Part shown: one piece after another, positions 1 to 54,931 of the stretch | Position numbering within the stretch: position 1 is the stretch's first letter | How the letters are laid out: every line of letters starts with the position of its first letter | Position numbers and translations under genes: made by a program | Source of the DNA: a virus | Lineage: Duplodnaviria; Caudoviricetes | Reading direction: 5' to 3' (one strand) | Virus record (IMG/VR): IMGVR_UViG_3300035180_000859 | Location: 1-54,931 of that record | DNA: 54,931 nt | The notes under the pieces: model-generated | The model's database searches: none | The model's input: only the letters and a program-made list of their open reading frames with translations | Told to the model about the DNA's origin: nothing

Positions 1-724
1 CGGGGTACTTGACAACGACGAACTGGTCGGCTTCGGGGTCTCCGGCCATGGCCACCTGCAGCCGTCCAGCCAAGTCGTCATCGTGCCACCACGTCTGCAC
101 GACAAGTACGCCACCGCCAGGAGCCAGGCGCGTGTACGCAGTTGAGCCGTACCAGTCCCAGAGCTTTTCTCGTGTGTCAGCACTGTCGGCCTCCTCGGCA
201 TTCTTCAGCGGGTCGTCAATGATCAGCAGGTGGGCACCCTTGCCGGTGATACCACCGCCCACGCCCGCTGCGACGTAGCCGCCAGAGTGGTTGCGGTCGA
301 TGGAGCGGTCCAGGGCCCACTCTTCGGCGCTCTGGTTGTTGGGGTCGAGGCGGATGTCGAATACTGGGTGGTACACCGGGTCCTGCAGCAGCTCTTTGAC
401 CTTCTTGCTGAAGGTCATGGCCAGACTGACGTTGTACGAGCAGGCGATGATCTCGTGGTTCGGATTACGCCCCAGGTGCCAGGATGGGAAGGACCGGCTG
501 CACAGCTCTGACTTACCACTCCGCGGAGGCATGAGGAGCATCAAACGCGGGGACAGGCCGGCGGCTACGTCGTTGCTGAACTTTTCGAGGCGGCGGCAGA
601 TGTCCCGGTGGACCCAGCCGGCCTGGTACCGAGTGTTGACCCGCTGCACGAATGGCAGGAGTGACCTGCGGGACAGGATGCGGGAGGCGAGCTCGACTTC
701 AGCTGGGGTCGGTATCTTGGACAT
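1..724 (-). CDS. terL: Terminase large subunit, N-terminal ATPase domain (runs off the left edge)
   Basis: Manual translation from ATG at 724: MSKIPTPAEVELASRILSRR...LMLLMPPRSGKSEL (Walker A)...GVGGGITGKGAHLLIIDDPLKN (Walker B)...TRLAPGGGVLVVQTWWHDDDLAGRL. It overlaps the end of terS. Confidence 0.93.
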   Translation of the reverse strand, partial: MSKIPTPAEVELASRILSRRSLLPFVQRVNTRYQAGWVHRDICRRLEKFSNDVAAGLSPRLMLLMPPRSGKSELCSRSFPSWHLGRNPNHEIIACSYNVSLAMTFSKKVKELLQDPVYHPVFDIRLDPNNQSAEEWALDRSIDRNHSGGYVAAGVGGGITGKGAHLLIIDDPLKNAEEADSADTREKLWDWYGSTAYTRLAPGGGVLVVQTWWHDDDLAGRLQVAMAGDPEADQFVVVKYP

Positions 725-1307
725 GGGTCAGTGCTTGTTGGGTGCCGCCGGTGATGATCTTGAGCAGTTCGGCGTCGGACATCGAGTTAAGTTTGTCAAT
801 GACGACGTTCCCAGTGACGTCAACTTTCACGCGAGTCTCGACAGGGGCGTAGTAGCCGCAGATTTTTCCGATTTCTCTCCAGCCGGCGATCATGGAGCTC
901 GGTTCGGCCATCAATTTGGCCATCTCGATGCTCTCGAGCATGCCGTCCATCACCCGTTTGCGCGACATCTGGTTTTCTTCGGCCCACTCGGCCTCGTATT
1001 TGGCCTTGAGGGCCAGGATGTTGGGCATCTTGACCATGCGGTAGGCGATGGATGCACCACTACCATTGTTGGCATACCCAGCGCGTATGGCAGCGGATGA
1101 GATCGACTCGCCTTGGGCCCAGAACCTCACAAAATCTTTCTGCTTATCGGTGAGAGGCTTGTCGGGGCTGATGACCTCGGCCATCTCTGCGGCGCTTAGG
1201 TTGCTCGTATCCGTGCCTCGGGCTCGGGCGGAGAGTCCCTGGCCCTTGTTCATGCCGCGCTTTGACTTGGGGGCGCGTAGAGGTAAGGTATCTTGACGTG
1301 TGGTCAT
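699..1307 (-). CDS. terS: Terminase small subunit
   Basis: LTDKQKDFVRFW...SAAIRAGY helix-turn-helix signature of TerS; lies directly upstream of terL. Confidence 0.85.
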   Translation of the reverse strand: MTTRQDTLPLRAPKSKRGMNKGQGLSARARGTDTSNLSAAEMAEVISPDKPLTDKQKDFVRFWAQGESISSAAIRAGYANNGSGASIAYRMVKMPNILALKAKYEAEWAEENQMSRKRVMDGMLESIEMAKLMAEPSSMIAGWREIGKICGYYAPVETRVKVDVTGNVVIDKLNSMSDAELLKIITGGTQQALTHVQDTDPS

Positions 1308-1313
1308 GGGGTG

Positions 1314-1327
1314 ATTCTAAATTAAAT
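1314..1327 (-). promoter_or_regulatory. Putative promoter (ATTTAATTTAGAAT), -10-like hexamer 6 nt before the terS ATG
   Basis: Variant of the motif also at 4964, 24155 and 48771. Confidence 0.5.
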
Positions 1328-1444
1328 AGCAGAAATATTTTTTGCTAAAAAATTTGGAGATTTGGCTGCGTGGGTCCCTCCCCTGGGGGTCAAAAAGCCG
1401 TACCCCAGTTCGGATTCGCCTCGTGATCCTCCGGATAGGGGTCC

Positions 1445-1473
1445 CAGCCTCGTACCTCAGCTGTATCGGTCAT
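1445..1473 (+). repeat. Early-region hairpin motif, copy 1 (CAGCCTCGTACCTCAGCTG...GTCAT)
   Basis: Near-identical to copies at 2005 and 3318; upstream of the ORF at 1511. Confidence 0.75.
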
Positions 1474-1510
1474 CTCTTGTGGTTCATTCACTTCACCTCA
1501 AGGATACATC

Positions 1511-1816
1511 ATGTCTACATCTACAACCGAGTACAACAACGTCGACGACTTGGCCCTAGGCCACAAGGTCATCAACTATGCGCTCAAGCTCTTGGCTTGG
1601 GGTACAGCCGCTGCTGTTGCATGGTCATGCAGCACGCTGCTCATGGGCATTGTGATGTTCATCATCATGTCCATCGTCATGCTCTTGCTGACCACGATCA
1701 TTCACCTGGTCATCATGTTCAAGGTGCCCACCACCACCGTCGAAGGCCTCGGCCGCACAGTAGGCGGGTTCGCTGGCCGTGTGTCTAACTTGTTCGCACG
1801 CAAGGTGGCTGTATGA
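1511..1816 (+). CDS. Early hypothetical membrane protein
   Basis: AAGGA RBS; long hydrophobic segments. Confidence 0.75.
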   Translation: MSTSTTEYNNVDDLALGHKVINYALKLLAWGTAAAVAWSCSTLLMGIVMFIIMSIVMLLLTTIIHLVIMFKVPTTTVEGLGRTVGGFAGRVSNLFARKVAV

Positions 1817-1995
1817 GCGGCTACCTCACAGCTCGTGACCTCGCTGCTGCATATTACGCACGCCTTGCAACTCGGCGTGAGCAGGACGACGCTTGCGACG
1901 TGCTGCCCGACCTCAACGACCTCGGCCCTACAGACGAGGAACTCGAAGCGTACTACGCCGACCAGGACGCTCAAGTCCTCGCATATCGCAGTTAG
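1813..1995 (+). CDS. Small acidic hypothetical protein
   Basis: ATGA overlap with the upstream gene. Confidence 0.65.
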   Translation: MSGYLTARDLAAAYYARLATRREQDDACDVLPDLNDLGPTDEELEAYYADQDAQVLAYRS

Positions 1996-2004
1996 GCCCC
2001 GTGG

Positions 2005-2035
2005 CTCAGCCTCGTACCTCGGCTGAGTCAGTCAT
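2005..2035 (+). repeat. Early-region hairpin motif, copy 2 (CTCAGCC-TCGTACCTC-GGCTGAG-TCAGTCAT)
   Basis: 7-bp stem with conserved loop; upstream of the ORF at 2071. Confidence 0.8.
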
Positions 2036-2070
2036 CCTCTTTGTTCTTCAATCTAACTTAGGAGCCCATC

Positions 2071-2370
2071 ATGGCTAAATCCAAAGCACTCATCGCAGCT
2101 GAAGCACGTATCGCTGCACTCGAACTCGAACTCAATGCTGCAGCAAATCACACTGCCGCGCTTGAGGCCCGCATCTCTATGGCAACGGTTGTGTACCACG
2201 GCTTGAAAGGCCGCATTCATGAACTTGAGTCCGTGGTCTACACGCGTGGCGTCGTCGCAACTGCTGCTGAATCCGTAACACCGATCGTCACACGTTACAC
2301 CAAGGCTGATGGTTCAGTCTGGGAAAAGACACGTGTGGGTAACCGCGCTTCTTCGTACCAAATCAATTAA
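2071..2370 (+). CDS. Hypothetical protein with N-terminal coiled coil
   Basis: AGGAG RBS; heptad pattern. Confidence 0.75.
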   Translation: MAKSKALIAAEARIAALELELNAAANHTAALEARISMATVVYHGLKGRIHELESVVYTRGVVATAAESVTPIVTRYTKADGSVWEKTRVGNRASSYQIN

Positions 2371-2381
2371 GGAGCATCACC

Positions 2382-2486
2382 ATGAGTCGCAATCAACTCA
2401 AAGACCTCGCTGAAGACTTGTTCTACGGCGTACTCACTCTTATCACCTACGCCAGCATCGGCATCTTGCTCGCTTGGCGTGGCTAA
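2382..2486 (+). CDS. 34-aa single-TM protein (MSRNQLKDLAEDLFYGVLTLITYASIGILLAWRG)
   Basis: Strong AAGGAG RBS; below the ORF track cut-off, translated manually. Confidence 0.65.
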   Translation: MSRNQLKDLAEDLFYGVLTLITYASIGILLAWRG

Positions 2487-2562
2487 GCTCTTCGCCTCTG
2501 GGTCACGTGCGGCCCAGCACGAAGCACTTCGCTTCAACACACTACCTAACTAAGGAATCATC

Positions 2563-2979
2563 ATGGCCACTCGTACACGCAAACAAACTATCCCAGCTAC
2601 TCCGTTCGTGGAAACTGTTCACCCTGAAGCAGAGTTCACTATGCCCAAGGTTGACTGGGCTCATATCATCAAGGGCGAGGCCTCTTGGAAACGCTGGGGC
2701 ATTGCAGTGGTTGCATCGCTACTCGCCTCGGCGACTATTGGCCAAGTCGGAGGTGTAGTGCTTGGCTATTTGATGGTAGGTGCCATCGTACTCACTGGCT
2801 CAGCGTTTATCACTACTCTAATATATGTGCTCGGTATCCTGCTTGCTATGTATGCTGGGTACCGCGCATCGATGTTCACATACATCAATGTCATCGACAA
2901 AACAGTCGATGCCAAATGCTCAGCCGCTTGGGGCTGGGTCACTTCATTGTTTGGCTCTAAGAAAGTGTGCGCATCATGA
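2563..2979 (+). CDS. Hypothetical membrane protein
   Basis: TAAGGA RBS; 2-3 hydrophobic helices. Confidence 0.75.
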   Translation: MATRTRKQTIPATPFVETVHPEAEFTMPKVDWAHIIKGEASWKRWGIAVVASLLASATIGQVGGVVLGYLMVGAIVLTGSAFITTLIYVLGILLAMYAGYRASMFTYINVIDKTVDAKCSAAWGWVTSLFGSKKVCAS

Positions 2980-3260
2980 TTGAAATGGGCATCGTCGTAG
3001 GCATGGGTTTACTCATCAGCCTAGTCAAAATGAACTGGAAGTGGCGCATGCACTTATTATCAAATCCTCTAACAATGGATATTCTTATATTCATTTCGTT
3101 ATGTCTGATCCACTGGGGCACGTATAGCGGCGTGATGGTTGCCACAGTCGGCGCCATGACGTGCTCACTGGTGCTATCAGGAGCCCGCTGGCTGTACGGA
3201 CACGTCGAGGATGGTACCTATGTACCAGGCTACTTCGATATTGGCTCTAAGCTCGTTTAA
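2976..3260 (+). CDS. Hypothetical membrane protein
   Basis: ATGA coupling with the upstream gene; hydrophobic throughout. Confidence 0.7.
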   Translation: MIEMGIVVGMGLLISLVKMNWKWRMHLLSNPLTMDILIFISLCLIHWGTYSGVMVATVGAMTCSLVLSGARWLYGHVEDGTYVPGYFDIGSKLV

Positions 3261-3317
3261 AGACGTCGCTTAGAACTGTCTCATTTACACCACACAGGCC
3301 GGCTCTGTCCGGCCACG

Positions 3318-3348
3318 TTCAGCCTCGTTCCTCGGCTGAATCAGTCAT
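3318..3348 (+). repeat. Early-region hairpin motif, copy 3 (TTCAGCC-TCGTTCCTC-GGCTGAA-TCAGTCAT)
   Basis: Compensatory outer base pair relative to copy 2; upstream of the ORF at 3381. Confidence 0.8.
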
Positions 3349-3380
3349 TTCTTTTGTCTTTAACTCTTTAGGTATTCATC

Positions 3381-3566
3381 ATGTCCATGCACCCACGCCT
3401 CTGCGAAGAAGTTCGCTTCTCGCTTCAGTTCGATGACGATCTGATCATCACCAACACCGTCCGCTCCGAGTTCTCATGGGGTGAAGACCCTATGGACGCA
3501 CTCATGCTCAAACAAGAGCTCGAACGTGAGGAGCTCATGGCTTATCTCACTGAACACATGCACTGA
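3381..3566 (+). CDS. Small acidic hypothetical protein
   Basis: TAGG RBS; follows hairpin copy 3. Confidence 0.65.
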   Translation: MSMHPRLCEEVRFSLQFDDDLIITNTVRSEFSWGEDPMDALMLKQELEREELMAYLTEHMH

Positions 3567-3650
3567 TAACTCTTCTTGCTGGGTGTTGCATGCAGCACTC
3601 AGTGAGAAGCGCAACTGCGTCTTCATTACTCAACCACAAAGGAAATCATC

Positions 3651-4724
3651 ATGACCACATCCGTCGCACAAGCTCTGAACACTGCTGGCGTCTCCACAAC
3701 TAAACGCGTTCGTAAGATTGCTCCTGTCATCACCACTCCAAAGGAAACTCAAATGAAATCAGCTCGCGTCGTTCCCCCTGGCACCATGGCTGCACTCGCT
3801 GTAGCCTCGTCATCCGGCTCGACATTTTTTGACCCGATCGACTTACTTGAAGACAAGCTTGGCCATCAAGCAGCTCTGCACTCTCGGGTTATGGAGTCTA
3901 TGGCTTGGATGCTGGGCGCGTCTTGCATCGGTCAAGCACGCTCTGTGCTATTCACTCGCTATCAAGAACAAGAGACTGAACACACTAACACAGTCTCATT
4001 CAACGATTTCTGCCAAGGTGTCGCTGAAACCATCGACCATCCGTCTATATATGGGCGCAACAGTGATAACACCACCGACCTCGAAGCAAGCGAAGGTGCA
4101 CATGAAAGCCCCGAGGCTGTTTTGGCCATCCTGCTGGCTGTGTATGAACAATGGCACGATGCTGCTGCTCGTGCTGCAGCTGCTGATAACCGCGACTATA
4201 AATCCAAGTCATGGCGTGAGCAAATGGAATCTGAAAAAGTCAAAGCTCCTGACATCGGCACACGTGTCAACTACCGCAAGATCGCTGACCTCGAAGCACG
4301 CGGTGACACAGCCAAAGCTGAACGTCTGTACGCTTCATACATGGAAGCTAATGCCTTGGCTGCCGCATCACGTGTCGATAACAACAAGTCCTTAATGCCT
4401 ACTATCCTTGAAATTTTGCGCACCGCCGGGCGCTACGCATTGGAATCCTCACGTTTCGATGAACTGCCTCTACTCAAACAACGGCAGCTCACCACTTTCG
4501 CCATCGGGGCGATAGATCGTTCACGTAATGATTTGGCCAGTCGCATGAGCAAACAGCCCATTGCATTCGGCCACATTGCCGAGGCTGCCTTCCAGGCCAC
4601 TGAAGCTCTCAACAAAGTTGTGATGCAGAAGTTCAACGACGTTGGCGAGCTCGAGAATGTACGCTCACAAGTCAGCATCAACATGGAACGTGGCGCCAAA
4701 CGTGTCGCTTGTTCCATCGACTGA
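3651..4724 (+). CDS. Hypothetical helical early protein (357 aa)
   Basis: AAGGA RBS; long ORF ending just before a terminator. No family recognised. Confidence 0.8.
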   Translation: MTTSVAQALNTAGVSTTKRVRKIAPVITTPKETQMKSARVVPPGTMAALAVASSSGSTFFDPIDLLEDKLGHQAALHSRVMESMAWMLGASCIGQARSVLFTRYQEQETEHTNTVSFNDFCQGVAETIDHPSIYGRNSDNTTDLEASEGAHESPEAVLAILLAVYEQWHDAAARAAAADNRDYKSKSWREQMESEKVKAPDIGTRVNYRKIADLEARGDTAKAERLYASYMEANALAAASRVDNNKSLMPTILEILRTAGRYALESSRFDELPLLKQRQLTTFAIGAIDRSRNDLASRMSKQPIAFGHIAEAAFQATEALNKVVMQKFNDVGELENVRSQVSINMERGAKRVACSID

Positions 4725-4733
4725 TAGTTAACA

Positions 4734-4767
4734 GGAAGGCAAGGGTCACATAATCCTTGCCTTTTCT
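4734..4767 (+). terminator. Intrinsic terminator closing the early cluster
   Basis: AAGGCAAGG...CCTTGCCTT stem followed by a short T run, directly after the stop at 4724. Confidence 0.7.
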
Positions 4768-4794
4768 AGCCCTCAAAAACGGACTTACGCAATC

Positions 4795-4952
4795 ACGTTA
4801 CACAAGTTTTAAAACTCCTCTCTATAAAACTCTACTACTCCTTTATTACACTATATATTTCTTAATCTTAATTTAAAGAGTGTAAAGTGTAATATATGTA
4901 ATAAGTAGGGATAGAAGGCTTGTAGAGCGACTTTTTGATTACACTAATTACG
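4795..4952 (+). repeat. 158-bp AT-rich inverted repeat, left copy (putative origin)
   Basis: Reverse complement of 30970-31127 with 2 mismatches; several TTACAC/GTGTAA units; immediately upstream of the primase-helicase. Confidence 0.95.
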
Positions 4953-4963
4953 CCAAATCCGCG

Positions 4964-4977
4964 GTCTAAAATAGACT
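4964..4977 (+). promoter_or_regulatory. Putative promoter (GTCTAAAATAGACT) for the replication module
   Basis: Matches the TCTAA-NN-TAGA(A/C)T motif. Confidence 0.45.
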
Positions 4978-5010
4978 TCCATCTGTTTAAGCCCTACAGG
5001 ACATGAAGCC

Positions 5011-7419
5011 ATGAAATTGACCTTTTTACAAGCCAGCGTTCCGTTAACCAAGTCGTACACGAAGCTGTCCGGCGGCACCATTGAAAAGTCTTCATACCCC
5101 AACGTATGGGAAGTCAGCTCGATCGATGAAGACATCACCACCCTGAAAGAATTTGAAGCCGCCATCGTCAAACACGCAGCCACCGGGCACTGTTTACTCA
5201 AAGGCAACGTGATGAAACCACTGGTGTCCGAGTCTCGCAAGGGCAGCACGGACAGCAACGCCACAACAAATTGGCTTTGCCTTGACATCGATGGTATCAA
5301 CCCTACCTTCACCACCATCGTGTCACGACCCAACCCAGTCACTGGGCAGATGGAAGAAGTACAGTCCGTGATCAATGTGACCATCGACACCCTCATGGAG
5401 TCACTCGGTCTTAAGGACGTCAGCTACATCCTTCAGTGGTCAGGCTCCATGGGCATCGGGGGCAACACCTTGCGCTGCCACATCTTCATCATGCTGACCA
5501 AAGCTATCAGCGCTCCACTCATCAAACAGTGGCTCATCCAGAAGAACCACGAGGTTGCCATTCTGCGTGAACACCAGGCACTGACAAAAACCGGTAGCTC
5601 GTTGACATGGGGCCTGGACATCACAGCCTGCCAAGCAGATAAGCTGATCTACATTGCACCACCCACACTCAAAGGCATCAAGAACCCACTCGGGCGTACC
5701 CCGCGCATCTCGCTCGTCACCAAAATCCAAGCAACTTATGACCTCACCGGCAAGATCAATTCGACTGATCAGAATCGTGCGCTTACAGACGCCAGGGTGC
5801 TTGAACTACGCGAACGCGACGGACTGCCTAAGCGCAAACTTGTTTACAAACATGTGGGCGGGCATGAAATTATGGCCAAGCCCGGTGAATGCATCGCCAC
5901 AGAGACTAAAGTTGATCGGGGGTTTGTCTACTTCAACCTCAACGGTGGAGATTCCTGGGCCTACTTTCATCCTGAAAACAACCCTGACTACATCTTCAAC
6001 TTTAAGGGTGAACCCGTCTACCTGACCAAGGAACTATTACCTAGCTACTGGGAATCCCTGAACCAGCAAGCCTATCGTGAAGCCTCCAATGGCCTCACCT
6101 ATCTGGCATTCCTGGACAGGGCCACCTCTACCTATTACCGAGGCACTTATGACGCAGCCAATGACCTCCTGGACATCTATCCCGCGAAGAACGAGTCGAT
6201 GGTTAGACAGTTTGCTGACGCCAACGGACTACGTCTCGGCCCCAATATCCCAGAATGGGACATGGAATTCAATCCGCTCAATGGCGTACGCGTCGACATC
6301 CCCAACCGCACCATCAACACCTTCGAGCGTACTGTCTATATGAAGGCACCAGTCAAGAAGGTTACCAAGATTCCACCCATGTGCAACAAAATCATCAGCC
6401 ACATCTTGTCCAACGACACAGGCACCAAGGAGCACTTCATGAACTGGCTGGCTTGTATCGCTCAGAACCTGGACCGCACGCGTACAGCCTGGGTATTTCA
6501 GGGCGTACCTGGAACAGGGAAAGGACTGCTGTTCAACAAGATTCTCCAACCCCTGTTTGGTAAAGACCAGGCAGTCATCAAACGTGCTGGCGAGCTGACT
6601 GAAAAATGGACAGACTTTGTGCAGGGCAAGTTCATCGTCTTCATCGACGAAATTCAAACTTCAGCCCTCAAAGACGAAGCCGGTGTGATCGCCAACATGA
6701 AGAACTTGATCACTGAGCCTACAGCAATGATCCGCATGATGAACCGCAACAGCTTCGCAGTACCCAACTACACAAACTGGATATTCGCCTCCAACAAACC
6801 AGACCCCGTGGCTGTGGACAAAAACGACCGGCGTTTCAACGTGGCACCTTACCAGGGCACCGAGTTCCCACGCCCCACGGATGAAGAGATCGACGCGATC
6901 GAAGGCGAGTTGCAGGCGTTCTATCACTACCTGCTGAACTACAGCGTCGACAAGCTCGTAGCCTCCACACCACTGCAGAGTGATGCACGTAACACACTCA
7001 TTACCCTGAGCCAGAGCACCAGTGAGAGCACCGCCGATGCTGTGCGTGAGGGCAATATGGAGTTCTTCCTGGACCAGCTGCCCAACACCGACGCTTATAA
7101 GCTCGACAACAAGCTGCTGCCTATCGTCGAATCCTACCGCCGCGCACTGTGCGACATCTTGTGCCGCGCCAGGCCAGGTGTACCATGCAACGTGCGCCGA
7201 GACGAGCTGTTTGCCATGTTCAACTTCACAGTGGGTGGCATGTCCCAGAGCCCAGCGACATTCACCCGGTTCTTAGGCCACCGCCAACTGACCATCAAAC
7301 CCGTGGCCATATCCGGTGGCAAAACAGAGCGTGGGCTCGCCACAGTATGGGAGAACGCTGCATCATTCCAAGACATCCTGAAAACACATTTCGCAGACAT
7401 GACAAAGGTGAAATCATGA
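5011..7419 (+). CDS. Primase-polymerase fused to an SF3 helicase (DUF5906/D5-like)
   Basis: N-terminal CLDIDG...RCHIF primase motifs; C-terminal GVPGTGKG Walker A, VFIDE Walker B, FASN motif C and DRRF. Confidence 0.88.
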   Translation: MKLTFLQASVPLTKSYTKLSGGTIEKSSYPNVWEVSSIDEDITTLKEFEAAIVKHAATGHCLLKGNVMKPLVSESRKGSTDSNATTNWLCLDIDGINPTFTTIVSRPNPVTGQMEEVQSVINVTIDTLMESLGLKDVSYILQWSGSMGIGGNTLRCHIFIMLTKAISAPLIKQWLIQKNHEVAILREHQALTKTGSSLTWGLDITACQADKLIYIAPPTLKGIKNPLGRTPRISLVTKIQATYDLTGKINSTDQNRALTDARVLELRERDGLPKRKLVYKHVGGHEIMAKPGECIATETKVDRGFVYFNLNGGDSWAYFHPENNPDYIFNFKGEPVYLTKELLPSYWESLNQQAYREASNGLTYLAFLDRATSTYYRGTYDAANDLLDIYPAKNESMVRQFADANGLRLGPNIPEWDMEFNPLNGVRVDIPNRTINTFERTVYMKAPVKKVTKIPPMCNKIISHILSNDTGTKEHFMNWLACIAQNLDRTRTAWVFQGVPGTGKGLLFNKILQPLFGKDQAVIKRAGELTEKWTDFVQGKFIVFIDEIQTSALKDEAGVIANMKNLITEPTAMIRMMNRNSFAVPNYTNWIFASNKPDPVAVDKNDRRFNVAPYQGTEFPRPTDEEIDAIEGELQAFYHYLLNYSVDKLVASTPLQSDARNTLITLSQSTSESTADAVREGNMEFFLDQLPNTDAYKLDNKLLPIVESYRRALCDILCRARPGVPCNVRRDELFAMFNFTVGGMSQSPATFTRFLGHRQLTIKPVAISGGKTERGLATVWENAASFQDILKTHFADMTKVKS

Positions 7420-7598
7420 AGAGCAGTTATACCGAAGACGAACTGTGCGAATTCAACAAACTGAGAGCGCAAGGCTGTGCGGTCTGCGTATTCCTGCCCT
7501 CAGAGCTTGGTTCAATGTCAGCAGATGACGCCGAAGAAATTATGTGTATGTCAGTCAATGACCGAGTGGAGACTACTGATGAACTGTCCGACCTGTAA
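7416..7598 (+). CDS. Hypothetical protein
   Basis: ATGA overlap with the primase; AAGGTG RBS. Confidence 0.6.
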   Translation: MKSSYTEDELCEFNKLRAQGCAVCVFLPSELGSMSADDAEEIMCMSVNDRVETTDELSDL

Positions 7599-7782
7599 TG
7601 CACCCATGAAGGTCATGATGACGACGCAGCTCTCTTTACAGGTCAACCGAATCAGGCGGTGTGAGAACGGCCACACATTCTCAACATGCGAGTCTTTCGA
7701 CAGCTCTATCGAAGAAGACAAGCGCAGATATAACTCCGGCCGTGGAAACGATTCGACACCAACAGAAGAAAGGCTGACATGA
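7579..7782 (+). CDS. Zinc-ribbon protein (NrdR N-terminus-like)
   Basis: MNCPTC...RIRRCENGHTFSTCE. Confidence 0.7.
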   Translation: MNCPTCNAPMKVMMTTQLSLQVNRIRRCENGHTFSTCESFDSSIEEDKRRYNSGRGNDSTPTEERLT

Positions 7783-7958
7783 GCACAAAGCGCATTACCG
7801 TAAATGTGAGCCAGGACGTTGACCTGATCCGGGAGCGTCTGGTGGCCGACACGGGGATACGCATGAGCTACATCCAGATTTTCAATTACCTGATCCACTT
7901 CTACATAAAGCACGCCGCGGAACCTCGGACGCGATGGGCCTCAGGAGAAACAAAATGA
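7779..7958 (+). CDS. 59-aa putative ribbon-helix-helix DNA-binding protein
   Basis: Manual translation MSTKRITVNVSQDVDLIRERLVADTGIRMSYIQIFNYLIHFY...; ATGA-coupled at both ends. Confidence 0.6.
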   Translation: MSTKRITVNVSQDVDLIRERLVADTGIRMSYIQIFNYLIHFYIKHAAEPRTRWASGETK

Positions 7959-8263
7959 AAGCATTACACACGCCGGGACCGTGGTTTGTTGGAAACAAAT
8001 TCACTATAGCTACATGCAGCAATAATGATGATCAAACCTTCGGCATGTTGATTCCTATTGCAGATGTTTATGGCGAAAATCGGGTGGAGGATGCCCGTCT
8101 TATAGCAGCCGCACCTGATTTGCTTTCCTCTGCCGTTGAGTTTCTTGCAGCCTCTGAGTTCAGCGCGCCGATCGTCGATCATGATGAAGCAATGCCCCGC
8201 TACAAAGAGGCAGACCGTGCGCTAAGAGAAGCCATAGCCAGAGCAAAAGGAGTCACAAAATGA
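7955..8263 (+). CDS. Phage hypothetical protein (HTPGPW...ARLIAAAPDLL type)
   Basis: Common phage accessory motif; AGGAG RBS. Confidence 0.75.
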   Translation: MKALHTPGPWFVGNKFTIATCSNNDDQTFGMLIPIADVYGENRVEDARLIAAAPDLLSSAVEFLAASEFSAPIVDHDEAMPRYKEADRALREAIARAKGVTK

Positions 8264-8424
8264 ATAACTGGGACGATAGATACTTGAACAGGAAGATGCC
8301 CGATGCGGCTGTCGAAAACACAGCGGTTGAGCAGGTTGATAGCCTCTTTAAATGGCTTGGGCGTGTCGTTGGCTTGGTCATAATCTTAGCCGCTGTAGGC
8401 TATGTCATCGGCGGGCTGTTATGA
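8260..8424 (+). CDS. 54-aa single-TM protein
   Basis: AAGGAG RBS; ATGA coupling; hydrophobic C-terminus. Confidence 0.6.
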   Translation: MNNWDDRYLNRKMPDAAVENTAVEQVDSLFKWLGRVVGLVIILAAVGYVIGGLL

Positions 8425-8609
8425 GCTTGAGCAACGACACCGCCCGGTGTATGGGCCACTTCGCCGCAGCGGAATACAAATCTGTGCTGCCCCCAATATG
8501 CATCGATTGCAAAAGACGCACAGCAAAAAGGCTTGAACCATATCAATGGTGGATGCGCGGCGAGGTTGTGGACGACAAGTGCAATCACAAGATCAAGGAT
8601 GAATCATGA
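8421..8609 (+). CDS. Small Cys-rich protein
   Basis: [10 protein letters not shown]...CIDCKRR...C; ATGA coupling. Confidence 0.6.
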
Positions 8610-9184
8610 CAAAAGCTATTCAAATCAAACACCGCTGGACTGGTGACGTCCTATTTGAGGGTAACAGCGGCACAACCATAAGGGCTACGCTCGAAAAGGC
8701 GACAGCAGCAAAAACCTACTTGCGCGACGCCGACCTGAGTGGTGCCGACCTGAGTGGTGCCGACCTGAGTGGTGCTAACTTACGCGGTGCTGACCTGCGC
8801 GGTGCTGACCTGCGCGGTGCCGACCTGCGTGGTGCCAACCTGCGCGACGTCGACCTAAGTGGTGCCAACCTGCGCGGAGCCGACCTACGCGGTGCCGACT
8901 TGTGGGGTAGAAAGCTCGTCGGCAAGCGCCCGTTTTTAACCATCGGCCCCATTGGCTCGCGCTGCGATTACATGCAAGCGTGGATCACCGACACAGGCGT
9001 GATGGTGCAAGCCGGGTGCTTTTTTGACACTCGTGACAAGTTTGAGTTGGCGCTTAATGCAGAGCATGGCGATAGCGATAGCGACCACGGCCAGGAATAC
9101 CGCGCTGCGCTGGCGCTGATTGACAAGCACGCCGAACTGTGGACACCTGCTGTTGCGCCGCAAGATGCTGAAGAAGATATTTAA
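8606..9184 (+). CDS. Pentapeptide repeat protein
   Basis: About 12 tandem A(D/N)L(S/R)G repeats followed by a typical phage C-terminal domain (IGPIGSR...AGCF). Confidence 0.9.
8719..8905 (+). repeat. 15-bp tandem repeats encoding the pentapeptides
   Basis: GCCGACCTGAGTGGT / GCTGACCTGCGCGGT units. Confidence 0.85.
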
Positions 9185-9205
9185 CACTCAACGTATGGAG
9201 ACATC

Positions 9206-9628
9206 ATGACAAAAGAACTTGTAGTTGAGCTACGTTTTGCAGCAGACGATTACAGCCTATTTGATAAGAGCATAGGTAGAGATGCCGCCGACACAATCGA
9301 ACGACTGGGGAATGAACTACTTGCAGCCACGATCCGCATTGACAACGACGCCCGGACGATTGAGAGCCTGACACAAGAGCGTGACGCTGCAATCGCTGAG
9401 TCACTAGAGCAGGCACGCCTGCTTGATATAAACAGCGAACGTGGGGCTGCTTTGCTTAGTAGGGCAGACGATATGCAAGCCCGAATCGACGTACTGATGG
9501 CAGGATTTTCAAAAGCCACAGATGAACTGTTCGCTCTGTCGCAGGACGATGGCAAGGTCGAACGCGCACTAGACAGAGCTAATGCAGAAATTGCAAGACT
9601 CAAAGATTCATTAGGGGAAACCAAATGA
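9206..9628 (+). CDS. Coiled-coil hypothetical protein
   Basis: GGAG RBS; heptad repeats. Confidence 0.7.
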   Translation: MTKELVVELRFAADDYSLFDKSIGRDAADTIERLGNELLAATIRIDNDARTIESLTQERDAAIAESLEQARLLDINSERGAALLSRADDMQARIDVLMAGFSKATDELFALSQDDGKVERALDRANAEIARLKDSLGETK

Positions 9629-9663
9629 TTAAGCCCTTAGCTGGGCTGAATCTGGAGTGAATT

Positions 9664-9871
9664 TTGAGTAAAGAAACTGTAGAAAACTGACGCACGAAAT
9701 CTACAAACTGTGTGTCGGGCAGGATGTTGCAGCAGTCGTAGGCGCAGGGCTGAATATCGTTTTACCGCGCTTGATTCTGTTGATTCGCAAGAAATAAGGG
9801 CCCACTTCGCGCGCTCTTTGCGCGACATGGCTACACAGATTGAAAGCCATATAAAAGAAAGTGTGCACTGA
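9664..9871 (+). pseudogene. Small ORF broken by two apparent single-base deletions in homopolymers
   Basis: Adding one A (GAAAAC) and one T (GTTTTA) gives a continuous protein LSKETVEKLTHEIYKLCVGQDVAAVVGAGLNIVFTALDSVDSQEIRAHF...ESVH; GGAG upstream. Confidence 0.5.
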
Positions 9872-9872
9872 C

Positions 9873-10199
9873 ATGGGCGAAAGAGCTGCATTTGAAAAGT
9901 GGTACATGAGCGGTGATCTGAATATCAAATCCATTCACAGCTTTGACTCAACGTATTACACGTCCCCAACGACACGAATTGCATGGGTAGCTTGGCAAGC
10001 CTCCCGCAGAGATGCGCTCGAAGAATCTGCTGACGCGCAGCAACATACATGCACATGGACGCTTGACGATGATGAGTTAGGCACTTGGGCATCATCATGC
10101 GGTGAGCTTTGGAGCTTTATCGACGGTGGGCCGGATGAAAACCGGATGTCGTATTGCCATCGTTGCGGTGGCAAGGTCGTCAAAGGGGAATCAGAATGA
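9873..10199 (+). CDS. Hypothetical protein with C-terminal Zn-binding motif
   Basis: ERAAFEKWY...AWQASR module plus CTW...SCG...YCHRCGGK. Confidence 0.7.
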   Translation: MGERAAFEKWYMSGDLNIKSIHSFDSTYYTSPTTRIAWVAWQASRRDALEESADAQQHTCTWTLDDDELGTWASSCGELWSFIDGGPDENRMSYCHRCGGKVVKGESE

Positions 10200-10843
10200 C
10201 ATACATAGGATTCCTCTACGAGGAATTACGCAGAGCTACTGATGGTGGCAACGAATCGATGACGCATGAGGAAGCGCTGAAGCAAATCAAATACTAGCGG
10301 AATGCCATGAATACGATACCTTACGAATGGATGGCGTCAAGCGTACCTACTGCAACGCGTGATGCACTGGCAGAGGACACCCTACAACAGTATACGGCGG
10401 CATACCAGGGGATAAAGCAGCCTGACCTAGTCGTGGAAGCGCAGACGACGATAGACACCTTCATTACCGACCAAGGGCCTCTTGGGCTTACGAGTGAGCA
10501 AATGAACATGCTGGTATTTGGGGAAGCGAAGTCACCAATGGACGCAACACCCCAGCCAGCTATCCCTGCGGGGTGGCAACCGATTGAGACGGCACCGGAC
10601 GACTTTGTGCTTGTACACGAAGATGGCGCGATGCGTGCGCTTGTACACACAAACGGCAAGTGGAAAAATCCCAGCTACCCGGCGCTCGTTTCGCTTGCTT
10701 GGGGTGATGTACTGGTAGGCGATGATGCCAATCACGTGCTTGCGCCGCTTGGCTACAGGCTTGAGTTGCGAGACGGATGCTGTGAAAACCCTACAGAATG
10801 GATGCCCCTCCCAGAAGTACCAAATCCTGAAAGTAAATCATGA
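10196..10843 (+). CDS. DUF551-like accessory protein; in-frame TAG at 10295 (open from 10307)
   Basis: WQPIETAP...PTEWMPLPEVP motif; the coupled ATG at 10196 is in frame with 10307 across one TAG. Confidence 0.7.
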
Positions 10844-11247
10844 GCCGAATTAAAGCAATGCAACAGGCGCTTGATGCGCTTTTGTCACATGTAAGCGCGT
10901 ACCCACACATGGATAAGGGTTACATGGTTGATGCGCGTGAAGCCTTGCGTGAAGCACTGACAGAGGACACCCTACAGCAGCATGCGACGTCATACCAGGA
11001 GATGGAGCAGTCTGACCCAACAGACGAACGAACCAAGTTGATCAGTCGGTTGCGTCTAGGTGCGTCAATATTACGTGACCGCGGGATTAATGAAGACTTT
11101 GCGGCTATTGCCGACGACGCGGCCGACATGCTAGGGGCTGATGCTGCTTGGTATGCAAAGGGCGACAGACTTATGAATGCCAGCTTCAGCCCCTTGTTCA
11201 GTGCAGGGCAATGGTGGGCAGATCGCCCTTGGGGAAAGAAAACATGA
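10840..11247 (+). CDS. Hypothetical protein
   Basis: ATGA coupling; shares a 71-bp module with the upstream gene. Confidence 0.7.
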   Translation: MSRIKAMQQALDALLSHVSAYPHMDKGYMVDAREALREALTEDTLQQHATSYQEMEQSDPTDERTKLISRLRLGASILRDRGINEDFAAIADDAADMLGADAAWYAKGDRLMNASFSPLFSAGQWWADRPWGKKT

Positions 11248-11387
11248 CGCCTGAAAACAAACGCGCCAGAGAAGCATATCGCACCGTCGCTAGATGTGAG
11301 GTCTGCCGCTGGCCGCTCAGTGCACAAAACTGCTTGCATTGCCGCATTGGACATAGACAGAATCAATTGACTCTCTTCGTTTTTTAA
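11244..11387 (+). CDS. 47-aa zinc finger with near-terminal QLTLF motif
   Basis: CEVC...CLHC...NQLTLFVF; ATGA coupling. Confidence 0.6.
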   Translation: MTPENKRAREAYRTVARCEVCRWPLSAQNCLHCRIGHRQNQLTLFVF

Positions 11388-11397
11388 TCTGACATCT

Positions 11398-11529
11398 ATG
11401 AACAACCTAACCACTCACGCCGCTGAACTTTTCCCTAATCACCCAGCCTATCAGACAGCTTGGCTCCGAATGATTAAGCTCCTCGGCCCCAAGTGGCTGC
11501 TGGCTACCCCCGTCAGGAGAACAGCATGA
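11398..11529 (+). CDS. 43-aa hypothetical protein
   Basis: Manual translation MNNLTTHAAELFPNHPAYQTAWLRMIKLLGPKWLLATPVRRTA. Confidence 0.55.
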   Translation: MNNLTTHAAELFPNHPAYQTAWLRMIKLLGPKWLLATPVRRTA

Positions 11530-11873
11530 CAGGCGAAGAATGGAAAGAGAAATACTACCCAGTCGAGGCGAGTGACTGCCCTAAAGACGAAGCCATCGCT
11601 CACAGCATCCGCAAGTGGGAAGGCGTTGCCTGGGCTGTCCAAAACCATATAGCTGTACCAATCCGAGTTGACGCGTCGACCTGTACGCTGTGCATCTACT
11701 TCTACGGCACCAGTGCCGAAGGTGAAAGTCGCTGCCTCAGGTGCCCGCTGGCCATCAGCTTGGGATACAGATGTGATGAAGGTACCGACAACGAAGAATC
11801 CCCTTGGGGAGCTTACTACAACAACAAAGACCCGTTCCCTATGCTCAAGGCCCTGCACGCTATCAAACCATGA
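11526..11873 (+). CDS. Cys-rich hypothetical protein
   Basis: AGGAG RBS; HSIRKWEG...CTLC...CLRCPL. Confidence 0.7.
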   Translation: MTGEEWKEKYYPVEASDCPKDEAIAHSIRKWEGVAWAVQNHIAVPIRVDASTCTLCIYFYGTSAEGESRCLRCPLAISLGYRCDEGTDNEESPWGAYYNNKDPFPMLKALHAIKP

Positions 11874-12040
11874 AACCTACCACAACATTTGGACGCGAGC
11901 AGCCAACGCGCTACCGTCCTCCCCTTCCCATCCCTGCTGGCGAGCGCAGCTACTACCTCCCCGGCGACGGCGACGTGAAGGCTATACGTCGTCCTGGATC
12001 AGACCACTCCCACATTAAGTCACGAGGGCAACTATGCTGA
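11870..12040 (+). CDS. Small hypothetical protein
   Basis: ATGA coupling; RRPGSDHSHIKSRG. Confidence 0.55.
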   Translation: MKPTTTFGREQPTRYRPPLPIPAGERSYYLPGDGDVKAIRRPGSDHSHIKSRGQLC

Positions 12041-12156
12041 GCAATGAAGTCGAACTCTCCGGTCTGGGTTACATCTGGGCCGAAACACAAAAGATTCTCA
12101 ACGCCAAATGCGACGCTGAAGAATAGCCCAACCACAACCTTTGGAGCTTATAAGCC

Positions 12157-12315
12157 ATGAAGAAGATTACCCATACCCCCAAGCAACAAGCGCGGCGCAC
12201 TCGCGCGTTAGCCCGTTTCACGGTTGACCCTGGACGACTTGATGATACCGAATATGTAGCTCGTAAAGAGCAGGAACGTACGGCACTCAAAGCACGTTTA
12301 GGGGCACAAGCATGA
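12157..12315 (+). CDS. 52-aa basic hypothetical protein
   Basis: GGAG RBS; ATGA overlap with the AAA gene. Confidence 0.55.
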   Translation: MKKITHTPKQQARRTRALARFTVDPGRLDDTEYVARKEQERTALKARLGAQA

Positions 12316-13298
12316 AACCATCATCCATTCGCACGACACTCAAGCACTTGATCACCAAGAAACGCCCGCCGTTCATCTGGGGTGCACCAGGCGTTGGCAA
12401 GTCTGACGTGGTCCGTCAGGTCGCAGACGACATGAAGTTCGAGCTGCGTGACGTTCGACTGTCTTTGCTAGACCCGATCGATCTCAAGGGCTTTCCTACC
12501 ATCGACGCAACCAAAAAGCTCATGAAGTGGTTGCCAGCTGACTTCTTACCCACCAAAGGCAAAGGCATCCTGTTCTTGGATGAAATGAACAGCGCTCCCC
12601 AATCCGTCCAAGCTGCTGCTTACCAGTTGGTACTCAACCGTAAGATTGGCGACTACGAGCTACCAACCGGCTGGGCCGTAGTTGCTGCGGGCAACCGGGC
12701 CTCTGACCGTTCAGTGGTTCATGCCATGCCCGCTGCGCTGGCCAACCGTTTCGTTCACCTGGACTTCGATGTCAACGTCGAAGATTGGAGCTACTGGGCT
12801 ATGAACAACGAGATTCATCTCGACATTCGTGCCTTCATTCGCTTTCGTCCGAATCTTCTCCATTCGTTCGACGTCAACACCAACCCGCGTGCCTTCCCAA
12901 CACCGCGTAGCTGGGTGTTTGTGGACGACATCTACAAAAACAACCTGCCAGCTGACGATGAGTTTGAACTGATCAAAGGCACCGTTGGCGAGGGTGCAGC
13001 GGCTGAGTTCTCAGGCTTCGTACGCCAGATCAAGGACCTACCGACCATTGATCAGGTGCTGCTGGACCCGGATGGCACGAAACTGCCAAGCAATCCAAGC
13101 GCTCAATACGCCATGGTGACTGCCCTGGACAGCAAGGCCACCACCGGCAACCTGGCGCGAATCATGAAGTACGTTGAGCGTATGCCAGTGGAGTTCCAGA
13201 CAGTGTTCGTGCGCAGCGCAATTCGCCGTGACTCGAAGCTGACTGGTACGAAGTCCTATGTGGACTGGGGGCTGAAAAATAGTGCGGTGCTGGCGTGA
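12312..13298 (+). CDS. MoxR/dynein-related AAA+ ATPase
   Basis: GAPGVGKS Walker A, LFLDEMN Walker B, AAGN sensor I, ALANRF arginine finger, TPRSW sensor II. Confidence 0.92.
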   Translation: MKPSSIRTTLKHLITKKRPPFIWGAPGVGKSDVVRQVADDMKFELRDVRLSLLDPIDLKGFPTIDATKKLMKWLPADFLPTKGKGILFLDEMNSAPQSVQAAAYQLVLNRKIGDYELPTGWAVVAAGNRASDRSVVHAMPAALANRFVHLDFDVNVEDWSYWAMNNEIHLDIRAFIRFRPNLLHSFDVNTNPRAFPTPRSWVFVDDIYKNNLPADDEFELIKGTVGEGAAAEFSGFVRQIKDLPTIDQVLLDPDGTKLPSNPSAQYAMVTALDSKATTGNLARIMKYVERMPVEFQTVFVRSAIRRDSKLTGTKSYVDWGLKNSAVLA

Positions 13299-13432
13299 AC
13301 CTTGTCGAACACCTTAACCCGTTCGTCCGGTGGCCAGCACGCATAGTCGTGCTACCGATCATGTTGATGGTCAGTGCCGTGTGCATCCTGGGCCTGATGC
13401 TCAGAGACTTAATCCGACTAAGCCGCAAGTGA
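13295..13432 (+). CDS. 45-aa single-TM protein
   Basis: GTGA coupling to the AAA gene; ...ARIVVLPIMLMVSAVCILGLML... Confidence 0.5.
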   Translation: MNLVEHLNPFVRWPARIVVLPIMLMVSAVCILGLMLRDLIRLSRK

Positions 13433-13488
13433 ACAGCACCTGACTGTGTGAAATCCTGAGACGGCTTCACACAGTCAGGCTCGTTCAC
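13429..13488. other. Long intergenic hairpin
   Basis: Perfect 14-bp stem CCTGACTGTGTGAA/TTCACACAGTCAGG plus an outer GTGAAC/GTTCAC stem. Confidence 0.7.
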
Positions 13489-13586
13489 GCCCGACTGCTC
13501 GGATGCGAAGAAACCCACCTGCAGAAGGAACCAACACAATTCAACATATATTGACTACAAGTGAAAATTAACCAGAGAGCAAAACG

Positions 13587-14420
13587 ATGACCAATCCATT
13601 ACAAACTAAAGCAATGTTGGTGCAATTGTCTATTTCGCAGTGGACCGGCAGAAAGGCTGACAAGAAAGTCACCAGTGAAGTTGAGCAGGTTCATGGCGCT
13701 CACGATTCTGGTAAGTTCAACAAGATTCTGGTAGCCAAAGAACTACTCGACCCAATCGCCAAAATTGCCGGTAGAGCCCGCGACTATCACTACCACCTGA
13801 CGCTGGCCTGGTCAGACTCCGGCCCGCGCATTCTACCCAGTGCCCTGTTCGCTGAGTACACCACGACATTTCGCGGGCTCAAGGCTGAGTTCGAGAAAGC
13901 CGTGAACACGATGGTGGCGTCTTACCCGGTCGAAGTCCAAGCAGCGCGTAACCGCCTGGGCACCATGTACGAGCCAGACGACTATCCAGACCCTGGCGAC
14001 ATGTACATGAAGTTTAACCTGAAGACTGAGTTCATGCCAGTGCCGGACGGGGACGACTTTCGTGTATCTGTTGGGGAGGATGATCGACAACTACTGGCTG
14101 ATTCCGTCCGAGAGTCCGTCAACACGCGTCTTGCTGCTGCAGTCACTGCGACGTACTCGCGTATTCGAGATGTTGTCTCCAAAATCGAAGAAAGACTTTC
14201 TGTACCAGGTGCGATTTTTAGGGACAGCCTGATCACCAACGCCATCGAGCTGTGCCAGGTGCTTGACGGGCTCAACATCACAGATGACCCAGTCATCACA
14301 GACATCTGCAAAGACATTAGAGATCACTTACTCATGCCACCAAGCTTAGTGCGCACCAACTCGAGCACGCGTCAAGCTACCGCCGAGCAGGCCACCCGCA
14401 TCCTGGCGAAACTGCCGTGA
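13587..14420 (+). CDS. DUF3150-like helical protein (AAA/vWA-associated)
   Basis: AMLVQLSISQWTGRKAD...TLAWSDSGPRILP...FRDSL pattern and its position next to the AAA gene. Confidence 0.65.
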   Translation: MTNPLQTKAMLVQLSISQWTGRKADKKVTSEVEQVHGAHDSGKFNKILVAKELLDPIAKIAGRARDYHYHLTLAWSDSGPRILPSALFAEYTTTFRGLKAEFEKAVNTMVASYPVEVQAARNRLGTMYEPDDYPDPGDMYMKFNLKTEFMPVPDGDDFRVSVGEDDRQLLADSVRESVNTRLAAAVTATYSRIRDVVSKIEERLSVPGAIFRDSLITNAIELCQVLDGLNITDDPVITDICKDIRDHLLMPPSLVRTNSSTRQATAEQATRILAKLP

Positions 14421-14836
14421 ACGCCTGGTCTAAATTACCTAATGCAGCACATATTGATGCCGTACTTGCACACTTAAGACTGCACCCTGATCGTTGGAGC
14501 GCAGCCAGGGGCGTAGCCTGGGACACAGCCATAGATGCAGCCTGGAACGCAGCCGGAGACGCAGTCGGAGACGCAGCCAGAGGCATAGTCTGGGACACAG
14601 CCGGAGACGCAGCCGAAGATGCAGTCTGGAGCGCTGCCAAAAGCGCAGTCTGGAGCGCTGCCAAAAGCGCAGCCCGGGGTGCAGCCAGAGGTGCAGTCCT
14701 AGCCCTGATCGCCTATGACGACTGTGCACATTTTTTAGCTCAACCTGTAGAATCTGTACGGGTGTCATCTCGATTAGGTGTACCCAGCGCACTTTTGTTG
14801 CTCCCTGCATGTATCGCAATGGGAGGCGAGTCGTGA
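14417..14836 (+). CDS. Ala/Trp low-complexity repeat protein
   Basis: WSKLPNAAHID N-terminus; (W/G)DAA(R/G) repeats; LIAYDDC...LLLLPA. Confidence 0.75.
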   Translation: MNAWSKLPNAAHIDAVLAHLRLHPDRWSAARGVAWDTAIDAAWNAAGDAVGDAARGIVWDTAGDAAEDAVWSAAKSAVWSAAKSAARGAARGAVLALIAYDDCAHFLAQPVESVRVSSRLGVPSALLLLPACIAMGGES

Positions 14837-15063
14837 CCCCTGAATATGAGGATGAAGTAGCTGAGACGTGGGACGTGCAGCGAGCGTTAGTCACGCTTCA
14901 TCACATCGATCCAATCTGGTTCAGCAATCTCGCCACCTTCGAGCGCATGAACCCACGCACCCGTATTCTCTGGTGGCGCGGAGCAAGAAAACAAGCTCAG
15001 CTCGGCGTACCCGCTATGCAGACGCTACTACTGAAAGTTATCGAAATACGACTCACGGAGTAA
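14833..15063 (+). CDS. Hypothetical protein ending ...KVIEIRLTE
   Basis: GGAGG RBS; GTGA coupling. Confidence 0.65.
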   Translation: MTPEYEDEVAETWDVQRALVTLHHIDPIWFSNLATFERMNPRTRILWWRGARKQAQLGVPAMQTLLLKVIEIRLTE

Positions 15064-15068
15064 ACATC

Positions 15069-15797
15069 ATGGGGTATTCAATATCCACCCGCAACCTGAA
15101 GTGCATCAGCAACTTCGCCGAAGCTGAAGCCTTCTGGGCCGCAGCTAAGCCTTGGCGCAACAGACCTGCGTCCTGGCGCCCATTGGGTGAACGTCGAGCT
15201 AGGCATAAGCGCATCGTGCGCATCAACGACGGTGGCGGCTATCAGTTGGTGCTGCATCAGACATCTATCGTCACTTATTTCAAAAATGGCGACATCAGCT
15301 TGCAGACCTACAGCAGCGCCTCAACACAAGACTTCGCTTGGTACATGAAGCCAACGGGCATGAAGCCTCACTCTGTGAGAGGCGTGATGTACTGGGAATT
15401 TCCCAGCCAGGAAGGCCCACGTTTTGTGCGCCAGAGTAACGACCCCCTATTTCTGACTTATGTCGGAACCGGTCAGTACCACCTAACCACTGAGCCCGCC
15501 GTCGATTACGAGTGGGTACTGGACCGCAAGAAAGCAGCCGCTACGCGCAAACAGCTTAGCCACTACAAACGCTGGTACGACATGACCTCGCGGCTCATGG
15601 GCCACGACCTTCGCAGAGAAATCTCCGCTTCAGAAGTCGCAGCCCTCTTGCGCAACTCAGACAATCTGGACTTTTTCGTCGATACCGGCACCTATTGGGG
15701 TCCCGCTGAGGGTATGTATCCTAGAGCTTATGAACTCACTGGCGCCCGAACCCGGGTGCCAGTGCCTTACGATAGACTACCAAGGAAACAGAGATGA
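15069..15797 (+). CDS. Hypothetical protein (242 aa)
   Basis: GGAG RBS; long ORF. Confidence 0.75.
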   Translation: MGYSISTRNLKCISNFAEAEAFWAAAKPWRNRPASWRPLGERRARHKRIVRINDGGGYQLVLHQTSIVTYFKNGDISLQTYSSASTQDFAWYMKPTGMKPHSVRGVMYWEFPSQEGPRFVRQSNDPLFLTYVGTGQYHLTTEPAVDYEWVLDRKKAAATRKQLSHYKRWYDMTSRLMGHDLRREISASEVAALLRNSDNLDFFVDTGTYWGPAEGMYPRAYELTGARTRVPVPYDRLPRKQR

Positions 15798-16015
15798 GTC
15801 GTATATCCATCATTGTGTACCACGATAGCGCAACTGAAAAGATCGTAACTCACGCAGACAGCGCCAGTGACATCGAAATGCTCGACTATGCAATCAAAAC
15901 TTTCGGTCCGGCTCACAGAATTAAACGTGTCCATCTTTGCTCCGAAGACAGCGTCCACGTCAACGAAGCACCACTCGTTACCTGGCTTAAAACCGTCAAA
16001 AGGCTTACCAAATGA
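15794..16015 (+). CDS. Hypothetical protein ending ...TVKRLTK
   Basis: AAGGA RBS; ATGA-coupled on both sides. Confidence 0.7.
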   Translation: MSRISIIVYHDSATEKIVTHADSASDIEMLDYAIKTFGPAHRIKRVHLCSEDSVHVNEAPLVTWLKTVKRLTK

Positions 16016-17103
16016 TTAATCAAGGCGTCGCAGACCAGCTCACTCGTGCCCGCACACAACTGATTCTGGATCATTCGTTCTTTGGCCAGCTCGCTCTGCG
16101 CCTGCCGCTGGTGGAAGATACCAGTACCAAAACACTATCGGTCAACGGCAAGCGCATCCGCTACAACCCGACGTTCGTTGAGACCTTGAGCGGCCCGCTG
16201 ACCAAAGCCGCCATCGCCCACGAAGTGATGCACTGCGTCTTTGACCACATCGGCCGGCGCCAGGACCGCAACCCGCGCAAGTGGAACCAGGCAGGTGACT
16301 ATGTCATCAACCTGGCGCTACAGGACTCAGGCTTCGAGATCGGTAAGTCCTGGCTGCTCAACACCGCGTTCGCCGGCATGGGCTCTGATGAGGTCTACAA
16401 CCTGCTGCCTGAACCTGACGACGAAGACGGTAAAGACCCACTCGATGAGTGTCAGGACGGTGACCCCAGCGACATTGAAGTCAATGCCACCGACTGGAAG
16501 ATCGCTACCATTCAGGCAGCCAACCAGGCCCGCGCCGAGGGCAAGTTGCCTGCCAGTCTGAGCCGCTTTATCGAAGAGCTGACCGAGACTAAGATCGATT
16601 GGCGTGCCATGCTACGCCGCTTCATCACTGAAACATCAAAGAATGACTACTCGTGGCAACGGCCTAACCGACACTTCATCGAACAAGGCTTCTTTCTACC
16701 TACCTTGTACAGCGAATCCATGGGCGAAATTGTCGTGGCCATCGATACCTCAGGTTCGATTAGTCAAGAGATGCTCAACACATTCGGCGGAGAGATCAAA
16801 GCCATCGTTCAGAGCAGTCGACCAAGCAAAACTCATGTCATATATTGTGACAGTCAGGTCAACCACGTTGATGAGTTTGGCCCCAATGATGACCTCAGCT
16901 TCGACATGCACGGCGGAGGCGGTACAGCGTTCAAGCCGGTGTTCGACTACGTGGCAGAGTGGGGCATCAAGCCGGTGTGTCTTGTCTACTTGACAGACCT
17001 GTATGGAGACGCCACATTCTCTCCGCCCGACTACCCGGTCATGTGGGGGTGCACTACCCATGAAGTTGCGCCGTGGGGTGAGACAGTGAGGATTGAGGAA
17101 TGA
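16012..17103 (+). CDS. DUF2201-type protein: HExxH metallopeptidase-like domain plus vWA domain
   Basis: AHEVMHC...WNQAGDYVIN; MIDAS DTSGS, GGGGT and LTD. Confidence 0.9.
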   Translation: MINQGVADQLTRARTQLILDHSFFGQLALRLPLVEDTSTKTLSVNGKRIRYNPTFVETLSGPLTKAAIAHEVMHCVFDHIGRRQDRNPRKWNQAGDYVINLALQDSGFEIGKSWLLNTAFAGMGSDEVYNLLPEPDDEDGKDPLDECQDGDPSDIEVNATDWKIATIQAANQARAEGKLPASLSRFIEELTETKIDWRAMLRRFITETSKNDYSWQRPNRHFIEQGFFLPTLYSESMGEIVVAIDTSGSISQEMLNTFGGEIKAIVQSSRPSKTHVIYCDSQVNHVDEFGPNDDLSFDMHGGGGTAFKPVFDYVAEWGIKPVCLVYLTDLYGDATFSPPDYPVMWGCTTHEVAPWGETVRIEE

Positions 17104-17615
17104 AGATCACCGAGATTGACGGCGAACTGTTCATCGACGAACAAGGCGCCGTCGGATACATCAACGTGATGGGCAATCATGCGATCTTCTCGTTCACGAC
17201 GCGATCGGTAAGCCTTACCGCAGAGCAACGGGCGGAAATATGTGCTTATGCTGTACCTCGGATTGACAAGATCAATACGTTGGCTCTGGTGACAATGCGG
17301 CTTGAAGGCGCGGACGACAGTAGGCTCAGACTACATCGTTCTCTGCTCGCCACTATCCCACCAGTCGCCCCTAAGCCTAGACCATACCTTAAGGTTACGT
17401 ACGATGAGCCCAGCACCGTGTTCGGACAAAAAATTGTGCGTGTCTTACTCGACGACCGTGTTGTCGGCCAGTTCAGCCTATTGTCTTCTGGCTGGAAATT
17501 TATGTGGATCGGTGACACCTGGGCGCGGGTATCGACCACAAAAATGGCCGAGATTCAACAGCTGATACACGATAAAAAATACATGCTGGACCTTACAACT
17601 CGGTTTACAAGGTGA
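17100..17615 (+). CDS. Hypothetical protein with two modules, each ending in a TxR motif
   Basis: ...LALVTMRLEG... and ...MLDLTTRFTR*. Confidence 0.7.
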   Translation: MKITEIDGELFIDEQGAVGYINVMGNHAIFSFTTRSVSLTAEQRAEICAYAVPRIDKINTLALVTMRLEGADDSRLRLHRSLLATIPPVAPKPRPYLKVTYDEPSTVFGQKIVRVLLDDRVVGQFSLLSSGWKFMWIGDTWARVSTTKMAEIQQLIHDKKYMLDLTTRFTR

Positions 17616-17845
17616 ACACCATGTTTTGGCGTAACCCTATCGTTAACAAAAGTCTTTGCTTGGTCTGGTACGAAACTGACGACATCAAGATATGCATCGG
17701 AGAAATCAGTGCTGATCACAACAAATGGAACTTCCACCACAATAATATTTCTGCAAACCTGAAGCCAAATAAGCTGCAGGAACTACGCAGCTGGGCGAAG
17801 GATCAGATTATTCTGATGAATCTTACTGAGAGGAAGCTGAAATGA
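17612..17845 (+). CDS. Hypothetical protein ending ...LMNLTERKLK
   Basis: GTGA coupling. Confidence 0.65.
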   Translation: MNTMFWRNPIVNKSLCLVWYETDDIKICIGEISADHNKWNFHHNNISANLKPNKLQELRSWAKDQIILMNLTERKLK

Positions 17846-18069
17846 GCATCAATGTCGCATTTGTGTATGTCGACAGCACCAAAAGATATTTTGCCTATGT
17901 GGAAGGCGCCTGTGTTGGGCAAGTAGCGCGCAGAGTTTACAGCAACTGGGCATTTTTCCCTGACCCAAGCGCAGAGAACATCTTCCCGCCGTCCCAGGTA
18001 GCCGAAATTCACCTATCTTGCATTGCCCGTGCCGCCCTGCTCAACCTAACCGCGAGAATGCTGAAGTGA
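17842..18069 (+). CDS. Hypothetical protein ending ...LLNLTARMLK
   Basis: GAGG RBS; ATGA coupling. Confidence 0.7.
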   Translation: MSINVAFVYVDSTKRYFAYVEGACVGQVARRVYSNWAFFPDPSAENIFPPSQVAEIHLSCIARAALLNLTARMLK

Positions 18070-18731
18070 CCGAAGTTGAAGAGAAAACCGAATTCAAGTT
18101 CTCTGAGCTCAGCGCTAGCGCTAAAAAGGCTGCTCGTGACAAGTACCGTAGTGACGATCACCTAGGGTACGACTGGTGGGGCTACATCTACAAAGATGCG
18201 GTGCGCATGGGGGGAATGCTCGGCATTGAGATCAGCAAGACGTGGCACGCGCCCAACGACCCAAACCGCAAGGGTTACGAGACCATCGACATCTCCTTTT
18301 CTGGTTTCTGTAGTCAAGGTGATGGCGCCAGCTTTGAAGGGAATTACCGATATGCCCCAGAGGCCATCGCTAATGTCGTCTCAAAAACCACTGACGAAGA
18401 ACTGCTACGCATTGCCCAAGAGCTGACGCTGCTGCAGCTGACACGCCGGCTGCAAGGACTTGAATCATTCAGTGCGACGATCAGAACATCAGGAAACTAC
18501 AGTCACTCAGGAACGATGAACGTCGAAGTAAACTCTGAAGACGAGGATGACGAGCATATCAATGTGTCCGAAGACCTTGAAGACGATGTCACCCGGCTCA
18601 TGCGTAATTTTGCCGACTGGATATACAAATACCTTGAAGTCGAGTACGACTATCTGACGTCTGATAAGTATATCAATGAGCGCCTCAACGAGGGCGATGA
18701 CATGTTTGACGAAGATGGTGCAATAATCTAA
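18066..18731 (+). CDS. Acidic phage protein (FSELS...YDWW...FSGFCSQGDGASF type)
   Basis: Motif pattern common in phage and plasmid accessory proteins; GTGA coupling. Confidence 0.75.
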   Translation: MTEVEEKTEFKFSELSASAKKAARDKYRSDDHLGYDWWGYIYKDAVRMGGMLGIEISKTWHAPNDPNRKGYETIDISFSGFCSQGDGASFEGNYRYAPEAIANVVSKTTDEELLRIAQELTLLQLTRRLQGLESFSATIRTSGNYSHSGTMNVEVNSEDEDDEHINVSEDLEDDVTRLMRNFADWIYKYLEVEYDYLTSDKYINERLNEGDDMFDEDGAII

Positions 18732-18754
18732 GTTCTAAATACGAAAGCACTACG

Positions 18755-19462
18755 ATGGCAACTTCCTGGTCATTCAGCAAACTTGGTGATTTCACCAAGT
18801 GCAAAAAATATTTCTGGCTTAAACACGAGCAGAAAATTCCTGAGCCTGAGCGCCCCCTACCCAAAGGCAAAACAGAGCATGCCAACGATCGTGGTAGCCG
18901 CATCCATGACAATCTGGAGGGCTATGTTCGTGGCAACCACGACGATCTCTGCCCCGAAGCAGAGAAGTACTTTGGTGTTCACGCTGACTTTCTGCGCGTG
19001 ATGTTCGAAGAGGGCCTGGTCGAACTCGAGGGTGAGTGGGGCATGAACAAGGACTGGGAGATCGCTCCATGGGCCAATGCCTGGCTGCGCCTTAAGCTCG
19101 ACGTGCTGGTGCATGTGGGCACTGACGAGGCGATCGTAATCGACTACAAATCCGGTAAGAAGTGGGGCAATGAGGTTAAGCATGCCCAGCAGCTCCAGCT
19201 CTATGCCCTGGTCACCGCCCTACGCTACCCACATCTAGAGATGATTACCGCCGAGCTGTGGTACGTCGACATTGGCGAGACCACCAGCCAGACGTTCACA
19301 CGCGCCCAAGCGCTGCGTTTCAAGCGCGGGTTCGATGCCAACGGCACCGCGATCGTCAACTGCGTTGATTTTCCAAGCAACCCCAACAAGTGGAGTTGTC
19401 AATGGTGCATGTATGGGCCTCATCACTCTGGGCATTGCGCCGAAGGCGTAAGAAAAGCATAA
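18755..19462 (+). CDS. PD-(D/E)XK nuclease, Cas4/RecB-like
   Basis: WSFSKL...C...RGSRIH...KLDV...IDYKSGK...QLQLY...CQWC...C. Confidence 0.88.
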   Translation: MATSWSFSKLGDFTKCKKYFWLKHEQKIPEPERPLPKGKTEHANDRGSRIHDNLEGYVRGNHDDLCPEAEKYFGVHADFLRVMFEEGLVELEGEWGMNKDWEIAPWANAWLRLKLDVLVHVGTDEAIVIDYKSGKKWGNEVKHAQQLQLYALVTALRYPHLEMITAELWYVDIGETTSQTFTRAQALRFKRGFDANGTAIVNCVDFPSNPNKWSCQWCMYGPHHSGHCAEGVRKA

Positions 19463-19590
19463 ATGATCGTCACACGCAAAGGGTAGATAGCGTCGTTTCT
19501 GATCTGGCGGTGGGTGCGTCCTAAGCCGAATCAGCTGAGTAAAGTGGTCTTACCCGTCTCGCCCCACCTACTCGGACCTCCCCACCCTGC

Positions 19591-19627
19591 CCCGACCAGG
19601 TAACGCACAAGTCGGGATTTTTTTTTT
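19591..19627 (+). terminator. Terminator-like direct repeat, copy 1
   Basis: CCCGAC-CAGGTAACGCACAA-GTCGGG-A-T10. Confidence 0.65.
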
Positions 19628-19729
19628 GATGAGCAGGGTACGGCCGTCAGTCGGCATTCGCTATACGGGCTGTTTGATGCAGCTACGCAGCGTTAAGCGC
19701 AGGCATCTAGACATACCCTGCTCATCAAA
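19625..19729. ncRNA. Candidate structured element closed by a perfect 16-bp stem
   Basis: TTTGATGAGCAGGGTA (19625-19640) / TACCCTGCTCATCAAA (19714-19729). Confidence 0.45.
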
Positions 19730-19733
19730 GAAC

Positions 19734-19767
19734 CTCGACCAGATAACGCACAAGTCGGGATTTTTTT
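19734..19767 (+). terminator. Terminator-like direct repeat, copy 2
   Basis: CTCGAC-CAGATAACGCACAA-GTCGGG-A-T7. Confidence 0.6.
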
Positions 19768-19992
19768 ATGTCGACAACTCCGGAGGACTTGACTGAAATG
19801 GACACCGCCTTCCTTTGTGCGTCTTGCCGTAAATACAAGGCAAGTACAAGCCTCGCATCTATAAAGCTATTCAACAAGCTCGTTTGTCTCTCATGCCTCG
19901 ACAAGTACAACAGGCGTAGCACGCAAAAAAAGAAACGAACCACCGCCCGGTATACCGAAAGAGCCATAAACCATTTTGCGCATACACCATGA
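19768..19992 (+). CDS. Small zinc-finger protein
   Basis: CASC...CLSC with a basic tail; the true start may be a downstream Met after the GGAGG. Confidence 0.6.
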   Translation: MSTTPEDLTEMDTAFLCASCRKYKASTSLASIKLFNKLVCLSCLDKYNRRSTQKKKRTTARYTERAINHFAHTP

Positions 19993-21407
19993 CTAAACCC
20001 AAACCCTTCGCGCACCAAAAGCAATCCATCAAACACAATGACACTACTTCCATCGTCTTTGATACCAGCGACCCGGGCACGGGCAAAACTTATGTCCGCA
20101 TTGCCGCCTTCGCTAAGCGCCGCGCAAAAGGCGGCGGAGCTCTACTCGTTCTTGCCCCACGATCTCTCCTGCGCAGCGTCTGGGTCAATGACACCAAAAA
20201 GTTTGCCCCGCACCTCACAGTTTCTGTGGCCGATGCAGCTAACCGTGCCGAGGCTTTCGCTGCCGATGCAGACGTTTACGTCACCAACGTAGATGCCGCC
20301 AAGTTTCTCGCTGATCAGAAACCGGCGTTCTTCAAACGATTTTCAGAGCTGGTGATTGACGAATCAACTGCCTTTAAACACCACACCAGCCAACGCTCTA
20401 AAGCCATGGCCAAGATCGCTAAATACTTCGAGTACCGGTGCTGCATGACGGGCACACCAAACAGCAATTCCATTACTGATGTTTGGCACCAGGTCTACAT
20501 TCTTGATGCAGGCAAACGCTTGGGGTTTAGTTTTTACAAATTCCGTGATGCTGTCTGCACACCCAACCAAGTGGGCCGCATGGCGCAGGCCATCAAGTGG
20601 GTAGACAAGGAAGGTTCCGAAGAGGCGGTCTTTGGCCTGCTATCCGACATCGTGATTCGGCATAGGTTCGAAGACTGCGTGGACATCCCACCCAACCACC
20701 AGTACAGCGTCGACTACGATCTGACGCCCAAGCAGATGCGTGCTTACCTTGAAATGGAAGAAACGCAAATGCTGACCTTCAAGGGCAAAGCGCCCAGCAT
20801 GATGGCGGTCAACGCCGCGGCGGTCGCCACCAAGCTGCAGCAAATCGCCTCGGGTGCGGTCTATGACGGCACCGGCGGTTACAAGACGATTGACGTCAGT
20901 CGCTACGAAATGTGTCTGGACCTGGTAGAGCAGCGCCAACACAGCCTGGTGATCTTCCAGTGGAAGCACCAGCGCGACGCCCTGGTCGAGGAGGCTACCA
21001 AGCGCGGTCTGACCTTCGCAGTGTTGGATGGCAAAACCACGGACAGAGAGCGCGACGAAATTGTGCAACGCTTTCAGGCTGGTCAGTACCGGGTGATCTT
21101 CGGCCACCCAAAGACTGTAGCCCATGGATTCACATTGACCAGAGGTACCGCCACGATCTGGGCCTCGCCGACGTACGATTTGGAGTGGTTCAAGCAGGGC
21201 AGCAAACGCATGCACCGGCTTGGCCAGACCCAGAAGACTGAGACTATCATCATCGTGGCTAAAGGCACAATCGACGAAAAGGTGTACGCCATGATGACAG
21301 AAAAAGACGAACGGATGACGAACTTGTTATCGTTGTTCGAGACACTGACACCGGTGGCAGTATCTGCGAAGAAAGTAGCTAAACGCAAATTATTGGAGAC
21401 AGCATGA
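19989..21407 (+). CDS. SNF2-family helicase
   Basis: DPGTGKT, VIDES, MTGTP, HGFTL and RMHRLGQ motifs. Confidence 0.92.
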   Translation: MTKPKPFAHQKQSIKHNDTTSIVFDTSDPGTGKTYVRIAAFAKRRAKGGGALLVLAPRSLLRSVWVNDTKKFAPHLTVSVADAANRAEAFAADADVYVTNVDAAKFLADQKPAFFKRFSELVIDESTAFKHHTSQRSKAMAKIAKYFEYRCCMTGTPNSNSITDVWHQVYILDAGKRLGFSFYKFRDAVCTPNQVGRMAQAIKWVDKEGSEEAVFGLLSDIVIRHRFEDCVDIPPNHQYSVDYDLTPKQMRAYLEMEETQMLTFKGKAPSMMAVNAAAVATKLQQIASGAVYDGTGGYKTIDVSRYEMCLDLVEQRQHSLVIFQWKHQRDALVEEATKRGLTFAVLDGKTTDRERDEIVQRFQAGQYRVIFGHPKTVAHGFTLTRGTATIWASPTYDLEWFKQGSKRMHRLGQTQKTETIIIVAKGTIDEKVYAMMTEKDERMTNLLSLFETLTPVAVSAKKVAKRKLLETA

Positions 21408-21643
21408 CCCCTGAACTCATCAACCTCGCACGAGCCACCGTGATGACCAAGGCGGCTTTTTGGGACGCCCTACGCGCCCTTGAGACCGCTACGGCAAGTA
21501 ACCCCTACAACGATGGCGATTGGTCAGACCACATCAACGACAAGGTCATCCAGATGGTCAATTCCTTGGCCGCCTTTACTTCGGAGATTGAACCTATCGC
21601 CGACGAGGACTTGGTTGATCTCATCAGCCTCGCCCAATCATGA
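21404..21643 (+). CDS. Hypothetical protein
   Basis: GGAG RBS; ATGA-coupled on both sides. Confidence 0.7.
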   Translation: MTPELINLARATVMTKAAFWDALRALETATASNPYNDGDWSDHINDKVIQMVNSLAAFTSEIEPIADEDLVDLISLAQS

Positions 21644-23805
21644 CCTGGACTACCGCACTCCGCAAACAGAAGGCCGTGGCCACGTCGACCTTGGGCTTCA
21701 GTCGTCCAGCCATCCCGCAACATACACCTGACTGGGCGCGCCTGGTCAGCCTCGATTTCGAGACGTACTACGACGTCGACTACACACTCAGCAAGCTGAG
21801 TACCTCTGAGTACGTGCGTGACCCGCGCTTCAAGGCGCAGATGGTCGGCATTAAAGTCGGCAATGGCAAAACAAGGATCATCCCCCATGCAAAAATCAAG
21901 ACCGAGCTGGCTAAGATCAATTGGTCGACACACAGCCTACTGTGCCACAACACGCAGTTTGATGGTTTTGTGCTTTCCCATCATTATGGTATCCACCCTG
22001 CTTTTTTGTATGACTCTCTTAGCATGGCACGCGGTTTGCATAGCAACGACATTGGTGCTGGGCTTGATGAGGTGTCTGTTTATTACGGCGGTCACGGCAA
22101 GCTCGAAGGTCTGGAAGCGACTAAAGGGGTTCTGAATTGGGACAAGAAACTGTTTGCCGCCACCGCCATCTATTGCGCCAATGACGTTGACGAGATGCTG
22201 CGCGTCTTCAAGTTAATGCTGCCGCAAGTGCCCGACGATGAGATTCACCTCATCGACCTGACCTGCCGAATGTTCTGTGACCCTGTACTGAAAGTCGACA
22301 TTCCGCGTGTCGAAAAGGAGCTCGAGCGCGAGCTGGCCCGGCGCGAGGTATTGATGTACGAGGCAGTTGATCCGACCGAGCACGATCTGAACGGCAGCCT
22401 GTACGACAAAGCCGTGCATGCCAAGCTACTCAAGGGCCCAGAGAAATTGCTCGAGGGCGTGCCCCGTGACATGCAGATCATCAAGCGCATCATTGGCTCC
22501 AATGAGATGTTCGCTGCGCTGCTGCGCACCGAGGGTGTCGAACCACCGGTCAAAATCAGTGATGCCTGGATCAAAAAGAAGCCAGAAGAACGCGATAAGG
22601 CAGTCGAACTACTGGCTGAAAAAAAGGGTATCAGCCTAAAGGATGCAGAGTACGAAATCAAGTGGACCTATGCGTTCGCTAAAGATGACGTGGCCTTCAC
22701 CGAGCTGCCCAATCAGGTCGACAACTGGGGGTTTGATTTGAATCTTCACAGCGACGTGGCCCTGATGGTCGCCAAGCAAGAGCGCCTACAGGCTCTGGTC
22801 GATGTGCGAATCGCAGTCAAGTCCACAACGAACATCACCCGGGCTGAGCGCTTCTTGACAGCAGGGGCTAATGGCATGAGCCTGCCAATAGGCTACGCCT
22901 ATTACCGCGCGCACACCGGGCGCTGGGGTGGGCAGAACAAGATGAATATGCAGAACTTGACCCGAGGTGGCGAGTTACGTTTATCAATTTTGGCTGCCAA
23001 AGGACACCAGATCGCGGTACAGGACAGTGGCCAAATCGAATGTCGTGTGAATGGCTGGCTCTGGGGCCAAGACGATTTGATGGATGCGTTCAGAGACGCT
23101 GACCGTGGTATTGGGCGTGATGCCTACTGCAACTTTGCTGATCACATCTACGGCCGTGAGATCACCAAGGCTGACAAGGTGGAGCGCTTCGTCGGTAAGG
23201 TATGCGTTCTGGGCCTCGGGTTTCAGATGGGCGCACCCAAGTTACAGACCACCTTTGCCAAAGGCGCCTTGGGTGGCCCGCCGGTGTACTTCGAGCTCGA
23301 CAAATGCAAGATGATTGTCAACACCTACCGCAACAAGAACTACAAAATTCAAGCTGGCTGGAAAATCTGCGAGCGCATCATTGAAGACATGGCTGCTGGG
23401 CGTACTGGTGGCTACGGCCCACTGAACTGGGAAGCGAACACTATCTGGCTACCCAACGGCATGGCCTTGAAGTATCCCGACTTGCGCAAAGCAACTGGCG
23501 AGAAGGGTTGGGATGAGTGGAGCTACCAGGGCGGCAAAATGCGCAAGAAGATTTATGGCGGCCTACTCTGCGAAAACATCGTCCAGGCCCTGGCACGAAT
23601 TATTGTGGCCTGGCAGATGCTCCAAATCAGCCGTAAATACCGCGTCGTCATGACCACGCACGACGAGGTGGTAGCCATGCCAAAGACAGCCCAGGCAAAA
23701 GCCTGTCTAGCATTTATGGCTAAATGGATGAGCACCGCGCCAGCATGGTGCTCAGACATCCCTCTAAACTGTGAAGGAGGATTCGATGTCAATTACAGTA
23801 AGTAA
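21640..23805 (+). CDS. DNA polymerase family A with 3'-5' exonuclease
   Basis: Exo motifs DFETY, HNTQFD and YCAND; HTGRW; motif A DSGQIECR; motif B RFVGKVCVLGLGF; ENIVQ; motif C THDE. Confidence 0.93.
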   Translation: MTWTTALRKQKAVATSTLGFSRPAIPQHTPDWARLVSLDFETYYDVDYTLSKLSTSEYVRDPRFKAQMVGIKVGNGKTRIIPHAKIKTELAKINWSTHSLLCHNTQFDGFVLSHHYGIHPAFLYDSLSMARGLHSNDIGAGLDEVSVYYGGHGKLEGLEATKGVLNWDKKLFAATAIYCANDVDEMLRVFKLMLPQVPDDEIHLIDLTCRMFCDPVLKVDIPRVEKELERELARREVLMYEAVDPTEHDLNGSLYDKAVHAKLLKGPEKLLEGVPRDMQIIKRIIGSNEMFAALLRTEGVEPPVKISDAWIKKKPEERDKAVELLAEKKGISLKDAEYEIKWTYAFAKDDVAFTELPNQVDNWGFDLNLHSDVALMVAKQERLQALVDVRIAVKSTTNITRAERFLTAGANGMSLPIGYAYYRAHTGRWGGQNKMNMQNLTRGGELRLSILAAKGHQIAVQDSGQIECRVNGWLWGQDDLMDAFRDADRGIGRDAYCNFADHIYGREITKADKVERFVGKVCVLGLGFQMGAPKLQTTFAKGALGGPPVYFELDKCKMIVNTYRNKNYKIQAGWKICERIIEDMAAGRTGGYGPLNWEANTIWLPNGMALKYPDLRKATGEKGWDEWSYQGGKMRKKIYGGLLCENIVQALARIIVAWQMLQISRKYRVVMTTHDEVVAMPKTAQAKACLAFMAKWMSTAPAWCSDIPLNCEGGFDVNYSK

Positions 23806-24046
23806 GCCCACTGGGCGTTCACCCGCTCTCGGGGTCATCGATGAATGGATAACAGGCAAAGACTGTATGTTCAACACTTACCCCTCCTACGGTGATTATG
23901 AGATAGTCAAGCTTGGCCGCAAAGAATACGGTTTTCGGCCATGCAACAAACAGCTGGGTGGCGTCGTCGTCAGCTACAAATGCAGCCACCTCGAAGCCCA
24001 GCGCCGATTCAAGCTGATGCTGGTCACCAGAAGGCTGATGAAGTAA
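23786..24046 (+). CDS. Hypothetical protein ending ...LMLVTRRLMK
   Basis: AAGGAGG RBS inside the 3' end of the polymerase gene. Confidence 0.7.
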   Translation: MSITVSKPTGRSPALGVIDEWITGKDCMFNTYPSYGDYEIVKLGRKEYGFRPCNKQLGGVVVSYKCSHLEAQRRFKLMLVTRRLMK

Positions 24047-24047
24047 A

Positions 24048-24110
24048 GGGGTCCGGCGACGACGGCAAAAGCGAGTTGAGCGTCCTTGCTCATTTCGTCT
24101 GCCGGGCCCC
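24048..24110. other. Branched intergenic stem-loop
   Basis: GGGGTCCGGC/GCCGGGCCCC, GACGA/TCGTC and inner TGAGC/GCTCA stems. Confidence 0.55.
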
Positions 24111-24154
24111 GCCCTGTGTCCAATTTGCCCACAAAGTGTGTGCAAATGTCAAAC

Positions 24155-24168
24155 ATCTAAGTTAGAAT
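24155..24168 (+). promoter_or_regulatory. Putative promoter (ATCTAAGTTAGAAT)
   Basis: Matches 13 of 14 bases of the minus-strand motif at 48771-48784. Confidence 0.55.
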
Positions 24169-24191
24169 TCACCTACCCCAAAGGAGCCAAC

Positions 24192-24641
24192 ATGACAGAA
24201 GCCCTCGAGAAACCCGCCCGTACCAAAGCTGCCAAAGCTGCAGTCATCGCCAAAGTTACCGCCCGCCTGGACCCTCCGTCCCTTGGTGCTATGACCGACA
24301 AAATGTGGGCCTTGCGTGAGCAGAAGCGTGGCCTAGACGCCCAAGTCAAGGCCGTCGAGGTCAGCATCAAGGAGCTTGAAGGTACCTTGTTTACGTTGCT
24401 CGACGCCCAGGATACCCGCAAGGCTGAGGGTAAGAAAGCCTCGGTCTCGATTGGCGAATCAGTAGTTGGCGCTGTTGAAAACTGGGATGCCACCTGGGCC
24501 TACATCGCCAAAAACAAATTCTTTCACCTAGTCCAGAAGCGTCTGAGCGACCCCGCTCTACGCGAACTGTGGGCGCTCGGCAAAGTCGTGCCAGGCGTTC
24601 AACCCTTCACAAAACGCACTCTCTCTGTTCGTTCACTTTAA
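24192..24641 (+). CDS. Phage replication-module coiled-coil protein
   Basis: AAGGAG RBS; VENWDATWAYI...LVQKRLS...VPGV. Confidence 0.8.
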   Translation: MTEALEKPARTKAAKAAVIAKVTARLDPPSLGAMTDKMWALREQKRGLDAQVKAVEVSIKELEGTLFTLLDAQDTRKAEGKKASVSIGESVVGAVENWDATWAYIAKNKFFHLVQKRLSDPALRELWALGKVVPGVQPFTKRTLSVRSL

Positions 24642-24667
24642 CGTCTAACATCTAAGAAAGACAAACC

Positions 24668-25423
24668 ATGGCTACTAAAAAACCTGTTACCTCCACCGCT
24701 GTTGCCGTCAAGAAGCCTAGTTCAGCCAACATCGTTTCAATCAAGGAAGCGCTGCAAGCTCAAGCAGCCGGAATGTCCGAGCGCGTGGCACCTGCTGGTG
24801 GCTCTGCCATTCGTGTCACTCAGGATAAACAGTTCCTGTTACCCGATGGCACCAAGACTCCAGGCCCTCTGGAACTGGTAATCGTGGACTTTACATCGAA
24901 GAACTCGTTCTACGAAGGCGCGTATGACCCTAAGAGCATCGTGCCTCCGGCTTGCTTCGCTATTGGCCAGAATCCGCTCAAGCTGGTGCCCTCAGCCAAC
25001 AGCCCACTGATTCAGTCAACTGAATGCAACGCCTGCCCGAATAATCAGTTTGGCTCCAATGGCAATGGCAAGGCTTGCAAGAACAGCCGCGTGCTGGCTG
25101 TGTTACCGCCTGATGCTGACGAGAACACCCCGTTGTGGACTTTGTCTACCAGCGCTACGGCCAACAAGGGTTTTGACGGTTTCGTATCCAGTGTGGCTCG
25201 CGTCTTTCAGATGCCACCAATTGGTGTGGTTGCCACAGTATCGTTCGATCCGAATGAAACCTATGCCAAGTTAGTGTTCTCTGATCCCCAGCCCAACCCC
25301 AACATTGGCGTTCACTTCGCCCGTCAGGAAGAAGCCAAGGCAATGTTGACTGTTGAACCCGATGTCAGCCAGTTCGTCAAAGCTGCGCCTGTCGGTCGTG
25401 GCAAGGCGCCGGCTCGCCGATAG
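24668..25423 (+). CDS. Putative ssDNA-binding or annealing protein with Cys cluster
   Basis: PPACFA...CNACPNNQFGS...GKACKN; located in the replication module. Function inferred. Confidence 0.6.
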   Translation: MATKKPVTSTAVAVKKPSSANIVSIKEALQAQAAGMSERVAPAGGSAIRVTQDKQFLLPDGTKTPGPLELVIVDFTSKNSFYEGAYDPKSIVPPACFAIGQNPLKLVPSANSPLIQSTECNACPNNQFGSNGNGKACKNSRVLAVLPPDADENTPLWTLSTSATANKGFDGFVSSVARVFQMPPIGVVATVSFDPNETYAKLVFSDPQPNPNIGVHFARQEEAKAMLTVEPDVSQFVKAAPVGRGKAPARR

Positions 25424-25430
25424 TTTGCAA

Positions 25431-25450
25431 TATCCCCCATTTGGGGGATA
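25431..25450. other. Intergenic hairpin
   Basis: TATCCCCC-ATTT-GGGGGATA after the stop codon. Confidence 0.5.
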
Positions 25451-25475
25451 GTTGAATATCTAAACACTATCTATC

Positions 25476-25685
25476 ATGCCCATCCGCAAATGGTTCATAA
25501 GCGAAGCGCTGGTTTCCTACCGGAGGCTTCTCACCGTTGTTGATGAGCTGACGGAAGAAGAAGTAGCCGCCTGTCTCGATCTCGAAGCAGGCACTCAACG
25601 CCGTCAGTCGATTACTGACAAACTCATCAAACGAGCAATCACGCTCTTCACAAACCGCCTACTGGAGAAATATCACCATGGCTAA
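25476..25685 (+). CDS. Hypothetical protein
   Basis: Fills the gap between genes; overlaps the next start. Confidence 0.65.
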   Translation: MPIRKWFISEALVSYRRLLTVVDELTEEEVAACLDLEAGTQRRQSITDKLIKRAITLFTNRLLEKYHHG

Positions 25686-26073
25686 AGCACCTAAAACCAT
25701 CTCTGCTGCTGACAAAAAAGTTCAGCTTGCCAACCTCAAGGCTTTGCTCAAAGGCCAGGCTGTTGCAGCTAAGGCTGCCACTGCAGACCAAAAAGCGGCT
25801 GCTGCCGCCTTGGCGCTCGCCAAGAAAGCTGCAGACGCTGAAGTAAAAGAAGCTATGAAAGCAGCTGACGTGAAGCGCAAGGCTGCAGATGCTGCCATTG
25901 CTATGGCCCAAAAGGACTACGCAACAGCCGTGCTCAAAGCGGAAAAATCTGCCACTGCTATCGCCAAGGGGACTGAAAAGTTGACCACCCAGATGGCTGC
26001 TTTGGAGGCTATGCCTGTTGCTGCCCCGATCAAAGCTGTCAAAGCCCCAAAACCTGAACTCGAGGCTGCGTAA
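25678..26073 (+). CDS. Ala/Lys-rich protein (histone-like composition)
   Basis: GGAG RBS; very high A and K content. Confidence 0.75.
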   Translation: MAKAPKTISAADKKVQLANLKALLKGQAVAAKAATADQKAAAAALALAKKAADAEVKEAMKAADVKRKAADAAIAMAQKDYATAVLKAEKSATAIAKGTEKLTTQMAALEAMPVAAPIKAVKAPKPELEAA

Positions 26074-26127
26074 GCCAGTTGCCCTGTCCTTTTGGGTAGG
26101 GCACATAAACCTAACGGCGAGAAACCT

Positions 26128-26682
26128 ATGAAGCATGTGATGATCGACACAGAGACCTTGGCCACGACTGCTGATGCTTGCATCCTGAGTATTGGGGCAG
26201 TTAAGTTTGATCTTGACTCCGAAGCCGTGGACGACAACGGCTTCTACGCCAGTATCTCGGTGGACTCGAACCTCGAGTTAAAGCGGCGCATCAGCGAGGA
26301 CACCCTCATCTGGTGGATGGCGCAGGGGCCTGCCGCGCAGGGTGTATTTCATGAGTCGAAGCAGACCCTGCGGACTGTACTCGAAGAGTTTGCTGACTGG
26401 TTGGCAGCCTCGGACATCCACGTGTGGAGTAATGGGGCTGACTTCGACTTGCCTATACTGGCTCACGCGTTTGTTCAGTGCGGTATGGATGTGCCTTGGA
26501 AGTTTTGGAATAGCCACTGTTTCAGGACCTACAAGAACCTGCCCGGCGCCAAAGCTATTCGCTCACCGGTAACCGGTGTCAAGCATAATGCCTTGTCAGA
26601 TGCCCACCAGCAGGTGGTCACCTTGCAGGCAATCCATAAGGCATTGTTCGTAGGCAAGCCCCACGCGATGGTGAAAACATGA
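26128..26682 (+). CDS. DEDD 3'-5' exonuclease (DUF5051-like)
   Basis: MIDTETL...IGAV...WSNGADFD...HNALSDA. Confidence 0.85.
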   Translation: MKHVMIDTETLATTADACILSIGAVKFDLDSEAVDDNGFYASISVDSNLELKRRISEDTLIWWMAQGPAAQGVFHESKQTLRTVLEEFADWLAASDIHVWSNGADFDLPILAHAFVQCGMDVPWKFWNSHCFRTYKNLPGAKAIRSPVTGVKHNALSDAHQQVVTLQAIHKALFVGKPHAMVKT

Positions 26683-26898
26683 AGCCGGCCCAGGCCGACG
26701 ACAACCGCCGCAAACGCCGAGCCCTGGTAAAGGCGCTTGGCAAACGACAGTTCAAAAAACTTTACAGAAAGGCTCAAGTATGAGCGACTACGATGAAAAA
26801 CTATTCGCATTGGTTCTGGCAGCTGTGGCCTCCGGCCTAGCATCCCCCGAAGCAATCACCAAGGCTACCCGGCTTATGGAACTCTTAGGACACAAAAA

Positions 26899-27300
26899 AT
26901 GACACAAACCATCGACCAAACCCTCGCCGAACGCGGCGCCCGCTACGGTGACTTTGAGGGACATGCCCAGATAACCCAGAGCATCAAAGTGGCGATGTAT
27001 GACAGCGACAGCTGGGATGCTCTGGATGACGACATCAAAGAATGTCTGGAGATGATTGCTCACAAGATCGGCCGAGTGCTGAACGGTGATCCCATGTATC
27101 CAGACAACTTCACAGACATCTGCGGGTATTCCAGACTGGTGGAAAAACGACTGTTGGCTCGAGAACAGATGATCAAAAGCGAAGCTGACAACGAACAGTC
27201 TGCACAACAAGCGGCGAACTTCGGGGAAGTTTCGGCAGCGCTCGGGGTGCTCCTACGGGCTGGTGTTATCAGGCAGACAGACGACGATGGCGACGCCTGA
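26899..27300 (+). CDS. DUF6378-like protein
   Basis: TLAERGARYGDF...HKIGRVLNGDP...DICGYSRL. Confidence 0.75.
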   Translation: MTQTIDQTLAERGARYGDFEGHAQITQSIKVAMYDSDSWDALDDDIKECLEMIAHKIGRVLNGDPMYPDNFTDICGYSRLVEKRLLAREQMIKSEADNEQSAQQAANFGEVSAALGVLLRAGVIRQTDDDGDA

Positions 27301-27715
27301 AAACACGTTTATTCAGGGGGTCCACAGGTATCTGCCTGTGGACCTCTACCGAATGAAAAACCACAACCAGTTTAACGCCGGCATTGCCGACGTCTGGTAC
27401 AGCGGCAACGCTGCTGATCTCTGGGTTGAATACAAACACATCACTATTCCAAAACGTCCTGACACTCTGATCACTATAAACCTTTCAGAGCTTCAGAAAA
27501 ACTGGCTTCGCAGCCGACACGCTGAAGGCCGAAACGTCGGAGTAATTATTGGATGCAAAGAAGGTGGCGTCTACTTCGAGGGTGTGTCTTGGGATTCGAC
27601 TTTTACCGCCGAGCAGTTCCGTAAATCAATTTCGACACGTGCTGATCTGGCCGCGTTAATAACCCTACATTGCAATCTATGCCAGCCCTACTCACAGTCG
27701 AAGAAGATGCGATAG
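27287..27715 (+). CDS. VRR-NUC/PD-(D/E)XK-like nuclease (putative resolvase)
   Basis: E...GIAD...WVEYK...LSELQKNWL. Confidence 0.75.
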   Translation: MATPENTFIQGVHRYLPVDLYRMKNHNQFNAGIADVWYSGNAADLWVEYKHITIPKRPDTLITINLSELQKNWLRSRHAEGRNVGVIIGCKEGGVYFEGVSWDSTFTAEQFRKSISTRADLAALITLHCNLCQPYSQSKKMR

Positions 27716-27897
27716 CCGCGGCCCAGGGCTGGAGTCTATGCCATGTTTATGACCTCGCCACTGAAAAGTGGCGAGTTCAGGTCTACGCACTGCCCAACTG
27801 TGAGCAAGCAGGTGCGTTCGTTGTCAACCAAGCGCGGATGGGCAACGCGATTTGTATAAAAGCATTACGGCTCATGCAAGCGAGCCATCAAGGATAA
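27679..27897 (+). CDS. Hypothetical protein
   Basis: AAAQGW motif; overlaps the nuclease 3' end. Confidence 0.55.
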   Translation: MPALLTVEEDAIAAAQGWSLCHVYDLATEKWRVQVYALPNCEQAGAFVVNQARMGNAICIKALRLMQASHQG

Positions 27898-27899
27898 AT

Positions 27900-28562
27900 A
27901 TGAGACTGAATAACCTGGAAGGTCGGGTCATCGGACGACTATTGGTGCAGGACAGAGCGGCCGACTACATCCAGCCAAATGGCAGAAAGCGCGTTCAGTG
28001 GAATTGTATCTGTATATGCGGAGGGCAGGCGACCGTCGAAGCCGGGAACCTATCCACTGGCCATACCCAGTCTTGCGGGTGCCTTGTTGCGGATATGTGT
28101 GCAGCTACTGGTTCTAAATTCGCAACCCATAGACAAACAAAGACTCGCGAATGATACGCATGGGTGAGCGCGCAGGGTAGGTGCAATAACCCAAATACTT
28201 CATCGTACAAGTACTACGGAGCCCGAGGGGTAACTTTCTGTAAACGTTGGACGAAGTCGTTTGAGAACTTTTATTCTGATATGGGTGCGTGTGCCCCGGG
28301 GCTTTCGCTTGAGCGTAAGGATGTTAACCGCGGATATGAGCCCTCCAATTGCAGATGGGCGTCAACCAAGGATCAGGCCAGAAATAAGCGCAGCACCATT
28401 CGCGTTACCTACCAAGGCATAGAGACATCCCTTGCCGCGTTAGCCGAATCCATGGGGCTCGAGTACCGAATTACTTATGAACGCTACCAGCGTCAGGGCT
28501 GGAGCATTGAAAAGACTGTCAACACACCAACGAGGCCACGAAAATGTTCCGTCCCACATTAG
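27900..28562 (+). pseudogene. HNH-type homing endonuclease interrupted by an in-frame TGA (28152-28154)
   Basis: WNCICICG...SCGC...HRQTKTRE*YAW...RC.NP...YGARG...C.RW...F..DMG...SLERKD.N.GY...NCRWA...Q.RN; both halves are in one frame. Confidence 0.8.
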
Positions 28563-29440
28563 CGGTTAATGCGAATCTTGAAAAAATTGATTGGAGCCGC
28601 GGCATGTATGCCAGCCCCAAACTCGACGGCATCCGTTGCAGCATCGTGGACGGCAAGGCTTTAAGCCGTACGCTTAAGCCGATTCCGAACAAGCATATCT
28701 ACGAACAGCTCAGCAACCATAAGTTGACGGGAATGGATGGTGAGTTGATTGTGGGCAGCCCAACCAGCAAAACTTGCTACACCGAGTCTGTGTCTAATGT
28801 CATGGCGTTTGACAAGGTGCCGGCCTACACGTACTACGTGTTTGACCTCCACACGCATGCACGGCCGTTCCGTGAACGCCGACAGGTCATGCTCGACTGT
28901 CTGGGTAATGGTCAATGGGGCAGGTACCCTCAAATCTGCCTACTCGAACAGAACCTCTTGGCCAACGAAGACGACATGCTGACCTACGAAGCAGCCAAGG
29001 TTGAAGAAGGTTACGAGGGCATCATCCTGCGCAGCCCCGACGCCCCCTACAAGCATGGGCGCAGCACGGTAAACGAAGGTTATTTGCTCAAGCTAAAAAG
29101 ATTTGAGGACAGCGAGGCCGAGATCATTGGCTTCGAGGAAGAGATGTTCAACGGGAACGAGGCGCAAACAAATGAACTGGGCAGAACAAAACGCAGCACA
29201 GCGCAGGCGGGTCTCGTGGGCAAAAACACATTGGGCGCGTTTCTTGTCAGAGACGTCCACACCGGAGTCGAGTTCTCAATTGGGACTGGGCTTACGGCCC
29301 TCGAGCGAGGAATCTTCTGGGCCCATCAAGATGAATATGTTGGCAAGCTCGTGCGCTATAAATTCTTCCCGGTTGGTGTCGTTAACAAACCTAGACACCC
29401 AGTCTTCACCGGTTTCAGGGACTTGAGAGACCTGTCATGA
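28544..29440 (+). CDS. lig: ATP-dependent DNA ligase
   Basis: SPKLDGIR (motif I), DGEL, VFD, EGIIL, LLKLK and an OB-fold tail GTG...RHPVF. Confidence 0.92.
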   Translation: MFRPTLAVNANLEKIDWSRGMYASPKLDGIRCSIVDGKALSRTLKPIPNKHIYEQLSNHKLTGMDGELIVGSPTSKTCYTESVSNVMAFDKVPAYTYYVFDLHTHARPFRERRQVMLDCLGNGQWGRYPQICLLEQNLLANEDDMLTYEAAKVEEGYEGIILRSPDAPYKHGRSTVNEGYLLKLKRFEDSEAEIIGFEEEMFNGNEAQTNELGRTKRSTAQAGLVGKNTLGAFLVRDVHTGVEFSIGTGLTALERGIFWAHQDEYVGKLVRYKFFPVGVVNKPRHPVFTGFRDLRDLS

Positions 29441-29489
29441 CGTGCACTCACTACACCACATCATGGATGGAACAAACAAGGAAAACCCA

Positions 29490-29837
29490 ATGAACTTTGA
29501 CCAAGACGACTTCGCCATCCAGCTGGTGTACCTGGTGGCGGGCGCTGAACCTCGGATTGACATTCAACACATCACGAACCGCCTCATGGGCTCCGAGAGT
29601 GATCACCCGCTACACGCTGGCGGCGGGCACATCGGAATGGTGGAGGACCTCATCTCATACGCCAAGCAGGTGTCAGCTTATCTGCGCACCAGGCCCGATG
29701 GTCAGGAGTTTCCCGGGGTGTTCGAGTACGAAGTCACCGAGCCCCTTGGGGCTTGGTTGGCTGACAACTGGGAGACCGTGGGCCTATATTCTTTCAACAC
29801 CGAACTAGAGGCGCGGGCTGCTGCGTTTTTTGCCTAA
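29490..29837 (+). CDS. Hypothetical protein
   Basis: AAGGA RBS; FPGVFEYEVTEPLGAWL. Confidence 0.7.
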   Translation: MNFDQDDFAIQLVYLVAGAEPRIDIQHITNRLMGSESDHPLHAGGGHIGMVEDLISYAKQVSAYLRTRPDGQEFPGVFEYEVTEPLGAWLADNWETVGLYSFNTELEARAAAFFA

Positions 29838-30034
29838 TGACCCACAAACTTACCGCCGATGGTGCAGCTGTTGTCGCTCCCGACATTAACTGGCTACCCA
29901 TCGACAAAAACACACCGATTGGCGTCCGCATGATGCTGATTGAAAAATCTCAGGGTGTAACCTACGTACGCGCCCACTTCTCGGACGATGGCTTTGACCA
30001 TTGGTTTCCGCTCCCCACTTTTAAGAAAGACTGA
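29837..30034 (+). CDS. Small DUF551-like protein
   Basis: WLPID...HWFPLPTF. Confidence 0.65.
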   Translation: MTHKLTADGAAVVAPDINWLPIDKNTPIGVRMMLIEKSQGVTYVRAHFSDDGFDHWFPLPTFKKD

Positions 30035-30035
30035 T

Positions 30036-30338
30036 ATGAGCTATTCTGAAGTTGAAATGAAAGTCCTCCAGTGGGGCGAAGCTCGGGGCATCGTCAAGAA
30101 TGCCAAACCCCTAGGTCAGGCGATCAAGACTCTTGAAGAGACTACCGAGCTGTTGGACGCCATCAACCGTGGCCACCGGGACGACACAGTTGATGCTGTC
30201 GGTGACGTAGTAGTCACGCTCATCATGGTGTGCGCCACCCTTGACCTCGACCTGGTGGCGTGTCTACACTATGCCTATGACCAGATCAAAGATCGCAAGG
30301 GCTACCTGACGCCTCAGGGCGTGTTCGTCAAGCAATGA
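30036..30338 (+). CDS. mazG: MazG-like nucleotide pyrophosphohydrolase
   Basis: WGEARGI...KTLEETTEL...DAVGD...AYDQIKDRKG...FVK. Confidence 0.85.
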   Translation: MSYSEVEMKVLQWGEARGIVKNAKPLGQAIKTLEETTELLDAINRGHRDDTVDAVGDVVVTLIMVCATLDLDLVACLHYAYDQIKDRKGYLTPQGVFVKQ

Positions 30339-30431
30339 TCCCGGAGCCGCTGCCCAGGGGGCAGACGCTAAAAAGGCTCAGCAAATATTTTTCCACCAAC
30401 GGGCGCTTAGCCCACAACCTTGAGAGCAGCT

Positions 30432-30629
30432 ATGCAAATTTATAAGACATTCGCTACCAACACAGAAACAGGTGCCGTGGCCATCAGTTGGCAGGGCAGC
30501 CAGACAGAAGCCAGCAAGGCGCGATCTGGTGCCAAGGCCGTCGGGCGTAAGGCCGAGAGCCAAACTGTTAACATCCCGACCGCTAAAGGCCCTCTGATTG
30601 AGTGGCTCAACGAGAACGTCTCTGCATGA
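30432..30629 (+). CDS. Hypothetical protein
   Basis: GAGAG RBS; IPTAKGPLIEWLN. Confidence 0.6.
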   Translation: MQIYKTFATNTETGAVAISWQGSQTEASKARSGAKAVGRKAESQTVNIPTAKGPLIEWLNENVSA

Positions 30630-30969
30630 ATTTTCAGCCACTGTTCACCACCTCGCGTGTGGTAGTGGCTGTGTACCGCACGCTGTCGACCACCGTCTTG
30701 TTGTATTACCTGATGAAGCGCATGAAGAATGGCCGAGCGCCACGCGATCATCACCACGGCAGGTTCGGGACGGAGTAACACGTCGGGCCTTCTTAAGCGG
30801 AGGAGGCCCGACATGTTTTTCGATGACCGTAGGTGGACGCTCCACCCCTAGCAGGCTGCTTTACTGCCTGTGCGAATAGCCCCGAAATACACCTGTTCTC
30901 AGCAAATATTCGCCTTCATCCGCACAGCACGTCAAACAATCTACCTGCTGCGAAAATGCTGATTTTGTA

Positions 30970-31127
30970 CGTAATTAGTGTAATCAAAAAGTTGCTCTAC
31001 AAGCCTTCTATCCCTACTTATTACATATATTACACTTTACACTCTTTAAATTAAGATTAAGAAATATATAGTGTAATAAAGGAGTAGTAGAGTTTTATAG
31101 AGAGGAGTTTTGAAACTTGTGTAACGT
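30970..31127 (-). repeat. 158-bp AT-rich inverted repeat, right copy
   Basis: Reverse complement of 4795-4952 (156/158); sits where the replication and virion modules converge. Confidence 0.95.
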
Positions 31128-31136
31128 TATGTTTTC

Positions 31137-34100
31137 TCAGTCCGCAAACATAGGCCCTCCGTCCGACCCGCCACCGATCGATTCTTTGTACAACGCGTTC
31201 GCTGGCAGTGCATCCATCACTGTGCTACCCGCCGGCTTCTTGCCGCTCAGTGTCTGCAGCCCATCCACCAGCTGCTCGATCGTCGGGCCCGTCAGCGCCC
31301 CGACCCCAATGCCACCATGGTGGATGTCTGTGGCGACGTCGAGCCCGAACTGCCCGACCCCCAACAGCCCAGCTCGCTGTATGCCGTACCCGATGTAGTC
31401 AGACAGGTCCCAACCTTTCTTCCACTCGGGTGTGTCGCCACCACCTTGAATCAGACCCTTGGCTGTGTCGGCAGCGATCATGATGGGCACGTAGCTGGCC
31501 AGAGCGGCCATCGGCGCATAGTTGCCGTGACGCATCTCGTGCATGACCCGCCCGAGGATCACTTTCTGGAAGGCGAACACAAACTGTTTCAAGTGAGCGA
31601 TCAGCGCATAGTGCGGGTCATTCATCCAGATCGGCTTGTTGGCTGCATCGGGTCTCAGCACCGCCCCGTCAACCCATTGGTTGATAGCTGCATGAACCCT
31701 CGTCACTTGGGCGGATGTCAGCCCATCAGCTTCAGTCAGGGCAATGTGGTCGCCTACCTTGACAATATCCCCTTTACGCAGGCCCAACTCGCGCATCCAG
31801 CGCTTGCTGTGGGTTGAGTCACCCAGGCCCTCGAGTCCCCCCGCATGCCGCCCGAGGAACCTGACCGCCGCCTCAACCGCACCCACACGGAAGCTACGGT
31901 TCAGCCCTTCAACAAGGTTGTACTTGAAATAGGCATTGTTGATCTTCTGCGCGGTGCCACCAACCATACCCTGTGAAAATACATCCCCCATGACACTGCC
32001 CATCATGGAGCTGTCCACGGCGCCCACCAGCTCAGCCCACTTGGTACCCTGGTCGGCGGCCACACTACCCTCTTTGCTAAAGGTCTGCGTGACACCCTTC
32101 ATCCCCCGTCTAAATGCCCCCCAGGCGTCGTTGATCGTACCGCCGCGTACTACGAGGCCCATCGGGTCAATCAACATGCTGAAGGCCGCCATTGGCAGCA
32201 GCCGCACGTTCTGGTAGACGAGCATATTGCCCACCATTCGGCGCGCGGTAGGGTTCATGTCGTCGCCCAGCGTGCCGTCGACACCCTTCATGAAGTCTTC
32301 TGCCAGGTTCAGATGTTCTTTCGACGCACCCTGGCCCTTGGCATCTGCCAACAGCTGTTCAAGCTTGCCATTACCCAGTCGCCGGGTCCACTCAGCCTTG
32401 CGCGCGGCCTGGTTGATGTAGCTGCTCATGGTCGTGAAGAGATTCTTCTCCAGGAACTGTGCTGCATCAGCGGGGGTGATGAATGACAACAACCGCTCCT
32501 TGGTGTGTTGCATACCCGGCTGGTTTGTTTCGCGGCTATCAATCCCGAGCTCCGCCCCCCCATGGCTCGTCAGCCGGCTGATCAGGCTGTCGGCTGAACC
32601 CTTCATTGCGCCGCTACGGATGTAGGGCTCCAGCATATCCCTGAACGCCTGCTGGTTCTTGCTGATGTAGTGAGTGTCCCAGACACGCGGGAAGTAATCA
32701 GGCCCGAGGTTGCCGAGCTTGACTCCAGCCTGGGTCATGTACTTATGAGACTCAGCCAAGAACTGCTTGATGTTGCGCACTGCCAGTTGCGCCTCTGGGC
32801 TTGCCGCAGGCTTGTTACCCTGCAGCGCCTCCATGGTGTCGTGGGCCTGTTCATCGCTTAGACCGTGCAGCAGCTCGCCAAACTCGGTGCGCATCTTCGT
32901 CGCTTTGATGCGCGATGCCTGTATGAAACCTTGATCGCCGCCCTCGGTGGTAGAGTCCCGGTTGATGATGTCAGCCAGGTCTCTGAGCGCTGGGATACCG
33001 GTGTTGCGCAAGCGATCGCCCCCCATACCCACCAGCGCGTCGGCCAGCCTGCCCAACGGCTCAGTGAAGCTTCGGGCGGTGTCGAGAATTTGGCTCTTGT
33101 GGCTGTCCATCAGTACGTGACGTACAGCACTTGGGCTGCCCATGTCACGGGCGTACTGCCCCTCATGGAAGTAATTCATGATGTGCTGGGCACGCTCGTC
33201 GTTGGTCCAGGTGCCCATGACTTTGCGGATGAACGCAGCAATTCTCTGGAACGTGTTTCTGGCGTTGATCGACACTTTGAAGCCCTTAGGGTCAGCGGCC
33301 CACATCTGATACATGTAGGCAGCGCGCTCCTCCGGGTCTTTGAGCTGCTTGAGAACTTCTGGCTGGTTCTTAAAGAGCTCATTGAGCTGCTTGATCACGT
33401 GCTCACTGGACGCAGTTTTCGTCACCACGTTGATGATGTCGTGCGCGCCAGCGTCGCGCAGCTGCGCAAAGAAGGCGTGCAGGCTCTCGTGGTACGCCGT
33501 GCTCATGGGGTCAAGTGCGTGGATGCTCAGGCGGATGATGTCCCCGGTTCTCGCACGGGTAAATTCACCGGCGTGAGTGAACGAGGCCCATGCCAGCTTG
33601 ACAGATTTACCCAGGACCTTCTCGATGTGGTCCTTGATGTCGCTTGAGCTATAGGTCTTGGCGTTGTTGATGTTCGGGTCAGTGGACTCGGCGGATCGTT
33701 TGTCTTCACCAGACTTCGCGGCTGCCGCCGTCTTGGCGGCTTGGGCTTTTGGGTCGGGGGAGCCCTCGAAGTCTTTCAGGCTGCTGTCACCCTCAGCCAC
33801 AGACTTGGACTTTGCCAGCAGTGTCATCAGGTCCGCCTTGTAGTCACTGAGCTGGTCCTGCCGGTCAACGCTCGCTCCCTTCTCGTTTTTCTGCCGCTCC
33901 AGCACCCGGTCGAGCTGGGCCCTGGCCCACGAGGCGATGGCTGCGTTATCGGCGGGGGTGTAGCTGGCGGGCGGGTTGTTCAAGTACTCTTGGCGCTTGG
34001 CGATGGCGTTGGCCAGGATGTTGGGCTTGGGGGCGCTGATGGCCTCAGGCTTGGCGTTCTTACGACTAGCAATCTCGGTCTCGAGCGCGTCGAGCCTAGC

Positions 34101-37100
34101 ATTCATCATACCAGGATCATAGTTTTCGCCACCGCGTGACCCCGACTCCTCTCGGTGTGGGGCGATAGCGCGCTCCATTGCCGCTTCCTTCGTCAGCCAC
34201 GCCAGACTAGCGTTCTTGAACTCAGCGGTCTCGCGCTTAGCAAGAGTGAAAAAGTCCTCTTTCGGCACCGCCATGGGCGCGGAAGGAGCCTTCTTTCCAC
34301 GTGGCCCCACGACACTCTCAACGAGCTTGCCATACTTCTCTGCCAGTGGGTTGATGATCTCAGCGAGCTCTGAGGGCTTCTTAAGCACCGGCACACGGTC
34401 GAGTGATGCCCGGTCTTTGTCAGTCATGCGGATTAGAACCTCGGCGGGCAGCAGGCTCTTGAGCCTGTCACCTAGTGCTTGCTGCGCCTTGCTGGTCCTG
34501 GCCTTGAGCTCATTGGCTACGTTATCTAGAGCTTCGCGGGCGTCGGCACGATTGCTGATCCACTGGCCGGAGCCATCGAGGTTGGCACCTCGCCCAGGGG
34601 TTTCCCCGTTCATCGCAGTGGTAAGATGAATATTCTCGTCGCTGCCAATCTCCCTGCGTCCTTGGCCGAGGTCGTTGCCGGTGCGGTCAGCGTCGTGCAG
34701 CGAGCTGCTGCTCATTTTGCTCGGGCCATACTTCCCAAACATCCCGGTGTCTTCCATCTGGCGCGAAGGCACACGGCTGTAGAGCCCGCCATGTGCATCA
34801 CCAGCCAACAGCTGCATGGCTCCGGCCTTGGTCAACATACCATTGTCGTCGTACCGACCGTCTTTCAGTTCGTGTGGGCCTGACGGGAAGTTTACACGTG
34901 GTTTGCGGTCACCCTTCACGTTCATGACCTGGGTGTCGCGCAACTTCTCAGCATAGCGTGCAGCAGAAGTTTGCTCGTCGCCGCCTGCAGTCAGCTCTCG
35001 GTCCTTCTCGAAGTCTGCCAGCTTCTGAACTTCTTTGATGATCTCCGCCCTGTCTCGCCCCGACGCTGTTTTATAGTCTGCGCGCAGATCGGCGAGTTTC
35101 GCCTTACCTGTAGCGCTCATACGGTCCTCAGCCGTGTCGAAGCGCAGTTTCTTGGCCTCCCCCCAGGTCAGTGGCTTGCCACCGATACGCCCAATCACAG
35201 CATCGTTCGACACGTTGATTTTCTGTTTGAACTGTGCGCTCAACAGAGCAATACCCTGCTTGAACCCATCAATCAGACGCTGAGCCGATGTCGTAGGCAC
35301 GTCGCTCTGGAACTTGTCCTGCATCTTGTTGCGCATGAACTTGGCAACCTTAACCGCGTCGATGATGTGCAGGGGGCTCTTTTTGCCCCCGGTCGTAACT
35401 TTTGTGCCGATTTCAATGCGACTTGGGCTGTTTGAGTGCAGCTTGGCATCGAGTTTCATGCGATCCAGCTCGTCAGCGTTAAACTCGCCCGGGTTCTTGC
35501 GGTCCTCGACCACGATGTGGCCAAACTCTGAGCCCTCCATCTTCTCGAACCGGATGTCGTATCCGTTCTGTTCAGCGGTGCGCAGCAGGCGCGGCGGAAT
35601 CTTGTTTCCGTCTTTGTCGTATTTTTCCTCAGAGTATGTGCTGTACTTATCCTTGAGCGCTTGTAGGTATTTCTCAGCGTACTGGCTCTTCTCGTGCATC
35701 GCCGTGCCGTTGATGACGCTGCTCTGGTGGCCACTGATGTTTGGCTTGCTCAGGCCGAAGTAGGTCTTGTCCTGCTCCGCGTCCTGCAGCCGGTTGCCGT
35801 CCTCGTCGAAGTTGTCCTTGGCCCTGAGCTCGTCGCCGTGCTCGTTGGTGAGCACATCGTCGTTGTAATCAGCACCTCCGCCGCGCTCCATATTCGGGCT
35901 GCCTTCTTGGTCTGGTCCCCGTAACGGGCCAACACCGGCTTGCCTCAGTACATCATTAAAATTTCGAGTGTCTCCGGGAGTCTGACTCCGTTTAGCCTCC
36001 TGCTCGATGCGCTTGCTCACCGCGTCGGCATGTTCGCCAAAGTGCTCCTGCATCAGCTCAGCCATCTTCGAATTGATCGCCTTGGCTTCTTCGGGGGTGG
36101 AGTTTCTGGTCAGCTCGCCCCGGGCATGTCTCACCATCGTGTCGGCGAATTCGGGCAGCATGCCCTTGGCCAGGCTCGACTTGAACGACTCGTCTGTCAT
36201 TGACCGGGTAAGAAACTGTTGTAGGTCGCCTCGACTCTTTTGCGCGTCGTCGACCCGGTTGATGGCTTTGAAAATCCGGTCAGTCTGCGCCGGGTCGAGG
36301 TTCGCCCCAGCCAGCACACGACTTACGGTATTAATCACGTGGGGGGCATCTTTACCGAACACGTCCGCCATCTTGCTGACCACCTGCTCGCTTAACTTAC
36401 CTTTGACGGCTTGCTCGGCCACCACTCGTAGTGCATCGGCCATCGAGTTGATCGACTCGTCACTGCCGAACAGTTCAGGGCGCTTGGTGACGATACCTGA
36501 CTCCTGGATGGCCTTGGCCACCGCCGCGTTGGCACCGGAGTAGTCCTCAGATTTTTTGGACAGGGACTCGATGTAGGCCTGACGTGCCTCAGCGGGGTCC
36601 ATGCCCTCAGCTTCACGGGCGTCGAGAAAAGCTTTGCGTTCAGCGATGGTAGGCTTGGTGGCAGGTGGTGGGGTGTATCCCAGTTGCTCGGGCGCTGAGG
36701 TGGGTTCATCCACCGTACGCGCTTCGACATCCACATCGGCCCTCTCTGCGGCCGCCTTCGACTTGGCGTACTCATCTTTCACGGTGTCGACAAAGTCGTT
36801 GACCATCTGGCTACCAGCCTTGGCGGTGTCCCAGGTCTTCTTGAGCCCGGCCATCGCCATCTGACCTGTGCGGTCCTTGATGTTGCTCATGGCGTCCAGG
36901 ACATCAGCGCGTTTGGCAGCGTCCAGCCCAGCATCGTCGAGCATCTCTTTGCCCCACTTTGTGGCTGCCTTGACGTGCTCGTTGTCAGACAGCTCGATCA
37001 AGCGGCGCTTGGCTTCGTCGGTTGTGGCTCTGGCCCAGTCACCTGGGTTCACGCCCAGTTCTTCGCCGTTTAGAACCTTGTCGACGGTATCATCAAACTT

Positions 37101-38048
37101 TTCACGGCCCTTCTGTGCCAAATCTGACACGTTATCCCAGACTGACTTGACCTTCTCGCCCGTAGCGGTCTCACCTGCGGCATCGAGTTTTTCACCGGCT
37201 GTGTCTTTGGCTGCAGCCAGGCGCTCATTGATCGAGGTCTTCGCGGAGTTCACAGCATCGCCAATCGCTGCGCCATTACCCTTCAGGTAAGCACCGACGC
37301 CAGCCGGAACATGCGCGATGCCCATGGCCACTGCACCCCCGACGCCCACCTCGTTGGCGCGGCCATAGTCGAACGCGGCATTCGGGTCGACAGCCTGCTG
37401 GTTAATCAGCTCAGCCCCGCCCATGCCGCCGTAGCCTGTGGCGGCGCCCTCGCCGACATTCTTAACCAGCGCACGACCCAGCGACGTTTCACCACCCCGC
37501 AGGACGCCTTTACCCAGTACACCACCGATGGGTAGACTCATCAGTGCACCGCCTGCTACCCCGCCGAGCCCGGCGCGCAGCGCACGCTGGCTTACTGGCT
37601 CAGCAGCTACGTTCGGATCAGCCTGCTGGCGTTCGTCGATATCCCCAGCGCCGAGCGGGGCCATAGCCAGCGTGCCACCCACCAGCGGGTTGCCGGTCAG
37701 TAATGTACCGGCTGCTGCACCCCCGATGACTGGCAGCATCTCGCCCGCTTTACCCGCGCCCCAGCGCAGCGCCTGGCCGACGCCATGCACATCGTTCCAG
37801 GTAGGGGCCTCGGCCGCAAACTGCTGGGCAGCCGCGGCCTCACGCAGGCCCTGGGCGCTACCCCGTAGGGCCTTTGCAGCGCCCGGAAATCCCAGGGCCT
37901 CGGCTCCAAGGCCTCCAGCCTGCTCTAGGCTGGCACCAGCCCCGCGCACCCCCCTACTGAGGCCCTTGGAGGCCTCGCCAAGGAGGGTTGGGTCATCTGG
38001 AATCTGCGCCGGGTCGGTTTGGCGTGCGAGGTCAGCGATCAGCCCCAT
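31137..38048 (-). CDS. Very large internal virion (ejection-type) protein, 2303 aa, with HExxH motif
   Basis: Gly/Ala-rich N-terminus, helical body and AYHESLHAFF; last gene of the structural operon, as in podoviruses. Confidence 0.8.
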   Translation of the reverse strand: MGLIADLARQTDPAQIPDDPTLLGEASKGLSRGVRGAGASLEQAGGLGAEALGFPGAAKALRGSAQGLREAAAAQQFAAEAPTWNDVHGVGQALRWGAGKAGEMLPVIGGAAAGTLLTGNPLVGGTLAMAPLGAGDIDERQQADPNVAAEPVSQRALRAGLGGVAGGALMSLPIGGVLGKGVLRGGETSLGRALVKNVGEGAATGYGGMGGAELINQQAVDPNAAFDYGRANEVGVGGAVAMGIAHVPAGVGAYLKGNGAAIGDAVNSAKTSINERLAAAKDTAGEKLDAAGETATGEKVKSVWDNVSDLAQKGREKFDDTVDKVLNGEELGVNPGDWARATTDEAKRRLIELSDNEHVKAATKWGKEMLDDAGLDAAKRADVLDAMSNIKDRTGQMAMAGLKKTWDTAKAGSQMVNDFVDTVKDEYAKSKAAAERADVDVEARTVDEPTSAPEQLGYTPPPATKPTIAERKAFLDAREAEGMDPAEARQAYIESLSKKSEDYSGANAAVAKAIQESGIVTKRPELFGSDESINSMADALRVVAEQAVKGKLSEQVVSKMADVFGKDAPHVINTVSRVLAGANLDPAQTDRIFKAINRVDDAQKSRGDLQQFLTRSMTDESFKSSLAKGMLPEFADTMVRHARGELTRNSTPEEAKAINSKMAELMQEHFGEHADAVSKRIEQEAKRSQTPGDTRNFNDVLRQAGVGPLRGPDQEGSPNMERGGGADYNDDVLTNEHGDELRAKDNFDEDGNRLQDAEQDKTYFGLSKPNISGHQSSVINGTAMHEKSQYAEKYLQALKDKYSTYSEEKYDKDGNKIPPRLLRTAEQNGYDIRFEKMEGSEFGHIVVEDRKNPGEFNADELDRMKLDAKLHSNSPSRIEIGTKVTTGGKKSPLHIIDAVKVAKFMRNKMQDKFQSDVPTTSAQRLIDGFKQGIALLSAQFKQKINVSNDAVIGRIGGKPLTWGEAKKLRFDTAEDRMSATGKAKLADLRADYKTASGRDRAEIIKEVQKLADFEKDRELTAGGDEQTSAARYAEKLRDTQVMNVKGDRKPRVNFPSGPHELKDGRYDDNGMLTKAGAMQLLAGDAHGGLYSRVPSRQMEDTGMFGKYGPSKMSSSSLHDADRTGNDLGQGRREIGSDENIHLTTAMNGETPGRGANLDGSGQWISNRADAREALDNVANELKARTSKAQQALGDRLKSLLPAEVLIRMTDKDRASLDRVPVLKKPSELAEIINPLAEKYGKLVESVVGPRGKKAPSAPMAVPKEDFFTLAKRETAEFKNASLAWLTKEAAMERAIAPHREESGSRGGENYDPGMMNARLDALETEIASRKNAKPEAISAPKPNILANAIAKRQEYLNNPPASYTPADNAAIASWARAQLDRVLERQKNEKGASVDRQDQLSDYKADLMTLLAKSKSVAEGDSSLKDFEGSPDPKAQAAKTAAAAKSGEDKRSAESTDPNINNAKTYSSSDIKDHIEKVLGKSVKLAWASFTHAGEFTRARTGDIIRLSIHALDPMSTAYHESLHAFFAQLRDAGAHDIINVVTKTASSEHVIKQLNELFKNQPEVLKQLKDPEERAAYMYQMWAADPKGFKVSINARNTFQRIAAFIRKVMGTWTNDERAQHIMNYFHEGQYARDMGSPSAVRHVLMDSHKSQILDTARSFTEPLGRLADALVGMGGDRLRNTGIPALRDLADIINRDSTTEGGDQGFIQASRIKATKMRTEFGELLHGLSDEQAHDTMEALQGNKPAASPEAQLAVRNIKQFLAESHKYMTQAGVKLGNLGPDYFPRVWDTHYISKNQQAFRDMLEPYIRSGAMKGSADSLISRLTSHGGAELGIDSRETNQPGMQHTKERLLSFITPADAAQFLEKNLFTTMSSYINQAARKAEWTRRLGNGKLEQLLADAKGQGASKEHLNLAEDFMKGVDGTLGDDMNPTARRMVGNMLVYQNVRLLPMAAFSMLIDPMGLVVRGGTINDAWGAFRRGMKGVTQTFSKEGSVAADQGTKWAELVGAVDSSMMGSVMGDVFSQGMVGGTAQKINNAYFKYNLVEGLNRSFRVGAVEAAVRFLGRHAGGLEGLGDSTHSKRWMRELGLRKGDIVKVGDHIALTEADGLTSAQVTRVHAAINQWVDGAVLRPDAANKPIWMNDPHYALIAHLKQFVFAFQKVILGRVMHEMRHGNYAPMAALASYVPIMIAADTAKGLIQGGGDTPEWKKGWDLSDYIGYGIQRAGLLGVGQFGLDVATDIHHGGIGVGALTGPTIEQLVDGLQTLSGKKPAGSTVMDALPANALYKESIGGGSDGGPMFAD

Positions 38049-41000
38049 TATTTAGCTCCTAGATAGTTCGATCCGCTGCCCCAGTTGGGCAGGAAGTGAT
38101 TGGCCTCGGCGCCGTAGCGAAGGTTGGACTCTGGGATTTGCTGCCCTCCGACCAGTCTGCGTCGCTGCTGCAAACCAGTGCTGGTCTCAGCGTTTCCGGG
38201 GGCATCCGCATAGTCGAGTAGATTCCTGGAAGTACCCCCACCAGAGGAAAACGGCCCAGCACCGATGGTATTCGCATGGAGCTGTTGGCGCTCAAACAGC
38301 ATCGGTAGCACGGCACGGTCAGCGGCGTCCAAAGCAGCCGGCCCACGCTGATTGAGGTCACGCGCATAGGCACGATCCTGCGGGTTCGGGCTGTTTGAAT
38401 ATTTCTGGATGATGTGACCAATGGTGTCCGACACCGACGAGGTGTAGGCAGCGGCTTTCTGTGTGTCTGGCACGACCTTACCGTCTTTGTCTTTTGTCTG
38501 GAACAAGCTGTTCGCTTGCTCGGTGAAGGCCTTATCCCCGGCTTCGCGCTGGCTGAACTGGTCATTACTGACGTTGCGGTTGTAGTCGCGCTGGTTGTTG
38601 CCCTGCTCAATACCAAATTTGTAGTTGTTGAACGCGTTGGTCATTTTGTTGCTCATGAGTGAGGCATTATTGTTCATGGCCGTTGTACGCAGGCTGGTGT
38701 CGTCGTTCATGCCAGTGGTGCGCAGGTTGGTGTTTGCCTGGAGCTGAGCCTGGGCCATCTGGGACGCTGCCTGCGCATCTGCCACGCGCAGGGCGGCAGC
38801 AGTTTTGATTGGTAACCCAGCGTACCGGTCACCAGCGTTCTGCGCTCCGAAGTAGGCGTTCTGACGGTCCAAGTCAGCTCGGTGCTGAATGGCGTTATTA
38901 GTCTGCTCCTGCTTCCAGTCGTCTGCCTCGCGTAGACGTCGTGCCTTGGCTTCTGGGGTCGACACTGTGGTCCAGCCAGGCTTGTCACTGTTCGCCCTGG
39001 TGAACACATCCATGGTGCCCGCTTCATTGTCGATGTTGCGTGTATCGTTGAGTTTGGCGAGTCCGGTTGGGTTTTCGGCAGCAAAGGCATCCATCTTGGC
39101 CTTGTTAGCGGCGTCGAAGTTTTGCGGCTGGGCTGCGCCCGGGGCGCTCACGCCTGTGGGCGCAACAGCTTTTGGCCCAAGCGTATTGGCGACCGCCGCG
39201 TCTCTGTCCTTCATAAAGTAGTCGGACACTACCGGGGCCAGCGCCTTGGCACCTTCGTAGGCACCACGCAGACCGAGATAACCGGCAGCGAGCGGCGCAG
39301 CAGGCGTGCCTAGGGCAGCACCCGCAGCCATGTCGCCCGCGCCCTTGGCCATCTTCCAGCCATCGCCCTCGTCCATGCCGGTGGCAAGATTGTAGGCACC
39401 TGACAGCACAGGGACGGCACGCCCCATGGTGCCGCGCAGCGCGCCAGCAAGTTTTTGGCCTGTACGGTAACCACCAGGAGCGTTCGGTGGACCGGAGTTC
39501 GGAGGAGCTACGGGCCCACGCGGCCCTGCAGCCCCGGGGGAGGCAGCTTGTTGGCCCAGAGGTTCGCCCATGTCGTCGTAGAAGTCGCCGAAGGCATTGA
39601 CTGCACGCAGCCCCTTGCCACCCACCGCCTTGGCATCTGCCATCGCAGGTGTCATGCCCTTGTTGGCCAACACTTCTGCACGCAACTCACGCAAGTGGCC
39701 ACGTAGCGCAGGCTGAGCATTCAGCATGTCGTTGGACACCACGAACTCGCCCGGCTCATACTTCGCTGGAATCTTGTCGCCGGTACCGGTGCCTGGCACG
39801 ACTCCGCCCTGCCCGGTGCGGAGGCCGCCGCCATTGCGCAGACCGGCTTTGGGGTCATTGTCTTGGGCGCCGAGGTTCCACCCGACTACACCCCGGGCAT
39901 TCTTTACGCTCTGCACGATAGAGCCTGCGCCGGCCTTTGCCAAGGACCCCGCCGTGGACATCTGCGGAGGGACACTAGGGTGGTTGAGAGGGTAGAAAGG
40001 GTTATCGGCGTACTGTCCGATCATCCCCTCGGTAACTGGTGATGGTGCGGCCTGGCGTGCAGCCATCAAGGCCCGTGCCTCCTTAACAGCCTGTATGCCA
40101 GCCCGTGCTCCTTGTCCAAGCAGTAACTCAGGGTGTGAGCCTTCGAGCGCCTGGTGCTGCTCCAGGTACGCACGATAGGCCGGGTTCGCCATGTCCGGCA
40201 CCCGATCCATCACGCTGACATAGCCGTCCGCGGCGTGGATTTCACCGCCGTGTTTCATACTGAAGTTGTTCATGGGGGCCTTGCCCCCGGGGATCGGGGC
40301 GAGCCCAGACGCCGCACCCGAGTAGTTCGGCATGGATGACTGGGCCGGTGTGACCAGCGAGCCGCTGGAGCGCACCTGCGCCAGCTTTGCGGCATCGCGT
40401 TGAGCGAAGCCGTCGGCAGCGCCCATGTCCTGGGCGTTCGGCTGACCATTGCTGCGCCCAGGGGCAGACCACTCCTGCATGGAGACGTTGCCGTGGTTCG
40501 ATCGAGCCGGGTTGAACGAGCTGTTGAAGCTGGTGTTATCGCCAAAAGCGTTGGCGCGCAGAGACGGGGTGGCTGGAGCTGCTGGCTGAGCAGGCACAGC
40601 GGGGGTAGCGCCGAACCCCTGATGCTGACCGTAGTTTGTAGTTGGGGCAGCAGGGCTGGGTGCCGACGGGTGATAGCCCTGGTGCTGCGAGTAACCTGTC
40701 GACGGGGCGATTTGCGCTGGTGCTGCAGGTTGCGCCATCGTCACGCGGGGTGGTGAGTAACTGATGGGCGCACCGCTCGACCAGGTAGTGGGCACACCAG
40801 GAACAAGCTCAGGAGTCGTGATGCCCCAGTCGTCGAGCGCGCTCCCCATAGTGTCGAACAGCCCCCGATGGCCACCTATATCCGGTCCGCCCGACTGGAG
40901 GTGGAGTTCACCCCCATCACGTAGCTGCAGTCCAGTAGGCATAGCCATGTTAAACCCACCTGTAGACATGCCGCGCGCAGTGGCCTTTCGGTCAGCGCTG

Positions 41001-41188
41001 AACGCCCCGGTGGTAGGCGCTACGGGCATATCAGCCACCTGACCCGAGCCGACCTGGTCCTGTATGCGTGTGCCCATCGACTCCAGTCCATCCTCTGCGC
41101 GGATTACCGGCTGATTCTTGGCGAATCGGTTCATCAGCTCCACGCCGTTGGAGGCCCGCAGGCTCTTCGCTTTTGGTTTACAGCTCAT
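38048..41188 (-). CDS. Internal virion or pilot-like protein, 1046 aa
   Basis: Low complexity; GGVVPGTGTGDKIPAKYEPGEFVV motif seen in tape-measure and ejection proteins. Confidence 0.75.
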   Translation of the reverse strand: MSCKPKAKSLRASNGVELMNRFAKNQPVIRAEDGLESMGTRIQDQVGSGQVADMPVAPTTGAFSADRKATARGMSTGGFNMAMPTGLQLRDGGELHLQSGGPDIGGHRGLFDTMGSALDDWGITTPELVPGVPTTWSSGAPISYSPPRVTMAQPAAPAQIAPSTGYSQHQGYHPSAPSPAAPTTNYGQHQGFGATPAVPAQPAAPATPSLRANAFGDNTSFNSSFNPARSNHGNVSMQEWSAPGRSNGQPNAQDMGAADGFAQRDAAKLAQVRSSGSLVTPAQSSMPNYSGAASGLAPIPGGKAPMNNFSMKHGGEIHAADGYVSVMDRVPDMANPAYRAYLEQHQALEGSHPELLLGQGARAGIQAVKEARALMAARQAAPSPVTEGMIGQYADNPFYPLNHPSVPPQMSTAGSLAKAGAGSIVQSVKNARGVVGWNLGAQDNDPKAGLRNGGGLRTGQGGVVPGTGTGDKIPAKYEPGEFVVSNDMLNAQPALRGHLRELRAEVLANKGMTPAMADAKAVGGKGLRAVNAFGDFYDDMGEPLGQQAASPGAAGPRGPVAPPNSGPPNAPGGYRTGQKLAGALRGTMGRAVPVLSGAYNLATGMDEGDGWKMAKGAGDMAAGAALGTPAAPLAAGYLGLRGAYEGAKALAPVVSDYFMKDRDAAVANTLGPKAVAPTGVSAPGAAQPQNFDAANKAKMDAFAAENPTGLAKLNDTRNIDNEAGTMDVFTRANSDKPGWTTVSTPEAKARRLREADDWKQEQTNNAIQHRADLDRQNAYFGAQNAGDRYAGLPIKTAAALRVADAQAASQMAQAQLQANTNLRTTGMNDDTSLRTTAMNNNASLMSNKMTNAFNNYKFGIEQGNNQRDYNRNVSNDQFSQREAGDKAFTEQANSLFQTKDKDGKVVPDTQKAAAYTSSVSDTIGHIIQKYSNSPNPQDRAYARDLNQRGPAALDAADRAVLPMLFERQQLHANTIGAGPFSSGGGTSRNLLDYADAPGNAETSTGLQQRRRLVGGQQIPESNLRYGAEANHFLPNWGSGSNYLGAK

Positions 41189-41226
41189 GGTCTATTCCTT
41201 ATCTTGTTTAGATTATCGACGATTTA

Positions 41227-43113
41227 TTACGTCGCCGACTCGACCGCGAGGGAATTCATCCCGGCCATAGCCGCGCCGGCCAAGTTTGCGTGTACCGTGG
41301 CGTTCGCCGTGTGGAGCTGGGCGATGGTCTTGCCGTAGTTCTGGGTCAGCTCTGCTGACTTCAGCATCGCCTCAACGCTGAGCTGACCGTTCTTGATGGC
41401 AACATCCGAGGTGGCCCTGTAAAATTCGGTCTTCGTCTGGGCTTGGGCCACCGCAGCGGACACCTCAGCCTGAAACGCCACAACCTGCTGGCGCTGGTTC
41501 TCCAGCTGAGTGCGGGCCACTTCGCCCTTAGCCTGCACAACGGTCTTGTAGCCGTCCATGGTAGCCGTGTACTGCTTGGCCCGGGCGTCGTTGGTGGTGG
41601 CTGCAGCCTGCGCCACCGCGGCTTGGGCGTCAATTGAAGACTTGTACCCGAGGACCCGAGAGTTGTAGGCCTGTGCCTGCACGCCATAGGCCTGAACCTT
41701 AGCGGTGTCGCCAGCAATTTGGGCGGTATAACCCTGCCATTCAGCGGTCTTGGCGCTCACCTGAGCGCTGTAGGCCTGGACCTGGGCCTGAAACACATCG
41801 ACCTTGATTCGCTCCAGCGATGCTTTCGACACTGCAGCCTCGACCTGGGTGCGGTACATGGAAGTCTGAGCGGTCAACACATCAATGCGCGCGCGGTAGA
41901 CGTTCACTTTGGCCATGTCCACCTGGGTCAGTGCCTGCAGCGCTTGAATTTCGGCCTTGTAGACCTCGATGCTCGCAAGCGCCGCTTGAATCAGTGTCTG
42001 GAATACGCCAGCCTCAGTCCTGTAGCCATCCAGCCGCGCAGAATACGCCCGCACCGTGGCATTGTAGGTCTCCACCAGCGCATTGACCACGCTCTGCGCG
42101 TAGGCGGACGCCTGACCGTTCAGGCTGATCAGGTTCTGCATATAGCTCATCGTGGCGCCGACCATGGCAGTGCGCAGCCCGGTGCTGGTAGTCACGGCGA
42201 ACTGCAGGTTTTTCTGCTCCATCTCAGCCTGCATCACGACGATCTCGCTGGCAGCCCTGGCGTTGTTGTCTGCCCCACCTTGACGAGCCTGCTGGGTGGC
42301 CGAGAACAGCGCACCGGTGGGCATAGTGAACCCGCGTGTGGCTGCGTCGGTCAGGCTCTGATCGCGTACGCGCAGGGCCTCAGCGTTGTTCTTGCTGCGG
42401 GCGCGGGCGTAGATGGCGTCTTCGACTGCCATGTTCAGCCCTGTGCCGCCAGCTAGGTAGGTGCTGAGCTGCGCCTCAATCTTTCCCATCTGGCTGTGGA
42501 ACTCGGGGTTGAGCTTGGTCAGTTCCGCATCCACGTAGCCGTTGACCATGGTGACAAACTCAGGCGCGGCTGTGTGGTAGGCGGTGTCCAGCGTGGCGGA
42601 CAGGTCGCCGGGGGCATTGCCTATGTCTGTAGGTTTCACACCGCCGAATGACGGCATCACTGTGGCCGGTGCGGTCGGGATGACGTAGTCCATCATCGTA
42701 GGTGCTTCAGGGGTGATCAAGCTCGGGGCGGTAGGAAACGCTGCGCTCAGGTCGACGGTAGGTAGCGACGCGGTGAACTCCGCCAGCTGGCTCGGTGTGC
42801 TGAACGACCCGGGCGTAGGGGCCACGGCGGTGAACTCGGGCGTCGTACCGGTGATGATGGCCGGGATGTCCTGGAACGTCAATGTGGTGGTCGGCTGCGT
42901 TGGCAGGTCGAGCGTCACACCGACGAGGGTCGGGGCGGTCATCAGCGGCAGCGTGCCCGGCTGGGCAGGCAAAGCCAGCGGGTTGAATGTGACGTTATAG
43001 TAGCCAATCTGCTGAACTGCATCGATAGCTGCAGACACTGCAGAATCCGCGTCCGTAAGCATAGTCCCTGCATAGCCCCTAGCCTCGGTGATGAGGGTTG
43101 TTGCTTGTGTCAT
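41227..43113 (-). CDS. Virion structural protein with long coiled coil
   Basis: Pro/Thr-rich N-terminus, RGFTMPTG and a Y-x6 heptad C-terminal half. Confidence 0.75.
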   Translation of the reverse strand: MTQATTLITEARGYAGTMLTDADSAVSAAIDAVQQIGYYNVTFNPLALPAQPGTLPLMTAPTLVGVTLDLPTQPTTTLTFQDIPAIITGTTPEFTAVAPTPGSFSTPSQLAEFTASLPTVDLSAAFPTAPSLITPEAPTMMDYVIPTAPATVMPSFGGVKPTDIGNAPGDLSATLDTAYHTAAPEFVTMVNGYVDAELTKLNPEFHSQMGKIEAQLSTYLAGGTGLNMAVEDAIYARARSKNNAEALRVRDQSLTDAATRGFTMPTGALFSATQQARQGGADNNARAASEIVVMQAEMEQKNLQFAVTTSTGLRTAMVGATMSYMQNLISLNGQASAYAQSVVNALVETYNATVRAYSARLDGYRTEAGVFQTLIQAALASIEVYKAEIQALQALTQVDMAKVNVYRARIDVLTAQTSMYRTQVEAAVSKASLERIKVDVFQAQVQAYSAQVSAKTAEWQGYTAQIAGDTAKVQAYGVQAQAYNSRVLGYKSSIDAQAAVAQAAATTNDARAKQYTATMDGYKTVVQAKGEVARTQLENQRQQVVAFQAEVSAAVAQAQTKTEFYRATSDVAIKNGQLSVEAMLKSAELTQNYGKTIAQLHTANATVHANLAGAAMAGMNSLAVESAT

Positions 43114-43116
43114 GGT

Positions 43117-44988
43117 TTAAATCCTTCGTGTCAGGTTGTGAACATCGAGCTCGACGGCGTCGATCTCGCAAGTGCCGGTGCCCGAGGCGGCCAGCGCGTA
43201 GTAGCGGGCTTTGAGCCCTCGGCCGAAAGACTGCCGATGATTCTGCGCCAGCGCACCGCGCGGGGTTGTGAAGCTGTAGGCCACCGGCGCTTTCTCCCCG
43301 GCGCTCAGGGTGATGTTCGATGCCGGCCCGAACCGGCCGCTGAAGTACGCGCTGGCGAGGGTCTTCAGGTTGGGGTTCTTGAAGTCGGTCATCGCAGTCT
43401 CCACTGCCCATGGGATCGGCGTGGTGTCATCGGTCGTGCCTTCCAGGAGATAGAGCCCCGTCGAGTTCGCACCGTAGTAGCTGTTCTTGTAGCGCACGAC
43501 ATGGGTGAACGGGAAGTTCGTGTAGTGGGTCATCTCGTCGATGGGTTCAACCCCCGGGCGCGGCGTGTGGTTCAGGTTGACCGCATAGGCCTCGTAGGTC
43601 GCCACGACGGTCGCCGTGCCGATGGCGGTGAGCGTCGCCATCGGGGCGATCAGCCAGGCCTGCGCCGTAGCGCCAAGCTGGGCCGCCGGGGCCAGCAGAT
43701 TCGCGGAGCCATGGTTCTCGGCGGTGGCACTGGCAGAGAGCTGGAACAGGGGGCAGGTGATCTGCGCACCCCCGATGCCACCAGCGGTACCGCTCGCCTG
43801 CAGTGTCGGGCTGCCGGTCAGGGTAATGCTACACACTGCGCCACTGTAGCCAATCAAGTTCGGGCTGGGGGCGGATAGGTACGCCCTCGCCATGGCCGAG
43901 ACGGCGCCGGATGCAGCGAGCACAGGGTTAGGGGCGGTGAGATCAGCTTGACCCCAGATTGTCACAGTGCCGGCGGCTGAGAGCGTCGAGCTGGGCGCTG
44001 ATGCTCTGGCGTTCGCGCCGGTCGTTATGGTGAGCAGCGGGGGTGGGGCGGTCAGGAACGCAGCCTGTTCTCCGTAGGAGTAATGGGCGGTTGAGTAGAG
44101 GGTCGGAGACGGAGCAGAGAGGGCTGAATTGGCCCCACCGTAGCCAGAGACCCGCGCAGCGGGGGCGGTGAGCGATGAGCTAGCTCCGCCATAGCCGGCG
44201 ACCTGCGCAGCGGGGGCTACAAGCCGGACAACCACGCTCGGCCTCCCAACGCCGTAGGCGGCGGCGGAAGGGGCTGTGAGCGTGGCCGTCGCCCCGCCGA
44301 AGGCTACAAGCGTTGCGGATGGGCTGACGATGGCGGGGGGTATGATGGCGTTGGCTAGACCGGTTGTGTGCGGCTCGTCGACAATGATGGTGCCACCGAT
44401 TACCATCTCGATCGAGGACATCCCATACGCGCTGTATAGCGGGTTGTACGCGCCATAGACTGTGTTCCCACCGCCTATAGTGGTGGTCCCAGCTCCGTTA
44501 AGCAGCGTAGCGACCTGCTGTCCATTATCGACCAGGATGCGGAGCTCATATAGCGTGTTGGCGGTCAGCGCTATCGGAGCAATGTCAGATACTGCCTCGA
44601 ACAAGGCTTCAGTCTTCAGGGTCCAGACTCCTGAAGTGTCGCCAGCGAGCGTAAACCTGAACAGTCGACCGCCCGAGCTTATCGTTACAGTCAATCCTTT
44701 GTGACCTGCTGCGCAGGCACCCACATTAGGGCCAGTCGTGAACAGTAGAGTAGTCGTTCCACGGATCGGACCACCATAGCTGACGCTATCGAGCCCGTAC
44801 TTGGCTGTGCCAAACGAGCCGGTGTTCACCTGGGCAGCGCTCATGGCGCCGTTCGAGACGATATTGACGTCGCTGGTCACCCACCCTAGCCCGCCATAGG
44901 GGGTGTCGGGGATATGCCCGTTCAGCGTACCGTTCGCCGCCGTGAAGTAGTCATACAGGAATGTGGGGTCTGAGGGTGGAGCGAACAT
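43117..44988 (-). CDS. Virion structural or tail protein with LTAP repeats
   Basis: Repeated A-x-L-(T/S)-A-P units; structural operon. Confidence 0.7.
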   Translation of the reverse strand: MFAPPSDPTFLYDYFTAANGTLNGHIPDTPYGGLGWVTSDVNIVSNGAMSAAQVNTGSFGTAKYGLDSVSYGGPIRGTTTLLFTTGPNVGACAAGHKGLTVTISSGGRLFRFTLAGDTSGVWTLKTEALFEAVSDIAPIALTANTLYELRILVDNGQQVATLLNGAGTTTIGGGNTVYGAYNPLYSAYGMSSIEMVIGGTIIVDEPHTTGLANAIIPPAIVSPSATLVAFGGATATLTAPSAAAYGVGRPSVVVRLVAPAAQVAGYGGASSSLTAPAARVSGYGGANSALSAPSPTLYSTAHYSYGEQAAFLTAPPPLLTITTGANARASAPSSTLSAAGTVTIWGQADLTAPNPVLAASGAVSAMARAYLSAPSPNLIGYSGAVCSITLTGSPTLQASGTAGGIGGAQITCPLFQLSASATAENHGSANLLAPAAQLGATAQAWLIAPMATLTAIGTATVVATYEAYAVNLNHTPRPGVEPIDEMTHYTNFPFTHVVRYKNSYYGANSTGLYLLEGTTDDTTPIPWAVETAMTDFKNPNLKTLASAYFSGRFGPASNITLSAGEKAPVAYSFTTPRGALAQNHRQSFGRGLKARYYALAASGTGTCEIDAVELDVHNLTRRI

Positions 44989-47142
44989 TTAGATGTGCCC
45001 TATGAATGAGTATTTCTCGGTGTGGGGATTAGCCTCTCCGGACAGCAACGCGCCTGGGCGTTCGGTGGTTACGTTGTGGGTTGGTACGCCGTCGATCAGC
45101 TCTGTGTTGAGTATGCTGACTGCCTCAGAACTTCCGAGCATACTGCACGCGACCCTGAACGGGTCAGTGGGCCATATGGGGAAGTTACGCCAGTATTTGC
45201 CTTCATTCACAATCAACGTGCTATCCAGGCCGGGGTAAGTGTACTCCTGAGTAGGGCTATTGGGCGCCGCTGTCAGAACCTTGTTCTGGTAGTAAGCGTC
45301 GGCAACGTAGCGCGTATACCCCCACTGGCCATCTGCCCCCCACTCAAAGGGGCGATACGTAAGGGAGGCGTGTGCATTGAAGAGTATGGGGCTGATGTGG
45401 GCGAAGCCGTCAAGATCGAATTTACCTACGAGGAGCGCGGACAACTCAGGGAAGAGCCCATTGTGCACGGTAGTGCCTGCATGATAGTAGTCCATGTCGT
45501 AAGCATATACCGTGTCGGGTTGACCGGGGGCATTCGGGTCATATGAGTTTTCGACCACCCCGCAGTGGTATATGTATACGTACGTCTCGAAGTCCTGGTA
45601 AGCCGCACCCTCCCTGAATTGGACATACCCGTCGCGCATCCCGTCAGCCCAGACGGCGCTGCTCAGCCCCACGTCTTGTGTTTTGTCGGACACGCCGACA
45701 TACTCGAAGGTGTTTACTGTGGTGGTGACATTAGACGGCGTGCCGCTCGGGCGCATGGTGCCGTAGTTTACGTCGGTGAACCCGCTCGCAATTGATACAG
45801 ATGGCAGCAACGTCCGCTGCGTCACTGTATAGCCATACCGCATCTCGGTAAGGTTTCCTGTGGCCACATATCTTTCCGCCCCGTTTGCATAAGTAGGGGA
45901 GATGTTATATGGAGGGGCTCCGCCAACAGCGCCAGTGGTGCCGGCGGCGTCTGACCTTATTCGCACAGTGTCCAGTACGCCATTTATATGGCACACCAAG
46001 ATCGGCGTCGTCAGCGCTGTGCTGGCAAGGTGTGCGGGTTCGGAAGTCGCTATTACCTTACCCGGCATTGGAGCCATCAGGCTGGTGGTCGGATCGAAAA
46101 AAGCAAAGGGTATATCGCGCGCCACGCCACCATCACCCCACCACCACAGTGGACCGCTCTCCACCAGTACCAACGCGGCTGACCCGGTTGCGATGGGTGA
46201 GTCTGGCAGGCGGGGCAGGTTCGTCATACCTATGAGAATGTCAATCCGGTAATGGTATCCCGTTACCTCACCGGCGCCGTCCGTCGCATAGCAGGTGTTG
46301 TGTGCTTCGCTCCCGGTGTCGTTGAACGACCAACCGAGCGCGGAGCTGTAGCCGCTCTTCGTGAAGTAGGGGCTCATCTCAGCCGCTGTCTTGAGCTGGA
46401 GCACGTCGCCGCTGGTGATGGCGGCGGTCAGCGCATCCCCGGTAGGGAAGGTTGCCCCGGTAGGGGCACCACCGAATGTCTCTCCTGCGACCCTGATCAC
46501 GTCCTGCGGGCTTGCGACCATTTTCGCTTTTGTGAGCTGCGCGCTGAGCGGGAGTGGCATTGCGATCACGCCGTTCGTGCTGCTGATCTCCAGCAGCCAG
46601 ATGCGCCCATCAGCCGCCGTCACGGCTCCGTGGCACCGCGCCCAGTGGAAGTCGTAGACAACCTGAACGCCCCGGCCATATCCGAGGACGAACTGCACGA
46701 CTTTTGCCATCATTCCTGAGTACATGGACGAGACGACATGGGTGTATTGCGAGCCTGTACCTACGCTTAGCGAGGGGGCGGCCTCCACCACCAGACGGCC
46801 CATGTCGTGGAACGCCGTCGCACTGCCGCCACTGGCGTACTTGCTTGCCTGCGCGGTCGCCTTGAAGTCCCGCAGGACCCTCACCGGTAGCGTGTCTGGC
46901 GGCGAACCATCCGGCACAGGGGGTTCGAATATCTGGCCGCCTCTGATGGCACCACTTAGGACTGACACCCTGTCCTCAATCCTGATGTACTCGTGCCCCG
47001 GCTGGATGCGCACCTTGATCGACACGCCATCGACCTCATACGATTGATCCGCGTAGGGTAGCCCCAGCTTCTTGAGCTTGGTTACGCAACTACGGGCGAA
47101 GGGCAAGAACCGCTCTCCGCCCAGGATCAGTCGATGCCCCAT
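44989..47142 (-). CDS. Virion structural protein (putative tail or receptor-binding)
   Basis: Long beta-rich ORF in the structural operon. Confidence 0.65.
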   Translation of the reverse strand: MGHRLILGGERFLPFARSCVTKLKKLGLPYADQSYEVDGVSIKVRIQPGHEYIRIEDRVSVLSGAIRGGQIFEPPVPDGSPPDTLPVRVLRDFKATAQASKYASGGSATAFHDMGRLVVEAAPSLSVGTGSQYTHVVSSMYSGMMAKVVQFVLGYGRGVQVVYDFHWARCHGAVTAADGRIWLLEISSTNGVIAMPLPLSAQLTKAKMVASPQDVIRVAGETFGGAPTGATFPTGDALTAAITSGDVLQLKTAAEMSPYFTKSGYSSALGWSFNDTGSEAHNTCYATDGAGEVTGYHYRIDILIGMTNLPRLPDSPIATGSAALVLVESGPLWWWGDGGVARDIPFAFFDPTTSLMAPMPGKVIATSEPAHLASTALTTPILVCHINGVLDTVRIRSDAAGTTGAVGGAPPYNISPTYANGAERYVATGNLTEMRYGYTVTQRTLLPSVSIASGFTDVNYGTMRPSGTPSNVTTTVNTFEYVGVSDKTQDVGLSSAVWADGMRDGYVQFREGAAYQDFETYVYIYHCGVVENSYDPNAPGQPDTVYAYDMDYYHAGTTVHNGLFPELSALLVGKFDLDGFAHISPILFNAHASLTYRPFEWGADGQWGYTRYVADAYYQNKVLTAAPNSPTQEYTYPGLDSTLIVNEGKYWRNFPIWPTDPFRVACSMLGSSEAVSILNTELIDGVPTHNVTTERPGALLSGEANPHTEKYSFIGHI

Positions 47143-47150
47143 TTAGGAGC

Positions 47151-47606
47151 TTACTGCGCAGGGATAGTGAACGTAAAACTATCCAAGGTGGTCGGCGCAC
47201 CAACAGCGATCGAAATATTCGACAGGTTCAGGTCCGCACCAGACACGGCAATGGAACCGTCCAGACGTGGTAGTGTGGTTGTGGCCAAGCCCGTATCAGC
47301 AGCATTGCCCCTAAATCGGAACCAGCCAGCCGTTCCGGCAGCAATGCCGTTAAAGCTCCACACACCAGACTTCGATACCGAGCCGGATGAAGCTGCGGCA
47401 AAAGTCAGACCGTTGGTGGCAACACCGTCGGTAAACGCGCCGGAGTTCAGCGTTACGATGCCCAGCAGCGTGCCGGTCACGGCATCGTCCGCCGTGGCCG
47501 GTTGGGTGCCGCTGTAGATGTCGATGACGCCGTTGGCGAAGGTGGCGGCAAACCCCGTGCCGCCGGCGAGGTTTGTGCGCAGCTGGGTACTGAGTCGTAC
47601 AGTCAT
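47151..47606 (-). CDS. Virion structural protein
   Basis: RLSTQLRT...IYSGTQPATADDA...GTAGWFR motif typical of small tail-associated proteins. Confidence 0.75.
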   Translation of the reverse strand: MTVRLSTQLRTNLAGGTGFAATFANGVIDIYSGTQPATADDAVTGTLLGIVTLNSGAFTDGVATNGLTFAAASSGSVSKSGVWSFNGIAAGTAGWFRFRGNAADTGLATTTLPRLDGSIAVSGADLNLSNISIAVGAPTTLDSFTFTIPAQ

Positions 47607-47615
47607 GATGGTTCC

Positions 47616-48764
47616 TTATATAGAGTTGAATGCCGACCCACCCTGCTGAATCACAGAGAGGTAGCGTTTTTGTCCGCCTGTGCGGATCACACAACCTCCG
47701 GCGCGAACACCGGGGGCGACACTGACCTGTTTTTCGGTCAAGTTCGTGAAGGGCAACGCCGCGCACAAGCCGCGGAGTGTCCAGAAAAGTAAGCGCTCGC
47801 CGTCGCGGCTCCAGTGTTGCCCTGGTATCACGCCATAGTCAGCCATCTGGTCGAGCTTGGTGCCGTCGTAGGCGTAGACCCGCGACTCTGTGCCAATCAG
47901 CAGCGCACTGTCGTGCGGGGCCAGCATATGAACGTGGCCTGGCACGATAATGAAGTTGCTATTGAGGTTGAACAGGTGAAAACCCAGCGCTTCGGTAAAC
48001 CACAGCACGGTCTGGTCTTCAGGTGCCATATATTGGGCGGCGTAAACCCGCCCCCGCCACGCCTGGATCACATCAGTGCCAGGTGGCAGGGGGTCGAGAA
48101 AAGCATTGAGCAGGTCGCGCCCGAGGGTGTCGGGACTGGTGTTGAAGGTCAGGGCCGTGGCGCGGGTGTTGGCAAAGAGCTGGAACACCTCGCTGTTGGC
48201 TGGGGCAATGTAGATGTTGGTTCGTGCGCCTGCCACACTAGGGGTGGCACTGATCTGCAGCGCCTGGCCTTCGGTCAGTGTGATCTCAGCTGCACCGCCC
48301 GTACCGGTCTCACGCCCGTCATCGAGTACATAAGTGCAGCGCACCTGGTAGACACCCACGGGCAAAGAGCCCGTGACCGCGGTGACCGCGGGGGCGCTCG
48401 GCGTCGGCCAGGCCCAAGGCAGCACGGTGTCGTCGGGCATGATCACGCCGCTGTCGGTGCCATTACTGAAAAACACCTGTTTGTTGACCTCGCACCAGGA
48501 CATGGGCGCAGTCGAACTTAGAGCCGCGATGATCTTGCCAGCGAAGTCCTGAATATTGGCGGCCGTGGCCAGGTATATGCGGCTGAAGTCGAGGGTGCTG
48601 TAGGCGCTAGCAAACCCACCTGCGCGGCTCAGGGCGTAGCCACTGCGCTTGGCAATGCCGCCGGTGTCAGTGATGTTGATGTTGTCCGCTTGGACGAGCC
48701 AGGACATGTCCAACCGCATGGGGTCAGATACACTGTTCAAACCTTTAAACGCCTTGATGTCCAT
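47616..48764 (-). CDS. Virion structural protein (tail tubular or nozzle-like)
   Basis: FKGLN...ADNINI...G...KRSG N-terminus; beta-rich. Confidence 0.7.
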   Translation of the reverse strand: MDIKAFKGLNSVSDPMRLDMSWLVQADNINITDTGGIAKRSGYALSRAGGFASAYSTLDFSRIYLATAANIQDFAGKIIAALSSTAPMSWCEVNKQVFFSNGTDSGVIMPDDTVLPWAWPTPSAPAVTAVTGSLPVGVYQVRCTYVLDDGRETGTGGAAEITLTEGQALQISATPSVAGARTNIYIAPANSEVFQLFANTRATALTFNTSPDTLGRDLLNAFLDPLPPGTDVIQAWRGRVYAAQYMAPEDQTVLWFTEALGFHLFNLNSNFIIVPGHVHMLAPHDSALLIGTESRVYAYDGTKLDQMADYGVIPGQHWSRDGERLLFWTLRGLCAALPFTNLTEKQVSVAPGVRAGGCVIRTGGQKRYLSVIQQGGSAFNSI

Positions 48765-48770
48765 AGCCTC

Positions 48771-48784
48771 ATTCTATCTTAGAT
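48771..48784 (-). promoter_or_regulatory. Putative promoter (ATCTAAGATAGAAT), 6 nt before the ATG at 48764
   Basis: Same motif and same 6-nt spacing as in front of terS. Confidence 0.55.
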
Positions 48785-48880
48785 ATTAGATGCCGGGAGG
48801 TTGGTTTCCCAGGCACTACTCTGGTCACGGTCCGCACCTCCCGGTGGCGTTCAGGTACAACCCTGAGACCTGATGTTTGC

Positions 48881-49216
48881 TTACTTCGACACGTCCTGCG
48901 TGAAGATGTACTTGTCCTTGCCAAGGGTCTCGATGGTGCCCGCAGCGTCAGTGAACTGGATGTCGAAGAAATAGGTGTCGGGCACCTGGTCGGCCTGCGT
49001 GGCCGTCGGAGTGAACGAGACTTTCCCTGCTACCGGGTCGAGGATGACTCCAGTCAGGCTGAACAGGTTGTTAGCAGCAGATACCGGGTTTTCCTCCGGG
49101 TCCACGGTTAGCTTGAAGGTACCGCCGGTCACGTCTACCGCTGTCTTGGTGGACTTGTTGATGACGTTGATAATATCGGCCCGGGTGTCGCCCCGGAAGC
49201 GGGTGATGGTGGTCAT
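48881..49216 (-). CDS. Small tail accessory protein (BppU N-terminus-like)
   Basis: RGDT...VDVTG...GKVSFTPT...YFFDIQ pattern. Confidence 0.65.
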   Translation of the reverse strand: MTTITRFRGDTRADIINVINKSTKTAVDVTGGTFKLTVDPEENPVSAANNLFSLTGVILDPVAGKVSFTPTATQADQVPDTYFFDIQFTDAAGTIETLGKDKYIFTQDVSK

Positions 49217-51372
49217 GTGATCGAAACTCCTGTCGTTGGCGGTGAAGTGTTGAAGGTGCGCTCGTCGTCGTCTCTCACGAACGCCCTTGTCATCAAAGAT
49301 AGAGTGTAGACGTATAGCAGGTCCTGCATCACGGCCATGCGTTGGTTGTAGTCGAGGGTGTAGCTATGCTGGTTGTCCAGTAGGTCAAAGCCCAACTCGT
49401 TGGCCACCAGACCATAACCGTGTGGCTGCAGCCCTAGTCCAGTACCACTGAAGAACAAGCCACTATCGTTTCCGGTCTCAGTCGCTGCGAACATGCCGAG
49501 TACGCGGGCTTCACCTGAGAACACTGCGGAATCGCTGCCTGTCTCTGTGCCAGCCAGCGTGCCGGTCGAGAGCGGCATCGAGGCGTAGGCGTAGAAAGTA
49601 TCAGAACCGGACTCGGTGGCGGCCGTGGACCCAGAGACAGGTACCTTACCAGCGACGTCGCAGATGTCAGCAACTGATTCGACGCCAGCCAGCGCACCCT
49701 GCACGACTGTGAAGCCAGGGACAGCGAGCACGTCGGTGCCGGACTCTGTGGCGATGAGGTCGCCGGTCGACTTGACCATCCCGCCTGAGGCAGTAAAGGT
49801 GTCAGCCTGATCGGTCGCGGCCAGCGTGCCGGCAACGACCGCGACACCCGAAGTAGCGAGTGAGTCTGTGGTGGGCTCAGTGACGTTCAGCGTGCCTTGG
49901 GCGACGGCGATGCCAGAGGAGATAAAGGTGTCGGTACCTGTCTCGGGGGTGATCAGTGTACCGGTGGACAGAGGCGTGATGCCTGAAGCCGCGAGCCCAT
50001 CGAGGCCAGGTTCAGTGCCAGCCAGCGCACCTTGGGCCAGGTTTGTAGCCGCAGCAACAATGGTATCAACGCCCGCCTCGGTAACATCCAGCGCGCCTGC
50101 AGCAGGGGCCGCGCCTGATGCAGCATAGAACGTATCGGCCCCGGCCTCAGCCGCCGCCAACATACCCTGAATCAGCACTTGGGCTGCCGCGGTCAACGTA
50201 TCGGCCCCCGGCTCGGTTGTTGCCAAGGTAGCCTGGGCCAGCGCAGCTGCGCCCCCGATGAAGCTGTCAGTGCCGATCTCGGTGACAGCCAGAACGCCCT
50301 GGGAGAGGACCGCTGTACTGGCGGTGAAGTTGTCAGTTCCAGACTCTACGGCACTCAGGTCACCAGATGCGGTCTGACCTGCGGCGGCGTAGAACGCGTC
50401 AGTACCAGACTCAATCACAACCAGCGAACCCTGGGCCAGTGCATAAGCAGAACTGCTGAAGTCGTCGGGTGTGTCCGTCGCCGCCAGCGAACCCTGAGAG
50501 AGCGCAGAGGCTGAAGCAGCTAGCGTGTCAGAACCAGACTCTGACGCCGCCAAGTTGCCGGATGCTGTCAGACCAGCGGATGCCGTGAGAGTGTCAGCGC
50601 CTGACTCTGTAACGGTCAGCGAACCCTGCGTCAGTGCCGATACGGATGACACCAGTGAGTCGGCGCCGGGCTCCGTCGCTGCCAGTGACCCAGATACCGC
50701 ACTCGAGCCGGCGGCCGTATCGAACTGGAGCCAAGTGACCTTGGCGTCGATAGCACCTGTGCTGCTGCCCGCAGAGGCCAGTGCGTCGGGACCTGACTCG
50801 GTGACGACCAATGTGCCCTGTACTAGGACTGCCCCCGGGGCCACCGCTGTATCAACGCTGAGTTCTGTAACGACTAAGTTGCCCTGTACGAACACCGAAG
50901 TGTCCACCGTGGACACATCGCTGCCCGACTCCGTAGCAGATAGGTCGCCCTGTGCGGTTAGCGCAGCAGATACAACGAATGTGTCTGTACCGGATTCCGA
51001 GGTCGATAATGTGCCTGATGACACTTGCCCTGCAGTCGCGTAGAGCGTATCTGAACCGGGCTCCGTGGCTGTCAGGCTGCCCTGCGTGGGTACAACACCC
51101 GAGACAGCAGCGATGTCGGTACCCGCCTCGGTTACTGAGAGCTGGCCCTGTGCCAGGTTTGCCGCAGATGAACCGAAGGTATCGAATATGGCTGTCTCGG
51201 TAACAGCCATGGCACCCTGGGCCAGACCGGCCGCTGCACCTACAAAACTGTCGTTGCCTGACTCAGTGGCAGCTAAAGTACCAGACGCGCTCGTGCCCGC
51301 CACTGCGGTGTCGAACTGGAGCCATGTGACTTTAGCGTCAGCCGCACCAGCCAGCGCGAGCAGCAGCGCCAT
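49213..51372 (-). CDS. Repeat-rich fibre-like virion protein
   Basis: More than 20 copies of a ~23-25-aa G-x-L-x-x-T-E-x-G-x-D unit; DAKVTWLQFDTA occurs twice. Confidence 0.8.
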   Translation of the reverse strand: MALLLALAGAADAKVTWLQFDTAVAGTSASGTLAATESGNDSFVGAAAGLAQGAMAVTETAIFDTFGSSAANLAQGQLSVTEAGTDIAAVSGVVPTQGSLTATEPGSDTLYATAGQVSSGTLSTSESGTDTFVVSAALTAQGDLSATESGSDVSTVDTSVFVQGNLVVTELSVDTAVAPGAVLVQGTLVVTESGPDALASAGSSTGAIDAKVTWLQFDTAAGSSAVSGSLAATEPGADSLVSSVSALTQGSLTVTESGADTLTASAGLTASGNLAASESGSDTLAASASALSQGSLAATDTPDDFSSSAYALAQGSLVVIESGTDAFYAAAGQTASGDLSAVESGTDNFTASTAVLSQGVLAVTEIGTDSFIGGAAALAQATLATTEPGADTLTAAAQVLIQGMLAAAEAGADTFYAASGAAPAAGALDVTEAGVDTIVAAATNLAQGALAGTEPGLDGLAASGITPLSTGTLITPETGTDTFISSGIAVAQGTLNVTEPTTDSLATSGVAVVAGTLAATDQADTFTASGGMVKSTGDLIATESGTDVLAVPGFTVVQGALAGVESVADICDVAGKVPVSGSTAATESGSDTFYAYASMPLSTGTLAGTETGSDSAVFSGEARVLGMFAATETGNDSGLFFSGTGLGLQPHGYGLVANELGFDLLDNQHSYTLDYNQRMAVMQDLLYVYTLSLMTRAFVRDDDERTFNTSPPTTGVSIT

Positions 51373-51376
51373 CTAC

Positions 51377-52795
51377 TTACTCCCAGTAAGCGTTCACGCC
51401 TACTTGCCCCCTAAACAGCTCAGTCGACGTAGCCGTACCGTAAGGCATACGCAAGATAATGTGAAGGTAAGTCCCAGGTTCTACGGTCAGTGGGGCATCT
51501 AGACCCATGTCCACACGGGGTGCTTGGGCGCCCGCCAGTGCGCCCACTACAAAAGTCTGCACGCCCAAGGCAATGCGCTTGGGGAGCCGGGTTGCGGCTG
51601 CATCCGTGGTCAGCAGAGTGACCGACGTCGAGCCTACTGCTGCGCTCCACTCCAGTACGGTCGGTGTGGTCGCCACTGCGACAACCGCATTGTATGTGTC
51701 GATCCAGATGTCCCGGATCACCAAGTTGCGCCCTGTGATGCCTGTTGTCGGGGTGGGGTTGAGGAACGCAAATAGCGCATAGTCGGTTTCTGCACCCGCC
51801 ACGGCGGCGAACACAAATTTGCCTCCGAGGGTGGCGTACCCCGCTGTTGCGTTGGCCAGTGTAGCCGCTGACGGGGCGGTGTTATTCACATTGTTGGCCG
51901 TCATGCCCGCTGCGCCGCCTGATGGGTACTGTACACCAGAGAGCCCCTGTCCTGCCATGTTGCTGGCCCACAGCCGCACATTGTCCATGTCAGCCATGCT
52001 CACCGCGTAGTTAGCGAACTTGGCATTGATGACGGCACTGGTTGTCCCTACGTGGTGGTGGCGTACTGCCCATGGTACTGATCCTGCGTACACGGTGCTG
52101 CCCACTGCAGTTGACCTCGCCTTGAGGCCATACAGCACGTCATCAATCCAGAATTCGACATTGCTATCGGTCAGCGTGATGTTGTATTTGTAAACCTGAT
52201 TGATGGCTGGGGCGAACGCAAAGACCGCCGTGGTAGATTCGGTGCCGTTGACATTGACCACGCCAAAGACCCCGGTGCTGTTGATGCGGAAGTACACGCC
52301 ATCCAGCGGGATCGAGGTCGAGCCGGCAGCAGGCAGAAAGCCACCGAAATCCAGCGTCCAGTTGGTGACTGGTGTGTTAGAAAGGGACATAGCCTGCTCG
52401 AAATACACCCCGCCTGCACCCTGAATCGGAAAATGCCGGTAGGTCTGAATCTGGCACCCAACACCAGTCGTTGTGACATTGCCCGAGTTGGTGTTCAGGA
52501 ACCCCGAGGCCCACGACATCGTGAGTGTGTTTGACGTGTACTTGTGTTTGTTGTAGTTCTGAGTCGTGTAGTTGAAGTTTTCGTCATCCCATACACTGTC
52601 GACACCCGCCCGCAGGCGGTAGTCTGGTGAGGTTTCAGGTGAGCGCAATGTGGGGGTTCCAAGCACCGCGCCGGGGTCGTTTTCAGACATGATGCGTACT
52701 GCGCCCACATAAGCCGAGACATTGGTCAGTGCTGTTCTGATATTGCCGCCAGCGTCGAGGTTCGCACCAACGACATTTACATCCATTCCGCTCAT
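51377..52795 (-). CDS. Beta-rich virion protein (lectin-like fold inferred)
   Basis: GVYFRI...VEFWIDD pattern; fibre gene cluster. Confidence 0.7.
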   Translation of the reverse strand: MSGMDVNVVGANLDAGGNIRTALTNVSAYVGAVRIMSENDPGAVLGTPTLRSPETSPDYRLRAGVDSVWDDENFNYTTQNYNKHKYTSNTLTMSWASGFLNTNSGNVTTTGVGCQIQTYRHFPIQGAGGVYFEQAMSLSNTPVTNWTLDFGGFLPAAGSTSIPLDGVYFRINSTGVFGVVNVNGTESTTAVFAFAPAINQVYKYNITLTDSNVEFWIDDVLYGLKARSTAVGSTVYAGSVPWAVRHHHVGTTSAVINAKFANYAVSMADMDNVRLWASNMAGQGLSGVQYPSGGAAGMTANNVNNTAPSAATLANATAGYATLGGKFVFAAVAGAETDYALFAFLNPTPTTGITGRNLVIRDIWIDTYNAVVAVATTPTVLEWSAAVGSTSVTLLTTDAAATRLPKRIALGVQTFVVGALAGAQAPRVDMGLDAPLTVEPGTYLHIILRMPYGTATSTELFRGQVGVNAYWE

Positions 52796-52807
52796 AAGTA
52801 TCTCCGG

Positions 52808-53095
52808 TTAGTCCACCCATACCCAGCGCACTTGAAACGTGCCTGTCAGGTCATGGGTTGAGGTTGCATAAATCGTAAAGCCTGTAGCCGCCGTGGGCGT
52901 GCCGCAGGTCAGCCCTGTAAGGGCTGCAAAGAATCGGTGGTCACTGGCGCTGTGGCTGGCGGTCGAATCGTCGGCCATCACCCATGAGTCGCATTTGCTC
53001 GTGGCCAGAATGCTGGCTTGCCCGGTAACAGCAACACTGGCCTCATTCGAGCCCGTACCAAAGTCGAGAGTAGCTACGCCAGTTGCACTGCTCAT
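52808..53095 (-). CDS. Small fibre-associated protein
   Basis: GVATLDFG...VTGQ...GFTIYA...GTFQVRW; ATGA coupling. Confidence 0.7.
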   Translation of the reverse strand: MSSATGVATLDFGTGSNEASVAVTGQASILATSKCDSWVMADDSTASHSASDHRFFAALTGLTCGTPTAATGFTIYATSTHDLTGTFQVRWVWVD

Positions 53096-54240
53096 GATGT
53101 CTCCAATTGTACGGACATAGCACCAGATGTCAGCGCGGCAATCTGCGGTGCGGTTAGGGTCTGTTGATAAAGCGTGTCGGAGGTGGTCAGCGGGTGCGTC
53201 CAGCTAGCCACCGTCGCACCACTCTGACGTAGGCGCACAGTCAGAGTTGAACCTGCAGTGCTGGATGCCCAGTAGCTCAGTACCTGGGTCGCTCCGCCAG
53301 GGTATGCTGTTGTGTCGAGAGCCAGCTCGCACATGCTGGCCGAGGCTACGCTGATGTACTCAGCAGCGCTGTGCACGGTTTCGTTGATAGCGCCCGGAAG
53401 TCCGCCTGTGCCACCTGTGGCTGTCCAAGCGCCTGGTGTGATAGTGCTGAGAGGTCTGCCGATGGTGGGAAGAGTGACGCTGACTGCATCAGGTATCCAG
53501 ATCAGGCGCTCTTCAGGTTCAAAGATTTGCCATGGATTTTTTGCCCATGACATTGCACTATCTGGAGACAGCTCATTCTTCCACGCAACTTGAAGATATG
53601 CGCTGCCGTAAAACAGTGAGGAGGTATCATCCCTCCCCCCGGTATTGAATGTCGCCCCACTATTGCTTGCTGCTCCTGTACCTGTACCTGAATATATAGC
53701 TGTGGCCGCCCCAGTTGCGCCTTTGCTTGTATAGAAATTTGGAGCGTTTTGAATTCCACCTGCTTGTGTTCCTACAACTGCGTCCACTCTACCGACTGCC
53801 ATCACAGAGGATGGAGATGCCCACACTTTGTATGACGCACTATTTGCCCGGCCAAATTTCAACGCCCCAGTGGTACTGTAGGTGCCAAATTCAATCGGCG
53901 TATGGGTGCCACTATTGGAATTCCCATAACCGATCACAGCCATATCAGCAGGCAGAGAATCTGGTGCAAGCACAGCACCTACGGATAAGTCCCCCAACCA
54001 ATCGCTAGCATTAACAGGGTTTGTCCACACGGCTTTGACGCCGGAATATTTCGTGGACTTTCCTAATATCCCTACAGATTCACGCGATGCAGATGATGCG
54101 TTTCGGCTGCCGAGTAAATCAATTAGTTTGTCTCCGACTTGCACAAAAATTAGAGTTTTGGTAAGCGGATTGTCCCAATCAATCCCCACCAGCTCCTGCG
54201 GCTGGCTGGTGCGCGGAACCCTGACTTTGACAAAAGCCAT
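53092..54240 (-). CDS. LamG/concanavalin-like domain virion protein
   Basis: IDWDNPLT...WKNELS...NPWQIF boundaries typical of phage LamG modules. Confidence 0.7.
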   Translation of the reverse strand: MAFVKVRVPRTSQPQELVGIDWDNPLTKTLIFVQVGDKLIDLLGSRNASSASRESVGILGKSTKYSGVKAVWTNPVNASDWLGDLSVGAVLAPDSLPADMAVIGYGNSNSGTHTPIEFGTYSTTGALKFGRANSASYKVWASPSSVMAVGRVDAVVGTQAGGIQNAPNFYTSKGATGAATAIYSGTGTGAASNSGATFNTGGRDDTSSLFYGSAYLQVAWKNELSPDSAMSWAKNPWQIFEPEERLIWIPDAVSVTLPTIGRPLSTITPGAWTATGGTGGLPGAINETVHSAAEYISVASASMCELALDTTAYPGGATQVLSYWASSTAGSTLTVRLRQSGATVASWTHPLTTSDTLYQQTLTAPQIAALTSGAMSVQLETS

Positions 54241-54657
54241 TTAGACGCTCGATGCAGATGTGATAACGGTGGCAAAGGCTTCGCAGACAACTGTGTTTGT
54301 CGCAGATGCTGTAAATTCCAAACACACATAACCGCCTGTCGGTGGTCGGAAATTCCAAGGGTTCTTGGTGTTCGCAACGATTCCACTGCCTACAGAGTAA
54401 AGATTTTTCCAGCCTGTTGCGCCGGTGCTTGCTGCCGCTGCCGAGGGAGGTGTTGCACTGGTGGTATGGTAGTGCAAGACGTTCACTTGGCACTGAGTTG
54501 TTGGTGCAGACGCGCCGACGTTGGCCGAAAACGTGAGCAGCGCACTCAGTGCAGAGCGCAGGTCTAAAACGCCGCTGAATACGGATGCCGATGTGCTGTT
54601 AGCCGATCCCGATGGGGACAGGTCAAAGACTGCTGGTACTTGGGTGGTGGTTGTCAT
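54241..54657 (-). CDS. Hypothetical virion-associated protein
   Basis: Ser/Thr-rich ORF adjacent to the LamG gene. Confidence 0.7.
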   Translation of the reverse strand: MTTTTQVPAVFDLSPSGSANSTSASVFSGVLDLRSALSALLTFSANVGASAPTTQCQVNVLHYHTTSATPPSAAAASTGATGWKNLYSVGSGIVANTKNPWNFRPPTGGYVCLEFTASATNTVVCEAFATVITSASSV

Positions 54658-54803
54658 TTAGCTGACCCTTTGAAAATCTGCCACGGGTTTGATTTAAAGG
54701 AGACGGCTTGGTTAGCAGTCATGCGACCGACGCACCAAATATGAGGCCCATCCGGTCGAACATTCACGAGGTTTCTTGCCTTGGATAATTTCTTTGCATT
54801 CAT
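54654..54803 (-). CDS. 49-aa ORF ending ...SNPWQIFKGSAK (possible LamG gene remnant)
   Basis: Manual translation; GGAG RBS; coupled to both neighbours. Confidence 0.5.
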   Translation of the reverse strand: MNAKKLSKARNLVNVRPDGPHIWCVGRMTANQAVSFKSNPWQIFKGSAK

Positions 54804-54931
54804 CTAAATTCTCCAAACACCTTGGTCGTCTTGTACGCAGACGGTGATGTCGTAGGCGCTCACCGGGTCAGGCACTTCAGCCGTTGCTTTGAGCGCAGCG
54901 CCCAGCGGTGCAGCAATGGCACCTTGCGCCA
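54804..54931 (-). CDS. 3' end of a gene entering from the right edge
   Basis: ...AQGAIAAPLGAALKATAEVPDPVSAYDITVCVQDDQGVWRI*. Confidence 0.6.
   Translation of the reverse strand, partial: AQGAIAAPLGAALKATAEVPDPVSAYDITVCVQDDQGVWRI

Follow-up and report, generated by a model that had tools for sequence, protein, structure and literature searches.

What is the function of a long, nearly perfect inverted repeat that brackets the replication genes of a phage: does it mark origins of replication, or the ends of a segment that can flip? This question is raised by an 84%-complete phage contig, a relative of Pseudomonas phage KPP25, whose 54,931 nt are hereafter called the window. A first-pass annotation of its sequence had noticed 158-bp inverted repeats around the 26-kb replication module and proposed that they are either paired opposed origins or the borders of an invertible segment. 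To our knowledge, the replication origins of most lytic phages are not known.

A repeated AT-rich element at the borders of the replication module

An inverted-repeat search of the window delimits two 161-nt arms, P (4792-4952, plus strand) and V (30970-31130, minus strand), that are reverse complements of each other with 3 mismatches (98% complementary) and are separated by a gap of 26017 nt. Comparison by blastn confirms the repeat as first described, with 98.7% identity over the original 158 nt (2 mismatches) and 98.1% across the full 161 nt, and E values for the pair of 2.2e-81 and 1.8e-77. Because the runner-up inverted pairs in the window are just 25-35 nt long (71-84%), the P/V repeat stands far above chance. 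No third copy was found in the window by blastn; an exact 35-mer of the repeat has 0 matches in IMG/VR and 0 in the metagenome collection, and the left copy shows zero direct DNA similarity to 50,697 phage records. An 18-mer of the repeat had 15 matches in the metagenome collection, which turned out to be due to chance.

Both copies are noncoding and AT-rich, as originally noted: their GC content is 29% (P) and 28% (V) versus 56% for the genome, they form the two lowest-GC 80-nt windows of the whole contig (minimum 0.20, starting at 4825), and the only ORFs that overlap them are short and AT-driven. An RNA gene was also considered, and set aside: Rfam returned 0 families and ARAGORN 0 tRNAs in the window, and the element folds no better than shuffled sequences (z -0.36).

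The location of the copies at the module borders holds as well. P ends 58 nt before the ATG of the primase-helicase gene (5011-7419, plus strand; 802 aa), and 6 nt separate V from the stop codon of the giant virion structural protein gene (31137-38048, minus strand; 2303 aa; phrog_30152, E 4.8e-140), whose product has 0 matches among solved structures by sequence search. Genes within the bracket are replication genes, encoding the primase-helicase, an AAA ATPase, exonucleases, an SNF2 helicase, PolA, a ligase, and MazG. To the left of P, the "early terminator" of the first-pass annotation corresponds to a hairpin with a 9-bp stem (4736-4763, plus strand), located 3' of a 357-aa early gene; the hairpin was read by eye, but the terminator scan did not call it. 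On the other side, the scan identified an intrinsic-terminator-like hairpin (30782-30812, plus strand) closing the plus-strand replication module, which a unique 157-nt spacer of ordinary GC content (30813-30969) separates from V. The candidate promoter previously placed at 4964, within the bracket, is also recognizable as a small hairpin, GTCTAAAATAGAC, with a -10-like TAAAAT box (4964-4976, plus strand); it is unique in the window and lies outside the repeat itself, and relatives have comparable boxes, CTAAAAT/CTTAGAAT, ahead of their primase gene.

Within each element, a motif search revealed short iterons. The AGTGTAA 7-mer occurs 8 times in the window, in all 8 cases within P and V, and each element contains five TTACAC-type sites, four of which are exact AGTGTAA/TTACACT 7-mers. 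From left to right on the plus strand, P comprises a degenerate iteron, GTTACAC, in the outer left flank (4797-4803, with TTACAC at 4798), an opposite-orientation TTACACT in the left arm (4846-4852), two tandem iterons, AGTGTAA AGTGTAA, in the primase-proximal arm (4879-4892), and another opposite-orientation TTACACT in the outer right flank (4939-4945). The 26 nt between the opposed iterons (4853-4878) contain 3 G/C and are a candidate unwinding spot. V, on the minus strand, has the corresponding tandem iterons at 31030-31043 (TTACACT TTACACT on the plus strand), with an outer iteron at 30977-30983 and an inner one at 31070-31076 (both AGTGTAA on the plus strand). P and V thus each display the clustered short motif copies, tandem and inverted, and the adjoining AT-rich stretch that characterize iteron origins. 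The gene of the candidate initiator, the primase-helicase, lies beside P, as it does in 41/41 relatives, while V adjoins the virion gene instead.

Conservation and concerted evolution among relatives

A repeat pair is present at the same two sites, just 5' of the primase-helicase gene and just beyond the giant virion gene's stop codon, in all 11 contigs that hold both places, i.e., the window and 10 relatives (G001, G002, G003, G004, G005, G006, G008, G011, G012, and G013), a count in which G001/G011 and G008/G013 have identical scores and may be the same phages, and in which the G002 copy is weak and truncated by the contig end. Since relatives have a pair at the same two places, an assembly artefact is an unlikely source of the repeat. 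More broadly, an AT-rich patch (16-32% GC) ending 27-195 nt 5' of the primase start is found at 41/41 related loci, and in 7 of 9 genomes the two 80-nt windows poorest in GC are those at P and V. In KPP25, the early-side copy does not adjoin the primase gene and is found 12 kb upstream of it; in the more distant Aeromonas phage phiA008, no repeat pair was detected in the first 50 kb.

The first-pass annotation had suggested self-dot-plots of related genomes as a check, and these do reveal a corresponding pair whose sequence differs. Each lineage has iterons of its own, nearly private to the pair: GAATGTA (5/5 copies in G003), AATGTAA (5/5 in G012), GTATAAG (4/4 in G006), and AGAGTAA (4/4 in G001), with no iteron 7-mer in any other intergenic region. 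Between lineages, all iteron copies of one element change together, and where a pair has diverged, conservation is highest in the tandem-iteron block and lowest in a pyrimidine-rich spacer. In 8/8 genomes, P and V of one genome are more alike (73-98% identity) than copies from different genomes (at most 71%), which indicates that they undergo concerted evolution. Of the ongoing homogenisation or strong selection proposed earlier, the outcome at least is apparent: the copies are kept alike within each genome.

Orientation, on the other hand, is variable, the pair being inverted in 6 and direct in 5 of the 11 contigs, while the polarity of P towards the primase gene is constant (8/8 genomes). 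The inverted arrangement in the window genome is best seen as incidental.

The primase-helicase and a probable origin-type role

The explanation that we prefer, with moderate confidence and from comparative sequence evidence, is that the repeats are origin-type sites, most probably for the adjacent primase-helicase, with V as a second origin or a helper. On this reading, P and V are two copies of one cis-acting element, placed at both borders of the replication module, in which short iterons of either orientation surround a core that is extremely AT-rich. We infer that a phage protein, most probably the primase-helicase, binds the iterons through its C-terminal domain; the bound protein would melt the core, and replication would start at P. 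V may be a second origin, or a helper acting at a distance, comparable to the ori and crr sites of phage P4, and gene conversion together with shared selection for the same binding protein would keep the copies alike.

Profile matches and the predicted C-terminal fold make the primase-helicase a candidate iteron-binding initiator. It contains an SF3 helicase core (DUF5906, 3.3e-18; VapE-like, 3e-6), with a match to the helicase region of NrS-1, and its N-terminal part matches phage "primase" PHROGs only. The last 200 aa are predicted to fold as helix-strand-helix-helix-hairpin (pLDDT 77.6; H100-117, E124-127, H128-138, H146-155, E161-164, E170-176). The top structural match of this model is the "tail" of the NrS-1 primase-polymerase (618-718; Z 6.6, rmsd 3.2, 92 aligned), the closest solved relative of this part of the protein, whereas winged-helix proteins (RFX, PadR, the MCM8 WH, and the cullin WHB), the class expected for the origin-binding domain of a P4-like initiator, reach only Z 3.0-3.5; the best Foldseek E value is 0.025. 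Removal of the NrS-1 tail weakens DNA binding (PMC7102993). Proteins encoded just 5' of P in five genomes match no Pfam family above the cut-off, so that no alternative binder emerged there.

Known systems offer partial parallels. Phage P4 carries the same iteron at two separate loci, ori and crr, of one replicon, about 4.5 kb apart in 11.6 kb, whereas the loci described here are 26-38 kb apart and flank an entire module. The P4 alpha protein is a multifunctional primase and SF3 helicase with a C-terminal DNA-binding domain (PMC2777425). The window gene likewise combines primase and SF3 helicase, with C-terminal DNA binding as a candidate property; however, alpha has a DnaG-type primase, in contrast to the PHROG-only N-terminal part seen here. 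In the pri-rep origins of PICI/SaPI elements, an AT-rich region beside the primase/helicase gene has a set of iterons on either side (PMC6092414). Each element here has this anatomy, but PICI origins are single and located downstream of rep, whereas the element described here occurs twice and its V copy is remote from any replication initiator gene. The NrS-1 enzyme has an 8-nt recognition sequence, with two copies in the genome, one on either strand, that was proposed as a possible origin (PMC7102993). These are single 8-mers near the genome center, unlike the 120-190-nt AT-rich iteron clusters found at module borders. Phage T7 has primary and secondary AT-rich origins. Lytic phages can also use two origins at different times, as shown by the early and late origins of ICP1 (PMC7145576); in the excerpted account these two are not described as copies of one sequence, while the sites reported here are homologous and co-evolving.

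Of the first-pass annotation's "paired opposed origins", the last word agrees with the origin-like anatomy (iterons, AT-rich core, and primase-helicase beside P), but "opposed" says too much, since V is not oriented alike in all relatives. Several observations weigh against an origin: V adjoins no initiator gene and lies 26 kb away, the early-side copy of KPP25 is distant from the primase gene, and phiA008 shows no pair in its first 50 kb. Skew gave no origin signal either: both GC and AT skew track gene strand, and GC skew does not turn at P or V.

A more elaborate variant, which is speculative, would be a two-locus origin system in a hitherto undescribed clade of podophage-like viruses. The primase-helicase would read its private iterons at both borders, either bridging them and looping out the 26-kb module, or firing them sequentially, P first by theta replication and V later by a second mode. 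The sites would be matched to an evolving binding domain by gene conversion and, in genomes with inverted copies, occasional flips might produce isomers as a by-product.

Transcriptional, structural, and recombination alternatives

Another tentative possibility is transcription control, in which a phage regulator would use the iterons as operators to time the replication (middle) operon from P, and V, at the convergent junction, would be a boundary, roadblock, or antisense promoter separating late and middle transcription. In 41/41 loci, P directly precedes the module's first gene, and a conserved -10-like box (TAAAAT/TAGAAT) lies between P and the ATG; a regulated promoter would account equally well for an AT-rich patch with protein sites just 5' of an operon's first gene, and the unchanged polarity of P is what would be expected of a promoter-linked element. 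Co-directional genes follow V in G004 and KPP25, but no gene follows it in either direction in the window, G001, G003, and G005, and its orientation flips between lineages. Moreover, promoter and terminator consensus searches do not identify the element, each copy holding one weak sigma-70-like site, at the level of shuffled sequences, and no terminator. The absence of the iterons from all other intergenic regions also argues against operators, and no regulator was found.

Some other cis-acting role of a bound protein or of the AT-rich DNA itself, for instance in pausing stepwise DNA entry, in binding AT-preferring host nucleoid proteins, or in packaging, appears rather improbable. The elements do sit where early genes give way to middle ones and middle to late, and they are richer in AT than any other DNA of these GC-rich genomes, but iterons that differ by lineage suggest a specific binder that co-evolves with them and not a general AT-binding host protein, and no terminase-linked position was seen.

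Recombination between the copies, flipping the 26-kb module to give two genome isomers or a 2-micron-like amplification switch, was the other proposal of the first-pass annotation and is very unlikely. The repeat, long, 98% identical, and inverted, is an ample substrate for general recombination, the module has its own promoter-like box within the bracket, and concerted evolution shows that sequence is exchanged between copies. However, exchange in the 5 contigs with direct pairs would delete the segment, not invert it; module order is identical in all 11 contigs and KPP25; the flipped junction, with the end of the giant gene upstream of the primase gene, occurs in 0/41 assemblies; and contigs pass through both copies with no break there. 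P/V identity also falls to 70-79% in other genomes. Taken together, the mixed orientations, constant order, and missing flipped junctions therefore do not support a conserved invertible switch.

Nor is there a dedicated enzyme: in agreement with the earlier reading, serine and tyrosine recombinase profiles (PF00239 and PF00589) have 0 matches in the 84%-complete window, which fully includes the stretch where relatives have their integrase, and no resolvase is found in 5 complete relatives. Where relatives do carry a tyrosine recombinase, it is a lysogeny integrase with its own attP core, 2.2-2.8 kb from V. The repeat was also considered as an attP and rejected, as the window has no integrase and the tRNA-Val-like core of G004 and G006 lies at that distance from V. 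In the yeast 2-micron FRT and Gin/Cin-type systems, inverted repeats likewise bracket a large segment, but a dedicated recombinase is encoded and both isomers occur, whereas the window has no recombinase, relatives carry direct copies, and a single arrangement is assembled.

Finally, an accidental second copy, left by a small mobile element or an assembly duplication, which the sharp borders and near identity in the window genome might suggest, is hardly credible given the orthologous positions in 11/11 contigs from many samples, the divergence of the sequences with their genomes, and the lack of an extra copy in the window, IMG/VR, or the metagenome collection.

The KPP25, phiR18, and Kochitakasuvirus literature covered by our search, a scope outside which the original KPP25 description (Virus Res 2014) falls, makes no mention of repeats, origins, or termini, and the titles and abstract openings of the listed matches on iteron or primase-helicase phage origins contain nothing on the KPP25-related group. 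A conserved pair of elements of protein-binding type flanks the replication genes across a group of uncultured phages, most likely as origins and not as a flip-flop switch; finding a long inverted repeat in a phage contig does not by itself imply an invertible segment. The comparative signature, i.e., the same two places, private iterons that differ between lineages, and concerted evolution, provides a concrete and cheaply testable candidate for an origin and for the protein that binds it, also in cultured relatives with a use in phage therapy.

A repeat pair at the borders of the replication module

The window contains two copies of an AT-rich repeat, P (4792-4952) and V (30970-31130), that are reverse complements of each other over 161 nt with 3 mismatches (98.1% identity; BLAST E-values of 2e-81 and 2e-77). 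The first-pass annotation had described 158-bp inverted repeats, and the pair is confirmed, with 2 mismatches over those 158 nt. So is its AT-richness in a GC-rich genome: P and V have a GC content of 28-29%, versus 56% for the genome, and contain the two lowest-GC 80-nt stretches of the window. All remaining inverted pairs found by the repeat scan are 25-35 nt long, with 71-84% identity. The record itself is linear and estimated to be 84% complete.

Genes are located on the plus strand from the contig start to about 30.8 kb, while virion genes occupy the minus strand from 31,137 to the contig end. The segment between P and V carries, as had been claimed, a replication module, together with genes for nucleotide metabolism. 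The ATG of the gene next to P, 58 nt from the end of the repeat, starts an 802-aa primase-helicase with a DUF5906/VapE-like SF3 core; other bracketed genes encode an AAA ATPase, an HNH endonuclease, exonucleases, an SNF2 helicase, a family A polymerase, an ATP-dependent ligase and MazG. Of the early terminator previously placed to the left of P, a hairpin can be read by eye (4736-4763), but the terminator scan called none there. On the other side, a called terminator closes the plus-strand module 157 nt before V, which lies 6 nt from the stop of the gene for a 2303-aa virion structural protein (phrog_30152; 31137-38048, minus strand). The PHROG match of this giant protein is confined to its last ~800 residues, and searches returned neither a Pfam family nor a sequence match among solved structures; an HESLH (HExxH-type) motif is present in the C-terminal third of the translation. 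The nearest named relatives, the Pseudomonas phages KPP25 and phiR18 (Kochitakasuvirus), share 40% primase identity and the same layout; A1002 is, like them, a cultured relative.

Several other repeats were observed in the window. A 30-nt motif with a small hairpin, CAGCC...GGCTG (family D6), is present three times in the early region (1445-1474, 2007-2036 and 3320-3349; 83-100% identity) and could correspond to early promoters, terminators or processing sites. Within the replication module, immediately upstream of the SNF2 helicase gene, two copies of a GC-stem hairpin with a run of seven T after it (family D8; 19590-19624 and 19733-19767, 94% identity, 143 nt apart) resemble tandem terminators or an attenuator. 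The gene at 8606-9184, made of 15-nt periodic repeats (family D1), encodes a pentapeptide-repeat protein that may be a DNA mimic; one is also annotated in KPP25. Lastly, a 71-nt direct repeat (10357-10427 and 10947-11017, 85%) in the neighbouring ORFs 10307-10843 and 10840-11247 suggests a tandem gene duplication.

Conservation and concerted evolution of the pair

A search of IMG/VR with the primase-helicase identified 41 related loci, and 0.6-3 kb upstream of the primase was scanned in each. In all 41, 27-195 nt separate the end of the AT-richest 100 nt (16-32% GC) from the start of the primase. Fifteen whole contigs from these loci (G001-G015) and the window were then compared with themselves by BLAST, and the repeat pair was found at both places in 11 of 11 contigs that hold the primase start and the giant-gene end; an equivalent pair in related genomes, proposed in the first-pass annotation as a check, is hence present in 10/10 scorable relatives. 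G007, G009, G010, G014 and G015 could not be scored since the end of the giant gene is absent. The copies are inverted in the window (161 nt, 98% identity), G005 (162 nt, 91-92%), G001 (172 nt, 85%), G011 (scores equal to those of G001), G003 (139-147 nt, 77-78%) and G006 (195 nt, 70%), and direct in G012 (111 nt, 86%), G004 (124-137 nt, 79-81%), G008 (135 nt, 72%), G013 (scores equal to those of G008) and G002 (94 nt, 68%, E 6e-5, truncated where the contig ends). Of note, the P element of G002 (about 44,860-44,880) shows a run of 13 C in place of its pyrimidine-rich arm, and the start of this contig (1-110) falls inside V, both of which suggest that the repeat was poorly assembled. Enlarged replication genes were also seen: the helicase and DNA polymerase ORFs of G001 (38478-41768 and 34763-38245) are about 1100 aa, versus 472 and 721 aa for their counterparts in the window, and the primase match of loci L013, L035 and L036 spans about 3.2 kb, versus 2.4 kb; inteins or other insertions are possible.

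In KPP25, a repeated element lies directly past the giant-gene stop, and its partner copy occupies an intergenic stretch among the early genes, 12 kb before the primase; the two equivalents map to about 26.4-26.8 kb and 58.25-58.53 kb. At 4619-4834 of the KPP25 locus L004, three 49-nt tandem repeats with a terminal T-run adjoin palindromes, TGTTACGAAATT...AAATTTCGTAACA, that are seen again past the giant gene; the GTAA core is similar to the iterons found in the clade of the window. The KPP25 record (NC_024123.1, annotated as circular) additionally has 426 bp repeated at its ends (1-426 and 63688-64113) with 99.8% identity; both ends fall in the giant virion gene, and the probable cause is an assembly overlap that was not trimmed. 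No repeat pair was found in the first 50 kb of the Aeromonas phage phiA008 (27% primase identity).

P and V are more alike within a genome (73-98% identity) than between genomes (at most 71%), and this is true in 8/8 genomes, in line with the homogenisation or selection previously suggested for the near-identical copies. It follows that sequence passes between the two copies, that both co-evolve with a single binder, or that the two processes combine.

Anatomy and possible functions of the element

Each element is built around a very AT-rich core, with a pyrimidine-rich arm on one side and a purine-rich arm on the other. Two or three tandem short repeats lie in the purine-rich arm, and the motif recurs in opposite orientation in the pyrimidine-rich arm and at the outer flanks. 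Lineages differ in this motif, which is private to the pair: all eight copies of AGTGTAA in the window are inside P and V, four in each, and the same holds for GAATGTA in G003 (5/5), AATGTAA in G012 (5/5), GTATAAG in G006 (4/4) and AGAGTAA in G001 (4/4). In diverged pairs, conservation is highest in the tandem-motif block and lowest in the pyrimidine-rich spacer. In 7 of 9 genomes, P and V rank first and second for low GC content among 80-nt stretches; their ranks are 2 and 4 in G005, and 1 and 6 in G008. Such features are the signature of a putative cluster of binding sites for a protein that is sequence-specific but changes its specificity from lineage to lineage. Folding of the element does not exceed that of shuffled sequences, nor was any promoter or terminator consensus found in it above shuffle level. 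An RNA gene was ruled out.

By analogy, this anatomy matches that of an iteron-type origin. In the best explanation, P would be an origin bound by the neighbouring primase-helicase, and V would be either another origin or a helper site acting at a distance, a proposal to which we give about an even chance. A comparable two-site arrangement is that of ori and crr in phage P4, whose initiator, an origin-recognising primase-helicase, is of the same class as the protein encoded next to P. The P4 alpha protein joins primase and SF3 helicase parts to a winged helix at its C terminus (PMC2777425). Reviews quoted in PMC2777425 and PMC7145576 give iterons and an AT-rich region as the usual make-up of origins. 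ICP1, with one early and one late origin, offers another possible parallel to P and V (PMC7145576). The last 200 residues of the primase-helicase were modelled from an alignment of 24 relatives (pLDDT 77.6), giving a predicted helix-strand-helix-helix-hairpin order. The top structural match is the tail of the NrS-1 primase-polymerase (618-718; Z 6.6, rmsd 3.2 Å, 92 residues aligned); many winged-helix domains score at Z about 3, and the best Foldseek E is 0.025. These matches are no more than suggestive. According to the NrS-1 study, truncation of this tail weakens DNA binding, and the 8-nt recognition sequence of the enzyme occurs twice in the genome, once per strand, possibly as an origin (PMC7102993).

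A transcription-timing operator and boundary is the main alternative to an origin. The fixed polarity of P and a conserved -10-like box (4964-4976) are both in its favour, but in most genomes there is no gene that V could act on, and we consider this explanation rather unlikely.

An invertible switch, in which recombination between inverted copies would flip the 26-kb module to give two isomers, as had been envisaged, is not supported. The pair is direct in 5/11 contigs (4/9 once two likely duplicates are merged), where exchange would delete the module instead of inverting it; module order and orientation are constant in 11/11 contigs and in KPP25; P keeps one polarity relative to the primase in 8/8 genomes, V being the copy that flips; and the giant-gene end, expected upstream of the primase after a flip, is there in 0/41 loci. 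Consistent with the first reading, searches for resolvase-type and integrase-type recombinases in the window were empty, and no resolvase was found in five complete relatives. Seven relatives (G002, G004, G005, G006, G007, G009 and G015) have a tyrosine recombinase gene at a distance of 2-3.5 kb from V, but its product is a lysogeny integrase, absent from the window and several relatives, and the pair is kept in integrase-less lineages (the window, G001, G003, G008 and G012). Some relatives are indeed temperate: G015 (L093, 6971-12569) is an integrated provirus; it ends at a host tRNA-Val(GAC), with a relA/spoT-type gene of the host alongside. The 3' part of this tRNA forms the attP core near the integrase in the free genomes G004 (11569-11620), G006 (16443-16491) and G007 (1928-1987), and its distance to V, measured in G004 and G006, is 2.2-2.8 kb. 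Rare inversion by general recombination is nonetheless plausible in genomes with inverted copies, because of the 161 nt of near identity. Exact-word scans of IMG/VR and a metagenome collection retrieved no other contig of the window's phage.

Iteron origins and multi-origin phages are already known, but a homologous, concertedly evolving pair at both borders of the replication module, and clade-wide, was not found in the literature searched. In this clade of mostly uncultured phages, the repeat pair is most likely not a genome flip-flop but is a solid comparative finding that is open to test.
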